This document shows, one piece after another, positions 1 to 64,000 of a DNA stretch of 64,000 nt. This DNA is from Styela clava. Its lineage: Eukaryota. The notes beneath the pieces were generated by a model. That model was not told the origin of the DNA, did not search any database, and saw only the letters and a list, made by a program, of their open reading frames with translations. How positions within the stretch are numbered: position 1 is the first letter of the stretch; the number at the start of each line of letters is the position of its first letter. Made by a program: the position numbers and the translations under genes. The stretch lies in the NCBI RefSeq assembly GCF_964204865.1, contig NC_135250.1, positions 25,358,001-25,422,000 on the forward strand. The letters are read 5' to 3'.

Positions 1-3000
1 CTTGTGTTTGCTTAGTTGGCGCAGGAAGAGCTTGTTCGTAACCGGCAGTTTCTTGTAGCACGTTCGAATATGATGGTTGAGAAACTGGGTCGTTGGAAGG
101 AGTTGCTGATTAATTAAAAAAAGTTCGATTAACGACTATAGGAGAAATATTAAATATCTTTAAAATATTGACGAAGAATTGGCGAACAGTGCAAGACATA
201 TCCAAATCATTTCTTATTTTTCATTGTCGTCACTCAAGAGCGAATTACACAATAAGGAAGAGTAAACGTTTGTATAATGACTAAACGATACAAAAATGAC
301 TAGCAAAATATTTGTCATCTTTTAGTAATTTGAGATGAGAATGATACCGGAGAAGACATACATATTTTACTTAGGCAAATTATCTTATCTTCCTGTTTAA
401 ATATTTTTGCATTGGTGATGAAAGGAAAGCTGGTGAATGTCCTGTATTTACTTATATTTCAGAATTTTCCGGTGGCTGATCAATAATAATGTATTTTACG
501 TGAAATGGTGATTTTCGGATCTCACTACCTTTTTCTTGTATATTTTCGTAATTATGTTCTTTCGCTTCTGCATGTTTCTTTAACTTTTTTATCTTATTTA
601 TCAGTCTGTATATGATTAAGCCAAAGATTACGTAGAAGATCAAAGGAATCAAAAAACCGATCACAAAACTGACGATGTTCAACTCAAACGATTTCTTTTC
701 TGAAAAATTATATAAGCTAAAAAAAAAACTTAAATATTAGAAATTTTTTATATAATATTGAAAGTTTTAACAAAATTGACGAAATTGACAATATTTTCAT
801 TTTAAAACCGAATAGTTGCATGAACATTATTCCTTATTCAAAAGAATAATTTTCTAAACAATATATATTTCAGTAAATGATTCCCAAACTTTTTTCATTT
901 TTTTGAAGTAAAGTGTCTGCAAAAATCATAATTCACTTTCATAAAGTTTCGATTGGAATCTTATATAGTTCTCGGAACATACTTAGTATCTAATTACTAT
1001 TTCCCTTGAACTATTTCCTGAAACTTAATACTGATTCAGGTTTGAGCCGGGATCATACATCAATATAATACATACGGTTTTCTAATATCGGCCCATTAAT
1101 AACAAAAAGAAATTTAATATAAAGGTATTCTCGCAACAAGAACTGAAAATCAATTTCCGAAAAATATACAGTTTTATTTAGATAATGCGCTAACCACTGT
1201 CCATGAATTCCATAGGAGTGAGTGAATTCTCAATGATTACGCCCAATTGAGTAGAACAAATCTAAATACTTGGAAATATAATAATTGAATTCAATTTATA
1301 CCTTTTGGTTTTCCCACACAAGAACCTATGACAGACCAATAGCAATTGAATATTTTGATCGAAGCAGAATAATTACGATTTGGTTCTGGTTGAAATGAAT
1401 ACCCGGATGATGTCGTCACTTCTATGAGCTTTGTGGCTACCTCCGAGTTTGCATCTAGCGAAGAAACTGGAGTTGAAGTTAGATTCAGTTCCTATAAATA
1501 ATCAGATAAAAAAAATTGCATCAGAAATATTGAAGTTTTTATTTTAAATTTCCTAAATATTGGTGTCAAATAAATTGTTGAAGATAACGCAATAAACCAA
1601 AACTTCCAGATAAGTGGAATATGATTTTGATATAAAATATTGATAAAACAATATCTGTCATTTATATCAGTGGACCAAAACAGATCTACGATCGTGAGCA
1701 ATAGAGTGGATGGCTGTAGAATCAGCCAAACTTCGTGACACAGAGTGAAGTCATATTACACGTAATAATTCTCAATACAATTTATACACCATCAACCAAG
1801 TTGTTGTAGGACATGTGTCTCAAATAGTTTGTGTTAACAATGCAATTATCGACTCACCACGATATAAGAATCACCAGTCTCTGTTTTGTTATATAAGATC
1901 CATGAGATGACGCAAGTTTGCGTATTCTTGTATTGTATAATAGATGACGATTCAACAGATAACTTTGATCCGCCTGTTCTTGCGCTTCGGATGGTAGAAT
2001 ATTGGGTTGGACAGTTATCCTTTGTTACACATGCAGTTATCTGAAATTTATATTAACAATATAATAAAGCAACATAAAATTTGGGTGAGGGGGTCAAGTA
2101 GCTTAGAACGTTTCGTACGTATTCCTGAGAGAGGAGACTTTTTGCCGGAAGTAGAACCCATGCAATAAAAATTAAAAAGAACTGATCATTTACGGTATAA
2201 TGAAACATTTTTACTTACTTTGATTTGAAAGGTTGTGGTAGGCGACAAATTGGTTATTGTGGTTGACTGTTTCTCAGGTGTTGGTGAATCCAACCATTTT
2301 GTTGATTCACCTGAGGTCGGACTTACTTCTATTCTGTGAAACAGATGTGAGTTGACAGTGACAAATTGATGCGAGTAAAACACCTTGTAACAATACACGT
2401 AATGGTGTTGGGTAGACGGGTCGTGACCAACATGATAGATTTACATGTTGACACTCACCAATACGTCTAATAAATTTACCATGGTAACTTATACAGCTCC
2501 AACCGTTTTCTTAGATGACATTATATCATTGTTGTGAAAACGAATATTGACTTAGATTTGTCTAACGACATTTTCGGTTCGGAGGAAGAGATGACGCATA
2601 AACAAGATGTTGAAATTTATGCCTAAATATTCATAAAGGTAAACTCACTTGTGTGGAAATCCAACAGCATTTGTATGCGGTTGCCATGAGATGATCAAGT
2701 TAGAGTTGCAGACGTTATTTGATATTTGTTGAATTGTGGGATTTCCAGCCACTGAAAGTAATGACCAAAAGATTAGTTAACATAGATTACAAAATTAAAG
2801 AACGTTATTTATATTCACCCTCATATGATTCAGTTGTATTTTTCTCGGTTTTGCCAATTCGATAACGACAACTATAAGATCCCGCATCTGCAATATTTGC
2901 GTTTTGAAGATTCAATATTGCTGATCCATTTTGTAACAATTGATAAACTCTACTTGTAGTTGCGGTTGATACTTTGTTAGATGATTTGTACCAATCAACT

Positions 3001-5602
3001 TGTGTAACAGCGCTGCATTCTGTTGCAGAACACCTTTTCTGGTTTCCGTTGATGGTTTGTATTCTAACGAACGGGCCTGGAAATACTGAAGCAGAATGTG
3101 TGAAATTTGAAGCTGTAAATAACACAAATTGGTTTAGAATAAGAAAAACTAGGTTGATTACTTTGGTTCGTAGTTAGCGCAACTCTGTTTGTAACACAAT
3201 TTGAATTGAGTGATTGAAGCCCAATAATTCTATTATGAGCATTCAGTGGCACCGAAAAACAATACTTGTATCGTATACTTGTATATGTGATCTGTATTGA
3301 TCAGTTCCAATTGAATATTCTTAATTTGACAATCTATTTCAATTTATATTTAATTTACGATCAATATTTAAGTACTAGCTTATTGGACAGGAAGTTGATA
3401 TATTTGAGTTTTGCTGGGACAGTTACTGTAGTGTTCTGGGTACTATAGCATTTCAACAGTTCAAGCTTCCTTCTAATATCGTATGATTTTTGTGGAATTG
3501 TTGTTGAAAATTATGTTTGAACTTTGTGTGCATATATTTGAGTTTTGCTCCATTGTTTCTTTAGATAGAACCTATGCAACTTGTTACGTTTCCTTTACCT
3601 CCAGTTGCGCACGAATTGAGAAAAATCAATGAATATTACCTTTCTGGCAAATGTAGTAGATGATTTCATCACAAGATATATCAATCCACTCATACGTTTT
3701 TTTTCCAACTGCCAAACAATCTTCATTGCCAAAATTGTTTGGTTCATTCGAATACCTGATAAATTTAGAAGCCGAATTAATTATTCTAAAAATTATGCAG
3801 GCTCTAAGCAACTAATTTAAGAAATAGTTAGTGACAAGTTGTTACGCAGATATACCTTCTAAATATTTTCCGAACAGGAGAAGTATTGATATAATAAATA
3901 TGGAATTAAAATTTTAAATTTTAGCTAGGCATAAGTTATTCAATTGCCCCTAACAGGTATCTAGTGAGGTTTTTCGGGATTTCACCTCCGACAAAATGAA
4001 TTTGACTACGACGAATAATAAATGGCATTTTTGAAGTCATGCCGTGGTATTTCTCTTCACTATAATATTGATAATATGAATACCGCGTGGTATACAAGTT
4101 CTGAAAACTATTTCACGCAGAAAATATATTGTTTATTAAATTCTTTTGCAACTTTTATAAATAAAATTGAAAAACAAACCAGTTTTGATATCCCACTTCT
4201 CCTCTCATTATCACATTAGTACCATCCTGCCATTTCCAATCTTCTTCTATTGCTATGTCGTTTCCACCGATATAAAATGTGTTTACCATGTTTTGTAAGC
4301 TAATAATATAAAATTGTATCATGTTTTTTTAAAGAAAATAACGGAATCATCGATTAAAAATTGAAAAAACGACCGAAAGAAGAGCTGAAATAGACCACGT
4401 ACGCGCTATGATAACTAAAGAGCTTTTTTGTGATGAAGCAAAGTATAAATAAAAACGCTGATTATGCCAGGTAGCCAATAATCAAAAATACCTTTATTTG
4501 TTGAAGCAAAGTAGTATTAAAAAAGCGTTGATTATGCCAGGAAGTCCGCAATAAATAAATAAAATCAGTTAGTTCCGGTGTTTGTGTGATTTGCAAACTT
4601 GAATTGATTTGTTTAAAAACTAATTCCTAAAAAACCCATTCCGTAAAGAACAGTTTTTGCTTCAATTTATTCAAATATACAAACTTGTGAGCTATATAAA
4701 TTCTATTGATCCCTGCTTTTATTGTATTTACGATAGACTACTTGTTTCAATGCAACACATCCAAGGTAAATAAATCGCTATGTATATGTTAAAACTAAAA
4801 GGATTTCTGGATACATCAGGCTGGGATTGGTTATACGATATATTGTAAAAATAAAGAAGTACATAGTTGGGATTATTGCAGTACTACTATATGCTTTCTA
4901 AAAGAAACATAAAACCTTCAGCTCTTTTACATCACTGTACAGACAATATCCTATTTCAACTCACGCTTATAATAAGTGTTTAATCTACATCGAGATGGTA
5001 CAAACAACAGTGAGATAATCAATTCCGCTTATTTACTGCTAAAGTTTCATTCAATACATAGAAATATTCACATATTAAATAACACCAAGATATCAAAAAT
5101 AAGTTTCTTTTTAACTCACTCGAATGCTGAATTAATGACTGTCGTCATTCTCTCATTATCAACTTTAGCTAAGTAACCTCCCAATCTTTCACAGAATGTT
5201 TTTGCTTTTTCGTAAGTTTTACCTTGTTTGTAAAAAAGCAGTTCAAACCCATCAACACATTCTTTCTTCCAGGGATCTGAAACAAAACGGTATCTGGAAT
5301 TGTAATCAGATTCAAATTTGAACAATTGAATAAATAACAATTCTCATTTATTAACAGAAAATTTGACAAAAGATAAAATTTGAATGATAGATTGAATAAG
5401 TATACAATACTTTAAAAACTGAGATTTTTTAATTTACTACAAGGAAACTTTGTATTTGTCCGTGAGAACGCAACCTATTCATAAACAAAAGGTTTTCATC
5501 AAGATATGACCAAAAGTTTTTATTCATAAAATTCAACTAACCTTGAGCTGAAACACTGGTGATAAGGATCGAAAACAATATCACCAAAATTTTAAGATTC
5601 AT
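1..5602 (-). CDS. Receptor copy A: CTLD(EPN)-Ig-FN3-FN3-TM-Tyr-rich tail; 11 exons, last exon runs off the window start (>=529 aa)
   Basis: GT-AG exons in consistent phase: 5602-5542 (signal MNLKILVILFSILITSVSAQ); 5276-5120, 4299-4180, 3755-3640 (CTLD: AKTFCERLGGYLAKV, FYIGGND..WKWQDG, EPNNFGNEDC..WIDISC..YICQK); 3085-2819 (Ig: C..WYK..LNLQNANIADAGSYSC); 2751-2649, 2333-2219, 2040-1858, 1491-1302 (two FN3: ISWQP..NLSPTTTFQIKITA; ISW..PNRNYSASI); 699-529 (TM NIVSFVIGFLIPLIFYVIFGLII, then HNYENI); 105-<1 (SYSNVLQETAGYEQALP). No stop in the spliced frame. The Ig acceptor was chosen by paralog conservation; alternative in-phase AGs exist. Confidence 0.88.
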
Positions 5603-6302
5603 CTTTATTATTCGAAAGACACAGTTTTCGACATTTGTCGTCAACTTAAATATTACAACCTAATTTTATTTCTTTTTGATCAGGTCGTTTCGGGTTTCAA
5701 TTATCATAACTGCAATGTAAAAAATAAAATTAATAAATGCCACTTTAAAAAATAAAATTATAATTTATTGAAATATAAATCAAGCAACTCAAGTAAATGG
5801 ACGTGAAAAACATCACAGTTCCTATTGTTGAAGCAATATTATGAATAACGGCGAATCACGTCGACTGATTTGAACCTTTGTGACGTAGAAGATCGACCTT
5901 TTCACCAGTATGCCCAGCTACATAAATTCGTCCCTTCTCTTATATTCAGATTTTAGTTGATCATAGATCGTTGTTTGTTTAAGACTGAACTGGTTATTAA
6001 TATATTTCGACATTGCGGCAATATCCATGAGTCTTTCTTGTGGTAAATTACAAGCAGCAGAAGTGGCTGTACCTGCTATGAAGCGAAAGCATTGGAACAC
6101 TTTTTCACGAGAATACTTTGATACAGTGATAATAATTACATAACTTATGTGTAAGTTTCTTCATTCACATTTTGAAATAATTCCACTCCTACAAACCGCT
6201 ACTAATATTACCGTACCAACATTTCTCGAAACCCGCTCTACATACAATCAGGAAAAGTGAACGTAAATTGTTACGTGTGGATGTTAAACTGAGATGGCTC
6301 AC

Positions 6303-6322
6303 TGAGTCAGTCTACCACTTCC
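6303..6322. promoter_or_regulatory. AP-1 (TGAGTCA) plus adjacent ETS-like (GGAAGTG on - strand) composite ~700 bp upstream of copy A
   Basis: TGAGTCAGTCTACCACTTCC; the same arrangement is kept upstream of copy B (25879-25898). Confidence 0.4.
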
Positions 6323-7729
6323 CATCATACTAACAAAAGAGTTGCAAACGCACGGAAACATTAACTTCCAATAATCGTTCCCAAATCACAATGGATTGTG
6401 TGTTCATGCATCAATTATACCTGATGTAATAGCACATATTCATAAGGAAGTATTGCCAGTATATTCGTTAAGCAAACACTGCATAGTGATTATGCTTAGC
6501 ATCGTTGTCGCGAGTGGATGATATGAAAACCAAATAATATAACCAAGTGGAAATTGTTTTCCTCTGTCTTTGATTAGTATGTACCTATAGCATCATCCCC
6601 TCAAATGCAATTGAGATCTAATCTCAACACACCCACAATACACTGTATCACACAGATCCTCGACAGGTTCGATAACAAATCAGAATACGTTAATTACAAA
6701 ACGTAACGTCTCAAACAAATATGTTGACTTAAATTTTTTTTTTCTCACACTTAAGAAATTCGCATTATTGTGATCTTAGACAAGTAATTCTTACCAGCTA
6801 GACGAGGTTTGAGGTGAGTTGCGCGAGACTAACTCCCTCTCGTCATCTATGCCTTTATGCTAGAGGTTTGCTTGAAAATAATGTAGGAACATATTTTATT
6901 ATTATGTTGTTTTCTTCCATATTGAAAATACATCGAGTTCTGAATAAGGAATGCCGCATTGAACTAACTGCAAGACGACATTGCTTTAGTGAATTCTATT
7001 GAGGAAACGATATTTCCCGAGAAAGCTATTAGGCAATAACTTTATACGTCGCTTACATAATCTTTTCATGCTTTGTCACAACTTTTAGGATCGTTCATTG
7101 TTTCAAAATAACCCATTTCATTTTTTACACTTTCGAGAGAATACTTTTTTAATGAAATTATTTTTTGCAAAAATGGACCGATTACGCGACTAGGTAATGA
7201 AAATGCAGTATTATAAAGTGTAAAGTTTAATTTGCCAAATATAGGCCACGAAAACCTCTGTATTCATGCTCCCGTTTTAACAACATATAAAATCTTACAA
7301 TTATAATTTGTTTTCTGAATATTTCAATATGTTTATATTATTTTTTTTGAATTGGATGAATTGAGTTCTAATTCCCAAAAAGTTAACATTTGACTTTAAT
7401 ACGAGTTACATTCGTCCGCGGCACGACGTGACGGCACAACTTGGTCATTTCGAATCCAACACATACGAAAACAAACAACTATCGTTAATAAACGCTTCAA
7501 CAATATGTCTTACGCGGAATCTGGTCACTAGAGCATGAATTCGCATTTTCTTGTAGTTTATGCCAGAATACGCTATGTTAGTCGGACAGCTTGGGTCGAG
7601 TGTTCGAACAAACCAGTTTGGCTAAAATAAAACTCTAAAGCAGCTCGACAATAGACCGGTAATAAGCCCCAGTGTCGGTACGGAGACTGACGTTATCGCA
7701 TTACTTTTAATACACACTAAACTCCACCG

Positions 7730-9215
7730 CCTTATGTGGCTTGATCAAGCTCCCAGTAATTGCACCGGCCCCGCCATCTATGCCATCGGGAAACATGATC
7801 AGTCTAATATCGACATCACATCTCAACACCATCGTCGCAACAGCCCAATACAGCACTTCAAGGACGACCGTTTGGCATTTTGGCACAATAGCCATTTTTT
7901 GGATTAGGAGTCACAGGGGATTCACAACTTTGCAAGTTATTAACGCCGAACAGGAAGCTATTGTTCTTAACGAAACCAAAGTTGTGTATGTCTTTGGGTG
8001 ACTGCAAAACTGAACAAACAGTATTGACGCCTCGTAGAAATACTAAAAATTCACACCCACAATTCATTGAAACTATTGTTTTTACCGAAACCATGGCTTT
8101 GTATGTCTCTGGGTGACTGCAAAACGGAAAGAACAGTATTGACGTCTCGTATAATTACTAAAAATTCACAACCTCAAATCATTGAGTCACGTTAGTATAT
8201 GAGGTATGTATTGCTAAAGTGACAGTATTTTATTCTGTATATACAATGTTAATATATGAAAGTAAAAACATATTGCTGGGCAATTTAATGAACATATATA
8301 AATTTAATGTGGAGCAGAAATATAATATATTAATATAATGTATATATAATATCGTTTCAAAGATGGCAATGTGTGGGATTTTGAGTTTGTTGGAGAACAA
8401 TTTTGTCAAATCTTGTTTCTCCGTCATTACTGTTTTAATTTGGTGAAATGATAAAAAATTTAAATTATAAAAAACAAAAACACCATAAGTTTTTTGATTG
8501 CAGTAGTCAGTAAAAATAATTTCACATTCAAACTCACCAATATTTATACATCTAAATATACAAAAAAACTTTTAATCAAACGATGGTTAATTTCTACATC
8601 GATTACAATCTGGGTACGTTCGAGAGAAAAGTTTGCAATGCGAAAGTTTTTGGCATTTTGTTATTATACATTACCGGCTTCCCGAAAATTTGAAATAACT
8701 GACGAGACCAAAACTGCATTTGCGATTATTTCAACTCATCACTCTATTTATACTTTTTGAAAACGTATATGTCTCAGATACAAGGAATTCCAAGCACAAT
8801 ATTGTCATTCACTAGAAATTAGAGGTATCGGTGCTAGATGTTCAAGTGATATTAACTTATTGCTCTTCATCTTCATAATAAGTTTATATTACTTATATCT
8901 GTACAAATATATCAGCAACATTTAGAAATAATAAAAAAGAGAAATCAACAAAAAAAACAAAGTGTCGTAGTAATGTGAAACACTCTCTGAAGTCAAACTT
9001 TCCTTTTCTGTGAAAAAGCAATAAAAATATAGAAACTCACGAAGGACGGATTGCTCATTATCAATTCCCCATGATATTTAAAAAGCGAAACAAAGAGGGC
9101 AGGTGAAAATTCGACAAACAATATATTTAAATACCACACAGTATCGCTTAAAGCATTTGCAGGACCTGGCGAATAAAAACCTCTAGCGTCAACTAGTGAC
9201 GATTTGCAAAACTAC
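7730..9215 (+). repeat. Diverged copy of the receptor 3'-flank segment (also 14210-15710 and 63025-64000; partly 40900-41350)
   Basis: Collinear similarity from CTTGATCAAGCT..CCGCCATCTAT to GCATTTGCAGGACCTGG..GACGATTTGCAAAA. Confidence 0.8.
7957..8185 (+). repeat. Two-copy ~115 bp tandem duplication
   Basis: GTATGTCT.TGGGTGACTGCAAAAC..ACAGTATTGACG..TACTAAAAATTCACA..TCATTGA occurs twice; single copy in the paralogous segment near 14480-14605. Confidence 0.8.
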
Positions 9216-9304
9216 AGCAGTCATAACACGTATATTGTCACAATTTCGACATCTTCAGCAGATATTCCACTTTTACTATTATTGCTTAATTTATTTGTTT
9301 ACAG

Positions 9305-11252
9305 TTGCATATTTGTACTCGTTCACAAAAATTTGAAGACATCTGATGACGTACTTTCTTTGACTGACATGATAAAACTTAACGATAAAGTGGATGGAGA
9401 TGAATATATTGCTAAAGCAATATCTGTGAAAAGGTTAGAAGTATTTATTTTTTTTTTCAAGTATTCTACAAGGTTATTTGAGTTGATTATGTGATTTCAT
9501 GTAAATGATATTTGTCAAATTCAGGTGATGGATGTTATATATTGGGATATGAGATTTTGTTTGAACGTCATACCGAAATATATCATTGGAACTAAATGAA
9601 TTTGACTTTTCTATGCTACGCATATTTACGCCGTTCGCTTGAAAATCACATTTTTTGTCCGTGTGAACGCCATGCCATTGAATATTTTAGCATGAAGGGG
9701 AAGCGAATGAATATCACACTCGGTGAAGAATCGATGACAACATGTGATGTAATAAATATCGGAGAGTCAGGAATACAAAATGAACAATCTTCTGGAAAAG
9801 AAACTATATTAACGGGAAGAATTAGGAAACTAGATAAAGAGATCGTAATCTATACTTCTTCAAACACATGCTTTAATTGAAAGTTTTAGCATAAATGCAA
9901 TCAATACCTCTTAGTAGAGAAAAGATAAAGAAATTAAACATATTTTTTGACGCAAAATTAAATTTTTTACTTAATTCCTTCTTTAATATATAAATGTATA
10001 TAAGTATATTTTTTTAATTTATACTTTATCATTTTGTCATAATGTATAAGATAACTTATCTTGCTTCAGCATCTCAATCGTTTATTCGACGTCATCTGGC
10101 GACCAAATAATTTTCAAACAAAGTCCTTCAATCACTCTGAACAGCGCTGCTATAGATGATGAGGGTAAGGAAGACTATTCTATATTTCTGTGTAATAGAG
10201 AATTTTGGTCTAGGTCAATAGGTTGAGATAAAAAAAGAAGTGAGTTATCTCAGTGAGAATATAAGCCTAACCCGGTTTGGGTCCAACTCCAAGCAATGTT
10301 ACGAGAGAATACTTTTGAAAAATTTCCAGAAAAAGAAAACTTGACATGGAACATTGGCTCGAAGATGAAGTGTTATTTTATCGGAAGCACTTTTACTATC
10401 TTTTCGGATTTTTAAATATTGATCATGTGACTATTTTTAATGATTATGATTTTTTTCAATTTTATTAGTATTTTTGAAACCAAAGCTCTTCAAAATCATC
10501 TGGAATTAATGGTAATATTTTTTTTTAGAAAAACATTCATTCGAGTTCAACATCGCGAGTTTCGTGATCGGTTTTCTTATTCCTTTTGTCTTCTTGGTCG
10601 TCTCTGCCGGGATCATATACAAATTGAGGAAGAAAATAAAGAATCTGGAGAAAGATGCTGGAGAAAGAAGCAAATAAACACAATTACGAAACTATAAAAG
10701 GAAAAGGTACTTAGAATTAATGTTAATCAGAAAAGCATTATTCTTGTAGAAAATATTGTTCCTATATAACCAACTAGTTTTATGAATATTCAAAAAAATA
10801 TTAATAATTACTCATATTGTAAACACAACAGAATATGTTCGGGATCAAATTTGTATCTCCAATTTATTTATTATTACATAGAATGAATCTTAGTAAGATT
10901 TAAAAGTTTAGTAAGTTATTGATGTACAAATATTATAACCCGGCGATTTGCAATTTCAAAAAACCCCAAGAAAATTTGCATAATAAAACAAATGTAAATG
11001 TATTTCTGAGAGACATGTTCATCTTGAATTACTGAAATTTAAAATGGATTGGTCTAATATTAGCCCATTACACCAATATTATAAATCTTATTGGAATTTT
11101 TATTTAATTTGATTCTCAAGCAATTAGCAAATCCTTCCAACAACCAGTTGTATCCGAATGTACTGCAAGAAACTACCGAAAACAAACAAGCTTATTCTGC
11201 CACAACTATCCAAAGACATGGGGAATCAGCTTACGAAACTTACAACGCCTAA
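9305..11252 (+). pseudogene. 5'-truncated receptor fragment E (three of the four membrane-proximal-domain exons, TM exon, tail exon)
   Basis: Exons 9305-9433 (CIFVLVHKN..YIAKAI), 9691-~9845 (NITLGEESMTTC; normal donor deleted), 10070-10164, 10529-10706 (TM, +7 nt frameshift from a TGGAGAAAGA duplication) and 11128-11252 (LYPNV..AYETYNA*). The ten upstream exons are absent. Confidence 0.85.
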
Positions 11253-11591
11253 TAAACTCAATATCTATTCGCATATTATAAAAAGAAAAAAAGGTTGGTC
11301 TTCATAAAACACTCGGTGATGTTGTGACTAACAATGTCTTAGCTGTTGGTTAGAATATTTCAATCGTGATGGTGTCAATGGATAAAATTCTTACAAGTCG
11401 ACTCAATTATCAATCTCCATCCAATTTCTCTGAAGCTGATATGAATATACTAATATCATACGGCATGTATTCTCATTTTCAATTATGAAGAAAATTGACT
11501 TAAAATTAGCCACGTAGTAATTCGATGATATGCCCAAAATGCCCATCTTCCGTCGGCCAGGGTTTTTCTATTGATATGGATGTCTTAATCT

Positions 11592-11810
11592 GGTGCTCTC
11601 GAAATTTGCGTACCAAGATGGCGTACACCGGAACGTAGTATGTGTACCGCATGTGTAATTTTATTCCAATTTTCCATATTTTAGTTCTATTACGAGTTCG
11701 AGGACTAGCCAAGTGACTACCGTAGTATTTGTATCTGAAATTAAGGCTTAACCCTAACCTGGTACATATACTACGTTCCGGTGACCGCCATCTTGGTTCA
11801 CATACTTCCC
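11592..11810. mobile_element. Palindromic MITE with long imperfect TIRs (family also at 59845-60056; related ends at 39395-39602 and 51838-52225)
   Basis: GTACCAAGATGGCG..CACCGGAACGTAGTATGTGTACC ... GGTACATATACTACGTTCCGGTG..CGCCATCTTGGTTC inverted pair. Confidence 0.7.
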
Positions 11811-12239
11811 TTAATCTTACAAAACGTCACTAGACATTTTCAAATCACTTGATTATTTAAGTGAGTATTTAGCGAAACCACGTGATACCTATTTTTATTG
11901 TTCATTGCATATTCACTCGTCTTTGTTATTTCGTTTTTATTTTATTTTATTTTTTATTATATCTGAGGGTGTTGTTAGCTCCATAGCTAAACAATCCGTC
12001 ATTCTCAACTCATAATATTTAAACATTTATCGTAACAACTTCGTCAATTCGTGATTTTTTGTTTAATAGATCCATTAATTCTGATTCTTAATATGAAAAA
12101 TCATCATTCAATTCTGAACCTTCGCTGACGCTGCAAATATCCCTATTATGTAAATCATTCTCGTACTTTTACTGGAAAAAGCAAATGTGACTTATTACGT
12201 TGATGTTATTTCCTTGGCTTATTACTTTAACTTATTATG

Positions 12240-12407
12240 CAGAGTGTCCATAAAGTCCCTTTACAATTTCAATTTTTGTTATGAAGCCAGTTTATATCTT
12301 AAGTATTTTTACTTCATTTAATACATCTGTGAGGGCCAAAATAAAGTGGGGCATCGGTAAATTTCCTCTTGCAATTTTAAAAATGTCAAGACCTTATGGA
12401 CACCCTA
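12240..12407. mobile_element. Small Tc1/mariner-like MITE (also 60521-60688)
   Basis: TIRs CAGAGTGTCCATAAAGTC / GACCTTATGGACACCCTA, followed by TA. Confidence 0.6.
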
Positions 12408-12429
12408 TATAATGAGTCAAAAATCAAAG

Positions 12430-13197
12430 GAATTTTCAAAGCTCACAAGTTTAAATATTTAAACAAATATATAGCCTACTTGTACAAAAACTGTTTTATA
12501 CATAATTGATTTTATAGTAATTATTAGCTATTATCAGTTAACCTGCCTGCGGATTATACTAGCAATATTCTTTATAGGCTATCTGGTTTTATCAACATTT
12601 TTTAATAGTACTTTGCTTTATCACGCAAAGGCTATTATGTTATTTTAATACGTCTATAGTCTCAACTTTTTAGTCAGTACTCTTCACGATGTACACTAAG
12701 GCTCTGGTCTTTACTTCAAAATAAAAAAAATGATAAGGTTTATATATTCTAAGCATATATATAAGGTGATGAAAACACCATTCATATTAGTGAAACGACC
12801 TAGCTAGAGAGGGACATTGGAAATGGCAGGATGGTACTGATGTGATAATGATAGGTGAAGTTGAATATTAATATATACCAACCAACCAAATTATTCTCTA
12901 AAAAGTCAAAGTATATACATACTGCATTTCTAAAAATGAGGTAGATTTTAGCTTAAGATAGTTCATCCAATTGGTGACTAGTACTTAACAAGTAATCCAA
13001 AAGAAGGAATTCCCCTACGACAGACAATGGCATTATTGAAGTCTCGCTTGCCGTTGAATTTGCTACACTCTTGTGGATACTACACGACATGAAAGTTATA
13101 AAAAATAATTTAAGGAGCAATTTTTTTTTTTTTCAATTTTTTTAAATATAGTTGAGGACCAAATCAGTTTTGATATCTTACTTCACCTCTCATCATT
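12430..13197. pseudogene. Decayed receptor intron-2/CTLD exon-3 remnant, with an inverted piece of the exon end at ~13157-13197 (duplicated at ~61270-62020)
   Basis: + strand TGGAAATGGCAGGATGGTACTGATGTGATAATG (WKWQDGTDVIM) with frameshifts; - strand ATGAGAGGTGAAGTAAGATATCAAAACTG (MRGEVRYQN). Confidence 0.7.
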
Positions 13198-16100
13198 TAA
13201 AATTCAAATTTATAAATACGAGAAAATTGTTTGCCGATCAATAATGGAATGGGTTCAATATGCTCAATTCTAACTTTCGTACCGCCAATGATCAAGAATT
13301 GATTTTTTGCTGAGTTGCATTCTAGTCGGAACTGGTGTTGAGGAGTGACAACGGTACTGCTGTACTGGCTTGTTCACGTTTTAACCTGTGGTGCAGTGCA
13401 AGCTTAGCAATCGCCGTTGTAATACTTAGCAAGATAGGTAGTAATTCATTCCAAAAGCATAAAGTTAAACTGTGGATAAGTACGCCGAACAATCGCCGAG
13501 TGCATAATGAAACAATTCGCTGGCATTGAATGAATACCAATAAGGAGCCTACATATGATGTAAAGATGAAAAGGACGTTAAGGCAGCATGACAGAATCGA
13601 AATATAATGAATCAGGTTTATGAAGAAAAGTAATTGAAATTCAACTAACGCAGATAGGCCTACAGTAAAAGTTTTTATCGGTACTGCAAAATCTATCTAT
13701 ATATTGAATGACAACTCAAACAATATCTTTGGTATTATATATGCATAAACAGTTTTATGGTCCTACAATTTGACCATGCCAATTCGCAACATTTTTACCA
13801 TTTTTTTAATGGCGTGTTATTGTTTTGTTCTGTGTGCATATCGTTTTAAGAATATCGGTATTGGCCTCATCAATTACAGACCTGTACACTCGTGATTGGT
13901 GTGTTTCCTGTGAATTGCTTTTACAAGTGTCTGTGCACATAATTTACCAACATAGCTTCGATTAAAGTTTGTATTTTGCTTCTTTTAAACCAATGCCAAA
14001 TCAGTTAAGTTATTCGTGGCTTCCGACTATTCTCGTTAGTCGTTACTTTGTCACATTGTATTTGTATCAGATTGAATAGATCATTATCAGCTTAAGTATT
14101 TTAAAAGTAGCCTACAACAGCCTGAACGTTCAATACATTCGCGTATTTTTTGCGTGTTTATTTCTGGCCCATTCCTCGTTTAACAAAGTTTGTGTTTTTT
14201 GTTAGTGACTTGATCAAGCTACCAAGAATTGGACCAGTCCCGCCATCTATATCATCGGAAATGAAAAACTCAGTCTGATACCGGCATCAAATCTCAACAA
14301 CACCTCTGTAACACAACATAACAGCTATTTAAGTAAACATTGTTCACAGGTTGGGGGAATAGCTATATTTTGGATTGAGATTTCATGCGCAAATATTGCA
14401 CTATCTCGTCCATTACTATCAGGTGAAGAAACATTTATATAATATTTACAACGTTGCTAGTTATTTGCGTCAAATCGGAAATCACTGTTATTCACGAAAC
14501 CACAAGCTTCTTATGTCTTTTGGTTACTGCATGTCGAAACTGTACAAACAGTAGTGACACCTCGTAAAATGATTATTATAAGTTCACACCCACAATTCAT
14601 TGAGTCACTTTTGTACATAATACATGCATTGCTAAACCAACCGTATTTAATCTGTATATACACATTTAATATTAAATGTCAAAATCATATTGTTGAGCAA
14701 TATAATGAACAAATATAAATTTAATGCAGAGCAGAAATAAAATATATTTTAGTTTCATAAAAGATAATGTGTGAGATTTTTAAGATTGTTGTGAAACAAG
14801 TTTGCCAAATATTGTTTATCTGTCATTTTCCTTTTTCCACGTATATTTACAAATATTTGAAAGATCACATATACAGCACATGGAAGTTTTACACGACCCT
14901 GCTCAAATTTTGCTATATCACTTAAAACAGTTTTCATTCGGTGTAACTTATAAATAGCGAAATGCTTGTGCATGTCACATGTTTCCTGATTGCAGTAGAC
15001 AGTGAAAATATTTTCACATTTAAACGCTCAAACATTCATCCATCTGAATAGAGAAGACTTTTTAGTATATCAAGACTTAATTTCCATATAAACTTCTCTG
15101 AGTATACGTTCTTTAGAAAAGTTTGCAATATTTAAGTTTTTAACTTTATTTAATTACACATGGCCAACTTCCCGGAAATTTGGAATAAGTAACAAACTCA
15201 AATCTGCATTTGCGATCTTTTCAACTGCTTACTCTATTTATACTTCTTGAAAACGTATATATTTGTCTCAGTCACAAGTATTTCTAAGCACAATAATGTT
15301 CTTCACTGGAAATTAGAGGTATCGGTGCTGGATGTTCAAGTGATATTAACTTTTGCTCGTTCTAATACGATTATAATAATAGGTCTGTACAAATAAAGCA
15401 GCAACATTTACAAATTACAACAAAGAAAAATCAACAAAGTAAACAAAATGTCGCAGTAATGTGAAACACTGTTTAATGTCAAAATTTTCTTTTCTGAGAA
15501 AATACAATGAAAATTTAGAAACTTACAAAGGACTGATAGATCATCATCGAGTCAGCGATACCCCAATTAGTTAAAATGCGAAACAAAAATGTCAAGTGAA
15601 AATGCAAAAAACAATAGAATTAAACACCACATGGTTCTAGCTTGAGGCATTTGCAGGACCTGGTAAATAAAAATCTCTAGCCTCAACTGGTGACGATTTG
15701 CAAAATTACAGACAGGCGCATCACGTACCAGGGGAAATCCCATGTCCGATGAAATGCGTGCATTTCAGACATAACATCCAATTACTATAAGAATAACGGA
15801 CTATTTTTAGTCGAAAGAAGCATTCTTTCATTTTTGTCTTCTATTTTTAGTCAACAAGAAGAATTCTTTCATTGTTGGAAATGACACTATAAAACTTTCC
15901 TATTTTATAGTATATGCGTATTAGTTGTCGGGCATGGAAATTATAACGAGCGAGACAAAATGAGTGAACTTTTCAAGTAAGGTTTTTGATTTTTATTGCT
16001 GTATTATAATACACAGACTACACCCGAACTACAAGTCGTTTACAAGAATGCATGCTAGAATATACATGTTTGCGACATGACCTACAGAGCTGATTACACT

Positions 16101-16304
16101 CTGGGTGTAAAAGTGAACAGTACTGATGATTGCTCTGTCCCGGCTATGAGATAGAGATGACAATCGACACCAACTTGACTGACTACTTCAATAATAACGA
16201 CATTGTATGTAACAAGTATACCCAGTGTTTTGTCAATAAACAACTCTTTTGAATTTTTTTACATTTTTGTAATTTGCTGATAGTTACTGCATAGCTGAAA
16301 TTCA

Positions 16305-19300
16305 TCAGGCGTTGTAAGATTCGTAAGCTGTTTCCAATTGTGTTTGCTTAGTTGTCGCAGGCAGAGCTTGTTCGTAACCGGCAGTTTCTTGCAAGACATT
16401 TGATGATGATGGTTGTTTGTAAGCTAATTCTACTTGCGTTTGCTTAGTTGTCGCAGGCAGAGCTTGTTCGTAACCGGCAGTTTCTTGCAGGGCATTTGAT
16501 GATGATGGTTGTTCGTAAGCTGATTCCACTTGTGTTTGCTTAGTTGTAGCAGGAAGTGGTTGGTCGTATCCGGCAGTTTCTTGCAAGACATTTGAATATG
16601 ATGGTTGTGAAGCTGGATTGTTGGGAGGAGTTGCTAATTAATTGAAAGAATGTAATTAGCAACAAACAAAAATCGATTTAAAAGACTGATCTTGTAGAAA
16701 TCAGATCTAAGTAAACCTGTGGTAGACAGTGTGTTAAAATAATAATTTTTTAAATAAAATATCTCAGTTTTTTTCTATTACTTCATAGAAGGTTTGTTCA
16801 CAGACCAATCTCTTTCAAATTTTTAGTAATTTAATGGGCGTGACTCCTAGTAGGGCTTTAATTTTATTCACTTTTTATTTGCGGTGGCATTCCAATTTTG
16901 TATAAACTCGAGATATACAAATTGTATTGCCCCACTATTAGAACCTGTATTGATTGATAAACGTTTTCTATCCCATTAACATTGATGGCATGTGTTTATC
17001 ATTGAAGTGGAGTTAAAACTTTTATCGTGACCGTATTCTGTTGTGTTTATACACTTTGAATGACACTTCGAATTTGATTTTATGGGAATAATATTTTATA
17101 CATCAGTTCTGATTATTTCTCACTACCTTTTTCTTCTATAGTTTCGTAATTATGTTCTTTTACTTCTGCCTTTTCCTTCAAATTCATTATTTCTTTCTTC
17201 AATTTGTATATGATCCAGACAGAGACGACCAAGAAGACGAAAGGAATGAGAAAACCAATCACAAAACTGATGATGTTGAACCCGAACGCTTCTTTTTCTA
17301 AAACAAATACGTTACTCTGATTTCCCGTTGATATTTAAAGGTTTTGGGATTATAGTTTTATTAAAATTAGCAACATCATCTCTAGAATTACAAAGATAGT
17401 ATATAACGTTCACAATAAAAGAACACTTTATTCTTCTTTCAATTCTCAAAACTATTTGCTTGTTATCTTGTGTTGTTTGAAGTTTGCTAATTTTTTCCAT
17501 AATCTGGCTTTGAATTAACCAAATCTGAATATTTGTTATTCTTACCGGTATCGTTCTTAGCAGTAGTTTCCTGTTCACCTTGTTTCAACGTTATAGAGGG
17601 GCTTTGACTGAAATGTATTTGGTCACCAGAGGGCGTAGAATAAACTATCGAGACACTGAAGTAAAATAAGTTATATTATGCATTGCGGAAATAAATTCAT
17701 TAAATGAAATACTGATAAAAGATCCGATATATTATATTTGATTTGATAGCACTATTGAATAGGTAAATCAATCTAATTTGACGTTAACATATATCTTTAC
17801 TTTCTGTCGGTTTTAAAATAGCATTATAACAATACCAAAACTTTCGATTAAAAATTAAAAGTCTATGATGATCTATATATCCCTAAGATATATCTGGAAT
17901 ACCTGAACGTCTTTTTATCTAATTTTTTGTTTCTTCCTGTGAATAAAATTTCTTTTCCACGACTTTGTTCATTTTGTATCCCTGCTTTTCCGGTATTTAT
18001 TACGTCACATGTAGTCATTGATTCTTCACCGAGTGTAATATTCATTCTCTCCCAATTCATGCTAAAATATTTTATTCAATGTAAAATAGAATATGGTATG
18101 TTATGCAGGAAATACCGCTGCTACTCGAGACAATAGAAAAATGACGTTGCAACGACGCATACAAGTATATACAAATTGAAACTCTTAATATAGCAGTATA
18201 TATGAATTCAAAATACATGAAGGGTGCGGTGGTACGCACATACGCGGTATCAAAGTATCTTGTTGCATGTGCTTTGTATATATTATAGCCAAAAATTATT
18301 GGAGTAAAGTATTAGTAGTACAATGTGTTTCGTTACGGTCGTTAGAAAATTCAACGTCAAAAATCTTATAAACTCTACAACAAATAATCGCTGTTGTCCT
18401 GATATATTACATAATACATCCACTAGCTAGACGTAAAATCACGTTAACCGGGTAATCTAATTAAATGTTACTTTTTAATTGGCTTTGTCGGATTAGCAAC
18501 CAGAAATAGCAAATGAAACAAATCACCCTAGTACTTCTTACGAGTGGGACTTTCACCCGATCTATTAATTTTAATTTTACAAATAGAATTTTAAGTTGTT
18601 TATCTTATAAATCGTATTTTTTGTTTATAAATCCTGTTCAACTGAAAACACCCAATTGACAGATCACGTAGAATATTCTTCTGGAAAAAACGATTTCCAA
18701 CCTTGTCATAGGTATTGCTTTAGCAATATATTCATCTCCGCTCACTGTGTTGTTAATATTTATCATGTCAGTCATAGAAAAGTCGTCGTCAAGTTCCTTC
18801 AAATTTGTGTGTACAAGTACAAATATGCAACTGAGGTAAATAAATTATACAATATTAAAAGTTGTACTGATAGCACTATTTGTTGAGGAATGAATTCCGT
18901 ATTGTGGAATGATATTGATCAAAATAAATCAAAACTTCAGTGTCTAGTAAGCAAAGTGACTGTATTGGTGAGAGAGATGCTTAATATACCTAATATGATA
19001 TATGAACATGCTCGGTCGATTTTTATTCCAGGCTAACTATCAACCGTAGAGAAACAGACGTATTAACTTTTTGAATACCGATATATATATTATTTTCTAC
19101 TCTGTTGCATTTAGCTTACCTGACAAGGCCATTAGTCTCATCCGGTGCCTGTATTGCCAGTTCTTTGATGCCACACACGTTGATTAGGTTATCTTCAAAA
19201 CTTTCAGGCGGAAAAATCTTTGTAGGAGCTAAAACACGAGACAGTGTTTGCTAAAATAAATTGCGACAAACATGCTTACGCATTTTCACATATATTGGTT

Positions 19301-22300
19301 TGAATGGAGTTGTTAAGTAGACGGGTAATTGCAAACTTGATTTCACAAATATTAACTTCTCAATATACCTGTAGGTTTTCCTAGACAAGTGCCAGCAACC
19401 AATAATTCTTGACCAAGACCAGCACACTTAAATATTTTGATCGAAACAGAATAGTTACGATTTGGTTCTGGTTGAAATGAATACACGGATGATGATGTCA
19501 CGTTTATTAGTTTCATGTCTGTCTTCAAGTTCAAATCTCGCGACGAAGCCAGGGTTGAAGTTAAATTCAGTTCCTATAAATCATCAGATAAAAGTATTGC
19601 ATCAGAAATATTGAAGTTTTTATTTTAAATTTCCTGAATATGGGTTTCAAATGAATTGTTGAAGATAACGTAATAAACCAAAACTTCCAGATAAGTGGAA
19701 TATGATTTTGATATAAAAAATTGATAAAACAATATCTGTCATTTATATCAGTGGACCAAAACAGATTTACGATCGTAACAATAGAGTGGATGGCTGTAGA
19801 ATCAGCCAAACTTCGTGACACAGAGTGAAGTCATATTACACGTATAAATTCTCAATCCAATTTACACACCATCAACCAAGTTGTTGTAGGACATGTGTCT
19901 CAAATAGTTTGTGTTAACAATGCAATTATCGACTCACCACGGTATAAGAATCACCAGTCTCTGTTTTGTTATATAAGATCCATGAGATGACGCAAGTTTG
20001 CGTATTCTTGTATTGTATAATAGATGACGATTCAACAGATAACTTTGATCCGCCTGTTCTTGCGCTTCGGATGGTAGAATATTTGGTTGGACAGTTATCC
20101 TTTGTTACACATGCAGTTATCTGAAATTTATATTTAACAATATAATAAAGCAACGTATAATTTGGGTGAAGTGGTCAAGTAGCTTAGAACGTTTCGTACG
20201 TATTCCTGAGAGAGGAGACCTTTTGCTGGAAGTAGAACCCATGCAATAAAAATTATAAAAAAAATGATCGTTTACGATATATTGAAAAATTATTACTTAC
20301 TTTGATTTGAAAGGTTGTGTTAGGTGACAAACTGGTTATAGTGGTTGACTGTTTCTCAGATGTTGGTGAATCCACCCATCTTGTTGATTCACCTGAGGTC
20401 GGACTTACTTCTATTCTGTGAAACAGATGTGAGTTGACAGTGACAATTTGATGGAAGTAAAACAACTTGTAACAATATGCGTAATGGTGTTGGGTACACG
20501 GGTCGTAACCAACATGATAGAAATACATGTTGACACTCACCAATACGTCTAATAAATTTAACATCGTAACTTAAGCAGCTTCTACCGTTATTGGACACGT
20601 TTAGTGGCCATAACGATCGTTTCAAAATTTTGTTGTTATTGTTTAATGTTATTTGTCTCCGTCTCCATTTTTAAAAAATCGCTTTTCTCTTCGAATACTG
20701 GACCAATTGCTTTAATATTTTCAGTGGTTAAGATAAAATTTTTCTCCAGAAGGCTATTACTTTTCTTTCGCTATGACGTCATCAAAATTATTGCCACTGG
20801 GTGGCGCTACGTGTCCATATATTTGAGCATAGCTCTCTTGTCTTAGATGACATTATATCATTGTTGTGAAAACGACTATTGACTTAGATTTGTCTAAAGG
20901 CATTTTCGGTTCGGAGGAAGAGATGACGCATAAACAAGATGTTGAAATTTATGCCTTAATATTCATAAAGGTAAACTCACTTGTGTGGGAATCCAACAGC
21001 ATTTGTATGTGGTTGCCATGAGATGATCAAGTTAGAGTTGCAGACGTTATTGGATATTTGATGGATTGTGGGATTTCCAGCCACTAGAAAAGTAAATACC
21101 AAAAAATTAGCTGACAGAACTTTCAAAATTTAGAGAAGATCGTTATTTAAATTCACCCTCATATGATTCAGTTGTAGTTTTCTCGGTTTGGCCAATTCGA
21201 TAACGACAACTATAAGATCCCGCATCTGCAATATTCGAATTTTGAAGATTCAATGTTGCTGATCCAGTTTGTATCGTTTGGTAAACTCTACTTGTAGTTG
21301 CGGTTGATACTTTGTTAGATGCTTTGTACCAATCAACTTGTGTTGCAGTGCTGCATTCTGTCGCAGAACATCTTTTCTGGTTTCCACTGATTGTTTGTAT
21401 TCTAACGAACGGGCCCGGAAACACTGAAGCAGAATTTGTGAATTTGAAGCCGTAAATAACACAAATTAGTTTAAAATATGAAAACTAGGTTGATTACTTT
21501 GGTTCATGCAGGCAGAAACACTAAACTTTGAAAGTATCATGATTATATTTTTAGCGGATAAAAGCATTTTTGCGTTGATACTATTAGGGCAACTCTGTTT
21601 GTTACAAAATTTAAATTAAGTGATAGAAGCGCAATAATTCTACTATAGGCATTCAGTGGCACCGAAAGACAATACTCTCGTATCGTATACGGTACTTGTA
21701 TTGATGTGACCTGTATTGAACAGTTTCAATAGAATATTGTTAATTTGACATTTACTTCAAATCATATTTATCGTGCTAGCTTATAGGACAGGAGTTTATA
21801 TATTTGAGTTTCGTTGAGGGCAGTGCGGGTATTGTTACTGTAGTGTTCTGGGTACCATAGCATTTCCACAGTTCAAGCTTCTTTCATGATATCGTATGAT
21901 TTTTGTGGAATTGTTGGAATAGCTTTGATTTCTATATACATATATTTGTGTTTTGCTCTATTGTTTTCTTTAGATAGAACCTATGCAACTTGATACGTTT
22001 CCTTTACCTTCAGTTGAGCAAGCTTGCATATTCAAACCACTTGTACGATACCAGAAAAATTTACGACAAAGCTAAAAAACCCATAAGAATGTCATTATGA
22101 GGACGAGTTATACAAGTCTGTTATCAAAACATAGCCATATAATGAATTCATTGAATAATGAAACATCAATGATACCTATCTTTCAAATTGAGCCAAAAAT
22201 AGAAAACCGAGTATTACCTTTCTGGCAAATGTAGAAGAAGTTTTCATCGCAAGATGAATCAACCCACAGGTACGTTTGTCTGCCAACTGTCAGACAGTTT

Positions 22301-25202
22301 TCACCAGTCCCACCATTTGGCTGATTACCTTTCCTGATAAATTGAGAAGCCGTATTATTTAAGTGTAAAATTTATGCGCTTCCTAAGCAATGGCCATACA
22401 GTCTTCAACAGCATTATTAACTGCAGTCTCACCATTCGGTTGATTATATTTCCTGATAAATTGACAAGCCTAATTAATTAAGTCTAAAAATTAGGAAGGC
22501 TCTGATGAACTAATCTGAACCAAATTTGTTAACAAGATGTTGCGCAGATATGGCTACCCATTATCTATAAATAGGAGAAGTACTGATATAATAAATATGA
22601 AATTAAAATAAATTTTGGCTTGGCATAATTTATCTCATTTCCCTTACTGTTATCATCTAATAAGGTTTGTCAGCATTTCACCACTAAAAAAATGAATTCA
22701 ACTACGGCAGTTAATGAATATCATCATTGAAGTCATGCCGAGGTATTTCTCTTTACTATAATATTGATAATAATTAAACTGCATGGTATACGAGATCAAA
22801 ATTCTAATTCGCTCCTTAAATAATTTTATTTTTTTCATTTTATTTTTGCAACTTTTTTAAATAAACTTGAAAAACAAACCAGTTTTGATATCCTGCTTCT
22901 CCTCTCATTGTCACATCAGTACCATCCTGCCATTTCCAATCTCTTTCTCTAGCTATGTCATTTGCTCCGATGTAAAAGGTGTTATCTTGATGTTGTATGC
23001 TAAGAATATAAAAACCTTATTAGTTTTTTTTTAAGAAAATACCGGAGCCATCAATTGAAAATTAATAAACGACTGAGGGAAGAGCTGAAATATACCACGG
23101 AACGCTAAGATAGCTAAATATCCTTTGTGTGATGAAGCAAAGTAGTAATTAAAAAACGTTGATTATGCCAGGTAGTCAACAGTTAGTTCTGGTGTTTTGT
23201 AAACTTGAATGTATATGTCTAATTAGTAATTACTGAAAAAACTCATTGCGTATAACAATTTTCGTTCAAGTTTATTCAAATATAGTAACTTGTAAGCTAT
23301 GAAAATTTCATTGATTCTTGCTTTTATTCTATTTACGAATAACTACTGGCTTCAATACAGCATATCCAAGGTAAATAAATTGCTGTGTGGAAATTAACAT
23401 AAATACTGCGGCTGGTTTTACGATTATAATGTGAAAATAATGAAGTACATATTTGGAATTATCCCGATCCTACAACATGATTCCTAAAAGTAAAATAAAT
23501 CTTTAGCTCTCGTACATCACTGTACAAACAATATCCTATTTCAACTCACGTATATAATAAGTGTTTAATCTACATCAAGGCTGCCCAACCCGCGGCCCGC
23601 GGTCCGCATGAGGCCCGCCAGACTGTTTTTCGCGGCCCGCCCTATAAAGTTTGTAAGCAGAATTTTTATGTTTGTACTATGTTATTCAATTTATAGGGTT
23701 AAGTAGGTTTCGTGATTTTGGAGTGATTATTCCTGCCATCTATCCACATTCAAATGCCGGTTTTTATTATTTTGTATGTGTCAAGTCTTGCACCCTGGTA
23801 GACATCGACGTCATTTTTTTTTATTTCTCGCAGAACTGAGCGTTCTGTTCGACGGACTCGAAAGATATTGTGCAATCATTGAGGACGAACGCTGAGCACA
23901 ATTATGGGAATGAATTTTGAGCCTAAATTTGCAGATTAATTTCATTCTGATTGATTTCTTACGTGTCTGCTTTGATCGTCTTTATCTCCAACGTAACATA
24001 AAAAGTCAACGATATCTTTGGTACTGGTTCTGGGAACGTTGTCCTTTTATGTTTGTGATTTTTTTTTCAAATGTTTGGGTTAAATAAGATTTCGGAAATG
24101 TCGTCACTACGTATCCGTCAATAATTCTAATGAAATTGACTTAATGGCATTGCTGCATATTGGCCACGAATCAGTATATATATAGGAAATTCGTCCAGAA
24201 ATCTTTGTAATGTTACTTCATTAAATATTTGCATTGGCGTTCCAAATTTTACAAAACGACCGATTAAAACTTGATATTTCTGCGACATTGGCACACATTA
24301 TGCTCATTTAAACATTGAGGCAGTATCATAGCTACTGAAAATGAATGAATAAAAATACTATAACGCAAATATAACATTTAATTTCGACGTGATGTGTGTG
24401 TTTTCGGGTGTCATCAAGAAAGTTTCATGCCCACGCCCCGTGTTACCAGATATTCGAATAATTTGCCAGCCCTGCTTAGTAAACAGAAAGCAATTTTTAA
24501 CTTGATTGATTTGATCTTAATAAGCTTGACTTTTATGTATTACATAAATTACCTACACCGAAATCAGGACCTATAGCTGGTATTAATGTTTGGTACAAAC
24601 GTTTGCGGCCCGCAACGAATTTCGACTCTTGAAAGTGGCCCACGAGACGAAAAAGGTTGGGCAGGCCTGATCTACATTGAGATGGTACAATGTTCAATAC
24701 ATAGAACAATTCACATATTAAATAACACCAAGATATCAAAAATAAGTTTCTTTCTAACTCACTCGAATGCTGAATTAATGACTGTCGTTATTCTTTGATC
24801 ATCAACTTTAGTCAAGTAACCTCCAAATCCTTCACAAGAAGATTTTGCCTCGTTGTAAGTTTTACGTTGTTTGAAAAAAAGCAGTTCAAACCCATCAACA
24901 CATTCTTTCTTCCAGGGATCTGAAACACAACGGTATCTGGAATTGTAATCAGATTCAAATTTCAACAATTGAATAAATAACAATTCTCATTTATTACCAT
25001 GAAATTTGAAGAATATGAGCTGAGGTTTTTCCATATATTATAGAAACATTTGCATTTGTCCGAGAGAAAGCAACCTATTCATAAACAAAATGTTGGACAG
25101 GAAAAAAGCAAATGGGTTTTTTCATACAATATTCAACTAACCTTGGGCTGAAGCACTTGTGATGATAATCGAGACAATTATCACCAAAACAGTAGGATTC
25201 AT
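16305..25202 (-). CDS. Receptor copy B: CTLD(QPN)-Ig-FN3-FN3-RPTP-like membrane-proximal domain-TM-tail with 3x32-aa Tyr repeats; 15 exons, 766 aa
   Basis: Exons 25202-25142, 24919-24763, 22999-22880, 22333-22218, 21423-21157, 21083-20981, 20415-20301, 20120-19938, 19573-19369, 19228-19120, 18830-18702, 18061-17903, 17655-17579, 17297-17127, 16633-16305. All GT-AG with matching phases; total 2301 nt, single terminal TGA. Confidence 0.9.
16321..16608 (-). repeat. Coding minisatellite, 3 x 96 bp, encoding QPS(Y/S)SN(V/A)LQETAGY(D/E)Q(P/A)LPATTKQTQ(V/L)E(S/L/T)AY(E/K)
   Basis: T(C/T)GTAAGCT recurs at 16321, 16417 and 16513 (period 96). Confidence 0.95.
20591..20841 (-). mobile_element. Non-autonomous Helentron/HINE-like element (AACAAGAGAGC..ATATATGGACAC family)
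   Basis: Absent from the paralogous intron of copy A (empty site CCGTTTTCTTAG near 2505). Inserted in a T-run without a TSD; subterminal GGACAC/GTGTCC inverted repeat. Confidence 0.55.
22389..22452 (-). pseudogene. Orphan truncated duplicate of CTLD exon 4 inside intron 3 of copy B
   Basis: ATCAG|GAAATATAATCAACCGAATGGTGAG.. gives (W)KYNQPNGETAVNNAVEDCMAI, then fuses to intron sequence (GCT TAG stop). It matches the copy-D-type exon. Confidence 0.85.
23576..24669. mobile_element. Non-autonomous hAT element (~1.1 kb) in intron 2 of copy B
   Basis: TIRs CAAGGCTGCCCAACC / GGTTGGGCAGGCCTG; 8-bp TSD ATCTACAT at 23568-23575 and 24670-24677; empty site in copy A at 4983-4990. Confidence 0.92.
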
Positions 25203-25878
25203 CTTTATTATTCGAAAGACACAGTTTTTGACATTTGTGGTCAACTTAAATATTACACCCTAATTCCAATTTTTCAACTCTTTCTGATCAAAATATAAGT
25301 TATTTAATGTTAGTATGAAAAATGAACTTATAGCTATGAAAATAGATAATATATCTTAGTTATTGGCAAAGCAAATCAAGTACATGGACGTGATGAACAT
25401 CGCAGTTCCAATTGCTAAAGCAATATTTTGAATAACGGCGAAAGAAGTCGACGGAATCAATCTTTTATGAGGCAGTAGATAGGTCTTTTCACCAGTTTGC
25501 CCCACTACATCAATGCGCCCCATCCTATATTCGGTTCGCATGCTGATCATAGATAGTTGTTGGCTCAAGACTGCACTGTCCTTAATATATTTCTTCCCCA
25601 ATATCCATGAGTCTTTCTTATGGTAAATTACAAGCAGCAGGGCATGTACATGGTGTGAAGCGAAAGCATTGAAACACCTTTTCACGAGAATACTTTGATA
25701 CAGTGATAACTAACTACACAACTTAAAAGTTTTTTCATTCACATTTCAAAATAATTCCACTACTACAAACTGTTACTATTATTAAATTACCAACATTTCT
25801 CGAAACCTGCTCTACATACAATCATAAAAAATACACGTAAATTATTATGTCTTTCTTATGAGTGGTTCAACTATACTC

Positions 25879-25898
25879 TGAGTCAGTCTATCACTTCC
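25879..25898. promoter_or_regulatory. AP-1 + ETS-like composite upstream of copy B
   Basis: TGAGTCAGTCTATCACTTCC, homologous to 6303-6322. Confidence 0.4.
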
Positions 25899-26280
25899 GC
25901 ATATAATTGACTTCTGAAAACCGTTCCTCGGTCATAATGGATTGTGTGTGTATTCATTAGTTATAGCTTATGGGATAGCACAATGCCATACGAAAGCATT
26001 GCCTCTATATCAAAGCCAATACAGCACTGGGAATGTGCTCGTCATCGTTATCATACGCGGATGTTATGAAACCAAGTAACATAACCAAGTAGAAACTGTT
26101 TTCTTCCGTCTTTCATCAGCTTGCACACATCCTACATCGCATCACACTTATCTTCGACATGTTCAACAATTCATGATAACGTTAATTTCAAAACGTAAAT
26201 GTCTGATAACGTACTATTCACAATTAAGTTTATCTTACATTTTTTTAAGATAAAAAAGTTTGCAATATTGGCCCCTAAGT

Positions 26281-26731
26281 CAGGGGGGGGCAAACTACGG
26301 CCCGCGGGCCAAATGCGTCCCGCAAGAAAAAATGTGCGGCCCGCGGAGAAGTGCCAATGTTCCACCCAAAAAAAACGAGTTTTTGGTTTAGGTAATCTGG
26401 AAAGTGCGAGCAATTTCAATCTCATTGCGTAGTAGCCTATAGCAGTCATATTAGCAAAACTAGCGAGTAATATCCTGTTGCAAACTACACAATGTTATAA
26501 AAACGTATTTCTCACTGAATTCGTTTAAAGTCGGTGTGATAATAAATTTGGATAGCAGTTTATTAAAAATTTATGCGTTTTAACTCACCATTTCTGCAAG
26601 GACCACCTAACACTGCCGTACGATCAATAACAAAAAGAAACAATTCTTGGTGTCGGAAGCTACCAGAAAGACTATGTTCAATAAAAATGCGGCCCGCGGC
26701 TTCACCCAGTTACTTTTACCTAGCCCTCCTG
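26281..26731. mobile_element. hAT-type MITE (degenerate 3' end)
   Basis: Starts CAGGGGGGGGCAAACTACGGCCCGCGGGCC; GCGGCCCGCGG near the other end. Absent from the homologous region upstream of copy A; no clean TSD. Confidence 0.6.
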
Positions 26732-27849
26732 TAATAAAGGTTGCACACTCCTCATCTAAGTAATTCCTTTTATCTAAACCTCTCGGAAGTTTGAATAGAA
26801 GAATGTAGAAACAGATCGAACATATCTTCATTAGGTTATTGTGTTTGAATATTTGATAAAATACAGCATATTGTTCTAAAAAACGATGCCGCATTTAACC
26901 AACTGCCAGACGACCTTGCTTTATTGCACGTAATTGAACACCTAATTGAACTCTATTGCGGAAACAATAGTCATTGAGCAAGCTAGTAAAGAATTAGCTT
27001 TTGCTTGGTTCGTATTCAAATTATGTAATTTTTTTGCGCTTTTTATCTCCAAAAATCTCTTTACAATCGGTCACTTAGGCTCGGAGGTTAAATCGTTCAT
27101 TCGTAAAAAAAAATAACAACGTTGAGACTTCGACTGTTGTAACGCTTTCATAATATTTAATATAATATTATAATTCAATTGTAATATTTACACGACACCG
27201 CGTATTAGGTTTTAATATTTCAACCTAAGCGCACAATGCGCAAAAGTTTTTTTTATTTATTTAGGTATTGAGTGGAATTTGGCCACCATTCGCATTCTTT
27301 GTGGTTTTGATGAGCATGAAACTTATTTTTGCAGTAGTCATAGATCCACGCAACGTCCGAATGAAAGTTTTACAAATATGTGCTTCGTTTATCCACAATA
27401 CGATTTTTCACCCCATTGTACAATGTCCCCAATGAAACCGCTTACATTCAACGTCTAATTAAAACAAAGTGTGAAATGGGTGCCGACATCGCAGGGTTTT
27501 TGACCGCAAACAACGTAAGTTGAATAAAATTACAAAACATACAAATTTATGACTAATGTTGACAGTTTGTCTGTGTGGGATGCGCTTTTAATGACGAGCT
27601 CTAATTTATGTCAAGATTTTTCTTTGGAACAAACGAGAGTGACATCTAGGGCTGGTCCTTTTTGAAGACCTCGTATTCCATAATCTAATCGAATAATTTT
27701 TTCGAATTGAATCTTGAATAATTAGGAAATGTGTATGGTATGTGACTATTTTATGAAATGGGTCCTCTTAACACATGAATTCTTGAAAAAAAAACAGAAT
27801 CCATCACTCATACATTTTGCAAAATGCTCACACACAATAAGAAACACTT

Positions 27850-28180
27850 TTATTGGATCTCCGCTTTAGGAGACCCTTATTATCGGTCGTTCTGTCTGCC
27901 TGTCAGTCTGTGTCTCTCTGGCTGTCTGTCTGTCTGTTTAGCTGTGGTGTATAAACTACTGGGCCGGTCTGGTTGAAATTTCTCACGTGGGTCACATTGA
28001 TATTGATATATTTTTTCACATTTTATCCCAGGGATCCTTGGTGCCTATGAGCTTGTTTATCAATAACTCACTGGGACGAAGAGATTCCGATGCCAGGATT
28101 GGATAATATAAATATGGCTTCAGCAACAAAGAATTGGGGTGTTTTCACCTCAAACAAAGGCGGACAGAAAAAAATAAGAA
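27850..28180 (+). mobile_element. DINE-1/HINE-like non-autonomous element
   Basis: TTATTGGATCTCCGC..GGAGA hairpin, internal (GTCT)n microsatellite, TGAAATTT block, and a distal GGCGGA complement. Confidence 0.45.
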
Positions 28181-28428
28181 GTTGGCCGCGATTCGAAGTT
28201 CTAAACCGATTCGAATACTTCACTATTCGAAATGCCTATATCTAGTCATATCTGGCAAAGTAACTAGTAATTCACACAAAGGCATGTAATACCAAACCAA
28301 TTGTATTTTATTCCGTATAAATGTGTGTTTTATTCAATGGTAGATAGTGAAACATACTGTTGAGTAATATAAGGAACAAGTGTCATTATGAACTATTTTA
28401 AACCGTTTACATGAAATGCCATAGTTAA

Positions 28429-28799
28429 AACAAGAGAGCGATGCTCTAATATATGGAAACGAAGGCCAAAACGAAGTAGCATGGTTATACAATCTGTCAC
28501 AGTATACTACCGGAAGCGCCTGACCACGTGATCGCGAACCCACCACAAGGTTGCACAATTTTTTATTTTGACGACACATCGCACATAAAGGAACGAATAC
28601 CTCAGAGTTCAAGGAAATTTTTAAAATAAATAAAAGTAATAGACTTCTAGCAAAAAATGCAATCTATACCCAGTGAGCATTTCAAAGCAATCGGCCCCGA
28701 AGTTAAAGAAAAAGCGATTGGTTTCGTAATAATAAAATAAATTCTAACAAAAACAACAACACAATAACAAAACGATCGGTATGTCCACTTAGTGTCCAA
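28429..28799 (+). mobile_element. AACAAGAGAGC..ATATATGG family element (HINE-like)
   Basis: 5' AACAAGAGAGCGATGCTCTAATATATGG, (AAC)n-rich 3' part, terminal GTGTCCAA. Confidence 0.55.
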
Positions 28800-29014
28800 G
28801 AAATGATAAAATGGGTGCTCACATCGAAAGTTTTCTGATCGCAGTTAATAATAAAAATAGTTTTATACACGAACATATACATCTTAATAGTGAAGACTTC
28901 TTAATAATCAATCTAATGGGTTTATTCTCGAGTATATATATATTATATTTAAATAAACTCAGTCTCTATAATATAAGTTTGTGAAACAAATTCACTTGTG
29001 TTTTGTGTTATGTT

Positions 29015-31584
29015 CTAATATTCACACAAAGCTCCCATTCTTGTCCATCCTGGACTAGCATTGTGCAAACCTTGATCTATTGAGTGTTTATCCAGTTTAG
29101 AGACTAAGCCTGTCAAGGTGTAATCTGAGGGAGATTTAGGATACCCGGTGTGCCAAGGTAAAGTGGGTGCTCCAGCTCCGTTTGAAAGTATCGCTTTTTT
29201 AGTCTGAAACATACAAACAAATGAAACAGCAGCAACCTACGAATCACACTATGAAGCTTAAATTAAAATACTTAACTGTACGATTATGTACCGGTATATA
29301 ATCTGCATATAAAAGTAATATTTTGCTAAGATTTTAGGTTTGTTCTAGACCTAGACACTATCTGACGGAGGTAACGAAAATTGTTAGCTATACTTACTCT
29401 TGTGTTGTAGTACATTCCAAGCCATACAACAACAGTTCTCGATTCCTTGCGTAAGTATTCGAGTACTAAGTTGTAGTGTTCCATTGAGTAGATATTTGCT
29501 AGTTCCCAACCTTTGGATTTGCACACATTCTTAGCTTCTGGGTATTTCACATCCGATATTTTATGCAAAATAGCTTGAAAGCATTTCCCGTTGTATAAGA
29601 ACGTTGAACAATGTTCTGAAAAAAATAAACTTTTTCAAACCCAAAGTTAATACTTTTGTGCTTTGAAGCGGTACAAAAGGTAGAGAATGTTTTTTGACTT
29701 TCAATACGATTATGAATGTTATCTAAATATATTGGTAACGCAAGATTAGGATCAATTACATCCAATGGTTAATCCCAAGTATACCACCGCAATAGGATTT
29801 AATCAATTGGGCCGGATGAGCTGAACCTAAAGCACGACTGTCATTATGAAACGTTATGGTAATGAAATTTTGCTCGAACATGATTATAAAATAGTATTTT
29901 CAAATAAAAAATTTTCATTCTAGCAAGATTCCACTCAAAAATAAATTCTTTTTATTTTGCCAAACCATATTCTCGCACATACACACCCTTGTTTTAGTCA
30001 CCCTGCACAAGTTTTTGCGCAAATAACCCGTCAGAAAAAAATTTAAATCTGGTTTACGCAGTCTATTTTATTTAGAATCTAAATGTAGTGAACTTTGGGT
30101 CGACCAGGTTTTAAAATTTAAGATGACTCGCGTCACTGTGAGTCTTGTTGACTCTGGTCGAAGTTGAATCAATGACTCAAGGATCCCTAACATTGATGTC
30201 AACTATAATTACAGAAATGTTATCAATCATTAACCAATTGGACACGACGTGGTCGTATGGATCGTTTTGTTATTATGTTGTTGTTGTTGTTGTTGTTGTT
30301 GTCAGTCATTTGCTTCTTGTTGTTACTTTATGAAAAAAATCACTTCTCTCATGCGCTACTGGGCAAATTGCTTTGAAATTTTCAGTGCTTGAAGATTGTA
30401 TTTTTTTCTAGGAGGCCATTACTTTCATTTATGAGATTTTTTGATAGGCTACCAGTAACAGTATGTACGGTACGAAAAGTGCTTTGTTTTAGATTTCGTG
30501 TCCATATATTTGAGCATCGCTCTCTTGTTTTTGGTTGAAACTAAAAACCAACAAACCCAATGTCTTATGTTCAATTTTCATAGTTGTGTTGCTCAATCTC
30601 GCCAACGTATTTTCAAATTTTTCTTCCATTTCATCGATCCTGGCGCGGAGAGTTGTAGTTGCTATAATATAAAAATGAATTTTTATTGAAATATTTTGTT
30701 TGACATCATATTGTATTGCACCAAATGTAATACAACTCTGTAAATGTAATATCATTTCAAATATTATTCATGCATCTGGAACAAATAACTGGCTAACTAA
30801 TCCCATACCCGACATGGACTGGTAACCGGAAGAGTGGCCGTGGTATGATTAAGCCGCCCTATCGGCTTTCCACTCTCCGGGATAAATATGTAAATGTCAT
30901 CCTATTTTTACAACAGGGATATAATCAAAAATATATACGGTAACTCTGATTTATATATATTCTGTTTTTGATAATTTGTTGGAAGAGATACGAAACGACA
31001 AACGCGCATGTGAGAGATGATTGCAAAGCACATCATTTCTTTATTTTGTCAAATTTCCATTCTGATTTCGTGTTTAGAAGATACATTCTGAAAAATCTTT
31101 CTAAAACATGATCTTGTGATGTTTCTGACTAAAGCTGACTATAGTACCCATTAGCCTCTGGAGTCTCTCCTCTTTCCCTAAAAAAAAATTGCATTGTCCG
31201 TCACGGACTGATCAAGAAATGCCATTGATAATTATATAGTAAAAACTTACTCAACTTAAGAAAATTAAATTTTGTTCATCCCACAAAAAGCCATGAATTC
31301 ACTTTACCATTCACAACTTTTGCTTCCAGCATATCATCGACTAGATTGTAATCTACGGTTCCTTTTGGTCCAATTACTCCCCTGTCACCTTTGACCCCTG
31401 GTGGACCTCGCTTTCCAGGTCTTCCTTGAGTTGATTGATTAATTGGTGACATTACTGGGCCTTGTGTAGTCAAAAACAATGAACATATCTTTTGACAAAC
31501 TTGTTGTTGTTGGTCCGCAACGACGAACGAACGAGTTACCATAACCAGAAAGAGAAAAATGATAAATCCAATTAAATCCTTCAT
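29015..31584 (-). CDS. Secreted collectin-like protein: signal, Cys-containing N-term, short collagen (~8 Gly-X-Y), coiled-coil neck, CTLD; 4 exons, 262 aa
   Basis: Exons 31584-31308 (MKDLIGFIIFLFLVMVTRSFVVA..VCQKIC..GRPGKRGPPGVKGDRGVIGPKG), 30661-30557 (LRARIDEMEEKFENTLARL), 29615-29398 (CSTFLYNGKCF..AKNVCKSKGWELANI..VWLGM) and 29203-29015 (LPWHTGYP..GALCEY*). Phases 1/1/0 are consistent; 789 nt. Confidence 0.88.
30238..30529 (-). mobile_element. AACAAGAGAGC..ATATATGGACAC family element with (GTT)n microsatellite, in the collectin intron
   Basis: Same ends and internal blocks as 20591-20841. Confidence 0.6.
30778..30906 (+). repeat. Probable SINE-like 3' fragment
   Basis: GC-richer island (GGACTGGTAACCGG..GATTAAGCCG..ATCGGCTTTCC..GGATAAATATGTAAAT..CCTAT) in an AT-rich intron; no tRNA head seen. 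Confidence 0.3.
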
Positions 31585-33489
31585 TCTGTATCCCAACTAT
31601 TAACTAACAGAACACAAATACTTGATGATTCAATTTTATCGCGAAGCCAAAATCGTTTGCCGATACTATACATAAAAGTTGACTAATTTAATATGAACAC
31701 ATAGTCATCGCTTATATCAATTGAGATCGCTATGACAGAATATATTATATATTTCCACCAAGGTGTCCCAAACCTTATGCTTTTATGATCTTATATCCAC
31801 ATTCAAATACCTTGAAATGCCTTAACATAGCTTATTGAAGTAAACTGACAAATCTGACTTGCCGTGGAAAACCATTGAACTTGGAGGATTATTTTTAACA
31901 GTCTTCTCACCTTCCTGTCTCAATAACACTCGGGTAACAATGTAAGAATCAGACATTTCAACTGTGTTTTTGGTGTTATAGTCTTAATGGCGTTCTCATA
32001 TTGCTAACAATGCTGTCTAAATTTGTTTAAATCAAGTACTTACATATTTAAATAAATATTCTAATTTTTTAACCGTTTAAAACCAGGAAGTATGTGTGGG
32101 TTAAAAGGAAGTTAGCTGACATTTTCAATGGGTAATTCTGAGTGGATACAACATTTAACCCTTAGAAAAAGGATGGTATTTCGATTCTACAAAGCAGTAC
32201 ATTGTACGCGAAGTCAGCAAATTACAAAATATCAATGGTCAAATACATGGACACGTCATTCAAATGTCAGTGTTCCCTCGTGTGATATAAAATTGTTCCT
32301 ATGAATTTAAATAAACTACAAAATTGAGGGTGATACACTAGGTCCCGCAAGTCTAAGAGAAAACATAAAAAAAAGTTGGAAAATTATGAAATAGATCATT
32401 TAACAAGTTAGAGAACTAGGTTTCCCAACAAAATAAAACGTTGACTCTAACTCTGGAATATTCTGCTTTCAAAAACGAGTCATTGCTATATTCCGAGCTA
32501 ACTTGAATAAATATTCGAAATACTACGCGCTGAGAGCTTACACCAACTTTATAGAAACGGGTCATTTATTGGTTCTCTTGCTGCAAACTTACAGCGGAGT
32601 TGAGTCTATTTTGATCGGGCCAAATTTTTGGTGTAAATTTTGCAAACGGTGTGCGTGACTAAAATTTTCCAATCTTTTATGTCTTGTAAATGTGTCAGAT
32701 TGAGTTGAGTTTTTCAGTTGATAGAGTTTGCACCGTAGAATGTGGATATTATTCACCTAAATTATAGGGAGTAACGAGTGGGAATTTAACATGCCCATTC
32801 CTCTGCCCATTCCAAGCCCTGAACGGCTCGATGTCCGTTAAGTCTATGACCTCATAACGACGGCTAACGTCATATTGGAGGAGTTTGATCGGGGGCCACA
32901 TGGTACGATACCTGATTGAGAACTTCCGCAGTTCGCACGTTCCGTTGTTTGACAATAGGCTTATAATTTATCGAGGTTTAATGGTATAATGGAAGCAAAC
33001 AAACAGCAAAGTACTGTATTATCCAGTTCTTTCAAAAGAAACCCTGCGGTAAAAACCAAAATAGTGGTGTTGACAAAACAGAGACTCCTGTTTCAACCTT
33101 CACAACATGCCTCGAAAAGACCTTGTAGCAATGTTGATATGGATCACGCAGAAACAAGAAAAAAGACTTTAGTAGGTAGTATGATGAGAAGTATTTGGAG
33201 ATAGATTTTACTATTGCTCCCAGCAGCAAAAAGTATCGCTTCCCATGTGCCTAATCTGCGCCAAAATTCTCTCAAACGACGCAATCAAACTCGCAAAGTG
33301 AACGAAATCGTGTGGAAGTCAACGCTCAACTTCGTCTTGCAGAAAATTCATTAGAACCGCGTTTAACACGTATAATATCAAAAAGACAGCAGCAAATTTC
33401 TCAATAAATTGGATTGTCTTCTATTTGCACCGCCTACTCTTGTCGTGATTGCATTCTCTTGATTTTGTTTTGTGTTCATGACATTTTTG

Positions 33490-33572
33490 GTTAATTTTAA
33501 AGGTCTGCCGGTCCGCAAAATTTGTTTTGAAATTCTACCGGTCCGCGAACTGAAAAAGATTGAGAACCACTG
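33490..33572. mobile_element. Terminus of a hAT-type MITE
   Basis: CCGGTCCGCGAACTGAAAAAGATTGAGAACCACTG is the reverse complement of a CAGTGGTTCTCAA end; partner end not found. Confidence 0.45.
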
Positions 33573-35274
33573 GTTTAGTGGACAATGCGGTAAGACATGA
33601 ACTATACGAGACCCCACAGCAAAGTACTTTTCCCAAAATAGACGTTGACATGAAGCAGCATTTTAGTGTTCGCCCGTAACTTAGCTCAGCCATCAATCTC
33701 CTCAATTTCTGAAAGAGTGACCTTGTTTCGAACAAATTCCCATAAGAAAGCGACAGTGCGAAGTTTTCCCGCAAGTTGGTAGCTACCATTTCCGTAACTT
33801 TTGACCTAAGTTTACACGCAAGTCAAATTCTACATTCTATCTAGGAAAAGTCGTAATTTCGATAATTTCCTATCCGAAGATAATTTATTTGGCAAATGCT
33901 TCGATAAGGACAGTTTACGCAATGGCACCATACCACCAATCAGAAACAATACTTATGATAATTTTTTTTTTTTTGAAAAGTTAATATAAAATGGAGTAGG
34001 AAAAAATTGTGTTGGTGACATAAGTGATTGAAATTCTATTGTACGGTAATTCTAAAAAAATTATTAATATATTTTACAGAATATAAACATAATAGAATAG
34101 TAAGGGAATCGTTATTTATTAGTTACATTTCTGCAAAAGATACAGAAAAGGTAATTTGTTTGTAATTTCCAAATATATAACTCAAAAGAATTGCGATACT
34201 TAAATTTTTTGAGTAGTAGAGAATGGAGATAATGCAGTGGACATCAAAGATATCATATATTTCAATAATAGCTTGGAAGAATTTGTAACAGTCGTAAATA
34301 AATGAGAACTGGAGCTAATAATTTCAAAATATCCTGAAATCGGAATCGAATTTGGATTCCGCCAAAATCAACACAAACAGAAATTTAGGACGAAATCTGG
34401 TTTATATGGACCCTTAATATCCGCAATGATCCGAAATTCATACGACATCTAATTAGGTTTCAGAACTTTCTTTTAGCAAACTTGTACAGGGAATACTTCC
34501 GCCAGTATCTCATATCTAAATATATCATGTCCTCTTACATTTTTCACAAAAGTTTATAAATTGATTTTTTACAACTCATTGGCATTTCCTCTATTTCAAT
34601 ACCGTATTCCTGCGCTTTTGTTCGTTTTTGTGAATCCAAAAAATGCGAACGATTGGACTCTAAAAACATTGCATCATTAGCACGGATTCAACTCCTATTG
34701 AAGTCGATACCAGTGTGCATAATGTCCATCTCGAACATTTATGTCCCAAATAAAAATACTTAACCTACCGAATTTGAGGCAACTTTTTCGACAGAAAGTT
34801 ATTGATAACGTTGGAGGACAAACATATAGTCTTAGAAAGACCGTTAACATTGGTACAAAGTGTATTGGGAAACAAAGTACTCTCCTATGTTTGGTAAAGT
34901 TTTGAGAAAACGATAGTTTGGATATGGATGAAGTTCAGCGACTGGCAAGTACTTAAATGATTAACCATCGTCTATGGACGGCTACGCCGGCTAGTAGCAA
35001 ATTGACCCGTCATATGATTTGAAGGGTGAAACAACAAGATCGATAATTAGACGTTTCCCTTTCATGTTCGATATTTACAAAATATTTAATCCTGCAAACT
35101 CTCAATATACTTTGTGTAAGTTTATTCTGGAGTGCAATATTCAACCACATTTTAATATAGCGAATAAGTTGTAAACGTACAGGTAAAAGAGAATAAAACT
35201 AATAATGATTTTTCAATGCAAAATCTCATTTGTGTTCTATCTACACTACAGCTTTGGATGAAATAAATAGCACG

Positions 35275-35533
35275 CGAGGGCGGGCATGGTTTTTAGACTA
35301 TGGCCCAAAAATTTTCGGCCATCTAGACTGGCGGGCCATGTGAGTGTGACGTAAAAAGTAACATTTTATGATAATATATACAGTGTTACATTAGCAAATG
35401 TGGAAAAAAAAGGTCTCATGATCTATTTTTTAGCTAAAACCTCAAAGGTTTAGTTTGGGTGTGGCAGCATCAGGCAGGCCAGATTGACTTACCCAGCGGG
35501 TCGGATTTGGTCCGCGGGCCGTAGTTTGCCGTA
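35275..35533. mobile_element. Degenerate hAT-type MITE
   Basis: GCGGGCC blocks and a GGTCCGCGGGCCGTAGTTTGCC end, related to 26281. Confidence 0.4.
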
Positions 35534-35580
35534 TAGGATGACTGCCCAAAAACCTTTCATTTCCCCTTTATACTTTAGAT

Positions 35581-36412
35581 CAGGGTCGTCCAACCCATGG
35601 CCCGCGGGCCACATGTGGCCCACCGAGAAGTTTCGAGTGGCCCGCGCTGTATTTTCGAAAATAAATAAAAAAAATTGTGTAAAATTTCCAAGTGATGTAG
35701 TTAATATAAAGATTTCATACAAAGCATTTGTTCATTTTCCTGAAATGCTCTCTGCTAGCCCTTTCAAACGAGCGATGAGTGTCATTTGGAATCGAAACCA
35801 ACTGGAAAATATCGTTACTTAAATAGTCGCCTACACACTTGGGTCTTCTACTACTCTCTTTAACGTTATCCCATCTGTGAGACAATCTTCTTTTATTTTA
35901 TCACGTGGTCTCTCGTTCAAATGTAGCACCAACCAAATATTACTTGGTCAAATCTGCTGGGGACATAAATGATAATTGCCAATGTTGTGTGTTTAGGCGT
36001 GGTATGTGCATGAATAAAATCCTTGATGTTTTGGCAATCAAGAAAAATATTGATGAGTTGACAACTTTGAATTGCTTTGGCGCTTTGAATCCCCTGTGAG
36101 ATCACTAATTTCTGACAGTAATATAAAAAATTGGCCTCGCCTTGCTACATCGTCCATTTCAGCGAATATTGAAATTTTGTCGAACTTCACACCAAAATAT
36201 CTACGCGTAGAAATACCTTTGTTGACTTTACAGTATCTTCGTTTTTTTATTGTTCTTATTATTGAGAGAGTTTGATGCGAGGGTTTTGTTTGCTTTTTCA
36301 TTAACTTTTAGTCGGTGTAGCAAAACTGGAAAATAATTACCATGTTAAGTGGCCCGCGCAATTATTAGTAAACTAAATGTGGCCCGACGGCCAAAAAGGT
36401 TGGCCGACCTCG
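35581..36412. mobile_element. Non-autonomous hAT element (832 bp)
   Basis: TIRs CAGGGTCGTCCAACC / GGTTGGCCGACCTCG; 8-bp TSD CTTTAGAT at 35573-35580 and 36413-36420. Confidence 0.88.
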
Positions 36413-36679
36413 CTTTAGATTGTCTTACAAGCTTCAAATAAAATATTCAAATAAACAGAAGCCTCCGCCTGTTAAGAACAGACATCTTACCTTCCATCAA
36501 AATTTAATGAATTTTAAGATGGTAGGAAAATATCATAAGTGGTATGTGGAGAGTATCAATATATCTTGGGTATTTAGGAATATATCATAGAAATAAACTT
36601 TTGAACAATATGGCAATCACAAAACCAAGTTGGTATTACATTGAGTTATATATCGTAATCAATAAAAACTAATCGCAGA

Positions 36680-38061
36680 TCAAGATTCCAATACCTTACA
36701 CAAATTATCAATATAATATTGTCTTTTTCGTTTATCGTTGAAGGATATTTTGAAAGCTTGGCCTGAAGATCATCATATCTTCTATTGTCTCTCAAAGCCC
36801 AATATAGTAAGTGTTCAGCGACACATCGTCCATTTTTACTGTCGTTATATTTTAATAACGGGTATCAACATATATCCAACGTTTCTGGCGGTTTTCAATT
36901 TTTGTCTTCAAGCCTTTCTTGCAATCAAAGCAACAAATTATCTTTAGTTTGCATTCCCTCGTTGAACTCAAACACCGCTTGATGTACGTCCCTGTTTGTT
37001 TTGAACATTTCTCCATCCTGTTTTGAAAGTAAATCATTGCTCACGCGAAGTGTTCTCCACGCATGTCTCATTTCATATAAGCATTCTTCAAATCTAGTGT
37101 ATTCATAATCTTCGAAACGAATGCCAAGTTTCCAAAGATTATTTTTCATTTTGATTTTCCCTCTTTCCTGGTCAGTTAACCATTCCAATATTTTTATCGT
37201 GGCTTCATTGAGTTTGCAAGAGGATTTGTTAAATTCTAGGACAAATGTACTATTATAATCATTTCTAAGTTTTGTAGCAAAACGTGTTCCGCATGCAGAA
37301 ATACTGAGTGCAACGAACAATAAAAGAAATGATATTAATGCAAAGGGATATATTTTAATATACAGGTCTGTGTAGCACAGAAATGCGCCGGTTCCAACAA
37401 CCGTAGTCTCCCCAGCGAAAAGAATGCATTCAAATGCATTGGATTGGTATAGAGAGTATAATATTATGAATAATACATCGAGAATAAATGCAATGGCCGA
37501 TACAATACAAGACAGCATGCATCTTCTCAAATAATACTTCTTAATATTCTCTATCTGTCTGTTCGGCCTGTCAAAGTTGTTTACGATTACCAGATAGCAG
37601 ATCTCCAGAATCTGATCAACCTTGTTGGCGTTGACTTAAGGAATAGTAACAGCTTTTTCAAGCTCGTTTTTGCTTACATTTTGCCTACCTAATCCTTTGT
37701 CAATTTGTTTTACGTCTGAAAACATCCTTGCTACTTCAGAGGACAAAATCCGGCTGGAAAAGCACAGGTATAAAATAACAGAGGTTGCCAATGACAACAT
37801 ACCCAAAAGATCTATTATGACGCATCGTTGCGATTGAGAGAACTCATTGGATAAAGTAGACTGTTTGATAATTAAATTTGTAAGTGCTTTGTTAGGCGCA
37901 CACATTGTCGAGAATGCCGTTGTTTCGATAAATATCAGAAGGAATGAAGTAATATTCATGCCCCGCATATTATATTATTTTATTTTTTCCCACCATGGCT
38001 TGAAAGGAGACTCATCCAATAGTTCAGGTTCAATAATATCGGCTGTACCAATGGACGACAT
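36680..38061 (-). pseudogene. Intronless LRRC8/pannexin-like 4-TM channel gene with putative C-terminal death-fold domain(s); in-frame stops
   Basis: One frame from ATG 38061: MSSIG..PFKPWWEKIK*YNMRGMNITSFLLIFIETTAFSTMCAP, ungapped against LRRC8A [36 protein letters not shown] (recalled from memory). Four hydrophobic helices with 2 Cys in each extracellular loop. Stops at 37977-37975, 37638-37636 and 36927-36925 join the two listed ORFs in the same frame. The 3' end is approximate. Confidence 0.75.
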
Positions 38062-39394
38062 TTTCAATAGCAAGTGTAGACTATGAGCTACGTTTGACCT
38101 CAGAAGCAGTCACAAGTACTGGGATCGGGCGGCGCCCGGTGCCCCTCTCCGTGCTGATATATAAGCTGTGTGTAGAAATATACACAAAATTGTTTTCTAG
38201 ATATCTGTATAATATAGATGCCAGAAGTATATTTATTGAACTGAATATGAAATGAAATGAACTGAACTCAAAATTGATACTTTAATTCATTTTGCCATTA
38301 CGTATATTTTTACGTGTGTGTGTGTCCGCCCACAGTTTATTTTGATAATAATGATATCATTTTATTTGTACGTTGTTGTCTATTGCTTGGGTAGACTCTG
38401 ATATACTTTTAAGCTCTTGTTTTGAGTTAAGTTCCATTTAGGACCGCCATCTCGAAACTTCATTTACAGAGGCACGGAGGTGAAACTAACAATCTATTAT
38501 GACGCTATTGTACGTCAATAAGTGACTTATTCTAATTTTGGAAAGTTCGCATGATAAATCAGAGAAGATTGTGTATTGAGATCGAATGATTCCGAGGTTT
38601 TTATTGCAAACGGGGATTCGCTGATTTTTCACTGGTCTTGTAGCTCATTTGAGGCATGATAATTTCTAGTAATATTCTCCAATATAATCGATGTTGGCTA
38701 ATTCGAAAAATTCATATGGTATTTATCATTAATATCAACAATTTTGAAACTGTCTTTTCCAATTTGATTGAATTATATATTGAAACATTGGGCTTCCCTT
38801 CCCTAGTAATGTGTATAATATAATTAGGAGAATATGTTATTCTAATGGTAAACATGTCTTGTTGCTCCCTATGTCATAAAATAACATCAAGTAAAAAATA
38901 TCAATTTTGAAAAAAATATCAAGCATTGAGACTTCGTCTCAAATAATCTGATGCAACTGAGCAATCTTATTGGGGGCTCATTATCCTCAAAACTAGCCGA
39001 ATGTGATTCATGGTTATCTGATAGTCTTACGTAAATTCATTATTGATATTTGAAGAAAAAAGAAATAGCCACGCATATTCTTTATTGCAGCTGGGAAGAA
39101 AATGCTTTTTATATGCATAAACCAGTGGGAGACAGTATCGTTAAGCATTACTCAAGCTGATTAACAGTATTATGACGGTTATAAAAAAAAATATGACCGT
39201 TTATCTATTGCAATCAAGCATAAAATCTATTTTGACAGTTCATGTTTGAAAAGGTCGTTAAAAAGACATAATGTTTTCTGCCCTTGTCGCTGCGTTTAAT
39301 CTTTCGCCGATTTGACCGGTGCCTTTATTATTAACTATAGCTACGTTCTTTTTTCTCGTTAGCCAAAATATGTCCAGGCAGTTTTATGGATACT

Positions 39395-39602
39395 CACGTA
39401 GTATGTTTACCAGGTTAAGGTTAGGCCATAACTGTATTCCAATTTACATTTTTTTAATTGTTTTACGAGTTCGGGGACTGTTTTTGTTAGCTGAGTAATT
39501 ATACCCCGTGCCCATAGGCTTCCGTCCCTTCACAGAACTTGATGAGAAGTATGCGAACAAAATTAGTTACCTCCATATTTGTACACATACTTCTGGAGTG
39601 CC
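39395..39602. mobile_element. Degenerate MITE related to the 11592-11810 family
   Basis: CGTAGTATGTTTACC, ATTCCAATTT, TTACGAGTTCGGGGACT blocks and a terminal ACACATACTTCTGGAGTGCC. Confidence 0.45.
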
Positions 39603-41863
39603 GTTTCAGAGGTTGGCATTTTAATTGGCTCTTTTAAAATGTTAGACAAATAAAATATTGCTTTGTGAGAATTTTTAATTCTTTGTGTACATGGAAACAG
39701 TAAATTTCTTTTGTGGCCCATGTAGAAATCTGAAGTTGGTTATTCGGCCAACCGACAAAGTGTTGCACATCCCTGTTTTGAGAAAAAAAATTAATTTCGA
39801 AATTACCAGCAAATGCCATGATCCTGTACTCATGATTGGACTACTCACTTATAAGTGTGACTCGTTTGACAATGTTCAAATATATATAAAAAATTATACT
39901 GATCAGAACTTCCCACGAAAGTTTGGTTTCAAAATGCAGCTATCAAAATATCAATATGAACAACCAACCACCATAATTAAGTTGGCGGCTTATAAGGCGC
40001 GGATTGAGGATAAATCGAGGTGTGACCTAGTTAGTGGTAAATCGTTAGACTCAACTACGGCGACATCGTAAGGTCTAATATATATATATAGCAGAAACAC
40101 ATCTAGCAGCGATCCATTATTCAGAACGTTGTTCGGCTCGAATAATAACGCTACAATGCCTCAAAACGAAGCAAACTATTGACTTTTAAAAGTATTAAAT
40201 TTGCATCCAAGGAACTGGGAATTATTGTTTCTCACCAAATCACCAGCCTCGAATGTCTTTGGGAGATTGATTTGCGAGGCAACTGAATTTTGTATATATA
40301 TATATATAATTTATGAAATGCAGACATACTAAACTAACTGTATTCTATATATACAACATTAATATGACCTAATGGAACATGTTTTTATATCGAATATTGG
40401 AATGCGGAGTAGAAATAACGTTTCCATATTTTCGTTCCCAAAGGTAACGTTGCTCAAATTGCTGAGAAACAACTTTTTCCTGTCATTCTTATTCCACGTC
40501 TGCATATCATTACAAAAGATTTGGAAGAATACGTACACAACACAGGGGGGTATTACACGACGCTGTCGATAGTTTTACAACCCAATATCACCCAAAACTT
40601 TTTATTTGGCCGTAAAAAAAATTTAACGCACATACATATACATTTAGATGGAGAAGGCATCCTAGCAGTTCGTGATGTCATTTTGAAATGAATTGCAGTA
40701 AGGGCGTGTTTAGTAGATGGTTTTGCAAAAAATTCTACCTTTCATTTTGATAAACAAACAAACTTCCCGAATTTGCTATTTTGATCATTTCAACTCATGG
40801 CCTTATCTATAAATATCTTTCTTAAACCTTCATATTCTAGATACGAGCCACAAGCTTGGTCATTATGTTCAATCAAAATGAATAGACTCAATGACGGTAT
40901 TACAAGAGATATAAAGTTCAGCTGTTACTAATAATATTATTATACTTATATCTGTACAAATATATTTAGATATAAAAAGGAAAATCAGCAAAGTTAATAG
41001 AGCGATACAATAATGCAAATTATTCAATCAACATATTTTCATTATTCAGCAAAATACGAGGGTAATAATTACAGTTATCAAATTAATGTTGTAAAATTAT
41101 CAAGTGTATTTATGGAAATATTTATAATCAATATGTTAGATAATTTGTCCAATAGAAGGTTTGAAATTGAGCGATGATTTGTCGTATTTGAATCAGATTT
41201 AAGTTGATAAATTCAAAAAAAAATCACATACCAAAAAGTTATGCTATGAATATGTTAACAGTCTCGTTAAAAGCTCAGCTTACAGGGCTTTACTTACGCA
41301 ACTCAGTGTTTGAGATTCTCTATTATCAACTAGTGACGATTTGTAATATTCTGGCAGAAACCCATGGCCTGTGAAAGGGGGGTATTTTAGCAATTATCAA
41401 ATTATTAAAAGACTTATAGTTTATTTGTAGTCAACTTTTAAAAATGCATATTTTTTTTCTTAGACATGAAAACACGACAAAACGTTTCTTTATTACATTT
41501 ATCAGGGCTAGAAATATAATTTACAATAGAAAATTAGTGAACTTTTCAACTGAAGCTTTTTGTTGTTGTATTATAATAGAATACACAGACTTAATAGAAT
41601 AAACAATTCATTCATGAAAATGCATGTTTTTGACATAACCTGCAGCGTTCAATGCACACTAAGTGAGCAAGTGAAGAGAGACCGGAAATTGCTTGGTCCG
41701 GCTGTAATATGAAGATATCGATCGACATTAACATGACTGACTGCTGTATAACAGACAAGCCTTTGTATGTATATTGAATGTTTTATAAAAAAAACATGGT
41801 TCAATTTTTTTTTGCCATTTCGTGGTATACAAATAAGTACCAGTATTGCACAGCTGAAGGCCA

Positions 41864-44800
41864 TTAGGCGTTGTAAGTTTCATAAGCTGTTTCCATTTGT
41901 GCTTGCTTTGTTGTCGCAGGAAGAGCTTCTTCGTAACAGGTAGTTTCTTGTAGCACATTTGAATATGGTGGTTTGAAAGCTGGGTCGTTGTGAGGAGTTG
42001 CTATATAAGTTTAAAAAAATGTTTAATTGAAAAATTCCAATTTGATTTAATTTGAATAATTGATAAGAAATAAAATTTATGTATACAAATGGCGCGTAGG
42101 TAGATTCTTTCAACTGTTTCATAATCTTTATTTTCTGGACTTGGAAAAAAATACAAACAATGTGAAGAATAACGTTTGTATAGAGACTTTCTGTACTACT
42201 GGACTGAAATACCGAACCATTCTCTGTCATATTTTAGCAATATAATATGATCACGACCCCGAAAATGGCATTTAATTTATATGTTTTAGACAATTATTCC
42301 CATGCTCTTCCAAATTTGTTTATATGTATGTCCACACATTTTGTCATTGCCAAAGGAAAAAATAACTGGAGAATATCAAATTTACTTATTTACAGTTAAA
42401 AATGATCAATGGGTTGATCAGAACTATTTTTGTATAAAACGGAGATTTTTAAATCTGCATTAATTCTCAGTACCTTTTACTTGTATAGTTTCGTAATTAT
42501 GTTCTTTCGTTTTAGCATTTTTCTTCAAAATCTTTATCTTCTTCATCAGTTTGTATATGATTAAGGCAAACACTACGTAGAAGGTCAAAGGAATTAGAAA
42601 ACCGATCATAAAACTGATGATGTTGAATTCGAACGGTTTCTTTTCTAAAAAATTACATTATTTTAACAAAAACTCAAAATTAAAGTATTCCCCTATATTA
42701 TTAAAGGTTTTAACAAGCATAAATCATCGCTTGTTGAGGGAAATGACATAATCATCATTTCTAAAATGAACATTTGAATGACATTAATCCCGAATTGAAA
42801 GAATAGTTTTCTGAACAATATATATTATAGTGCATGATTCCCAAACTTTTATTTTTTATTTTTGAAGAATATGTTTCACATCAGCTGGAGTCTGCTACAA
42901 TCATAAGTCACTGTCCTAAAGTTTTGATTGGAAAATTATATAGTTCTCAAAACATAATCATTTAGTTTCCTTTTCCCTTGAAATATTTCCTGAAACTTAA
43001 TACCGATTAAGGTTTTAGACGAAATCATTAATACAGTATGGTTTATACAGTTCTTTTAATATCGGTCAATTAAAACCAAAGAAAACGTATCAGAAAATTC
43101 TAACATCTCGGCCCATAAACGAGAATTAGAACCTAATTTACCAAAATCTCTACAATTCCAGTTCCTCATAAATTTCATTTGAGTGATTGAATTCTCAATC
43201 ATCACTTCCAATTTAGTTTGATAAGGATAAAAATTTGAAGGCGTAATTAGTGAATCCAATTTATACCTGTTGGATTTCCCACACAAGTACCTTTGACCAG
43301 CCAAACGCAGTTGAATATTTTCATCGTAGCGGAATAGTTACGATTTGGTTCTGGCTGAAATAAATACCAGGACGATGACGTCACGTTTATTAGTTTCGTG
43401 TCCGTCTTCACGTTTAAATTACGAGAGGAAACCGGGGTTGAAGTTAGATTCAGTACCTATAAATCAACAGATAAAAATTTGCCTCGTGAATACTCATGTT
43501 GTTGTACCGACTTCTGCAATATATATTCGTTATATTCTTCCCTGAAAATGCCTTGTTGGTGGATAAAAAAAGATCTTAAAGCTAGTGCAAACGACCCAAA
43601 TTTCAACTTGATATGAATCAAATATAAAATACAGTATTGTAAAATCTATACATCATATTCGTTGACAAAGACAGATAGAAATACGTTCGTTAGTAATTGT
43701 GTGGCTTTGTGATAAGTCAGAATTTCACGGTACGGATAATTTCTAAATTCAAATTACATATACATTTAGCCCAATCTTTGAGGAAAAGTGTTTCGTCATT
43801 CATGAATGCAACAAGTGACTTACCACAGTATATGAATCACCACTCTCTGTCTTGTTAGATAAGATCCAAGAGATGACGCAAGTTTGCATATTTTGGTACT
43901 GAGTAATAGATGACGATTCAACAGATAAACTTACTCCCCCTGTTGTAGCACTTTGGGTGGTGGAATATTTGGTTGTGCAATTATCTTTTGTTACACATGC
44001 AGTTATCTGACAAGAAGGGATTTATGAATACATTGAACTCAATCGGACATCAGCTAAGCGACACAAAAAAATTAGCGGCAAAAGCAAGATAAGGAAATGC
44101 ACCGAATAAAGGGGCGAAAGATTTAACGCAGCAACAATACCAATAAAAACATTAGGTATGTATTCACTATGAGCACTATTTCAAACATAAACTGTCGGAT
44201 CCGGATTTTACGCTTGATAGTGAAAATATGAGTGTTCAAAAGAGCAAACCCTGCTTCAAACGTTAGAGTGATTCGAATAGAGACACATTCTGCCAAAATA
44301 GTCGCACAGAATAGGTGCGGAAAAAATTAATAGGTTTGTGAACAATATGATGAAATATTTAATATTGCTTACTTTGATTTGATAGGTTGTGGTGGGCGAC
44401 AAACTGGTTATTGTTGTTGACTGTTTCTCAGATGTTTGTGAATCCACCCATCTTATTGAACCACCAGAGGTCGGATTTACTTCTATTCTGTAAAACCGAA
44501 GTGAGTTTACACTGACATTAATGCAGGAAACGAGTAAATAATAATCATCCATGTAGCCCATTTTCTCTTTGGGTGAATAGTTGTAGATGTGCATGAAGAA
44601 TCATCGGACCTTTATATAATTTAGACAATTTGCTTCTACGCTGTTTAACATTATGTATGACTGGTATCGGTGTATCGGGTTGTGACCAGAGTGCTGAACT
44701 CACTCGCGCTGACGGTGCAGAATGACGAATCGGGTTCAATCCTCATATCAACATTTTACTAATAGAGGTGATAATTATGAAAAAGCAAACGGAGCAGCTC

Positions 44801-47057
44801 CGCTCTTTATGTTGCGGGACACTACAATAATTACTATAAAAATGGCCACAGATTTTGATACATTGTTAAGCTACTCGTATGCTTGGTGAAAAGGGGTGAG
44901 ATATGACAAAATCTTGCAATCAACGCCTGAGTATTCATAAATATAGACTCACTTATGTGGGAATCCAACAGCATTTTTATGTGGTTGCCATGAGATGATC
45001 AAGTTAGAGTTACAGATTTTATTTGATATTTCATAAATTGTGGGTTTTCCATTCACTGCAAAGTAAATAAAACAATAATGTTAACGAACGGGTACTGATA
45101 GATGAGCTTATATTTATTTAATTACCTTCATATGATACTGTTTTACTTTTCCAAGTTTGGCCAATTCGAAAACGGCAACTATACGATCCCGCGTCTGCAA
45201 TATTTGCGTTTTGAAGATTCAATGTTGCTGAACCTGTTTGTATCGTTTGATAAACTATACTTGTATTTTCATTCGATACTTTGTTGGATGCTTTATGCCA
45301 TTCAACTTGTGTTGCAGTGCTGCAGTTTGTTGCAGAGCACATTTTTTGATTGCCGTTGTTAGTTTGTATTTCAACAAGAGATCCTCCGAATTCTGATGCA
45401 GAACGTTTAAAATTTGTCATAAATGAGACAAATTGATTTATGGAAGGCTTGTTTATTTTCATTGCTTCCTGTTAGCGGGTACGCTGTACATTAGAACCAT
45501 CTTAAGTATTTTCATACCAATCAGAATTGATGAATTTTTAATGAGTTTATTAAAAAAAATAGAAAAGGCCATGACAAGTCCTAATAATTATCTTTTTTCT
45601 TTTGTCGTTTTTAATTTTATTTATTTTCTTCTATTGCTATAATAGGCAGTCAGTGACACCAACTTCCGTATATTAAGTCGAACGAATAAAAATCTCAAAG
45701 TTACCTTTTTGACAAATGTAGTAAAAGTTTCCATCACAAGATACATCAACCCACTGGTACCACTCTCTGCCAACTGATAAACAGTCTTCATCGCCGAGAC
45801 TGTGGCTCCCGCCGTTGGGTTGATTACCTCTCCTGTAATATTTAAAATCACGACTACTCACTTTATGAAGAGAAAAACAATAATACAATCGTTTCCGAAT
45901 TGTCTATGTTTTCAAATTTTTGTAAATAAAAGTAAGAAACAAACCAGTTTTGGTATCCTACTTCTCCTCTCATTATCACATCAGAACCATCCTGCCATTT
46001 CCAATCTCCCTCGTTAGCTCTGTCATTTCCACCGATATAAAACGTGTTTTCTTCAAATTTTATTCTAGGAATATATATTTCTAATTTGTTTTATAAAGGC
46101 TTGCTTTAGAGAACTTCGACAGAAGAATTTAAATGCCCCCTTATTCGCTAAAACCTATGTTTCACAGTCCATAAGCAGAAAAGACGTTTTGAATAGTACG
46201 TGCCCAATTCTTCAGTTGCAGTGCTGAAAGTCCATTCGATCAGAGACTTAACCAGGGGGTGATTTTGGGAGTCGGACCCCCATTTGAAATGTAAAAAATA
46301 AAGAAAAAAACAATTTTTTTGTGTCAAACATAGCAGCTTGAAACACTTGTTAGACCCCCAAGACCCATGAAAACACACGTTTCCTGTCGGACCAGCCATT
46401 GGTATGTTATAAAGAGGAAATTCGAAATTTCAGACCCTACCCCATCAAATTCCTGGCTACGCCCCTGCATTCAATTGTAATTCATATTATAAATAGCTTC
46501 GACATAACAAAAATATTTTTTATCAACTCACGGGAATGCTGAATTAATGACTGTCGTTATTCTCTCATTATCAACTTTCGCCAAGTAACCTGCCAATCCT
46601 TCACATGAAGATTTTGCCTTGTTGTAGGTTTTACGTTGTTTGAAGAAAAGAAGTTCAAACCCATCAACACACTCTTTCTTCCAAGGATCTTAGTACGAAA
46701 TATTTGTCATTTATATATATCTTTTTTAATATTTAGCAAAATTTATTATAACACAACTATTTGTTTATTAACATTTTTTAATAGGTTGAGAGTAATGGCC
46801 TCATTAATTTTAAAAACTGATCAAATATATTGTGTTCCTCATGCAAAAGAAAATTGTTACAATGAAAACATATATCTTAGTGATAGTGTTGACAAAACAA
46901 AATTATACTTTTTCCAACTATACAAATCCTATTCCTAAACAAATTGTGTGAACAAGACATAAACAAATGTTTTAGTTACAATACCTAACTTACCTTGACC
47001 TGAAACACTTTTACTGATAATCAAAGCAATAATCGCAGAAACCAACCTAAAGTTCAT
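41864..47057 (-). CDS. Receptor copy C: CTLD(QPN, longer loop)-Ig-FN3-FN3-TM-tail with one repeat unit; 11 exons, 544 aa
   Basis: Exons 47057-46994, 46688-46532, 46064-45945, 45832-45705, 45392-45126, 45055-44953, 44487-44373, 44006-43824, 43456-43267, 42644-42474, 42000-41864. All GT-AG; 1635 nt; ends ..PYSNVLQETTCYEEALPATTKQAQMETAYETYNA*. Confidence 0.9.
46241..46467. mobile_element. hAT-type MITE in intron 2 of copy C
   Basis: Ends CAGAGACTTAACCAGG / CCTGGCTACGCCCCTG; TSD CATTCGAT / CATTCAAT. Confidence 0.7.
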
Positions 47058-47899
47058 TTTTATTATCTAAACGACACTTTTTTAACATTTATGGTGAACT
47101 AAAATATAAAAGCATGAATTTAAACTCTCTTTCTGATTGTATTCTTGATTTTTCAATTAGCATAATTGCAATCGGTAAAATTTATTTTATTAAAATCCGT
47201 TACTATAAAAATAAATTTAAAACAGTAGAGCAAACTCCATAAATGCGCTCTACTCCCCATTTATGATATACATAAGTTTATTAGTTTTTATGTTAATCAT
47301 AAACAATTGACTTAACGTATTAGCTCAATGTTTATATTTGTGGTGAGTTACTCTAACATTACTTCAATCAAGCTATCATACTAGAACCAACTTCATTATC
47401 TCATTTCTATAATATGTGGCAACATCAATGACGCGATTTTGATAATTGAGGGGAATTATCAGAACAAAAAATATTGTTGAAGTAATCTTGGAATAACAAA
47501 AAATGACACATCTGCAATTTGTGATCTCATTTCATTTCCACGAATTACTATGAAAATCATAAGCGTTTGCCCTCGTTTCTATACGGAACACTATAGCATA
47601 TTTGTACTGATTACCTTCGCAAAAATCTTGACTAAGATGTTCTGTCAGCAATTCAACGAATATTGAACCCCTGATACCTATTAATAAATGCTAGCATTCA
47701 TCACTAATTTCTAAAAAAAAACAATACCTATTGTTTTAAACCCAGGTCGACAATTAGAGTCATAGTATCACATTATTGGTGATGCTCGTGATGCGTGGGC
47801 AGGATAGCTGAGAACCAATCATTTTCTCACTGTTGAAATAGCAACGTTGGGTTATGTGTTGTCTCCTGGGTATCTATAGTGTAATAAAGCTTCGAATAA

Positions 47900-48620
47900 G
47901 CCTGCATTTGTAACGCTTACTTAGGTTATATGCATAAACAAATTTGTTAATCCGTTACCAGATGTTTTACTCATTTCCAGTTATTTATATACAGCTTTGT
48001 TCCCGTATCCCTCTCGTTGGCTGCGTCATATCCATCTGTATAAAACTATTGCAAAACTATTATTATCATTTTGTATGCTAGAAATACACAAAACTATTTT
48101 TTATTATTCCAAAGCAAGGACCGGAGTGTTTAATTAAAACTGAGAATAGTAATTATAGAACAGTTTGTGAGAGACCACCGGCGTGCTGAGACATATAATC
48201 ACGGTTGTCTTGTTACAAAGATGTCAGTTGACAGAACTTGATACAAGACGTTGAACAATTCCAGTAAACAGTAAAACAGCAAAATAAAATAATAATAACT
48301 ACATTCATCCCGGACATGTCCAACAAATTACAAAGCGTTAATTTCCAAATGCAAACGTTTTTCAACGTGCTACCCACACTTATGTTACTTCCACATTATT
48401 ATTTGTAGCCTACATCGCATCTTCACAAATCTTCACTTCATACTGAAAATAATAACATGTTCTAAGTAGCAAGCGTTGTTATTGTATTGACATCTCGGAT
48501 GACGTTGTAATATTACACGTTATTAAAAGGCTGATTGAATGCTATTGGGGAAATGAAATCACTTTAGCAAGCTCGTACGCTTATATTGCTTTCGTATATA
48601 ACAATGCAATTACAAACTTC
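47900..48620 (-). pseudogene. Decayed receptor remnants (intron 3, CTLD exon 3, intron 2, upstream region)
   Basis: ~48000-48080 resembles exon 3 (TAG|CATACAAAATGAT..TTTTATAC..GCCAACGAGAGGGA); 48290-48620 resembles 6650-7050. Confidence 0.5.
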
Positions 48621-49300
48621 GTCATCCTTGGTATTCAGATATGATCTAGTTTCTGTCATTGGCCTCGATAATCACTGAATTGATTTAATTGAAAAGTTGG
48701 GAAAAGGCGTGGATGCGTCGTAAAAAGCTGGTTGGAATTCAAAGAACTCGATTTCAACTCTGATTATGAAAGTTGTAGCAAAGCAAAAGAAAACACATAA
48801 GGTATTAGAGAAAATACTGTTCTTCCGGAATAATTCTTATAAGAATGGAGATTTGCAGAATGAAATACAAATTTACACAAACAGGCAATCACTAAATTGC
48901 TGTAGTCGGTGCCGAAACTGGCAGTAGACTTTTCCGCCTAGACTCCAGAACACTGCTTTACAGACCTTAGCCATTTCGAAGCCAATTCTTAACATCAAGT
49001 CTTGTACAAATTCTGGTCATCGGAGCGTCTGGTCGGTCAGAAAACGCTTTTGTTTGTCGGGCAATATAGAACAACGTTCAGAAATATTGTATAACACAAA
49101 AACCAATCAATAATTGAATTATAAAAAGAAAAAACCTCAAATATATAAAAAAAAATAACACAAAAACGAAAGAACAGTGCATATGCAGCAAACAATATAA
49201 TATCACGGGGTCGCTAAAATCTCTCTTACAATGCCAAGTGATTTAAAAATCTCTAGGGACGATTTGCAAAATAGAAAATGATAACACATACTCTATGATA

Positions 49301-49989
49301 TTAGTAAGCTGATTCCCCTTGTGTTTAGGTAGCTTTGGTAGAACAAGCTTCTTCGTTTCCTGTAGTTTTTTGCATCACATTCGAATATAATGGGTTGTTG
49401 GAAGGAGTTGCTAATTGGTTGAAAAACAAATTTAAACAATTCCAATTAGATTTAATATATTGGTGTAATGGACTAATATCGAACCAATCCTATTTTAAAT
49501 TTTAGTAATTTAAGATGGACATGTCTCTCAGATGGGCATTCACATTTATTTCATTATGAAAATTTTCTTGGGGCTTTTCAAATTTGCAAATCTCCGTGTC
49601 CTTATATTTATACATCAATAACCTACTAAACTTTTTAAATCTCACTAAAGTTCATTTCATGGTATTATAAATAAATTGAAGATACAAATTTGATTGCGAC
49701 CATATGTTGTTGTAATTACAATATGAATATTTATTTATTTTCTTGAGTAGTCATAAAACTATTTGGTTATATAGGAACAATATTTTATCCAGGGAATAAT
49801 GCTTTTCTGAAAAACAATTATTCTAAGTACCTTTTTCTTTTATAGTCTCGTGATTGTGTTTTTTTGCTTCCACATATTTTTCTTGATTATTTATTTTATT
49901 CATCAATTTGTATATGATCCAGGCAGGGACTAGCAGAAAGATCAAAGGAATAAGAAAACCGATCACGAAACTGATGACGTTGACTTTTT
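49301..49989 (-). pseudogene. Orphan TM + tail fragment F of the receptor family
   Basis: TM exon 49989-49831 is open (NVISFVIGFLIPLIFLLVPAWII..HNHETI). Tail exon 49410-49301 has a premature TAA. No ectodomain exons upstream. Confidence 0.82.
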
Positions 49990-51837
49990 CTAAAAAAACA
50001 TATTACTCTGAATTCCAGATTATCTTGAAGCGCTTTGAGTCCAATAAATATTGATAAAATTGGCAAAAATCATATTCTTCAAAAATGGTCGCTGATCATT
50101 ATTTTCAAATCCGAAAAGATAGTGAAGGAGGCGAGCGTATTCCTAACACTCAGCCCGATGAGTCACACCGCCGCGTTCCTCTAATTTACAACAAAATTAT
50201 CAATTTCGATAACTTACTAACGCTACAAATATTTTTATTATGTATTTATCATGTTCATAAATATAAACCCTCTCTCCTTTTGTAATTGAGGAAACATTGT
50301 CATTAAAAAGAATGCATCGCATTCACTTGTCAATTTTTGATATTGTTAGATTTTACGCTTCCTGCTATACGATATTTGTCATATCTAACCTCGGGATTGA
50401 AGAATACGACAAATGAAAAAGTTTCTTGAAGTTTGTTGATAATGGCGTAATTTCTTTTTGAATTTATTGTTGTCAATCTTTTGATGACAGGAGACTATTT
50501 GTTCAACAGAAAGTTGACTTAGAAGAAAAATGTTTTAATCCATAATTACTTTTTGACATTTTTTTTATATCTATTCCAGTATTTTTATCATTCGATTTGT
50601 TAATTGCAGCGAATTATTTATCGAGATATCATCTGAATACAAGTAAAACTGTTTTTTTTTTTTTTAATTGGGACAAAACTGGCTCAACGGCAATATTAAC
50701 TGGCGTTAATCATTTAAATGAATTTTCAGGGTCAGTTGCAGAAAAGGACAATCACTATATGTCCTGATTTGTTTGCAAACGAACATTTATGTAATAAAAA
50801 ATAAATGTGTGACTGAGTGTAGCTCTATATAACAAAACAAATTTCTTACATTTAATATACGTAGTATTTAATCCATTCATTAATTTTTTTTTTCATAACG
50901 AAACTATTAATTCTCTAATTATTTAATCACAATTTATCATGCAGTTTTTCCAAATTTAAAAAAGTTAAAAATAATCAGACCGAAATATTAGATTCGAAAC
51001 ATTCTGATTTGAAATTTGATTCAAAAATGAAATATTCGAAAATTACATCCCTATCTTTGTTCATGAGATCTGCTTTGCAACATCCAAGAGATGAGCTTGT
51101 GAGAAATGATCCGAGATTAAATTCTAAAAAATCCAAACACGTACAAAAAAGTATCAACATATGCTATTCATTGTAAGTACACGGTTCTTAGTTTTCTTTG
51201 TGATAAATATCAGTCATTCAGAAATTAAATGTACAGGACAAGGGACCGTTATCGCGTGGTATATTGCCCCCAATCGTCTTCGACTGTGTATAGATTCAGA
51301 CAGAAGTTCTTTTTTACTTCATTTATTATTTAACACACCAATTCCTTCTTATGGTATTGCTTTTGGAATAATATTAAAAATTTTGAATCGTCAACAATAT
51401 GCTTCATTCTCTAACATTATCGTTTTATATACGGAATACAGTTGATTTGGTATTGTATAACTATTGTGCAAAATTAATCAACGTAATTGTGGGTGTAAAA
51501 GCAGGATATTATATTGGTATTAATTCGTAGTTAATATTGTGAGTTGTCCAAGCTGAGCAGTTGAGGAAAAATTACAATTACAATTGAAGCCGGGTTTTAA
51601 ATTTTCGGTTCGACACCAGTTCCGGACTCGAAGGAAGAAATTATATTTTGAAAACTTCATCGTATACAAGCCTACGTCAATACAATGTTAAGAACAATTA
51701 TGACCTAAATGTGTTTTTGGTTTTCAAAGAAAAATCAGTTTCTATTTGAAATTCCGACTCCAGGGAATTAGAAAGTTGAACTCCGGATTCTGACAGTTCA
51801 ATAATACGATTTAACACTCAAGCTACTCAACGTTGGG

Positions 51838-52225
51838 TACTCCTGAAGTATGCGCACCAAGATGTCGCATAACCTGAACCCCAACCTGGTACACAACCTG
51901 AGTTCAAGTTGTGCGCCCTCTTGGTGCGCATACTTCAGGACAGTGTTCCCTCTAAGGTGTGCGCGTGTGCGCGCGCACACAACTTTCAGAGGCCGCGCAC
52001 ACGCATAGATTTACTGCGCACATACGTATTTCGATGTAATGTAACAATGTTCTCGGTTGGCAGGTTGAGAAAGTTTGTTGTTGGCGCCCCTATTACCCGG
52101 TTAGAACGCCAAAATTTCTTCATTGGTTTTGCACAAATATTAGTCATTTCCAAAATAGTGCGCACACACCAAAATTTCTGCGCACACATACTACAAACAA
52201 TTAGAGGGAACATTGCTTCAGGAGG
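51838..52225. mobile_element. ~100-bp palindromic MITE interrupted at its end by a hAT MITE
   Basis: CTCCTGAAGTATGCGCACCAAGA ... TCTTGGTGCGCATACTTCAGGA(G) inverted pair. Confidence 0.7.
51941..52215. mobile_element. hAT-type MITE (275 bp)
   Basis: TIRs CAGTGTTCCCTCTAA / TTAGAGGGAACATTG; perfect 8-bp TSD CTTCAGGA at 51933-51940 and 52216-52223. Confidence 0.92.
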
Positions 52226-53570
52226 TTCCAAAGTTGTTTTTAAAGTGTTCAGAAATTTGTTTCACATTTCATCATATAAAGTGTATATTATAAACAGAAG
52301 ATATTCTCCCGTAAAATACTTTCCGAAGGGGGTAGGCGCATTTACGCATGCAATCTGTATCAAAAGTTTCTCTTTGATGAGCTGTTTTGATTTGCTAATA
52401 TATGATGCGGGTGTTAGACTGATCTTATTTATCCGGTGGAATAGATTTAGGAATCATTTCATTTCTGAACGATTGCAATTCTTCCAAACACAATGCTCCT
52501 GTCCTGTGTGAACGCTTATATAAAGTTTTTGTTGTGTTGTGAAAGATCATTAACAAAAAAACAAAACAAGGTTCTCACTTTTTATGTGTGAGTAAGAAAT
52601 AATATCGTAGGAGTGACAAGACTGTTGATTGAACATAGAGACGTTTACTTTTTGAAATTTATTTAGCCTAATAATGATTTGTCGAAAATGAGAGGGGTCC
52701 AGTGTAGGATGCGTGGATACCGAGAGTGACGTAGATAAACAAATAATTCATGGTTTTCATAATATGAAATTATGGCTGCAAACACAATCACAGCTGCATT
52801 AACGTTAACACATAAAAAAGTGACTCTTTCGTGTGACTTTATGCTATTGAATAAGATATAACTGAATCATGCGCACACAATTCATTATGATTGAAGTAAT
52901 GTTGATTAAATGTTTATTTTGGCATGAGTAGACAACTATTTTGGTATTGTGGTTGGAGGTAATGAATTGATTCAATGCACAATTGAAAGAAATAATAATA
53001 TTACTTATTTATTGTATGCAGAGTGGGTGTTAAGAAATGATGATGATAACGTTAGCTGACAGTGCTGAAATTTTTTAAAATGTCATTGCAGTTTTCATAT
53101 ATATCAGTATTCCGTGGTGTCGTCCACTGTGTCAGGGTACTTCCGTGAAAAAAACGATGAATTGCTTCTTGTAATTTACAATTTGACAGTTCTATTGATG
53201 TTACCATATATTGTAGAAAAAAAATAATGGATATGTTTGTCTTAGTATGATATCTTGATTAAAGTCTCGTCAGAGTAACTCACTACAAATATAAACAGAG
53301 AGCAGATACGTTAGGCCAATTATTTATGATTAACATAAAAACTAATAAACTTATATATATGATAAATGGGGAGTAGAGCGCATTTATGGAGTTTGCTCTA
53401 CTGTTTTAAATTTATTTTTTATAATAATGACTTTTGATAAAATATATTTTATACATTGCAGTTATGCTAATTGAAAATCTAAGAAAATATAATCAGAAAG
53501 AGAGTTAGAATTTAGGTTTTAATATTTGAGTGTACCATAAATGTGAAAAAGTGTTGTTCAGATAATAAAA

Positions 53571-55655
53571 ATGAACTATAGGTTGATTTCGGCAATATTT
53601 TCCTTGATCATCAGTACAAGTATTTCAGCTCAAGGTAAGTAAATAATCATAACTAAAACATTTATTTGTGCATAGTTTATACAATCTGATTAGGAATAGG
53701 ATTTGCATTGTTCGGAAAAATACAATTTTGTTTTGTCCACACTATCACTAAAAGTTTTCTTTTGAAAGAATGAACACAATATATATATTTGATCAATTTT
53801 CAAAGTGAATGAAGACATTACTCTCAACCTGTTAAAATTTAAATGTTAACCCATTATTTCCCGCCAATCTGAGCCAATTTTGACACCCCTTATTGACAAA
53901 TAGTTTTGTGATTATAATAACTTTTCGCCCAATATTAAAAAATGATAACAGTGACAAATAATTCGTCTTAAGATGCCTGGAAAAACGAATGTGTTGATGG
54001 GTTAGAACTGCTTTTCTTCAAACAGCGTAGAACTTACATGGATGCAAAATCTTCCTGTGAAGGAATGGGAAGTTACTTGGCTAAAGTTGATACTGAAAGA
54101 ATGACGGCAGTCATTAATTCAACATTCGGGTGAGCAAGGAAAAATCCACTTTTTTATTATGGGTTATTTCTTATTCAGTATACATAATGAAAAATGTGCA
54201 GTTAAGGCGAAAGGTGCCAGCGTAGCTACTTTTTTAACATTTTAAGATCTTGCATCAAGATTCATAGTATTATTTATATGATATTCTGGACAGTTTTGCA
54301 ATTTCAAATAATTTAAGTACTTCAATTACCTGACAAAAATTTCAGCGTTTACAAAATTTGCAATATTCGAAAAACTTGCAACTTTCGAAAAATTGCAGGT
54401 TGTCTTAAATTATTTTTTACATGCATTAAATTCTTATAACAAGAGAGCAGTACTTAAATATATGGACACATGAGGAAAAAAATGGGAAATGGATCATATC
54501 TTTTACCGGTAATATTGTTTTCCCAACTACGGTTGACCACCGCAACGCAACGGTCGTAAACGTGGACCCGCCATGAGATGATCAGACAAAAAATTATAGT
54601 AAAAAATTAATCACATGATGTCCACTGCAACCTTCGAAATAAATAAAAGTAATAAATAGAGACAACAGCCATATTCAAAAAACTAATTTCAAAGTATTTG
54701 GTAAAGGAGTTGGGGAGAAAAGCAACTTTTTCACAGCTAGAAAAAAATAAAGGATACTAAAAACAACATCTTAACAACATAACATAAGAGAACTTCAAAA
54801 TATTCCAATTATTTTTCGAATGAATTCAATTTTCATAAAATTCACACTCATCATAACTTTTTGTTACTAAATTGTGGTATTTTCTCCTTATTATATACTA
54901 AATAACATATAAAATATATTTTGGTCTTAGCGAGTCAGTGGTTGCCTCCTTCTCAATTTAAATTGAGGAGCATAATCCTGTCTTTACATTGAAAAAACTA
55001 TTTATATATTCTTAGCATACAAAAGAAGGAAAACTCTTTTTATATTGGTGGGAACGACGTAGCTAACAAGGGAGATTGGAAATGGCAAGATGGTATTGAT
55101 GTGATCATGAGAGGAGAAGCAGGATATCAAAACTGGTTTGTTTGTTACTATGCCCTCAAAAATTGGAAGAAATTAGGGTGTTATATTCGCAGCGTAAATT
55201 ATTCTCCAAAGCTCATAGGCGTGTAGTTTTTATTATCATTTGTGTCAGTAACTTGTTGTAAGTCGTAGACACAAGCAATTGAGTAACTATGCCGAGCTAA
55301 AACATATTGTAATCTTCTCATACTCAGTATCTGCATCGTTACCTGTTAAGTGAATAACTATTCACCAATTACATTTGATTGAAATTTATACGAAGCACTC
55401 GATCTAAAGAATATTGTTTAAATTGTTTTTTTTTTCGAACTAGCTTGATTTTTAGATTTAATAATCGCGACTTCTGAATTTACCAGGAAATGGATTCAAC
55501 CAAACGGCGAGACATCAGCTAACAAAGCTGTTGAAGACTGTTTGTCAGTTGGAAGAGAAACGTACCAGTGGGTTGATGTATCTTGTAATGGAAAATTATA
55601 CTACATTTGCCAGAAAGTTAAGAATAATTTTTCATGTTCGTTCCAGCTCAATTAA
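53571..55655 (+). CDS. Possible secreted single-domain C-type lectin (169 aa) from copy D by read-through of the dead exon-4 donor
   Basis: Four intact exons (64+157+120+169 nt = 510 nt): signal peptide plus complete CTLD ending ..YICQKVKNNFSCSFQLN*. Confidence 0.45.
54438..54790 (+). mobile_element. AACAAGAGAGC..ATATATGGACAC family element (degenerate) in intron 2 of copy D
   Basis: 5' AACAAGAGAGCAGTACTTAAATATATGGACAC and an (AAC)-rich 3' part; the end is approximate. Confidence 0.5.
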
Positions 55656-58600
55656 GCGAAGATACTCATTAAATCGTCGTGAGGTGATACTCAATGGTAA
55701 ATCTCTTAGAACAAATCCTAATCTTTTGTGATTTGTTCTCTTACTGGTATTTTCTACGATTTACGATGATAGGTCGGTCTTCGGGCTTATAGTTTTTAGT
55801 TCATCGCAGATTGCATCAAAAGAAGTAGACCGGTAGACCTGGTTGCTAGTAAAATATAAATATATGCAAATAGGCAACTGTGTAGGAATATATATCAAGG
55901 CAGGTAGTCATTTTAGGAGTATTCTAGAAAGGAAGGAGGAATGTAACTGACTAAGACTTTATTCTACTATTTTATATCCAATTCCAAGGCCCTTCCACTG
56001 AAATACTAAGCATCAACGAAAACCCGAGAATGTGTACACCAACAAACTGCAGCACAGCGACACAAATTGAACGGTACAAATCATCTAACAAAGTATCAAC
56101 CGCAACTACAAGTAAAGTTTATCAAACGATACAAAATGGATCAGCAACATTGAATCTTCAAAACGCAAATATTGCAGATGCGGGATCCTATAGTTGTCGT
56201 TTTCTAATTGGCAAAACCGAGAAAAATACAACTGAAACATATGGAGGTGAATGTAAATAACGATATCTGCCTAATTTTTAATCTCTTTCCTGTTTGCGCT
56301 AATTTTTTGGTATTTGATTTTCCAGTGGCTGGTAATCCCACAATTCATCAAATATCCAATAACGTCTGCAACTCTAACTTGATCATCTCATGGCAACCAC
56401 ATACAAATGCTGTTGGATTTCCGCACAAGTGAGATTATTTTTATGAATATTTAGGCATAATTTACAAAATCTTGTTTATGTGTCATCTTTTACTTTAAAC
56501 GAGCCTGTCTATTCAAGCCGCTTTGTAGCATGTCATAATATGACAATGCTGAAGCGTCAAGTGTCAAATTTTTTCAAGTATATCAATGTCAACTTGGACT
56601 TGAGTATCAATGATGAGTTTATAATGATTTATATTGTTCAACGGTTCTGTTTTTTGTAGAATTGAAGTAAGTCCGACCTCAGGGGGATCAACAAGATGGG
56701 TGGATTCACCAACATCTGAGAAACAGTCAACTACAATAACCAGTTTGTCGCCCACCACAACTTATCAAATCAAAGTAAGCAATAATGTTTCAATATTGTA
56801 AAGTGTAAACAGCCAGTTATTTTTTTCATTAGTTCGTGAGCTCTAATTAGAGCAGAAGATATTCTCTTTTCGGAATACGTTCAACATGCTCTCACTGACG
56901 ACTGTGTCCAACTTATATGGTGCTTTACTATAAAGTAAATATAATATTTTGTCAGATAACTGCATGTGTGGCAAAATATAAGTGTCCGAATAAATATTCT
57001 GCCAACCAAAGCGCAACAACAAGGGCAGGAGCAACCGTATATGCAGAATCGTCGTCTATTATACAGTACAAAAATACGCAAACTTGCGTCATCTCCTGGA
57101 TCTTTTCTAACAAGTCCGAGACTGGTGATTCATATATCGTGGTAAGTGAATATTTGCACTGTTGATACAAATTATTCAAATCGCTTTCACAACTTGGTGG
57201 ACGATGTATACATTGAACTTGCTGATTAGCCGCGTAATACGAAGTGAACAAAGGGTCATGAAGTTCACCTGATCACACCTTCATCCATTTTTCGTTACTC
57301 ACAATCGTAAATATGAATTAGCCCGATATACTGGCATATAGTGTTCAATAATACTTTATATTTGTATTCGAATCCGAAGTTTTGGTTTACGATACCTAAC
57401 ATTCTTATTTGTCATCAATTTTTGACGGCATTTATAGATCAAACATTTAGCAATCGAAACAATATTTTGAGTATTTCTCATGCAAATGTTTAACTGTTGA
57501 TTTATAGGAACTTAATCTAACCTCATCCCTGGCTTAATCACGAGATTCAAACTTGATGACAGACATAAAACAAATAAACGTGACGTCATCATCAATATTC
57601 CGTTTCGATAAAAATATTCGATTGTGCTGGATTTGATCAAACTGTAAGAGTTACTGGTACTTGTCTAGGAAATCCTTCAGGTATATGATTAAAGTTAAAT
57701 ATTAATAATTCATCTTAAGCATGTTTGTCACAACGCATTTGAGAAAACATTGTCTTATATTTTAGCTCCTGCAAAAGTTTTTCCGCCTGAAATTTTTGAA
57801 GATGTTCTAATCAGCGTATGTGGAATCAAGAAATTCGGAATACAAGCACCAGATGAGACCAATGGTCTTGTCAGGTAAGCTAGATGGAACAGAGTAGAAA
57901 ATGCTATAAAGGTAATTATTTATTAAACAATTAAGTACGTCAGTCTTTTTATAAACGACAGTAAAAAATAGGTTCATATTTTATTATGTATCAAAATATT
58001 GCGCATCTCTTCTACCAATATAATCACTCTGCTTAATAGACACCAAATTTCAGATTCATTCTGATTATTATATTGTCACAATTTCGACATCTTCAGCAGA
58101 TATTCCACTTTTCCTATTATTGCTTAATTTATTTGTTTACAGTTGCATATTTGTACTCGTTCACAAAACTTTGAAGACATCTGATGACGTACTTTTTATG
58201 ACTGACATGATAAAACTTAACAATACAGTGGATAGAGATGAATATATTGCTAAAGCAATATCTGTGAAAAGGTTAAAAGTATTTTTTTTTTCGAATTCTA
58301 CATAGTTATTTGAGTTGACTATGTGATTTCATGTAAATGATATTTGTCCAATTGAGGTGATGGATGTTATATATTATGATATGAGATTTTGTTTAAAGGT
58401 CATACCGGAATATATCATCGGAACTAAATGAATTTGTCTCTTTTATGCTACGCATATTTACGCCGTTCGCTTGAAAATCACATTTTTATCCGTGTGAACT
58501 GCTATGCGTTATTAATAATCAATGCTTACAATATTTTGAATAGCATCGGTAATTCTGTATAACAGATCATTGTGTAATCGCCATTGAATATTTTAGCGAG

Positions 58601-59844
58601 CGAATGAATATTACACTCGGTAAAGAATCAATGACAACGTGTGATGTAATAAAGACTGGAGAGTCAGGAATACAAAAGGAACAATCTCCTGAATAAGAAA
58701 TTATATTTACGGGAAGAAATAAGAAACTAGATAAAGAGATATTCAGGTAGATATTTATAATCTATACTTCATCCAACACATGCTTCAATTGAAAGTTTTA
58801 GCATAAATACAATCAATACCTCTTAGTAAAGAAAAGATAAAGAAAGTAAAGATATTTCTTGACGCAAAATTAAATTTTTTACTTAATTTCTTTTTCAATA
58901 TATAAATGTACATAAGTATATATTCTTTAATATATACTTTATCATTTTGTCATATTGTATAAGATAACCTATCTTGCTTCAGCATCTCAATCGTTTATTC
59001 GACCCCATCTGGCGACCAAATATTTTTCAAACAAAGTCCTTAAATTATTCTGAACAGCGCTGCTATAGACGATGAGGGTAAGGAAGACTTTTCTATATTT
59101 CAGCCAAGTGTAATAGATAATTTTGGTCTAGGTCAATAGGTTGAGATAAAAAAAAGTTAGCTGGATCAGGTCATAAAAAAATATTGAGAATGTAAGCTGA
59201 ACGCGGTTTAGGTCAAAATATTGCGAGGGAATAGTTCTGAGAATTTTCCAGGAAAAGATAACTTGGCAAAACATTGGCTTGAAGATCAAGCGTTATTTTA
59301 TCGAAAGCATCTTTCGCTATTTTTGATGTTTTGGAAATAAAGATCATGCGATTATCTTTGAAGATTGTGATTTTTGTCCATTTTATCAATATTTATTGAA
59401 CCAAAAGCCCTTTAAGATCATTTGGAATTATTAGTAATATGGAATTATGAGGAAGATGTTAAAGCAAAAGAACACAATTACGAGACAATAAAAGAAAAAG
59501 GTACTTAGAATTAATGTTGATCAGAAAAGCATTATTCCCTGGATAAAATATTGTTCCTATATAACCAAATAGTTTTATGAGTATTCAAAAAACACATAAT
59601 AATTACTCATTTTTATCGCGATGGTGTCAATGGATTAAAATTCTTACACGTCGACTCAATTATTAATCTCCATCCACTTTCTCTGAAGCTGATATGAATA
59701 TACTAATACCATACGGCATGTGTTCTCATTTTCAATTAGGAAGAAACTTGACTCAAAGATAGCCACGTAGTAATTCGATGATATGTTCAAAATGCCCATC
59801 TTTCGTCGGCCATGGTTTTTCTCCTGATATAGATGTCTTAATCT

Positions 59845-60056
59845 GGTTCTCTCGAAGTTTGCGTACCAAGATGGCGGACACCGGAACGTAGTATGTGTAC
59901 CGCATGTGTAATTTTATTCCAATTTTCCATATTTTAGTTCTATTACGAGTTCGAGGACTAGCCAAGTGACTACCGTAGTATTTGTATCTAAAATTAAGGC
60001 TTAACTCTAACCTGTTACATATACTACGTTCCAGTGACCGCCATCTTGGTTCACAT
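59845..60056. mobile_element. Palindromic MITE (duplicate of 11592-11810)
   Basis: Same TIR pair. Confidence 0.7.
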
Positions 60057-60690
60057 ATATTAATATACATACCCTTTATCTTACAAATCGTTACTAGACA
60101 TTTTCAAATCACTTGGTTATTTAAGTGAGTATTTAGCGAAACCACGTGATACCTATTTTTATTGTTTATTGCATATTCACTCGCCTTTGTTATTTCGTTT
60201 TTATTTTATGTTATTTTTTATTATATCTGAGGGTGTTGTTAGCTCCATAGCTAAACAATCCGTCATTCGCAACTCATAATATTTATACATTTATCGTAAC
60301 AACTTCGTCAATTCGTGATTTTTTTGTGTAATAAATCCATTAATTCTGATTCTTAATATGAAAAATCATCATTCAATTCTGAACCTTCGCTGACGCTGCA
60401 AATATCCCTATTATGTAAATCATTCTCGTACTTTTACTGGAAAAGGCAAATGTGACTTATTACGTTGATGTTATTACCTTGGCTTATTACTTTACCTTAC
60501 TAGTGTGCCGCCAATATATGCAGAGTGTCCATAAAGTCCCTTTACAATTTTAATTTTGTTATGAAGCCAGTTTATATCTCAAGTATTTTTACTTCATTTA
60601 AGACATCTGTGAGGACCAAAATAAGGTGTAGCATCGATAAATTTCCTTTTGCAATTTTAAAAATGTTAAGACTTTATGGACACCCTACAT

Positions 60691-61235
60691 CAGGGGTCGG
60701 GAACCTTTTTGGTCAAGAGAGCCATAAAATATACATATTTTCAATTGCATTTCCGTGCGAGCCATATAACATTTCTTCAATTAATCAGACCTGAAATGTT
60801 TACTCGAAAGTCAACACATACAATGTCATTATACATTTAATGTGATTTCTGATGCTGCATGTAAGCGCTGCGGACCTTGAACGGTTGCTCACCTGCAGCC
60901 CAATGTGGAAATCTACGATACTCATCACCCTTTTTCGTTTAGACATCTCCGTAGTTTTTTTATAACTATATCGCTTTGTGATGTCACAATATATGTTCCG
61001 GAATCCCCTTGTTTGTCACAATGCCTGTCTAGTAAATATCTTACATAACATAGACATGTGCTGGGCGCGTGTATTGAAACGTATTGGGAATTTCCTGCCA
61101 AATTCGGCTATAAAAGAGTTTGGGATCTCGTAACAATAGTAAGCTTAGTCTTAGAATATTAGATTTTTCTGGGAGCCATATGCCGTCACCAAAAGAGCCA
61201 TATATGGCTCGCGAGCCATGGGTTCCCGACCCCTG
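60691..61235. mobile_element. hAT-type MITE (545 bp) inserted after the segmental duplication
   Basis: Perfect 15-bp TIRs CAGGGGTCGGGAACC / GGTTCCCGACCCCTG; TSD CCCTACAT / CCCTATAT; empty site CCCTATAT at 12403-12410. Confidence 0.93.
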
Positions 61236-64000
61236 CCCTATATAATGAGGCAAAAATCAAAACAATTTTCAAAGCCCCCAAGTTTATATATTTAAACAAA
61301 TATATAGCCTACATATACAAAAACTGTTTTATACATAATTGATTTTATAGTAATTATTATTTATTATTAGTTAACCTGCCTGCGGAATATACTAGCAATA
61401 TTCTTTATAGGCTATCTGGCTTTATCAACATTTTTAATAGTACTTTGCTTTACCACGCAAAGGCTATTATGGTGTTTTAATACGTCTATAGTCTCAACTT
61501 TTCAGTCAGTACTCTTTACGATGTAAATTGATGGCTCTGGTCTTTACTTCAAAATAAAAAAAAATGATAAGGTTTATATATTCTAAGCATATAAGGTGAT
61601 GAAAACACCATTCATATTAGTGAAACGACCTAGCTGGAGAGGGACATTGGAAATGGCAAGATGGTACTGATGTGATCATGATAAGTGAAGTTGGATAAAT
61701 ATATACCAACCAACCAAATTATTCTCTAAACAGTCAAAGTATATACGTACTGCATTTCTAATAATGAGGTAGATTTTAGCTTAAGATAGTTGATCCAATT
61801 GGTGACTAGTACTTAACAAGTAATCCAAAAGGAGGAATTCCCCTACGACAGACAATGGCATTATTGAAGTCTCGCTAGCTGTTGACTTTGCTACACTCTT
61901 GTGGATACTACACGACATGAAATGTATGAAAAAAAATTTGCGGAGCAAATTTTTTTTGTTCAATTTTTTTAAATATAGTTGGGGACCTAATCAGTTTTGA
62001 TATCTTACTTCACCTCTCATCATTTAAAATTTAAATTTATAAATACGAGAAAATTGTTTGCCGATCAATAATGGAATGTGTTCAACGTGCTCAATTCTAA
62101 CTTTCGTTCCGCCAATGATTAAGTTTTTTTTTTTTTTTGCTGAATTGCATTCTAGTCGGAACTGGTGTTGAGACGTGACAACGGTACTGCTGTACTGTCT
62201 TGTTTACGTTTTAACCTGTGGTGCAGTGCAAGCTTAGCGATCGCCGTTGTAGTACTTAGCAAGATAGGTAGTAATTCATTCCAAAAGCATAAAGGTAAAT
62301 TGTGGATAAGTACGCCGGACAATCGCCGAGTGCATAATGATACAATTCGCTGGCATTGAATGAATACCAATAAGGAGCCTACAGATGATGTAAAGATGAG
62401 AAGGACGTTAAGGCAGCATGACAGAATCGAAATATAATGAATCAGGTTTTATGAAGAAAAGTAATTGAAATTCAACTAACGCAGATAGGCCTACAGTAAA
62501 AGTTTTTATCGGTACTGCAAAATCTACTTATATATTGAATGACAACTCAAACAATATCTTTGGTATTATATATGCATAAACAGTTTTATGGTCCTACAAT
62601 TTGACCATGCCAATTCGCAACGTTTTCAACATTTTTTTAATGGCGTGTTATTGTTTTGTTCTGTGTGCATATCGTTTTAAGAATATCGGTATTGGCCTCA
62701 TCAATTACAGAGTTGGTGTGTTTCCTGTGAATTGCTTTTATGAGTGTCTGTGCACAGAATTTACCAACATAGCTTCGATTAAAGTTTGTATTTTGCTTCT
62801 TTAAACCAATGCCAAATCAATGAAGTTATTCGTGGCTTTCGACTATTCTCGTTAGTCGTTCCTTTATCGCATTGTATTTGTATCAGATTGTATAGATCAT
62901 TATCAGCTTAAGTATTTTAAAAGTAGCCTACAACAGCCTGAACGTTCAATACATTCGCGTATTTTTTGCGTGTTTATTTCTGGCCCATTCCTCGTTTAAC
63001 AAAGTTTGTGTTTTTTGTTAGTGACTTGATCAAGCTACCAAGAATTGGACCCGTCCCGCCATCTATATCATCGGAAATGAAAAGCTCAGTCTGATACCAG
63101 CATCAAATCTCAACGCTATCTCATCTATTACTATCAGGTGAAGCAACATTTATATAATATTTACAACGTTGCTAGTTATTTGCGTCAAATCGGAAATCAC
63201 TGTTATTCACGAAACCACAAGCTTCTTATGTCTTTTGGTTACTGCATGTCGAAACTGTACAAACAGTAGTGACACCTCGTAAAATGATTATAAGTTCACA
63301 CCCACAATTCATTGAGTCACTTTTGTACATAAGACATGCATTGCTAAACCAACTGTATTTAATCTGTATATACACATTTAATATTAGATGTCAATATCAT
63401 ATTGTTGAGCAATATAATGAACAAATATAAATTTAATACGAAGCAAAAATAACATATATTTTAGTTTCATAGAAGATAATGTGTGAGATTTTTAAGATTG
63501 TTGTGAAACGAGTTTGTCAAATATTGTTTATCTGTCATTTTTCCTTTTTCCACGTATATTTACAAAATTTGAAAGATCACATATAAAGCACATGAAGATT
63601 TTACACGACCCTGCTCAAATTTTGCTATATCACTTAAAACAGTTTTCATTTGGTTAACTTATAAAAAGCGAAATGCTTGTGCATGTCACATGTTTCCTGA
63701 TTGCAGTAGACAGTGAAAATATTTTCACATTTAAACGCACCAACACCTATACATCTGAATAAAGGAGATTTTTTAATATATCGAGACTTAATTTTCATAT
63801 AAACTTTTCTGAGAACGTTCTTGAGAAAAGTTTGAAATATGAAAGTTTTTACCCTTATTTAATTACACATGGCCAACTTTCAGAAAATTTGGAATAAGTA
63901 ACAAACTCAAATCTGCATTTGCGATCTTTTCAACTGCTTACTCTATTTATACTTCTTGAAAACGTATATGTCTCAGATACAAGTATTTCCAAGCACAATA

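What the first reader, a model, noticed from the sequence alone, without database searches (positions are those of the whole stretch)
1..59500. Candidate undescribed diversified immune-receptor cluster: CTLD-Ig-FN3 type-I receptors with tyrosine-repeat tails
Seen: at least 4 full-span paralogs (A, B, C intact; D broken), 2 truncated fragments and several exon remnants in 60 kb, in both orientations. All share one exon/phase plan joining a C-type lectin, an Ig domain, FN3 domains, an uncharged TM (SF[V/M]IGFLIP) and a Tyr-rich non-catalytic tail. Known: vertebrate lectin receptors (NK complex) are mostly type-II, and Ig-type inhibitory/activating receptors (KIR/LILR, Siglec) lack CTLDs; I do not recognise this combined architecture as a named family. 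Inference: birth-and-death turnover, ligand-loop variation and signalling-tail variation are hallmarks of innate immune or allorecognition receptor complexes. A relationship to Botryllus fester co-receptor (FcoR) Ig-family genes is possible but not established here.
Basis: partly seen in the sequence, partly recalled or inferred. Interest (0 to 1): 0.92.

Follow-up and report, generated by a model that had tools for sequence, protein, structure and literature searches.

The report
Lectin-headed receptors paired with phosphatase twins
This stretch of the sea squirt Styela clava genome holds four of about fifty copies of an unnamed, fast-duplicating cell-surface receptor gene (lectin head, tyrosine-rich tail); sister genes elsewhere on the chromosome carry the same head on a tyrosine phosphatase, but what the family does is untested.

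Summary
The window (Styela clava, chromosome-scale contig C1, 25.358-25.422 Mb) holds three intact genes (A, B, C). It also holds one multiply broken copy (D), two TM+tail fragments and several exon remnants.

All share one exon and phase plan: signal peptide, C-type lectin domain (3 exons), Ig, FN3, FN3, an optional four-exon membrane-proximal FN3-like domain, an uncharged TM, and a disordered tail with conserved tyrosine motifs.

- The family is unnamed. RefSeq calls the models 'uncharacterized protein' and I found no paper on it.
- It is much larger than the window: at least 45 Ig-exon and 50 TM-exon matches, mostly on C1 at 24.8-26.5 Mb.
- Searches found it only in S. clava.

The new point is that these genes are phosphatase-less relatives of lectin-headed receptor tyrosine phosphatases (RPTPs) encoded about 0.9 Mb away. 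PTP-type and tail-type genes share their 5' exons (second lectin exon to first FN3; dS about 0.14-0.36). Their membrane-proximal exons are anciently diverged (dS at least 1.2). This matches the known pattern of paired receptors kept similar by exon-scale exchange.

An immune role, expression and polymorphism remain untested. The Botryllus FcoR link is not supported. Exon-wide dN/dS is below 1. The scan had noted the same family on neighbouring DNA.

The parts
1..5602 (-). Copy A, short form, intact. Exons: SP 5543-5602, CTLD 5119-5277 / 4179-4298 / 3641-3754, Ig 2820-3086, FN3-1 2648-2752 + 2228-2332, FN3-2 1858-2049 + 1303-1491, TM 524-700, tail 1-106 (continues 220 nt beyond the window start; 3 repeat units).
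   Evidence: It is 94-100% identical per exon to database model P0132. Copy A is the only window copy with EPN in the lectin loop.
16305..25202 (-). Copy B, long form, intact. Exons: SP 25143-25202, CTLD 24762-24920 / 22879-22998 / 22219-22332, Ig 21158-21424, FN3-1 20980-21084 + 20310-20414, FN3-2 19938-20129 + 19370-19573, membrane-proximal domain 19122-19226 / 18707-18832 / 17905-18063 / 17547-17654, TM 17128-17298, tail 16305-16631 (3 units of 32 aa).
   Evidence: It matches RefSeq XP_077968785 (P0127, LOC120335142), at 100% in most exons (90-98% in the remaining HSPs).
22386..22463 (-). Remnant of a long-loop-class CTLD exon 3 (QPNGET...VEDC type, ends in a stop), 54 nt upstream of the exon 3 that copy B uses, which is of the GGT-GENC class.
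   Evidence: This is a physical footprint of exon-scale replacement.
41864..47057 (-). Copy C, short form, intact. Exons: SP about 46993-47057, CTLD 46534-46689 / 45944-46063 / 45706-45831, Ig 45127-45390, FN3-1 44952-45056 + 44382-44486, FN3-2 43824-44009 + 43268-43453, TM 42475-42645, tail 41864-41998 (1 unit).
53571..59499 (+). Copy D, long form, pseudogene. SP 53571-53634 and CTLD exons 53972-54127 / 55017-55136 / 55497-55616 are open, but the exon-3 donor is GT->TT. There are stops in X2 (57508-57685), M3 (58598-58744) and M4 (58984-59088). Only the cytoplasmic end of the TM exon is left (59437-59499), and the tail exon is deleted.
9231..11217 (+). Fragment E: the 3' part of a long-form copy. 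It has a membrane-proximal exon at 9303-9437, TM at 10516-10659 and tail at 11113-11217, and no 5' exons. It lies inside the segmental duplication 9231-15295, which matches 58069-64000.
49318..49987 (-). Fragment F: a TM exon plus a tail exon, with stop codons in the tail.
12794..12868 (+). CTLD exon-2 remnant. Its duplicate lies at 61624-61695(+).
61624..61695 (+). CTLD exon-2 remnant, the duplicate of 12794-12868.

Best explanation
The window is part of a Styela clava gene family of roughly 50 or more members. The genes encode type-I membrane glycoproteins built as signal peptide, C-type lectin domain, Ig, FN3, FN3, an optional RPTP-type juxtamembrane FN3-like domain, an uncharged TM helix and a disordered multi-tyrosine tail.

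Shown:
- The family descends from, and still coexists with, lectin-headed receptor tyrosine phosphatases on the same chromosome.
- In the window genes, the phosphatase TM and the tandem PTP domains are replaced by a different TM exon and a terminal tail exon.
- The 5' exons compared (second and third lectin exons, Ig, first FN3) are shared between PTP-type and tail-type genes at the same divergence as among the tail genes. The membrane-proximal exons of the two types are anciently diverged. The two classes therefore form paired receptors with matched heads, kept matched by exon-scale exchange.

Inferred mechanism:
- The lectin head, with the Ig FG loop, binds a glycan or glycoprotein ligand.
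- Clustering lets Src-type kinases phosphorylate the conserved tail tyrosines (NYE[TN]I, Y[SE]N[VEL]L, GYxQ[PA]LP, AYEQP repeats, terminal AYE[ST]YN).
- The phosphorylated tail then recruits SH2 adaptors.
- A PTP-alpha-like paralog with the same head, engaging the same ligand, supplies the opposing or priming phosphatase activity.

The most likely biological role is recognition of non-self or altered self (innate immunity or allorecognition). That step is inference only.
For: Architecture: tail pLDDT below 35; folded domains 70-85; top Foldseek hits are the RPTP delta, mu and sigma ectodomains.

Family size and range: 45 Ig-exon matches; 50 TM-exon matches; a divergent subfamily at C1:24.85-25.10 Mb with the same plan.

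PTP paralogs: P0007/P0125 have the same ectodomain plus tandem Y_phosphatase domains (414-492 bits). These are closest to PTPRA and PTPRE. P0125 maps to locus L018. D1 keeps the WPD loop and the HCSAGxGRTG active-site motif.

Mosaic ancestry:
- dS between PTP-type and tail-type genes is 0.14-0.36 from CTLD exon 2 to FN3-1, against 0.16-0.25 among tail genes.
- It is about 0.83-0.86 in X1+X2, against 0.36.
- It is at least 1.24 in the membrane-proximal exons, against 0.34.
- The C-half tree splits the two types at 100/100 support across a branch of 0.51. The N-half tree is star-like and the PTP genes are not monophyletic in the best tree.
- Amino-acid identity runs 75-84% down to 39-41% along the ectodomain.
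- The three lectin-loop classes are shared by PTP-type and tail-type genes.
- Copy B carries an exon-3 remnant of another loop class.
- A second PTP/tail pair in the divergent subfamily (P0139/P0140) is 72-90% identical.

Constraint: dN/dS is 0.26-0.70 in all exons and 0.32 in the disordered tail. The tail tyrosine motifs are kept between subfamilies whose ectodomains are only 26-67% identical by domain.

The membrane-proximal domain resembles Fn3_PTPRU, the fourth Dep-1 Fn3 and PTP_tm (score 0.89 with 176-181 shared features).
Against: Splicing rests on RefSeq models that I could not check against reads.

The tail has no canonical ITAM and only a sporadic ITIM-like motif. YxxI/V motifs could equally be endocytic signals. 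The tail has no recognisable relative; the atlas search scored about 0.8, which is chance level.

The lectin site lacks the Asn of the WND motif in every copy (W[VILT]D), and most copies have QPN rather than EPN or QPD. Sugar binding is therefore uncertain.

In the N-half tree the AU test does not reject PTP monophyly (p = 0.39). The number and direction of exchanges is unresolved.

Introns are not alignable beyond 10-70 bp flanks. The exchange mechanism, gene conversion or an old chimeric origin, is therefore not shown.

Confidence: 0.6

Rival explanations
1. These are endocytic or scavenger lectin receptors. The head captures glycosylated particles, and the YxxI/V motifs in the tail (YETI, YSNV) act as AP-2 sorting signals for uptake rather than as phosphotyrosine docking sites. 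On this reading the similarity to the RPTP paralogs is only historical.
For: The lectin domain's nearest solved relatives are the mannose receptor, Endo180 and DEC-205, all type-I endocytic receptors (E 1e-15 to 1e-10). The juxtamembrane NYE[TN]I and YSNV motifs fit the YxxPhi pattern. One RefSeq fragment of the family is auto-named 'macrophage mannose receptor 1-like'.
Against: The repeated GYEQALP / AYEQP units and the C-terminal AYE[ST]YN are not YxxPhi motifs, yet they are conserved under purifying selection. The continued sharing of heads with active-looking tandem-PTP paralogs is easier to explain by a phosphotyrosine circuit.
Confidence: 0.17
2. These are non-immune recognition molecules, used for cell adhesion, larval settlement or metamorphosis cue sensing, or gamete self/non-self recognition. 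They diversify for reasons unrelated to pathogens.
For: Ig-FN3 strings and RPTP ectodomains are classical adhesion and guidance modules. The S. clava genome paper reports that expanded lectin and complement genes peak at metamorphosis (PMC7540406). No immune-specific motif is present.
Against: Family size, pseudogenes and fragments, the discrete loop classes, a hypervariable patch (dN/dS 1.35, chosen post hoc) and restriction to one species in the databases are all more typical of recognition families under conflict. Nothing here actually excludes this reading.
Confidence: 0.15
3. These are signalling-dead decoys. The tail-type proteins only compete with the lectin-headed RPTPs for ligand, or form heterodimers with them. 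The tail has no signalling role.
For: The heads are shared with RPTP paralogs. There is no ITAM and no charged TM residue.
Against: The tail is a predicted disordered region, yet it evolves at dN/dS 0.32. It keeps four or more tyrosine motifs across deeply diverged subfamilies and varies by whole 32-aa units. That pattern indicates functional linear motifs.
Confidence: 0.06
4. The cluster is mostly decaying duplicates produced by segmental duplication, with no specific function.
For: Copy D, fragments E and F and the exon remnants are dead. The window holds large, recent segmental duplications.
Against: Three of the four window copies, and most of the 23 other loci, have open exons and intact splice sites. 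dN/dS is below 1 in every exon.
Confidence: 0.02

Closest known systems
Paired receptor families of vertebrate immunity (KIR, Ly49, LILR, SIRP, PILR, Siglec-5/14)
   Same: They are clustered, show birth-and-death turnover with pseudogenes and fragments, and have closely related ligand-binding domains on partners with different signalling parts. The binding domain is kept similar between partners while the rest diverges.
   Different: The domain make-up is different (CTLD-Ig-FN3...). No partner has a charged TM residue or an ITAM adaptor. The counter-partner carries its own tandem phosphatase instead of an ITIM that recruits one. Opposite signalling outputs are not shown.
Receptor-type protein tyrosine phosphatases: R2A/R2B ectodomains (LAR, PTP delta/sigma, PTP mu) and the R4 catalytic module (PTP alpha/epsilon)
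   Same: The family has an Ig-FN3 string and a juxtamembrane FN3-like domain. Some members have a furin-like RRKR/RKKR site in that domain. The catalytic paralogs have D1-D2 domains closest to PTPRA and PTPRE.
   Different: The window genes have no PTP domain at all and use a different TM. The N-terminal C-type lectin head matches none of the solved vertebrate RPTP ectodomains that came up here. That no vertebrate RPTP has a lectin head is from my own knowledge.
Mannose receptor family CTLDs (MRC1, MRC2/Endo180, DEC-205)
   Same: They are type-I membrane proteins, and they are the best sequence matches to the lectin domain among solved structures.
   Different: The family has a single CTLD instead of 8 to 10, and no ricin or FNII domains. 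It has Ig and FN3 domains and a different tail.
Botryllus schlosseri fester co-receptors (FcoR)
   Same: They are tunicate, clustered, diversified type-I receptors with tyrosine motifs in the tail (PMC12582321).
   Different: FcoR is Ig-Sushi-Ig-Ig with canonical ITIM or hemITAM motifs. It has no CTLD or FN3. No sequence link was found in any search.
NK-complex C-type lectin-like receptors
   Same: They have a CTLD head and form a clustered multigene family.
   Different: They are type-II proteins without Ig or FN3 domains. The family here is type-I, with an N-terminal signal peptide.

Membership tests
C-type lectin-like domain superfamily (Pfam PF00059) | A profile match over the curated cut-off that covers the whole domain | tested here: met
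   P0127 (copy B) scores 65.8 bits and P0132 64.0 bits against a cut-off of 22.6, over profile positions 2-107. The three window exons cover profile positions 2-34, 37-71 and 68-107.
Canonical Ca2+-dependent sugar-binding C-type lectins | An EPN or QPD triplet, the downstream Glu, and the WND motif, which together form Ca2+ site 2 | tested here: not met
   EPN occurs only in copy A and its twin. Nearly all others have QPN (one has LPN). The Glu before the Cys is kept in all but one copy (L019 has Lys). WND is W[VILT]D in all 20 copies aligned, so the Asn ligand is lost. Sugar binding is neither shown nor excluded.
Receptor-type protein tyrosine phosphatase | An intracellular PTP catalytic domain | tested here: not met
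   No PTP exon is found in the window or in the 23 related loci. The final exon of each intact window gene ends in a stop codon. Paralogs P0007, P0125, P0146 and P0147 do have the domain.
Receptor-type protein tyrosine phosphatase | An RPTP-type ectodomain chassis: an Ig/FN3 string with a juxtamembrane FN3-like domain | tested here: inconclusive
   The top Foldseek hits are RPTP ectodomains, but TM-scores are low for the whole chain. The atlas lead to Fn3_PTPRU, Dep-1 and PTP_tm scores 0.89, below the 0.9 level. Direct homology to the S. clava RPTP ectodomain is certain.
ITAM/ITIM immunoreceptors | An ITAM (YxxL/I x6-12 YxxL/I), or a charged TM residue for an ITAM adaptor | tested here: not met
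   There are no ITAM matches in 15 tails. The TM has no charged residue.
ITAM/ITIM immunoreceptors | An ITIM ([SILV]xYxx[ILV]) in the cytoplasmic tail | tested here: inconclusive
   Only an SAYEQL variant of the repeat fits, and only in some copies, including A. Most copies have SAYEQP instead.
Botryllus FcoR family | An Ig-Sushi-Ig-Ig ectodomain | tested here: not met
   Pfam finds CTLD, one Ig and FN3, and no Sushi domain. The FcoR plan is taken from PMC12582321.
Paired receptors (functional class) | Clustered genes with near-identical ligand-binding domains but different signalling parts | tested here: met
Paired receptors (functional class) | Opposite signalling outputs on the same ligand | not testable with these tools
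   This needs ligand identification and cell assays.
NK-complex type-II C-type lectin receptors | Type-II orientation, with an N-terminal cytoplasmic tail and a C-terminal CTLD | tested here: not met
   The genes have an N-terminal signal-peptide exon, the CTLD comes first and the TM lies near the C-terminus.

The most novel reading that the evidence does not exclude
This is a germline-encoded recognition system, in a close invertebrate relative of vertebrates, in which the two arms of a paired receptor are a receptor tyrosine phosphatase and a phosphotyrosine-tail receptor. The two arms carry the same diversified lectin-Ig head. The heads are kept matched by exon exchange across a locus of about 1.7 Mb and 50 or more genes. 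The system is used for immune or allogeneic discrimination. It would be an independent solution to activating/inhibitory receptor pairing, with the phosphatase built into the receptor.
Probability: 0.25. Interest if true: 0.85.

Novelty: new variant of a known kind. Interest (0 to 1): 0.62.

Why it matters
Tunicates are the sister group of vertebrates, and how they achieve specific recognition without antigen receptors is an open question. Here a large, fast-turning-over receptor family can be read directly from the genome.

Its ligand-binding head sits on two alternative signalling parts: a tandem phosphatase, or a conserved multi-tyrosine tail. The 5' exons of the two kinds have a far more recent common history than their 3' exons.

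This is the logic of vertebrate paired receptors built from other parts, and it gives concrete experiments:
- matched PTP/tail pairs to co-localise;
- three lectin-loop classes to put on glycan arrays;
- defined phosphopeptides for SH2 pull-downs.

If the family proves to be a non-immune adhesion or uptake system, it is still a clear case of an RPTP ectodomain recruited to a new cytoplasmic module and then amplified. It would also add to the known large lectin expansions in Styela.

Tried and rejected
- Spliced models. I sent no self-joined spliced model to any search tool. Exons went in by window reference, and full-length queries were database protein ids only (P0005, P0125, P0127, P0138 and others). 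Exon alignments were concatenated only inside local scripts, for dN/dS and trees.
- Genome fetch. The copies at C1:25.23-25.30 Mb and on C2, C3, C4 and C18 were therefore not analysed.
- Positive selection. Exon-wide dN/dS is 0.26-0.70. Only a 6-codon patch, picked post hoc, reaches 1.35, and I treat that as a lead.
- Intron comparison between PTP-type and tail-type genes was uninformative. Similarity stops 10-70 bp into the introns, as it also does between diverged tail genes.
- Relatives of the tail. The atlas search on the TM+tail gave MUC1, syndecan and SCIMP-like rows at about 0.8, which is chance level.
- Other species. All three protein searches and the Ig-exon profile search over 1.84 billion representatives returned family members from S. 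clava only. This is limited by how few stolidobranch proteomes are in the collections.
- Literature. Searches by LOC ids and by lectin, phosphatase and ascidian terms found nothing on this family.
- FcoR kinship was rejected on architecture.
- I ran no complex-prediction job, because I claim no specific binding pair.
Full report
WHAT IS THERE

The window is AT-rich eukaryotic DNA (31-37% G+C) with no N runs. A self-comparison and tblastn with the exon peptides of the first copy show four full-span paralogs:
- A at 1-5602 (-)
- B at 16305-25202 (-)
- C at 41864-47057 (-)
- D at 53571-59499 (+)

There are also several partial copies:
- two TM+tail fragments, E at 9231-11217 (+) and F at 49318-49987 (-);
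- lectin exon-2 remnants at 12794-12868 and 61624-61695;
- a lectin exon-3 remnant at 22386-22463.

The region 9231-15295 is a 92-94% identical copy of 58069-64000.

Searched exon by exon by window reference, Pfam finds the following:
- a C-type lectin domain split over three exons, covering profile positions 2-34, 37-71 and 68-107;
- one Ig exon (Ig_3, I-set);
- a weak fn3 match.

DATABASE MODELS AND ORGANISM

A profile of the four Ig exons was searched against 1.84 billion representative proteins. It pulled out five proteins with a single Ig match at residues 130-360 (about 150-240 in four of them). All are Styela clava RefSeq models named 'uncharacterized protein'.

Contig C1 of the window's genome is 32,746,820 bases long. 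That is the same length as the record carrying these RefSeq genes.

P0127 (XP_077968785, LOC120335142, 777 aa) matches copy B, at 100% in most exons and 90-98% in the remaining HSPs. P0132 (603 aa) matches copy A and its near-identical twin at C1:25.52 Mb. So the window is S. clava, C1:25,358,001-25,422,000.

I used these database models for all whole-protein work. 

ARCHITECTURE

On the spliced models Lectin_C scores 64-66 bits (cut-off 22.6), I-set about 22-24 bits and fn3 18-23 bits.

The splice junctions of A, B and C are canonical and sit in the same phases:
- SP|CTLD1 phase 1; CTLD1|2 phase 2; CTLD2|3 phase 2; CTLD3|Ig phase 1;
- Ig|FN3 phase 1; phase 2 within FN3-1; two phase-0 junctions;
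- phase 1 into the TM exon and phase 1 into the tail exon.

An AlphaFold2 model of copy B's protein, built with 14 paralogs, has folded domains at pLDDT about 70-85. It shows a beta-rich fifth domain at residues 464-599, a TM helix, and a tail at pLDDT below 35. The best Foldseek matches are the RPTP delta, mu and sigma ectodomains.

The fifth domain is encoded by four exons. It is present in B and D and absent from A and C, giving long and short forms. Its nearest atlas look-alikes are Fn3_PTPRU, the fourth Dep-1 Fn3 and PTP_tm. The score is 0.89 with 176-181 shared features, which is a lead rather than proof.

STATE OF THE COPIES

A, B and C are open throughout. A's tail exon runs 220 nt beyond the window start.

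D has several lesions and is a pseudogene, not a clean conversion to a secreted lectin:
- its lectin exon-3 donor is changed from GT to TT;
- it has stop codons in X2, M3 and M4;
- it has lost the hydrophobic part of the TM exon;
- it has lost the tail exon.

FAMILY SIZE

In the whole genome the Ig exon has 45 matches and the TM exon 50. About 26 Ig exons lie between C1:25.23 and 25.64 Mb. Others lie at 26.31-26.47 Mb and on C2, C3, C4 and C18.

A more divergent subfamily with the same plan and the same TM exon sits at C1:24.85-25.10 Mb.

Near-identical pairs show very recent duplication. These pairs are A/L004, L014/L015, L008/L011, L005/L007 and L021/L022. One of the duplicated units is a two-gene block copied 163 kb away.

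THE PHOSPHATASE CONNECTION

P0007/P0125 (LOC120335088) has the same ectodomain followed by a different TM and two PTP domains (Y_phosphatase 414-492 bits).
- The catalytic module is closest to PTP alpha and epsilon, then to LAR/PTP sigma and CD45.
- D1 keeps the WPD loop and the HCSAGxGRTG motif.
- P0125 maps to locus L018 at C1:26.31 Mb.
- Two more such genes, L012 and L013, lie beside it. PTP exons follow each on the minus strand.

The window itself, and all 23 fetched loci, contain no PTP exon. In the genome scan, no PTP exon on C1 was listed between 25.17 and 26.29 Mb. That scan scored only the best 150 of 319 candidates.

MOSAIC HISTORY

I extracted the homologous exons from 27 loci and computed Nei-Gojobori distances.

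| Segment | dS, PTP-type vs tail-type | dS among tail-type genes (median) |
|---|---|---|
| CTLD exon 2 to FN3-1 | 0.14-0.36 (medians, by segment and PTP gene) | 0.16-0.25 |
| X1+X2 | about 0.83-0.86 | 0.36 |
| Membrane-proximal exons | at least 1.24 (often saturated) | 0.34 |

Maximum-likelihood trees agree. In the 3' half the three PTP genes are split from all 20 tail genes with 100/100 support across a branch of 0.51 substitutions per site. In the 5' half the tree is star-like. Path lengths from PTP genes to tail genes are about 0.2. L018 and L012/L013 fall in different places, although an AU test does not reject their monophyly (p = 0.39).

At the protein level the same gradient appears:

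| Pair | Identity along the ectodomain |
|---|---|
| PTP-type vs copy B | CTLD 75-81%, Ig 70-84%, FN3-1 73-76%, X1 59%, X2 58-59%, membrane-proximal 39-41% |
| tail vs tail | 78-87% throughout |
| PTP vs PTP | 66-79% in the 5' half, 77-88% in the 3' half |

Further support comes from three observations:
- The lectin long loop comes in three discrete classes: QPN-NVGNEDC, QPNGGT-GENC and QPNGET..N.AVEDC. The first and third classes occur in both PTP-type and tail-type genes.
- Copy B carries a dead remnant of a long-loop exon 3, 54 nt upstream of the different-class exon it uses.
- In the divergent subfamily, a PTP-type model (P0139) and a tail-type model (P0140) are 72-90% identical over the whole shared ectodomain.

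Together these show that the ligand-binding exons are exchanged between the two signalling classes, and also among tail genes. For example, B groups with L019 in the 5' half but with L008 and L011 in the 3' half.

The mechanism is not resolved. It could be short-tract conversion, or older recombination followed by intron turnover. Introns are not alignable beyond 10-70 bp of flank.

SELECTION AND VARIATION

Pooled dN/dS per exon is 0.26-0.70, which indicates purifying or relaxed selection rather than exon-wide diversifying selection.

The lectin exons 2 and 3 have the highest dS (0.39-0.46), while the FN3-1 exons have the lowest (0.15-0.20). The striking amino-acid differences in the lectin loop therefore reflect old exon lineages that have been retained and shuffled.

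Column entropy peaks at three places:
- a six-residue patch at the start of lectin exon 2, where pooled dN/dS is 1.35 against 0.20 in the adjacent framework (a post-hoc choice on few codons);
- the exon-3 loop;
- the Ig FG loop.

THE LECTIN SITE

Compared with canonical C-type lectins (knowledge of the family: the EPN or QPD triplet, a Glu, and the WND motif form Ca2+ site 2), copy A has EPN and nearly all others have QPN. The Glu is kept in all but one copy. WND is W[VILT]D in all 20 aligned copies.

The nearest solved relatives are CTLDs of the mannose receptor family. Sugar binding is plausible but not established.

THE TAIL

The TM (NI[IV]SF[VM]IGFLIP...) is uncharged. The cytoplasmic part keeps the following motifs:
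- a juxtamembrane NYE[TN]I;
- then Y[SE]N[VEL]L;
- one to three 32-residue units, each with GYxQ[AP]LP and SAYEQ[PL];
- a terminal AYE[ST]YN.

A and B have three units and C has one.

These tyrosines are conserved between subfamilies whose ectodomains are only 26-67% identical by domain. The tail evolves at dN/dS 0.32 although it is predicted to be disordered.

There is no ITAM. An ITIM-like SxYxxL occurs only where the repeat reads SAYEQL, in copy A and some others.

By general knowledge of SH2 specificities, YE[TN]I resembles the Src-family SH2 optimum, YxN is the Grb2 class and YxxP is the Crk/Abl class. The YxxI/V motifs also fit AP-2 sorting signals. This is inference. The tail has no detectable relative.

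INTERPRETATION

Shown: the window holds part of a large, apparently S. clava-restricted family that derives from lectin-headed RPTPs. In this family the phosphatase and its TM are replaced by a new TM and tyrosine-tail module. PTP-type and tail-type genes keep exchanging the exons that encode the binding head.

Inferred: the two classes act as paired receptors on a common ligand. The tail class is phosphorylated and recruits SH2 adaptors, and the PTP class supplies a PTP-alpha-like activity.

Speculative: the system serves immune or allogeneic recognition.

Rivals, with my odds:
- endocytic lectin receptors, 0.17;
- non-immune adhesion or settlement receptors, 0.15;
- signalling-dead decoys, 0.06;
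- decaying duplicates, 0.02.

COMPARISON WITH WHAT IS KNOWN

The family is not FcoR, which is Ig-Sushi-Ig-Ig (PMC12582321). It is not an NK-complex receptor, which is type II. It is not a collectin. The window genes are not RPTPs either, because they lack the catalytic domain.

It works most like vertebrate paired receptors, with the difference that the counter-arm is itself a phosphatase.

The S. clava genome paper reports collectin/MBL and ficolin expansions. It mentions neither this family nor phosphatases (PMC7540406). From memory, not checked here, an early PCR survey found unusually many PTP domains in Styela plicata. That fits the more than 150 PTP-exon matches in this genome.

Earlier notes of this scan had flagged the same receptor family 61 kb and 993 kb beyond the window, and lectin-tipped RPTPs elsewhere in the genome. 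I verified those points independently through RefSeq models and genome searches.

LIMITS

- There are no expression, polymorphism or ligand data.
- Only 27 of about 50 copies were analysed.
- Species restriction depends on sparse tunicate sampling in the protein collections.

VERDICT

Novelty: a new variant of a known kind (paired, clustered recognition receptors) with an undescribed domain plan and an RPTP partner.

Noticed in passing
window 29326-31596 (-): A collectin-like gene sits between copies B and C. One exon has a signal peptide plus a G-X-Y collagen stretch (Pfam Collagen, E 3.9e-4). A coiled-coil-like exon lies at 30489-30755, and a C-type lectin exon at 29326-29568 (Lectin_C, E 8.7e-4). 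This fits the collectin/MBL expansion reported for S. clava (PMC7540406).
   Followed up: partly
window 36925-37968 (-): Two long ORFs (201 and 110 aa) with several hydrophobic segments have no Pfam match. An earlier first-reader note calls this an LRRC8/pannexin-type channel gene. Nothing I ran supports or refutes that.
   Followed up: partly
window 9231-15295 and 58069-64000: This is a segmental duplication of about 6 kb at 92-94% identity. It carries the 3' end of a long-form receptor copy and a lectin exon-2 remnant. The copy downstream of D has lost the TM helix and the tail exon, which the other copy (fragment E) keeps.
   Followed up: yes
window 26171-26449 and 35484-35822 (both strands): A repeated element has overlapping ORFs on both strands encoding similar Pro/Ala/Gly/Arg-rich peptides (the ...PAGR...RPAG... 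type). It is probably a transposable-element or satellite-like repeat.
   Followed up: no
G000 C1:25348364-25358363 (L015) + copy A, versus C1:25511157-25528104 (L014, L004): A two-gene block (one long-form gene plus copy A) is duplicated 163 kb away. The sequences are almost identical, with tree branch lengths of 0-0.005.
   Followed up: partly
G000, whole genome: There are more than 150 PTP-domain exon matches, and only 150 of 319 candidates were scored. Dense clusters lie on C2 (10.87-11.45 Mb), C3 (17.95-18.24 Mb), C10, C6 and C1 (24.80-25.17 and 26.29-26.37 Mb). The receptor tyrosine phosphatase repertoire is therefore greatly expanded. At least one further type (P0105/P0141, with EGF, Ig, two CTLDs, FN3 and tandem PTP) shares the FN3-FN3-juxtamembrane chassis.
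   Followed up: partly
proteins P0005 and P0007 (membrane-proximal domain): Furin-like basic sites (RRKR-S, RKKR-S) are present in the juxtamembrane domain of the PTP-type protein and of one tail-type protein. The site is absent from copy B's domain. This recalls the furin processing of LAR-type and PTP-mu-type RPTPs, which I cite from knowledge and did not test.
   Followed up: no

Follow-up and report, generated by a model that had tools for sequence, protein, structure and literature searches.

KIR, Ly49 and Siglec are clustered innate receptor families that are reshuffled by gene conversion. Variable ligand-binding loops are common in clustered innate receptors, so the variable loop that the initial annotation of this Styela clava locus put forward is, as first stated, ordinary. 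For the C-type lectin-like domain (CTLD), EPN and QPD form the motif rule of the canonical Ca2+-dependent sugar-binding CRD (PMC4432315; here and below, PMC numbers stand for the available parts of the papers). QPN is known from other invertebrate lectins, and one of these, a clam lectin with QPN/WVD, is listed as Ca2+-dependent (PMC12842671); a five-residue insertion in the corresponding loop helps to switch the specificity of an engineered mannose-binding protein (PMC2704901). The Fester co-receptors of Botryllus (FcoR) are, like the proteins described here, ascidian type I membrane proteins that occur in polymorphic clusters and have tyrosine motifs. Their ectodomain is Ig-Sushi-Ig-Ig, as against CTLD-Ig-FN3-FN3 here, and we rejected identity with them (PMC12582321). 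The ITAM-bearing hemocyte glycoprotein of Halocynthia roretzi, likened here by description, is also ascidian and has tail tyrosines that are phosphorylated in defence reactions (PMC5465252). The conserved YxxI and YxxV of our gene B lie 19 residues apart, which is not ITAM spacing. Full-text searches, over the portions of the literature they returned, turned up no report that describes receptor phosphatases with a CTLD or their phosphatase-less paralogs. The word "phosphatase" occurs 0 times in the available main text of the S. clava genome paper, and the R3 phosphatase paper leaves lectins unmentioned. The CTLD-phosphatase family is less ordinary than the variable loop itself.

We analyzed a stretch of 64,000 nucleotides of S. 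clava DNA, henceforth referred to as the window. Genes A to D of the window are members of one S. clava tandem family of predicted CTLD-Ig-FN3 membrane proteins (Table 1). The domain order of the family is signal peptide, CTLD, Ig, two FN3 domains, transmembrane (TM) helix and tyrosine-rich tail, and gene A follows it (CTLD-Ig-FN3-FN3-TM-Tyr tail). The C-type lectin-like domain PF00059 scored 64 bits on P0001 and 65.8 bits on P0002 (Pfam cut-off 22.6), with an E-value of 2.5e-17 for Lectin_C on P0001, which is near-identical to gene A. The CTLD cysteines of the P0001/P0002 type are also aligned in C and D. Gene A shows 0 differences from database protein P0012 over 529 residues. Four exons of gene B are absent from A and C, and its exons 10-13 encode an extra membrane-proximal domain that resembles Fn3_PTPRU (a lead with a high score); its tail contains three 96-bp repeats. 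Gene C has no close match among the retrieved proteins (at best 399/541 residues identical, P0001-P0011), and its backbone reaches 79% identity at best.

Table 1. Positions of family genes, exon-4 copies and fragments in the window
Feature	Position	Strand	Description
Gene A	1..5602	-	11 exons, last exon cut by window start; open frame, GT-AG sites
Tract of high A-B DNA identity	1400..3677	-	Sliding identity, introns included
A exon 4	3640..3755	-	116 nt; EPN, 6-residue short N-type loop NFGNED, WID
Orphan 3' fragment of family gene	9231..11250	+	Extra-domain exons, TM exon, tail (self-BLAST, translation, tblastn)
Decayed exon-3 remnant	12750..12870	+	Second copy near 61575-61700
Gene B	16302..25202	-	15 exons, 777 aa; 777/777 identical to P0002, S. 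clava LOC120335142
B live exon 4	22218..22333	-	116 nt; QPN, 6-residue loop GGTGEN, WVD
Inferred 104-bp inserted block	22288..22391	-	Interrupts long-loop exon in B; limits approximate
Dead long-loop exon-4 half, B intron 3	22392..22452	-	AG acceptor intact
Gene C	41861..47057	-	11 exons, open frame 544 aa; short tail
C exon 4	45705..45832	-	128 nt; QPN, 10-residue loop GGSHSLGDED, WVD
Orphan TM and tail exons of family gene	49300..50130	-	Tail has stop
Gene D	53571..59501	+	Broken gene
D exon 4	55487..55617	+	131 nt by homology; QPN, 11-residue long loop, WVD

Gene D is disrupted at several points. Its exon-4 donor reads TT instead of GT (the sole nearby GT would give 130 nt), the homologous exon-5 acceptor is lost, exon 9 is interrupted by a frameshift and by a stop at codon 391, two later exons contain stops, and the transmembrane stretch is deleted. 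Read-through could yield a 169-aa secreted CTLD. The orphan 3' fragment resembles the 3' part of D. The family is a tandem cluster with dead copies and likely exchange between paralogs. In gene A, we dropped an upstream exon-5 acceptor, as only the downstream one is common to A, B, C and the database models; with the downstream acceptor as the real one, the apparent frameshift of B at this place is intronic. Five other long ORFs in the window gave no useful Pfam match. A homologue search with D exon 2 returned no candidate, which is uninformative because known relatives share such words.

For family statistics we excluded 17 of 38 database rows, namely D, the copies of A and B from the window, and rows that were fragments, mis-modelled or duplicate isoforms. 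Two further divergent rows were removed for family distances, for which 19 family proteins were compared, and motif counts (QPN, WND) were taken over 22 family rows. These comparisons use mostly predicted proteins rather than DNA, some of them visibly mis-modelled; DNA was used for four genes only.

The four exon-4 peptides of the initial annotation are present in the sequence exactly as written there. The exon-4 lengths that it gave (116/116/128/131 nt) hold for A-C, and the last, for D, is by homology only, with no GT donor. Exons 2, 3, 6 and 7 are, as it stated, invariant in length across the four genes (157, 120, 103 and 115 nt), and length also varies in exons 1 (61/61/64/64), 8 (183/183/183/186) and 9 (190/205/190/173). 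Exon 4 is the most divergent mature-protein exon among A-D (with all pairs pooled, 39% of its residues differ, compared with 11-31% in exons 2, 3 and 5-9), and the excess reaches p<0.05 by Fisher's test in 4 of the 6 pairs, which are not independent. This concentration of variation in exon 4 among A-D does not extend across the 19 family proteins, in which exon 4 has a mean difference of 23.7%, within the 18.6-26.6% range of exons 2-9, and an average entropy. EPN is found in A and QPN in B-D, but this contrast depends on one gene, and of the 22 family rows 19 carry QPN.

Positive selection acting at the codon level on sugar specificity could drive the exon-4 differences, and diversifying selection had been proposed at the outset; we consider it unlikely. 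In its favor, when the signal peptide is left aside, dN in A-D peaks in exon 4 (0.26-0.28 vs 0.12 elsewhere), the difference rate of exon 4 in four close pairs is 0.106 vs 0.008-0.056, and exon-4 sites 115, 123 and 135 of B, together with exon-3 sites 73-78, rank in the top 40 of 422 sites for variability (variable residues were placed by alignment to solved CTLDs). However, the dN/dS of exon 4 is 0.40 in A-C (CI 0.14-0.97) vs 0.36 for other exons, and 0.51 vs 0.39 in A-D (four sequences only). The bootstrap probability that exon 4 is at or below the rest is 0.42 (A-C) and 0.26 (A-D), that of dN/dS ≥1 is 0.02-0.03, and the loop alone has a dN/dS of 0.31-0.38. Since the exon-4 ratio matches that of the other exons, the proposal fails at the exon level on the terms that the initial annotation had set for itself. 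The average family-wide distance and entropy of exon 4 and the prevalence of QPN also count against positive selection, as does the fact that one of the four compared genes, D, is broken. Both dN and dS of exon 4 are approximately doubled relative to other exons; the excess of silent changes is significant in 0 of 6 pairs (best p 0.055), and exon 9 is equally high. Raised dN and dS, together with loops moving between paralogs, can reflect selection that keeps variants under gene conversion (PMC3924837), but do not prove it.

It is probable, in our assessment, that the A-D family arose from a CTLD-bearing receptor tyrosine phosphatase and that the loop differences are mainly old versions exchanged between paralogs. 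A few such versions would have moved by gene conversion or unequal crossover. Three versions recur (short NxGNED, short GGTxEN and long GETxxNxxVED) and are scattered over unrelated backbones, including phosphatase-bearing ones; the loop of C is a fourth version with a single occurrence. On the tree of the other exons, loop class takes 8 changes vs 8.4 when shuffled (18 labelled rows), and a control trait takes 1 vs 5.3. Each loop class was rejected as a clade (p-AU 3e-51, 9e-08 and 2e-09; 15 proteins plus C). Exon-4 distance has no correlation with distance over the rest (rho 0.0, Mantel p 0.47), whereas other exons vs the rest give rho 0.29-0.80 (p≤0.044). The sister pairs P0007/P0025, P0009/P0010 and P0005/P0020 differ in loop class. 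Against this reading, shuffling is not confined to exon 4: residues 172-240 of the Ig exon are decoupled to the same degree (rho -0.08, -0.05), and the correlation of the whole of exon 5 with the rest is non-significant in the reduced set (p 0.11).

Signs of recent exchange are also present between A and B. Their sliding DNA identity starts at 0.76 in the 5' part of exon 4, rises to 0.88-0.99 downstream of it (to ~1550), with a peak of 99% over exon 8, and is 0.82 in exon 9. This tract is likely a product of recent gene conversion or unequal crossover. The initial annotation had used exon 8 as a conserved comparator; only 2 of 61 residues do differ between A and B, but the likeness probably reflects recent sequence exchange, as none of the 46 synonymous sites differs and intron 8 shows 96% identity.

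Gene B appears, from the arrangement of its exon-4 copies, to record a loop swap, with a dead long-loop half just upstream of the live short-loop exon. The putative 104-bp block comprises an intron-3 end and the 5' part of a short-loop exon 4, and 119 nt separate the two exon-4 acceptors. The intron end within the block is identical to that of A at 47/53 positions and to the upstream one of B at 43/54. If the dead half were used, the frame would stop at codon 136. Its residues match P0013 at 17/21 positions (vs 13-15/21 for the other ten long-loop rows), and the 3' half of the live exon matches P0013 at 21/22. P0013 has the same gene id as B in the other annotation and has the long loop. Of the 14 differences between B and P0013 in exons 2-9, 7 sit in exon 4, as does a 5-residue indel, and exon 4 makes up 39 of the 422 aligned residues; P0013 may be a close paralog of B instead of an allele. 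A joint skipping the 104-bp block was found in none of the 15 listed of 125. The dead half is a fifth exon-4 copy that the initial annotation overlooked. Sequencing run X6, presumed to be RNA, gave pieces whose ends coincide with exon limits of B and which have no depth over 22315-22515; the sequencing runs listed for the region include no RNA run.

Chimeric gene models or a collapsed assembly of the tandem array could imitate a mosaic, and we regard such an artefact as very improbable. Database models P0011, P0019 and P0031 are clearly faulty, and the assembly may derive from one of the sequencing runs that contain the region. On the other side, A and B as built from DNA match their database proteins exactly, and the A-B patchiness is seen in the window DNA itself. 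Loop class is also without signal in the chromosome-scale annotation only (15 proteins plus C; 6 changes vs 7.0 shuffled), and a separate contig from sequencing run X2 covers the B junction (22292-22475) with 0 differences.

Selection on specificity may be unneeded if the loop tolerates indels, indels hinder local conversion, and random birth-and-death exchange scatters old differences. This is possible, although we do not favor it. A uniform dN/dS near 0.4, indels that are found also in exons 2, 5 and 9, the equally decoupled part of the Ig exon and the many dead fragments in the window fit such a process, and conversion is known to be impeded by large indels (PMC3924837). It is harder to reconcile with the persistence of the same three versions in phosphatase-bearing and phosphatase-less lineages that are ~40% diverged, with an event in B after which the exon is still in frame but encodes another loop, and with exon 4 as the greatest difference between close pairs. 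Within the preferred reading of old versions exchanged between paralogs, the selection step, by which several loop versions would be maintained for ligand binding, is about evenly balanced. One ligand-binding site could then sit on a variety of stalks, joined either to a phosphatase or to a tyrosine tail.

Three relatives, P0005, P0020 and P0032, carry PTP domains, with two in P0005 and P0020. The closest solved structures to the PTP domains of these two are PTP alpha and epsilon (PTP alpha best, E 3e-125), and their ectodomain is 59-60% identical to B-type proteins. P0005 and P0020 have 91 of their 95 differences within the first 500 of 1292 residues. No PTP domain was detected in A or B by Pfam, and the window gave no tblastn match to the PTP half of P0005. 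Similar ectodomains are joined to two signalling modules, PTP domains or a tyrosine tail, with loop classes in common, and the phosphatase would have been lost, leaving tyrosine-tail receptors. Each of the 15 tails scanned contains 5-9 tyrosines, with YxxI/L/V present once or more, and a consensus ITIM occurs in 3 of the 15. Neither ITAM spacing nor a charged TM residue was seen by eye in A or B. Signalling may proceed through phosphorylated tail tyrosines. A bolder and rather unlikely proposal is a tunicate paired-receptor system, in which phosphatase and tyrosine-tail forms would share three loop cassettes through germline recombination, so that any one specificity could lead to an off or an on signal in self/non-self recognition. 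Paired receptors may have evolved independently in the sister group of vertebrates, and the family is a candidate for such a system; gene B preserves a likely loop swap.

The exon-4 loop is the presumed site of ligand binding. WND, whose Asn and Asp serve as Ca2+ ligands in canonical sugar-binding CRDs, is absent in 22/22 family rows, which have WID, WVD, WLD, WTD or WTS instead; three features are retained, namely Q/E-P-N, a glutamate that follows the loop and the WxD aspartate. The domain might bind a protein or a non-canonical ligand (e.g. a self marker, or the animal's own tunic or cell coat) rather than a monosaccharide through Ca2+ site 2, and we hold this to be a tenable but less likely alternative. 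W[VILT]D takes the place of the WND that sugar-binding collectin placenta 1 and collectin-11 have, variable sites reach into exons 2-3, and a Ciona CD94-like CTLD is reported to be without sugar binding (PMC5465252). The three retained features argue the other way, as do clam lectins with QPN/WVD, QPD/WLD and EPN/WFD, which are all listed as Ca2+-dependent (PMC12842671). If the loop versions bind different ligands, they would form a small natural panel for CTLD-loop specificity without the WND asparagine.

We compared the family to known systems. The 11-residue S. clava loop aligns gap-free with the one that follows QPD in collectin placenta 1, and the loop of collectin-11 is four residues shorter. 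GalMBP needs a five-residue insertion (PMC2704901), which is the size of the difference between long and short loops in the S. clava family. Loop-length match with collectin placenta 1 and GalMBP does not predict the sugar. In contrast to galactose- and mannose-type CRDs, the S. clava family is without the glycine-rich sequence, has QPN rather than QPD and has no WND asparagine. Receptor tyrosine phosphatases share the Ig and FN3 stalk, which is like that of the PTPRU/T/K/M group, and differ in the N-terminal CTLD; in A-D, a different TM exon and a repeated-tyrosine tail replace their PTP domains. Clustered receptors with gene conversion, such as MHC and plant R genes (PMC3924837), likewise have a tandem cluster, dead copies and patchwork exons, and ligand-facing variation and tail tyrosine motifs are alike in the same clustered receptor families. 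Whereas paired innate receptors oppose an ITIM to a charged-TM adaptor, the predicted S. clava forms have either an intrinsic phosphatase or a tyrosine tail.

The variable stretch of exon 4, which encodes part of the C-type lectin-like domain (CTLD), is the loop behind the proline motif. Gene models for the four genes A-D were built from homology and splice sites. The four exon-4 peptides described in the initial annotation are present as written, and in our models exon 4 measures 116/116/128/131 nt (A/B/C/D) while exons 2, 3, 6 and 7 keep their length; exons 1, 8 and 9 are also of unequal length. Frames are open for 529 residues in A (within the window), 777 in B and 544 in C. D lacks an open frame: its exon-4 donor is TT instead of the GT found in A, B and C, the exon-5 acceptor is gone, exon 9 carries one stop and one frameshift, two exons further downstream contain stops, and the transmembrane (TM) stretch is deleted. 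The arginine in its Ig exon (see the table) fits this decay. Read-through past exon 4 would yield a predicted 169-residue secreted domain.

We computed Nei-Gojobori dN/dS with a custom script on codon alignments of A-D, with bootstrap intervals. On these four sequences, which give little power, exon 4 of A-C had dN 0.28, dS 0.69 and a ratio of 0.40 (95% bootstrap 0.14-0.97), versus dN 0.12, dS 0.32 and a ratio of 0.36 in the other exons. Adding D gave 0.51 versus 0.39, and the loop on its own 0.31-0.38. The diversifying selection proposed for exon 4 is not borne out by these ratios; dN and dS are both raised at a similar ratio, so divergence is up at both kinds of site rather than amino-acid sites evolving faster. 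No single pair among A-D showed a significant silent excess. The near-invariant exon 8 of A and B, previously used as comparator, is misleading because it has 0 synonymous differences, intron 8 is 96% identical, and the exon lies inside an A-B tract of 88-99% identity that runs from within exon 4 into exon 9. Family-wide (19 proteins), exon 4 is average in both distance and entropy. A does read EPN, but the suggested EPN/QPN contrast reduces to this one exception, QPN being found in 19 of 22 aligned proteins. Where exons 2 and 3 meet, residues 73-78 (B numbering) equal the exon-4 loop in variability; one site takes as many as 9 different residues among 19 proteins.

Across 21 aligned proteins, 18 carry one of three loop versions: short N-type (NxGNED, six), short G-type (GGTxEN, four) or long (GETxxNxxVED, eight). 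C and two divergent proteins fall outside them. Mapped onto a tree built from the remaining exons, loop class required 8 changes versus 8.4 with shuffled labels, whereas a control trait (presence of the extra membrane-proximal domain seen in B) required 1 versus 5.3. Only for exon 4 do distances show no correlation with the remainder of the gene (rho 0.0, p 0.47; other exons 0.29-0.80). With one annotation and C only, the picture was unchanged; each loop class was rejected as a clade. The three phosphatase-bearing proteins each have a different loop class, and two of these, P0005 and P0020, show 91 differences over their first 500 residues and 4 over the 792 that follow. Decoupling is equally strong in the final two thirds of the Ig exon, which counts against a special role for exon 4.

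Gene B is identical to P0002 (Styela clava LOC120335142) and likely records a loop swap in exon 4. Within intron 3 lies the 5' half of a long-loop exon 4. Its acceptor is intact and precedes that of the live exon by 119 nt; the reading of this dead half ends in a stop, and use of the upstream acceptor would truncate B. P0013, which bears B's gene id in another annotation, has 782 residues and the long loop; across exons 2-9, 14 of 422 residues separate it from B, and exon 4 accounts for 7 of these. P0013 is also the closest match to the dead half (17 of 21 residues; others 13-15), and the 3' half of the live exon agrees with it at 21 of 22 residues. The simplest account is that 104 bp of a short-loop paralog were inserted into a long-loop exon. 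A contig of sequencing run X2 spans this region with zero differences, although X2 may be the assembly's own source; of 125 joints, the 15 listed included none with the uninterrupted long-loop form.

We consider it probable that the cluster evolves by birth and death, with conversion and unequal crossover homogenising some tracts and carrying old loop versions from one paralog to another. According to PMC3924837, raised divergence at a small target can, under conversion, mark selection keeping variants, and dead copies can act as donors. That selection keeps several loop versions here has about an even chance; the main rival is that old loop differences persist neutrally near an indel. Overall, the observation in the initial annotation is confirmed in part, and its reading as selection on specificity has partial support, in a modified form.

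Features of the window and accompanying observations
Feature	Position	Observation
TM exon	529-699; 17127-17297; 42474-42644	Differs from TM of phosphatase forms; weak Pfam match to helix 5 of rhodopsin-family GPCRs (E 0.005-0.015, below cut-off)
Exon 3 start (and homologues)	4180-4299	Site of residues 73-78
Paired segments	9231-15727; 58069-64000	About 82-94% identical; 3' portion of a D-like gene plus a decayed remnant of exon 3 in each
B tail	16320-16608	Three 96-bp repeats, at most 2 tyrosines each
High-copy insertion, B intron 6	20589-20841	Inverted relatives at 28427-28802 and 30238-30531
X2 contig	22292-22475	
High-copy insertion, B intron 2	23543-24697	
Open frames between family genes	36928-37974 (-); 51873-52508 (+)	236, 112 and 212 codons; no Pfam match
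D Ig exon	55980-56246	Arginine at the core position where A, B and C retain tryptophan

The paired segments are a recent segmental duplication. Other sequencing runs contain joints skipping both B insertions, which are therefore likely polymorphic mobile elements or missing from paralogs. The GPCR-helix likeness of the TM exon is chance or a captured exon.

Pfam identified a C-type lectin domain, then Ig and FN3 (weaker matches). A is identical to P0012 across 529 residues; P0001, on the same contig and also 603 residues long, differs from P0012 at 2 sites and may be a near-identical duplicate beyond the window or a variant model. One 32.7-Mb contig encodes at least 15 annotated proteins with the full ectodomain, among them P0005 and P0020, where it is followed by two tyrosine phosphatase domains whose nearest solved structures are PTP alpha and epsilon. 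Other S. clava contigs carry more distant CTLD-bearing phosphatases and also phosphatase-less forms. It is likelier that the phosphatase was lost than gained, but the tree root depends on a long branch. P0033 (another contig, 20 Mb) joins a phosphatase-form-like stalk, including its basic stretch, to the tyrosine-tail TM exon, and is possibly an intermediate or a separate chimera. In P0004, P0016 and P0018, which are annotated as isoforms of a single gene, residues of exons 4-5 differ; duplicated exons used alternatively, or a merging of gene models, may explain this. As a lead only, the extra membrane-proximal domain of B may resemble a PTPRU-type FN3. Tails span 59-130 residues, vary in repeat number and hold 5-9 tyrosines each, with a consensus ITIM in 3 of 15; these tyrosines may signal.

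Among 20 distant matches looked up, 18 were from S. clava and two were at 26-27% identity. Full-text literature searches, which reach few subscription papers, returned no description of the CTLD-Ig-FN3 architecture, nor was it found in the main text of the S. clava genome paper (PMC7540406). Botryllus FcoR (PMC12582321) does not belong to the family of A-D.

Mosaic innate receptor clusters are already well known. In codakine the WND asparagine is a Ca2+ ligand (PMC12842671); all 22 aligned family proteins have a hydrophobic residue or threonine there, yet the same review lists clam lectins bearing QPN/WVD and comparable motifs as Ca2+-dependent, so sugar binding by the family is a possibility. 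A five-residue insertion is among the changes that make mannose-binding protein bind galactose (PMC2704901), and the corresponding loop of collectin placenta 1 aligns without gaps with the long version of this family.

Follow-up and report, generated by a model that had tools for sequence, protein, structure and literature searches.

Among living animals, ascidians stand closest to vertebrates, and to our knowledge the signalling of their large germline receptor families is largely unexplored. Several described systems offer points of comparison. CD3-zeta and FcR-gamma carry three ITAMs and one, respectively, and this number scales signal amplification (PMC4428620). In Helicobacter pylori, the effector CagA contains a 34-residue EPIYA-C module, mostly in one to three copies and in up to six, and the step from one unit to two raises binding of SHP2, a tandem-SH2 protein, non-linearly and by more than 100-fold (PMC4623810). 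Exon 3 of human DRD4 holds a 48-bp VNTR, a coding minisatellite in the cytoplasmic part of a receptor (PMC3164202). In the ascidian Botryllus schlosseri, the FcoR genes form large, clustered, fast-evolving families with multiple tail tyrosine motifs, including the core-1 motif YxxI/L/V, and with a C-terminal motif pair 29-33 residues apart; Botryllus is reported to have homologs of Grb2, Crk, Src and Syk, while ascidians reportedly lack LAT and SLP-76 (PMC12582321).

Here we analyse a receptor gene of a related ascidian, Styela clava, whose tail is built from tandem 32-residue modules. It may be likened to CD3-zeta and FcR-gamma in that its paralogs carry varying numbers of tandem tyrosine modules on a cytoplasmic tail predicted to be disordered; unlike those chains, its modules are not ITAMs and lie on the ligand-binding receptor itself, with no separate signalling chain. 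The likeness to CagA would consist in a tyrosine-containing tandem coding repeat of ~32-34 residues, placed in a disordered region and present mostly in one to three copies. However, CagA is an injected bacterial effector whose variation is allelic between strains, whereas the S. clava protein is a host receptor whose variation is seen among paralogs. With DRD4 it shares a coding minisatellite in the cytoplasmic part of a receptor, but the DRD4 repeat is proline-rich (SH3-type) and highly polymorphic in populations, while the S. clava motifs are tyrosines and vary among paralogs. Its host, like that of FcoR, belongs to the Styelidae, both families are large, clustered and fast-evolving with several tail tyrosine motifs, and its YETI and YSNV motifs fit core-1; FcoRs are nevertheless Ig-only and some bear a canonical ITIM or hemITAM, whereas the S. 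clava family is lectin-headed and has neither. The p130Cas substrate domain and LAT-type scaffolds are disordered and recruit Crk/Nck or Grb2 through repeated YxxP or YxN sites. The S. clava tail is not homologous to these, has YxxP at junction tyrosines only and carries one YxN per tail.

Results

The window analysed is a 64,000-nt stretch of the S. clava genome, and positions below count from its first letter. Minus-strand positions 16305-17297 comprise the transmembrane (TM) exon and the last exon of LOC120335142 (copy B), whose 777-aa product is annotated "uncharacterized". The TM exon (17127..17297, minus strand) encodes ...EKEAFGFNIISFVIGFLIPFVFLVVSVWIIYKLKKEIMNLKEKAEVKEHNYETIEEK, with YETI at 17148-17137, and is identical in the RefSeq model P0026 (XP_077968785.1). 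It is followed by an intron that we read from the sequence (16634..17126, minus strand; GT at 17126-17125, AG at 16635-16634), in phase 1 so that an Ala codon is split as G/CA. The last, or tail, exon (16305..16633, minus strand; L001, 100% identity) includes the stop at 16305-16307, and its 108 complete codons together with the splice-spanning Ala codon give 109 residues. Every tail residue of copy B agrees with P0026, and the splice join, EEK/ATPP, is also common to both. As a separate observation, locus identifiers are an unreliable proxy for alleles between the old and new annotations: the tail of the old LOC120335142 (P0045) is that of a different paralog.

Upstream exons of copy B (17298..24986, minus strand) encode, by exon-level Pfam matches, a C-type lectin domain in three exons (~24762-22186, minus strand), an Ig domain (21146-21484, minus strand), FN3-like exons and a membrane-proximal domain. 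Pfam on the whole of P0026 returned Lectin_C (6.6e-18), I-set (5e-05) and fn3 (7.8e-05), and on the copy B tail exon it returned nothing meaningful. A type I C-type lectin receptor is expected to have a Lectin_C domain, a signal peptide, a single TM segment and a C-terminal cytoplasmic tail; P0026 shows the lectin domain, an N-terminal hydrophobic leader, a TM helix and a C-terminal tail. Copy B has no PTP domain (PF00102), so it is not a receptor protein tyrosine phosphatase. These sequence features make LOC120335142 a type I receptor that combines C-type lectin, Ig and FN3 domains. The tail is placed in the cytoplasm because a Lys-rich stretch follows the TM segment. In the AF2 model of P0026, a helix spans residues 612-662 (TM), while the tail has a pLDDT of 24-32 and no secondary structure; the copy B tail is thus predicted to be disordered.

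Within the tail exon, Tandem Repeats Finder delimited an array at 16320-16608 with a period of 96, 3.0 copies, 88% matches, no indels and a score of 466. Since 96 bp equal 32 codons, the units are in frame, and a single open frame spans the exon. Its translation (minus strand) begins with ATPPNNPAS and continues through unit 1 (16512..16607, minus strand; QPSYSNVLQETAGYDQPLPATTKQTQVESAYE), the sole unit to retain the YSNV tyrosine, unit 2 (16416..16511, minus strand; QPSSSNALQETAGYEQALPATTKQTQVELAYK), which has 82/96 nt in common with unit 1, and unit 3 (16320..16415, minus strand; QPSSSNVLQETAGYEQALPATTKQTQLETAYE), with 88/96 nt in common with unit 2, before closing with SYNA and the stop (16319-16305). 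In-frame head-to-tail units of ~10-100 bp within an exon are the structural mark of a coding minisatellite, and copy B has 96 bp x 3.0. An earlier note on this DNA had listed three 96-bp units and nine tyrosines (YETI, YSNV, YDQP, YEQP, YEQA, YKQP, YEQA, YESY, YNA) for this tail; all are present in the translation, the nine including YETI of the TM exon. The unit translations likewise bear out its reading that the YSNV tyrosine becomes Ser in later units and that the junctions create YxQP motifs, which read YEQP/YKQP. In four public read runs, which yielded short unitigs only, the intron was covered like the exons, with no splice joint and no 96- or 192-bp skip; the sole joint in those unitigs, from 16547 to 16805 (257 bp), is no multiple of the unit and probably reflects mixed paralogs.

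The window holds further copies. Copy A enters it with the start of its tail exon (1..109, minus strand), the remainder lying beyond the window start (L011, G000:C1:25357780-25358106; protein P0025). The earlier note had allowed this copy at least one unit, which stands, and the whole exon gives an exact count of three. The open frame with the TM exon of copy A (455..736, minus strand) has YENI where copy B has YETI. Copy C has an open tail exon with a stop (41864..42010, minus strand), one unit, a tail of ...PPYSNVLQETTCYEEALPATTKQAQMETAYETYNA and five tail tyrosines, and YETI is present in the open frame with its TM exon (42463..42657, minus strand). Fragment E (tail exon 11085..11249, TM exon 10516..10674, both plus strand) has one degenerate unit whose second tyrosine is gone, and lacks YETI; fragment F (tail exon 49328..49489, TM exon 49826..50002, both minus strand) has one unit, degenerate and truncated. 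The exon translations therefore match what had been described for copy C and for both fragments.

Over 40 genes for type I receptors, LOC120335142 among them, form a tandem cluster on one chromosome. The S. clava genome contains at least 44 tail exons, with three units in 14, two in 8 and one in the rest, and eleven three-unit genes are intact. A four-unit tail, P0052, occurs in the older annotation only and is absent among the tail exons of the present assembly; it could be a paralog missing from that assembly rather than an allele. The proposal that unit number differs among paralogs holds over this range, from one to three here and four in the older annotation, and the change is a repeated one: a flank-based tree of 32 copies requires at least seven changes in unit number and supports 3-to-2 contractions. 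"Minisatellite" in the sense of a hypervariable array is not supported, as the units are mutually 85-92% identical and their positional signatures are common to paralogs. Units cluster by position and not by gene; unit number is therefore an inherited, occasionally changing family trait. In L015, unit 1 joins a unit-1 head to a unit-2 body, and in P0052, unit 2 joins a unit-2 head to a unit-1 body, and these two look like reciprocal products of unequal exchange. This comparison shows that module number changes via in-register unequal exchange of 96-bp units and then passes to daughter genes. Unit number has no obvious link to ectodomain class, and near-identical tails are found in distant copies (L002, L003 and L004; L011 and L012).

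Across the family, the tail has a common layout: a membrane-proximal YETI, conserved in almost all paralogs, then one to four modules (G-Y-E-Q-A/P, A-Y-E) and a Y-N-A end. Each added unit brings two conserved tyrosines, of which Y14 is invariant in 67/67 units and Y31 in 65/67; the third tyrosine, of YSNV, is kept in the first module only. Diverged paralogs keep the pattern YSNxL..YEQxxP..AYExYN, in which the Tyr columns are the best conserved, scoring 0.88 versus 0.68 for the others. By unit, dN/dS is 0.16 (unit 1), 0.32 (unit 2) and 0.31 (unit 3), and purifying selection on every unit is supported by these sequence comparisons. Between lineages in which the intron can no longer be aligned, the tail CDS remains 87-89% identical, compared with ~72% for the 3' flank, and the positional unit signatures are kept. 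The low synonymous divergence of the tail exon could partly stem from gene conversion and not from selection, and constraint on the tail sequence is no proof that copy number matters.

Among motif classes compared by pattern, the ITAM (YxxL/I - x6-8 - YxxL/I) fits YSNV-LQETAG-YEQA/P in spacing but was rejected at +3, where V and A/P replace L/I; the earlier note had described precisely this combination of ITAM spacing and non-canonical +3 residues. ITIM ([S/I/V/L]xYxx[I/V/L]) and ITSM (TxYxx[V/I]) were rejected on the -2 residue, which is H in HNYETI and P in QPSYSNV, and hemITAM ([D/E][D/E][D/E]xYxxL) on the absence of both YxxL and a triacidic stretch from every tail. A Grb2-type pY-x-N pattern is matched by YSNV in unit 1 and by YENV in diverged paralogs, and 93% of diverged tails retain Asn at +2; Csk- or SHP-type preferences would suit YSNV equally well. 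The YxxP pattern is matched by the junction tyrosines, which are YEQP/YKQP in all multi-unit tails. At Y14, YEQP/YDQP occurs in only 7/67 units and in several diverged paralogs, the others reading YEQA/YEQV, and YEQA, the commonest reading, corresponds to no textbook SH2 motif. Assigning YxN to Grb2 and YxxP to Crk/Nck/Abl thus remains a matter of pattern matches, and these partners are candidates.

Potential partners and opponents of such a tail are encoded nearby or elsewhere in the genome, which has at least 38 matches to SH2 exons. The receptor cluster is interspersed with PTP exons, and in the paralog P0044 (C1 25.161-25.184 Mb) a lectin-Ig-FN3 head is directly followed by PTP exons. That a tyrosine phosphatase shares this head points to phosphotyrosine signalling. 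The family also includes an ectodomain-less version of 122 aa, with signal peptide, TM segment and tail. For the mini-protein P0005, the nearest embedding-atlas clusters were those of the small vertebrate transmembrane adaptors DAP12, DAP10, SCIMP, LST1 and GAPT, at scores of 0.79-0.82, which serve as a lead only. When the tail exon was searched exhaustively with phmmer against 1.84 billion representative proteins, the genuine matches came from S. clava only (P0001, P0005, P0018), and a word search with P0001 found S. clava paralogs only. Bacterial TPR proteins in the phmmer list were set aside as noise, matched via YEEALEAY-like strings. Relatives of the tail were not found outside S. clava, and comparison therefore lends no support.

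Discussion

We tentatively favor, with a confidence somewhat short of even, a reading in which the tail is a disordered array of tyrosine modules, its copy number set by unequal exchange and its SH2 docking tuned by the modules. Ligand-driven clustering would lead a Src-type kinase to phosphorylate the tail tyrosines, on which SH2 adaptors could then dock. An extra module would add two more docking sites at a 32-residue period, and so might give higher avidity or two-handed binding by a tandem-SH2 protein. Tyrosine-phosphatase paralogs with the same head would oppose the signal.

The array could instead be a neutral length variant, in which exchange adds or removes modules in a disordered tail without effect on output, and the sequence is kept as the motifs of one copy matter or as conversion homogenises the exon. 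This is rather less probable in our view, although the frequent shifts in unit number among the 32 copies and the lack of an obvious ectodomain link would be expected of it, and the near-identical distant tails with their low dS fit conversion or very recent duplication. What such neutrality accommodates poorly is the dN/dS of ~0.3 in the middle and last units, with tyrosines (nearly) invariant, the persistence of eleven intact three-unit genes, and the retention of position signatures across lineages with unalignable introns. An assembly artefact is scarcely credible as the source of three units: tandem repeats are prone to mis-assembly and the short unitigs are too short to size the array, but fourteen separate three-unit loci carry locus-specific substitutions and multi-unit tails also appear in proteins of the older annotation.

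Endocytosis is common among type I C-type lectin receptors, and the tail might accordingly serve sorting, with YETI and YSNV as YxxPhi signals read by clathrin adaptors and the repeat as a spacer. Both motifs match Yxx(I/L/V), and YETI holds its place beside the membrane in almost all paralogs. Yet the amplified units are conserved without any YxxPhi (the YSNV Tyr is Ser, and the others are YEQA/YEQP), and a tyrosine phosphatase bears this head too, so that we regard sorting as unlikely. We give far less credence to the YSNV-x6-YEQA pair acting as an ITAM to recruit a tandem-SH2 kinase of the Syk type. Its tyrosines are 10 residues apart, as in an ITAM, and ascidians are reported to have kinases of the Syk family (PMC12582321), but at +3 the pair has V and A/P instead of L/I. 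Moreover, the pair occurs once per tail, later units having Ser, and therefore the repeat would not multiply ITAMs.

The docking-module reading can be extended to a joint one, which we consider improbable as a whole, slightly more so than sorting. In this chordate lineage, from which LAT and SLP-76 are missing, the module would be a built-in scaffold for adaptor assembly, and its copy number of one to four, set by unequal exchange, would heritably control the gain of a recognition receptor of the lectin type, with three versus four units still segregating between individuals. The receptor would be paired with same-head phosphatases, and the 122-aa ectodomain-less version would act as a free TM adaptor.

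The family provides a natural series of similar receptors with one to four two-tyrosine modules, in which the recombination products are still visible and same-head phosphatases are adjacent. If the module is not a dock, the family still illustrates clearly how unequal exchange acts inside an exon when a gene family is young. If it is a phosphotyrosine dock, the series would be a ready-made test of motif valency versus signal gain outside vertebrate ITAM systems.

Copy B encodes a receptor with a repeated tail

The window DNA is AT-rich, of animal character and free of N. Tandem Repeats Finder located a 96-bp unit at 16320-16608 in 3.0 copies, with 88% matches and 0 indels (score 466), inside a minus-strand open frame that closes with a stop codon at 16305-16307. 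As read from the sequence, this tail exon of copy B starts at 16633, after an AG acceptor at 16635-16634. The minus-strand transmembrane (TM) exon, at 17297-17127 with a GT donor at 17126-17125, codes for a hydrophobic segment and then KLKKEIMNLKEKAEVKEHNYETIEEK. The two exons join in phase 1, giving ...EEK-A-TPPNNPAS..., and the tail consists of ATPPNNPAS, three 32-residue units and SYNA.

All nine tail tyrosines that the earlier note had listed for copy B were found in the translation, as were the single unit and five tyrosines of copy C and the one degenerate unit in each of fragments E and F. Also borne out were the replacement of the YSNV tyrosine by Ser in units 2 and 3 of copy B and the YEQP or YKQP at the unit junctions. 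Copy A, credited with at least one unit, carries three (whole exon L011; protein P0025), its exon being cut by the window start.

Across the TM and tail exons, copy B matches at every residue a public model, P0026 (XP_077968785.1, "uncharacterized protein LOC120335142 [Styela clava]", 777 aa). Exon-level Pfam searches of copy B identified Lectin_C on three exons, Ig on one (I-set, 3.9e-06) and fn3, weakly, on a further exon; the whole model gave Lectin_C (6.6e-18), I-set and fn3. Therefore, copy B is the gene of a type I lectin-Ig-FN3 receptor. In its lectin sugar-site motif (22186-22371, minus strand) and in paralogs, QPN and WVD replace the usual EPN/QPD and WND, so Ca-dependent sugar binding may be altered.

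AlphaFold2, run on P0026 with an alignment of 15 paralogs, predicted an ectodomain of beta-rich modules and a helix spanning 612-662; over residues 655-777, pLDDT was 24-32 and secondary structure was absent. This low pLDDT, the leader at the N terminus and the Lys-rich sequence that follows the TM segment together predict a disordered, cytoplasmic tail for copy B, the kind of region in which short linear motifs usually lie.

The tail family in the genome

Searched in all six frames with the tail exon, the whole assembly yielded 47 matches, which were fetched and translated; most of them lie on the window's contig at 24.85-25.63 Mb. Three units were present at 14 loci (3 of the 14 truncated or interrupted by a stop), two units at 8 (1 with a stop), and one unit at 11 close loci and about 11 diverged ones, the latter on the window's contig and three other contigs. 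All tail exons in the assembly are at most 111 codons long; a four-unit protein, P0052 (XP_039258528.1), comes from an older S. clava annotation. Beyond S. clava, a phmmer search of the tail and a protein search found no relatives of the tail or whole protein; the non-Styela phmmer matches to the tail were bacterial TPR proteins, dismissed as noise.

Several features of individual copies were also observed. Within each of the groups L002/L003/L004, L011/L012 and L021/L022, copies 30-160 kb apart on one contig have identical or near-identical tails and flanks; the explanation is either segmental duplication in the very recent past or haplotypes assembled twice. The tail type of fragments E and F (NPLYS[NT]VLQETTGNEQAYS...) recurs at loci L040 and L041 and in P0034, an annotated protein of 536 aa, and it is therefore a subfamily with Asn for the second tyrosine, not necessarily decay. 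Unit 1 also has Ser for the YSNV tyrosine (NNSAPQPSSSNV) at L010 (C1:25537085-25537411) and L016 (C1:25512060-25512290), whose tails therefore lack any YxN site; in P0051, their older-annotation counterpart, the tyrosine is present. The RefSeq X2 isoforms P0046 and P0050 use an acceptor 21 nt into the tail exon and lose seven residues (in P0046, TPSNNPA is dropped and the join reads ...EK-ASQPSYSNV), which hints at transcript support for those paralogs. An extra partial TM exon lies at 59433-59515 (plus strand; 77% identity over 83 nt), with no adjoining tail exon found. Long blocks at 11406-15247 and 59659-63956, with 80-100% translated identity in several frames, are a recent, mostly non-genic segmental duplication beside fragment E and this TM fragment.

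Constraint on the tail and change in unit number

Summed Nei-Gojobori dN/dS over ten intact three-unit genes was 0.16, 0.32 and 0.31 for units 1, 2 and 3, and whole tails gave 0.29-0.61. Tyr14 is present in 67 of 67 units and Tyr31 in 65. Fifteen diverged tails share the string YSNxL..E...YEQ..P.T..Q...E.AYE.YN, and their four Tyr columns have a mean conservation of 0.88 versus 0.68 elsewhere (p about 0.02 by permutation over columns, the sequences not being independent). Between two deep lineages (e.g. L001, which is copy B, and L011), identity is 87-89% for the tail CDS and about 72% for the 3' flank, and the intron just upstream of the tail exon is unalignable; exon-confined gene conversion could contribute to this high tail identity.

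In a tree of the 67 units, clustering follows position (first, middle, last) and not gene, the position labels requiring 6 changes versus 34.8 expected when shuffled. Unit expansions therefore predate most gene duplications, and unit number is inherited. When 32 copies were placed on a tree from 1.5 kb of flanking sequence, excluding the repeat, unit number had to change at least seven times; four to five changes are required by well-supported branches alone, including 3-to-2 contractions in L015, L016 and L021/L022. Part of these changes may reflect exchange between paralogs rather than change within a locus. By diagnostic columns, unit 1 of the two-unit L015 combines a unit-1 head (Tyr4) with a unit-2 body (A17, T21, K24), and unit 2 of the four-unit P0052 combines a unit-2 head (L2, S4) with a unit-1 body (P17, K21). 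A single in-register unequal exchange involving units 1 and 2 would be expected to give two reciprocal kinds of product, and these hybrids look like those two.

Candidate docking sites and signaling context

In its inferred function, the tail resembles a scaffold for phosphotyrosine docking. Each added unit supplies two more conserved tyrosines, 15-17 residues apart with a 32-residue period. Of the SH2 classes proposed in the earlier note, the Grb2-type assignment holds as a pattern match for YSNV (N at +2), which likewise fits Csk- and SHP-type preferences; at most Y14 sites the sequence is YEQA, not YxxP. The Src-SH2 optimum is pYEEI, which YETI resembles. ITAM, ITIM, ITSM and hemITAM readings were rejected, as the tail does not follow their patterns. 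Among documented cases, CagA is the nearest precedent for an effect of copy number: its EPIYA-C unit is 34 residues long, and with two such units instead of one, SHP2 binding rises over a hundredfold (PMC4623810); CD3-zeta ITAM multiplicity is a second (PMC4428620).

SH2 exon matches in the genome number at least 38. The receptor cluster is interspersed with PTP-domain exons at 24.80-25.17 and 26.29-26.37 Mb, among one-unit tail genes; of the 150 candidates scored out of 319, none lay in the multi-unit part (25.24-25.63 Mb). Outside the window, the lectin-Ig-FN3 head P0044 (minus strand, 25,184,330 down to 25,170,628) lies directly upstream of PTP exons at 25,168,587-25,161,350, and thus one kind of head is joined either to a phosphatase or to the tyrosine tail. 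In Botryllus, of the same ascidian family, expanded receptor families bear several tail tyrosine motifs, including YxxI/L/V, and homologs of Src, Syk, SHP-1, Grb2 and Crk are expressed; ascidian genomes lack LAT and SLP-76 (PMC12582321).

Two small proteins were also noted. P0005 (XP_039252865; L030, G000:C16:12750351-12750482; 122 aa) lacks an ectodomain and consists solely of a signal peptide, the YETI-bearing TM segment of the family and a tail of one unit; a language model places it closest to the small vertebrate immune adaptors DAP12, DAP10, SCIMP, LST1 and GAPT (scores 0.79-0.82), a likeness that is only a lead. P0011 (191 aa), a weak phmmer match, has its own tandem repeat of ~36 residues with two tyrosines (GGADQTGGYEVTIPYTAENTNMTQ) and is possibly a second, unrelated protein with a repeated tyrosine tail.

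We conclude that the repeat is real, conserved and in frame, in an undescribed ascidian receptor family. Its range of 1 to 4 units is a family-wide trait, the product of unequal exchange, and no peculiarity of copy B. The analysis shows its structure and evolution, and it is plausible that unit number would set signaling valency in this family.

Follow-up and report, generated by a model that had tools for sequence, protein, structure and literature searches.

A 64-kb stretch of Styela clava DNA (here called the window; GC 33%, 0 N and several large internal repeats) contained four copies of a receptor gene, A, B, C and D. Copies A (from 5602), B (NCBI LOC120335142, 16305–25202, an intact 15-exon gene) and C (47057–41863, an open 11-exon frame) lay on the minus strand and copy D (from 53571) on the plus strand. 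Exon 4 was of a short-loop class (NN) in A (3640–3755, minus strand), had an 8-residue loop in C (45705–45832, minus strand) and was of the long-loop class in D (55487–55617, plus strand). Two exon-4 sequences, 4a and 4b, were present in B. When these five were used as blastn queries against the whole window, matches were obtained at those five places only, so that A, C and D each have a single exon 4. Copy D looks like a pseudogene, since its exon-4 donor and Ig acceptor are altered and a stop lies in its exon 9. Over its modelled part, copy A had 2 residue differences from its database relative. An ORF at 36928–37635 gave a best score of 0.77 in an Atlas search, which was no lead.

Splicing of copy B at 14 GT-AG introns, with 4b as exon 4, gave exactly the 777-aa NCBI protein P0001 (LOC120335142). 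Its layout was a signal peptide, a CTLD (C-type lectin-like domain, exons 2–4), an Ig domain, FN3-like domains, a transmembrane segment and a tyrosine-repeat tail. Pfam found C-type lectin (PF00059, E 6.6e-18), Ig and fn3 domains in B and no Sushi, and the four core CTLD cysteines were Cys 49, 126, 141 and 149. Nine tyrosines followed the hydrophobic segment, including those of NYETI and SYSNV, which are candidate signalling motifs. A search with the Ig exon of B gave 15 matches, 13 of them named and all 13 from S. clava, with 100% identity to LOC120335142 of this species. Within the window, A was the closest relative of B in the Ig and first FN3 exons, and exons 4, 5 and 8 of the two genes were identical at 85/108, 245/267 and 181/183 nt, respectively. 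At ~21450 B reads ACGG opposite the ACAG of A; that this marks a broken Ig acceptor was ruled out, because the NCBI models of both B and A use an acceptor ~26 nt downstream. An AlphaFold model of B built from a 14-sequence alignment had a pLDDT of 36 and was set aside.

Exon 3 of B (22880–22999; this and all further features of B are on the minus strand) encodes the middle of the CTLD and ends at a phase-2 donor (GT at 22879). Between it and the Ig exon, the end of intron 3 and the beginning of exon 4 occurred twice. The first copy of the intron end (22453–22508) closed with the acceptor AATTTATCAG at 22453 and was followed by 4a (22388–22452), a 5′ fragment of 62–65 nt of a long-loop exon 4. 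The second, 56-nt copy (22334–22389) closed with the same acceptor sequence at 22334 and was followed by 4b (22218–22333), a complete exon of 116 nt with a short loop of the GGTG (GG) class and a GT donor at 22217. Both intact acceptors, the complete short-loop exon and a mid-exon cut at ~22389 had been recognized in an earlier sequence-only reading, the coordinates and reading frames of which were confirmed. The cut was found at TTG (22388–22390), on which exon-like sequence switched to intron-like sequence, and A carried AGTTG at both matching positions, one in the exon and one in the intron. We infer that microhomology may have been used at this join; 3 nt by themselves are weak. The period of the two units was 119 nt, not a multiple of 3. 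The earlier proposal that exon-4 sequences of two different classes were joined out of register was supported, with the TTG as a short microhomology at the join.

The loop of 4a had 9 residues between QPN and EDC, and 4a lacked the last two CTLD cysteines (Cys141 and Cys149), the WxD motif and a donor. The description of B as having two tandem versions of exon 4 was thus right in that two units are present, but 4a was a fragment and there was no second version of the exon. Likewise, "D-type" named the loop class of 4a correctly, but the identity of 4a to D itself was no higher than 50/65 nt and 13/21 aa, and P0003 and P0010, two paralogues outside the window, reached 14/21 aa. Identity to each of six long-loop relatives was 10–14/21 aa, with a mean of 12.8/21, compared with 14.3/21 among those relatives, and 4a had M and I where 17 of 18 family members have L and V. 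The lower identity and these changes would fit mild decay of a dead fragment.

Exon 4b was identical to P0001 (38/38 aa) and closest among other members to P0012 (LOC120335168, 32/38 aa), followed by P0008 and P0015 (31/38 each), with 21/38 to A. The loop reads EPNNFGNEDC in A and QPNGGTGENC in 4b, so that these are not the same type of short loop. The sequence-only reading had likened the first part to D and the second acceptor region to A; neither A nor D is supported as a donor, and none of A, C and D fits as one. Nor was the second acceptor region particularly like that of A: it was 44/55 identical to A, against 46/55 for the first region of B.

The core of the two B units matched at 59/70 positions with a score of 85; in 1000 shuffles the score averaged 15.2 and reached 26 at most. 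Overall, the units were identical at 79/106 nt (~75%) and differed by a 15-nt indel. With a path length of 0.39 between them on a DNA tree, they are no nearer to each other than different paralogues are. Because identity was 40/56 in the intron part and 39/50 in the exon part, in addition to the indel, the second unit was not a recent duplicate of the first, and neither was closer to the other than to A. From 4a to 4b the change consisted of a 15-nt deletion and three replacements, and all three replacements matched the GG class.

In a rival account, the end of intron 3 and half of exon 4 were duplicated locally in tandem long ago, within one gene, and one copy then changed its loop class by 15-nt slippage or a later in-register conversion. 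The best DNA tree of the five units joined the two B units, weakly (51/34), and this tree was unresolved, no alternative being rejected. The B units had about four bases in common against A, C and D, the 15-nt indel was flanked by CTG repeats, and duplication across an intron-exon boundary is already described (PMC4974935, in the part of that article available). However, the units are only ~75% identical and each is as close to A, and 4b is GG-like at three further positions where 4a is of the long class, which would need convergence or a second event. Because of this low identity, and because the loop classes are those of different paralogues, recombination is likelier than a recent tandem duplication, and we consider the old local duplication unlikely. 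The sequence-only reading had set a simple recent duplicate against its own account; the identity, the indel and the low support for pairing argue against such a duplicate.

Joining of two haplotypes or paralogues during assembly would also place two such units side by side, and the cluster is highly repetitive. But the units differ at a quarter of positions and by an indel, the join runs from exon to intron in mid-exon, the window contains no N, and the B protein has its own NCBI record on a 32.7-Mb contig. An artefact of this kind is hardly credible.

The NCBI model of B, which is a prediction, skips 4a and uses 4b, and 4a is likely intronic now. Four GTs in 4a would give pieces of 20, 31, 43 and 53 nt, none divisible by 3 and none in frame with 4b. 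The 20-nt piece ends at a cryptic donor (G/GTGAGA, GT at 22431–22432) with a score of 8.8. For the pieces of 20 and 53 nt, a direct join to the Ig exon would keep the frame, with the loss of Cys141 and Cys149. Since it has no donor in frame with 4b, 4a was regarded as a dead half-exon and not as an alternative exon, and an in-frame mini-intron between 4a and 4b was ruled out, no GT being in frame.

Acceptors were scored with a matrix built on 30 further acceptors in copies A, B and C, a small and non-independent set, in which real acceptors spanned −3.2 to 11.5. The 4a acceptor scored 4.6 and that of 4b 6.6, and two upstream AGs, unused in the NCBI model, scored 8.6 and 6.7. The AG-free stretch upstream was 46 nt for 4b and 18 nt for 4a, which has an extra AG 18 nt upstream of its acceptor. 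As far as such predictions go, splice scores do not decide the choice of acceptor, and the matrix is uninformative.

Joined to the 4a acceptor, exon 3 reads on through KYNQPNGETAVNNAVEDCMAIA (22 codons) to an in-frame TAG at 22383–22385, in agreement with the stop after ~22 codons claimed before. This TAG comes from the intron-derived segment. It is codon 136, and the 135-aa product would lose Cys141 and Cys149, one of each core pair. The earlier statement that B is functional only if 4a is skipped agreed with the intact frame obtained through 4b and with the NCBI model. In exon-junction-dependent nonsense-mediated decay, a premature stop well upstream of a junction leads to decay of the message. 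Here 165 nt separate the TAG from the next exon junction, and 11 introns lie downstream of this stop. One explanation for the persistence of 4a is that it is kept as a regulated poison acceptor, tuning the level of B through such decay; it would be compatible with either origin of the scar. The intact 4a acceptor, with a score in the range of real ones, and the position of the stop would suit it, but the arrangement is present in only one of the four window copies (not in A, C or D), and 4a is slightly more diverged from its long-loop relatives than these are from each other. Nothing in the sequence points to a regulated poison exon, and we hold this explanation to be very improbable.

Exon 4 would encode the ligand loop of the CTLD: its residues aligned with QPD…E…WFD of tetranectin and EPN…WND of mannose-receptor domains. 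WND, which also occurred in the alignments made here, is part of the canonical sugar-binding signature of C-type lectins. According to PMC9630629, in the part available, the main calcium sites lie in the long loop region, and the sugar preference is set by EPN or QPD. QPN was found in 15 of the 18 members with exon 4, EPN in one and WND in none, so canonical sugar binding is doubtful. Among the stretches of the mature ectodomain compared in 15 proteins, the loop part varied most, with a mean identity of 0.54 (other exons, 0.68–0.80). Exon 4 had been called the specificity-determining exon, a label that these comparisons do not support: besides the missing WND, exon 2 differed between A and B by 12 replacement codons and 1 silent codon, and exons 1, 9 and 4 were about equally diverged between the two genes (77%, 81% and 79% identity). 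From these comparisons, exon 4 is one variable module among several.

Twenty family proteins were collected, 18 of them with exon 4 (P0013 and P0020 were without); some of the 20 may represent a single locus, as alleles or as older models, and P0011 and P0019 share a gene id. Paralogues outside the window were compared as proteins only. Of these 18, 6 were of the GG-short class, 5 of the NN-short class and 5 of the long class (9 residues); one had an eight-residue loop and one was of another type. An Ig+FN3 tree was made of 18 rows (17 proteins and C; P0013, P0018 and P0020 left out). Loop class was unclustered on it: 10 changes were required, compared with 10.3 on average after shuffling, and some sister pairs with a star differed in loop class. 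On an exon 2+3 tree of 17 rows, class was somewhat clustered (8 changes against 10.4; 2 of 200 shuffles gave a value this low). In AU tests with a quick LG+G4 tree of 16 rows, from which P0016 and C had been dropped, a single clade was rejected for each of the three main classes (p 1e-41, 0.0016 and 5e-8). Scatter of the GG class is expected if GG is ancestral; the NN and long classes were scattered too. Comparison by exon, as proposed earlier, thus supported an uncoupling of loop class from the other parts of the gene throughout the family; the five-unit DNA tree did not resolve.

The nearest relative of B also shifted from exon to exon: P0005 in exon 1 (20/20), P0018 in exon 2, P0010 (long loop, 34/41 aa) and P0012 (GG short loop, 33/41 aa) in exon 3, P0012 in exon 4, A in the Ig exon, P0009 in exon 9 (68/69) and P0010 in the transmembrane part. 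Because of this shift and the scatter of loop classes, the comparisons support repeated exchange between family members, and recombination between two classes would therefore be the best account of the scar in B. Loop length was 3, 5, 5 and 6 residues in distant relatives (four of the eight examined had a readable motif). Such variable lengths, together with the CTG flanks of the 15-nt indel, mean that recurrent indels can mimic exchange.

The most probable origin of 4a is a misaligned, microhomology-joined recombination between long- and short-loop members of the family, the resulting scar being predicted to be spliced out within a lengthened intron 3; we consider this account likely. One end of the event would have been homologous and hence invisible, and the other would have used the 3–5 nt TTG/AGTTG common to mid-exon 4 and to intron position −56. 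The partner, a paralogue or else a divergent allele, would have lain outside the window. The gene would have survived because the acceptor of 4b was usable, with leaks to 4a lost by nonsense-mediated decay or misfolding. The event would be old and one of many exchanges that made B a patchwork.

The anatomy would look the same after one-sided conversion, whichever its direction, and after fusion of two tandem genes. The chance that 4b is foreign to exons 1–3, through replacement or a two-gene fusion, is slightly better than even, and the chance that 4a is a failed intruder slightly less than even. Replacement by 4b is the direction taken in the earlier reading. The affinity of exon 3 was a tie (34/41 and 33/41). 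The exon 2+3 tree placed P0012 nearest, though not with starred support, and this proximity would fit a native 4b. Just after 4b, 161 nt of intron 4 (22022–22182) were found in B only; neither the fourth introns of A, C and D nor the rest of the window gave a significant match. This segment would fit the tail of an incoming tract; it may be the far end of such a tract or a plain indel.

The same present anatomy is predicted if an ancestor of B had two complete, mutually exclusive exons 4 and the first of them later lost its 3′ half and its donor to a microhomology deletion. In favour of such an ancestor, P0010 (long) and P0012 (GG short), both nearest to B in exon 3, were sisters on the downstream tree (100/98). 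Against it, each of A, C and D has a single exon 4, none of the 18 exon-4 proteins was labelled as an exon-4 isoform of another in the records shown, and P0011 and P0019, which share one gene id, differ in exon 4 but elsewhere too. We give this ancestor very little weight, and recombination between the two loop classes is retained as the favoured origin.

For gene clusters like this one, a scar of this type is nothing out of the ordinary, and the family is the more interesting part. Between tandem receptor genes, exchange is usually in register and traceless, and is therefore inferred only from mismatched trees. The scar in B keeps both partners side by side and so marks a physical breakpoint. 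B is also a natural test of the choice made by the ascidian spliceosome between two near-identical acceptors 119 nt apart. The larger lead is a set of about 20 Styela proteins in which one ectodomain is joined to phosphatase or tyrosine-motif tails.

Several known systems resemble B in part. In a potato RdRp gene, a tandem duplication across an intron-exon boundary was followed by use of a cryptic donor in the upstream copy, which made a new intron (PMC4974935, as far as the part available describes it). B likewise has the 3′ end of an intron and the 5′ part of an exon twice, with the downstream acceptor intact. In B, however, the four GTs in 4a are all out of frame with 4b, so that 4a has to be skipped as a whole, and its two units belong to different classes of sequence. 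Genes of the Dscam type have mutually exclusive tandem exons. B resembles them in that a recognition-loop exon is present in two tandem versions, both of which have an acceptor, but the first of these is incomplete, lacks a donor in frame with the second and runs into a stop.

Tetranectin (PDB 1tn3 and 1rjh) was the best single-domain match for P0001 (E 1.7e-8), QPNGGTGENC…WVD of 4b aligning with QPDGGKTENC…WFD. In contrast to tetranectin, B is membrane-bound and multi-domain, and identity was low.

The host family of B is apparently derived from receptor tyrosine phosphatases. P0004, P0015 and P0016 combined a B-like ectodomain with phosphatase domains; Pfam found two Y_phosphatase stretches each in P0004 and P0016, and the phosphatase part of P0004 best matched PTP alpha, epsilon and LAR. 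For the FN3 region of B the top feature match was PTPRT (0.94). This match is a lead towards an R2B-like origin of the ectodomain, which PDB sequence searches did not confirm: among 51 matches of P0013 in PDB there was no RPTP ectodomain. R2B enzymes have a MAM domain at the N-terminus. B differs from R2B-like RPTPs in its N-terminal CTLD and in having a tyrosine-repeat tail and no phosphatase domains; the likeness lies in its relatives P0004, P0015 and P0016.

No description of a CTLD-Ig-FN3 family was found among the literature matches listed, as judged by title and the start of the abstract, in a collection that mostly leaves out subscription journals. The main text of PMC12065747, in the part available, contained no mention of Styela, C-type or fibronectin. 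HrSMLP1 was unrelated, by the part of PMC6916515 available. The family may be an undescribed, fast-evolving recognition system of S. clava, derived from a receptor tyrosine phosphatase, in which CTLD-Ig-FN3 ectodomains are carried on tandem phosphatases or on tyrosine-repeat tails and the loop exon is traded between both. The scar in B would then be a half-way trade, in which a change from long to short loop altered ligand specificity and the leftover acceptor tunes the dose. As a whole this scheme is speculative and unlikely to hold.

A parallel among tunicates is with fester and FcoR of Botryllus, polymorphic receptor clusters in which intergenic recombination mixes ectodomains and tails and in which FcoR has an Ig-Sushi-Ig-Ig ectodomain and tyrosine motifs in its tails (PMC12582321, in the part of that article available). 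B shares with FcoR, as described there, a place in a tunicate receptor cluster and a tail with tyrosine motifs. Its family differs from that published layout in having a CTLD-Ig-FN3 ectodomain, and its scar lies inside one domain; identity of B with Fester or FcoR was ruled out by the domain layout, including the lack of Sushi. By analogy, the two-tail layout of the Styela family resembles that of paired immune receptors, which makes these proteins candidates for a role in recognition of self or pathogens.

Between copies A and B of the CTLD-Ig-FN3 receptor gene, CTLD exon 2 (A, 5120-5276; B, 24763-24919; both minus strand) differed by 12 replacement codons versus 1 silent codon among 51, and this replacement excess gave a hint of positive selection. 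The 8-residue loop of copy C (exon 4, 45705-45832, minus strand), found also in the related Styela clava protein P0007, resembled the GG class at its start and the NN class at its end. Judging by this loop, the long loops may, speculatively, themselves be out-of-register recombinants. Two protein records under the gene id LOC120325826, P0011 and P0019, did not share one long-loop exon-4 sequence (15/21 aa across the loop part). Allelic variation or a remapped model could account for this.

Intron 2 was 1763 nt long in B versus 820 nt in A. A GC-richer insert was located in this intron of B (about 23590-24690, minus strand), and its ends, by eye, resembled inverted repeats; it is possibly a small DNA transposon.

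Family fragments were found elsewhere in the window. A ~6-kb segmental duplication (9231-15295 and 58069-64000, 84-94% identity) included the 3' half of a D-like gene, and a further TM-plus-tail fragment lay at 49301-50123. A decayed exon-3 fragment was split between strands, at 12591-12868 (plus) with its 3' end and donor at 13123-13193 (minus), and was seen also at 61412-61749. The strand split appears to mark an old inversion that, like the exon-4 scar of B, falls in the CTLD part of the gene. The window also held a collectin-like gene (29329-31596, minus strand), in which, on weak Pfam matches, a signal peptide was accompanied by a short collagen repeat and an exon encoding a C-type lectin domain, and two neighbouring ORFs of 112 and 236 aa (36928-37974, minus strand) with several hydrophobic segments, for which no Pfam family was found and an atlas search gave no lead.

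Four exons (10-13) were present in B (17127-19573, minus strand) but missing from A and C, in which exon 9 was followed directly by the TM exon (529-1491 and 42474-43456, respectively, both minus strand), indicating long and short ectodomain forms. The last exon of B (16305-16633, minus strand) was a tandem repeat with a unit of ~96 nt (32 aa) and two tyrosines per unit, and the copy number of this tail repeat varied between family members.

Across copies A-D and the related proteins, the CTLD-Ig-FN3 ectodomain was observed in two C-terminal settings, a tyrosine-repeat tail (as in B) or tandem phosphatase domains (P0004, P0015 and P0016). In a tree of exons 2-3, P0004 (NN loop) and P0015 (GG loop) were sisters with support of 100/99, indicating that loop class varies within the phosphatase-bearing members too.

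Follow-up and report, generated by a model that had tools for sequence, protein, structure and literature searches.

A broken LRRC8-type channel gene without leucine-rich repeats in a lectin/Ig receptor cluster of Styela clava, and its intact relatives

The locus and its broken channel gene

The window (the whole 64,000-nucleotide stretch of DNA analysed; Styela clava assembly GCF_964204865.1, contig NC_135250.1, forward-strand positions 25,358,001 to 25,422,000) carries at 36680..38061 on the minus strand a pseudogene of an LRRC8-type channel subunit without leucine-rich repeats (LRRs). As the initial annotation had proposed, the gene sits inside an immune-type cluster and is flanked by tandem lectin/Ig receptor genes. 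One of these, at 42463..46689 (minus strand), is a C-type lectin/Ig/FN3/FN3/TM receptor gene with a cytoplasmic Tyr motif and belongs to an array of 16-20 tandem copies; a collagen and C-type-lectin-like gene (lectin label of its exons assigned by eye) occupies 29018..31596, also on the minus strand. Receptor genes in the window span 520-5300, 17100-24930, 42463-46689 and 53970-57160, with further ones over G000:C1:25.32-25.64 Mb. The cluster as a whole (25.32-25.67 Mb) contains 16-20 tandem receptors, collagen-lectin copies and nine channel loci, three intact and six broken; collagen-lectin copies stand beside five of the nine. It also contains a 642-codon ORF (G000:C1:25454643, plus strand) that resembles a hAT-type transposase. 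The tandem lectin/Ig/FN3 receptors may themselves constitute a polymorphic immune receptor family. Their identification as Botryllus FcoR was rejected, FcoR being described with three Ig domains and a Sushi domain (PMC12582321).

The window copy is colinear with an intact 463-aa paralog, P0003 (G000:C1:25663699-25665087, 270 kb away), with 82% DNA identity over 1585 aligned bases and no introns. Downstream of the ATG at 38061, read from the sequence, the KPWW motif at the start of TM1 (37990..38001; all features of this gene are on the minus strand) aligns with LKPWW of LRRC8D and is followed by a nonsense TAA at codon 29 (37975..37977), which truncates the protein within TM1, and by a second in-frame TAA, codon 142, which falls in the intracellular loop (37636..37638). 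The two ORFs, counted stop to stop, have 112 and 236 codons. The two stops and the KPWW segment joined by read-through are as the initial annotation described them, but the single clean frame that it assumed is not: relative to P0003, three frameshifts (near 36937, 36866 and 36726) break the distal tail (36680..36937), a compensating 1-nt pair lies near 37160-37168, and there are two in-frame indels. The final stop (36680-36682) matches, and the distal tail contains an HLLYWAL motif that weakly matches the repeat module of the family.

The TAA at codon 29 is also present in short-read contigs from the same sample. Pieces of these contigs over the lesions show 0 differences from the assembly, with which they share their source and of which they are not independent, and the lesions are therefore not assembly errors. 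Because five lesions break the frame, the window copy is far more likely to be a dead duplicate of a single-exon gene than an open allele. With the 236-codon ORF as query, a search of this genome (377 Mb, 380 contigs) returned 11 matches, the intact P0003 among them, and the earlier proposal of a pseudogene with intact paralogs elsewhere is borne out. It had also been proposed that the copy is a null allele, open in other individuals, which we consider quite unlikely. An exact match of 37029-37246 to a 229-nt, possibly RNA-derived contig from a third sample would favour an open allele, yet that piece spans no lesion. Of eight reads over the window copy in a second individual, just one is 99% alike (thin Hi-C coverage). 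The loss of an invariant Cys (C75) in addition to the five lesions also speaks against an open allele. No RNA run on record contains the window stretch.

Comparison of the window copy with P0003 gave a dN/dS of 0.68 (CI 0.51-0.95), and the P0003 pore has values below 1 against each of both broken copies. For the tail the values are 0.73 (CI 0.45-1.25) and 0.79 (CI 0.48-1.33), with intervals spanning 1. Itself a dead gene, the window copy matters only as a pointer to its family.

Pore domain and absence of leucine-rich repeats

The four transmembrane helices proposed for the window copy are supported by hydropathy (TM2-4 clear, TM1 weak) and by the AlphaFold model of P0003, in which four long helices have a pLDDT of about 86-98. 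TM1 spans 37918..37995 (limits transferred from the P0003 model), and hydropathy together with the model places TM2 at 37744..37821, TM3, with the family Y-x-x-R motif, at 37456..37545 and TM4 at 37270..37365. Four extracellular Cys are invariant in 67/67 aligned relatives (the window pseudogene is outside those rows). The first (C54) is at 37900..37902, and the third (FEC) and fourth (FLC) lie in the second extracellular loop (37375..37434). The 2+2 Cys pattern described earlier holds for the relatives and for FEC and FLC here, but its 'QRC' Cys is Gly in P0003 and Ser in a third copy; the true second Cys (C75, 37837..37839) is Ser (TCT) in the window copy.

LRRC8 is the best match of the family pore by sequence and by fold, in agreement with the LRRC8-type pore of the initial annotation. 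The family shares with LRRC8A-E (VRAC) the KPWW start of TM1, four TMs, four extracellular Cys and the intracellular subdomain, at about 14% identity, and differs in the absence of the LRR domain, in tails that are helical and variable or missing, in a mouth residue that is rarely Arg, and in number (at least 37 single-ORF loci vs five genes in mammals). Pannexins and innexins match less well: profile matches are not significant (E 0.25 or worse, and none at E up to 10 in another profile search), their fold score is 5 Z units below that of LRRC8, and the family, unlike them, keeps LRRC8-specific motifs. Pfam Innexin has no match in the family members scanned from this genome. The Pannexin_like profile (PF12534), named earlier as a check, gives P0003 16.6 bits (E 0.004), which is under the cut-off, and has no match in the window read-through. 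At the site equivalent to LRRC8A R103, located by a residue count back from the Cys with the LRRC8D alignment as guide, P0003 has Phe and 3/67 rows have Arg. LRRC8D likewise has Phe at this site, and its pore is wider (PMC9399500).

No LRR was found after TM4 in the window copy (Pfam, hydropathy/sequence check), as first reported, nor in P0003, nor in the 19 full-pore ORFs of the family that were scanned out of 25 (the remaining six resemble the scanned ones). An arrangement of ordinary LRRC8 genes, with these ORFs as the pore exons spliced to LRR exons downstream, is highly improbable. Its support comes from a distant member, L044, which has a same-strand LRR ORF (L102:761-1567, G000:C1:5.784 Mb) about 0.5 kb behind its stop. 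That ORF is, however, of the LRRD1/SHOC2 type, with E values of 1e-49 to 1e-39 for LRRD1, leptospiral LRR proteins and SHOC2 vs 2e-23 for LRRC8A, and it is not favoured as a relic LRRC8 tail. Moreover, no segment with two LRR motifs occurs within 384 kb around the window, and many relatives from assembled runs terminate without LRRs. Judged from sequence, the family would work like an LRRC8 pore and, lacking LRRs, would stand outside LRRC8 itself.

Tails of the family

The initial annotation had seen the channel as fused to death-fold domains, on account of a helical segment at 37051..37134 and a second, decayed one. The key residues of the former differ in P0003, and its start probably forms the last part of the LRRC8 intracellular subdomain. 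A tail containing one or two death-fold domains, linking the channel to death-fold signalling, is very unlikely. Such domains would agree with an all-helical tail in the P0003 model (nine helices over 165 residues, pLDDT 46-69, full-length protein modelled), with E-M-x-x-A-W in 2/3 copies, and with the alignment of the family repeat module to death domains, which scores 15.4, above 60/60 shuffles, at a probability of 1.2%. The helical tail is all that is shared with the death-domain superfamily (PF00531), however, and the sequence tests are all negative. Pfam Death has no match in the stop-corrected translation, P0003, the P0003 tail or other members, and is absent from the families displayed for 86/107 relatives (five families per protein); for the read-through and its two ORFs Pfam returned nothing relevant. 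This genome has 12 PF00531 matches, 0 of them on this contig. An HMM of these 12 domains recovered left-out members at 17-105 bits (positive control), whereas the best of 112 collected proteins reached 3.5 bits, the window read-through -1.1 bits, and the P0003 tail fell below reporting. HHalign of the tail against the same domains gave a probability of 0.4%, with 14/60 shuffles equal or higher. Where the window copy has 'CLYEMRHAW', P0003 has CLNGIKYAW and the third copy CLNEMKDAW, and the Leu that follows Met in the death domains of this genome is Arg or Lys in the channel tails. The second segment, 'ERLEDKN(W)KTARNVG', was pieced together from two incorrect frames; in the frame matching both paralogs the sequence is CCFDCKKGLKTKIENRQKRWIY.

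Searched against this genome, the tail matched only the three sister copies and, at chance level, a reverse-transcriptase-like ORF, and it had no match among the 112 collected proteins, PDB sequences or the ESM Atlas. Five fold searches with full-length queries gave lists filled by the pore or nothing significant; the pore-filled lists are free of death and ankyrin chains, which is no evidence of absence for a tail that they did not probe.

Some family members stop directly behind the pore, others have private tails, and others again have 1-3 copies of a ~105-aa module (18/123 proteins). Six module rows come from this genome, one partial included (five by profile, the motifs of L143 by eye). 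The module-bearing tail of L052 (G000:C10:15.37 Mb) continues in two further frames past its 448-aa ORF, either frameshifted or spliced. The P0003 tail may, tentatively, be a decayed remnant of this helical module, and the module a divergent ankyrin-like repeat in place of the LRRs. In L044 the module is modelled confidently, with a pLDDT of about 80-93 across much of 300-600, as paired helices and short strands. HHalign against the ankyrin repeats of this genome gave a probability of 62% and a score of 29.7 (best of 60 shuffles, 13.7), and ankyrin-bearing clusters are among the language-model neighbours at 0.89-0.90, a lead only. The P0003 tail matches the module at HLLYWAL, in the expected place, with an HHalign score of 19.7 that 0/60 shuffles reached. 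With 3.1 bits (E 0.66) and an HHalign probability of 4%, however, that match is a weak one, and the module profile has 0 PDB matches at E up to 10, Pfam Ank has no match in 17 module members, and the ankyrin rows of a viral-library fold search are not significant. An ankyrin-like module with a remnant in P0003 is thus a lead from sequence comparison.

Family size, relatives and possible function

Two genome searches gave 32 and 36 family matches, or 41 places combined, of which 37 were examined and four left out; the family therefore has at least 37 loci. The whole pore lies in one ORF at 25 of the 37 (two of those end soon after TM4), and 28 are outside the receptor cluster. Two more tandem family clusters, mostly short-tailed, lie at G000:C1:2.85-2.91 Mb and 3.43-3.60 Mb. 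The only named close relative is the uncharacterised Styela clava LOC120335091 (675 aa; 41% identity, E 8.5e-48), which is sister to the window copy and P0003 in the tree (99) and differs in carrying a long tandem repeat rich in Gln within its intracellular loop and in having almost no tail. Another member, in two pieces 26 kb apart (L048:4271-5686 and L049:4437-5282; G000:C1:26.10 and 26.13 Mb), has a long 18-aa tandem repeat in that loop, and by their sequences the two repeats appear to be independent expansions at one site.

A HMMER library search returned 107 relatives, the first LRR-bearing one at rank 48, and 12/86 scanned have LRRs; word-index homolog searches returned 1, 2 and 2 matches. 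In a quick tree with a midpoint root only (104/123 proteins, those under 280 aa left out), 15/15 rows of this genome fall on one side of a branch and 12/12 LRR rows on the other (SH-aLRT 99). A second LRR-less group of 22 rows lies on the LRR-bearing side, as does the predicted Actinia tenebrosa 'LRRC8B-like' protein XP_031575248.1 (432 aa), which has an LRRC8-type pore and no LRR match, and LRR-less forms are therefore not confined to the clade that contains Styela clava. As the Actinia protein illustrates, such forms are already in databases under automatic names. No description of an LRR-less LRRC8-type family was found in the open-access literature searched.

Intact P0003 keeps the LRRC8 pore without LRRs and is likely a channel subunit with tail-based gating, to which we give a probability of roughly 0.7. 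By analogy with LRRC8, the intact genes would form a large-pore ring of six or seven subunits with a predicted permeability to anions and small organic solutes, and the Phe at the R103 position suggests a wide mouth with weak anion selectivity. LRR movement is regarded as the driver of gating, and in LRRC8A the intracellular subdomain transmits this motion to the gate (PMC13586329). Since that subdomain is kept, another tail could drive the gate, and the family-specific helical tail probably has this role. Against this stands the precedent of LRRC8A, which without its LRRs has reduced currents and is trapped inside the cell (PMC9399500); a subunit lacking LRRs may depend on a partner or may be non-conducting. 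The sub-threshold Pannexin_like match of P0003, absent for the read-through, the tail dN/dS, not clearly under 1, and a mouth residue assigned by counting also weigh against it.

Ordinary volume or ion homeostasis, with the family as a substitute for canonical LRRC8 and its adjacency to receptors as a by-product of duplication, is plausible at somewhat less than even odds. Querying this genome with a vertebrate-type LRRC8 pore gave no match and the PF12534 genome search found only a member of the LRR-less family, although no match with one query does not prove LRRC8 absent. The 28 loci outside the cluster and the six broken copies within it agree with a homeostatic role, and the cluster pattern suggests segmental duplication with birth-and-death turnover. 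However, each of the three intact cluster genes has a tail of its own, and the other two are only 26-27% identical to P0003, which does not point to simple recent duplication. The step with the weakest support, and a rather doubtful one, is an immune signalling role such as ATP or cGAMP release by cells that bear the receptors; with 28 of the 37 loci found away from the cluster, it is suggested rather than shown, and the linkage of channel genes to receptors may be hitch-hiking. Broader still, and rather improbable, is that ascidians hold a large clade of LRRC8-type channels in which ankyrin-like repeats or fast-evolving private tails took the place of the LRR sensor and a sub-clade co-duplicates with lectin/Ig/FN3 receptors as a release pore that these trigger, for immune messengers such as ATP or cGAMP. 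In that case the LRRC8 pore would act as a modular effector that can be combined with different sensors.

As putative channel subunits, family members could underlie the volume-modulated chloride current reportedly described in ascidian embryos by Villaz in 1995. With at least 25 full-pore genes, LRR-less and varied in their tails, in an animal likely to be closely related to vertebrates, they offer a natural test set for trafficking, assembly and gating without LRRs. Published accounts have LRRC8 arise, at the origin of chordates, from the joining of a pannexin-like pore with LRRs (PMC5064130, PMC9399500), and an LRR-less family bears on the order of origin of pore and LRRs.

Three proteins (P0057, P0100 and P0108) show further tail types on LRRC8-type pores: the Lingula 'tenascin-X' XP_013407927.1 has the pore ahead of 19 FN3 stretches and may be a fused gene model, and two unnamed proteins have weak OTU-like matches (E 0.003-0.006).
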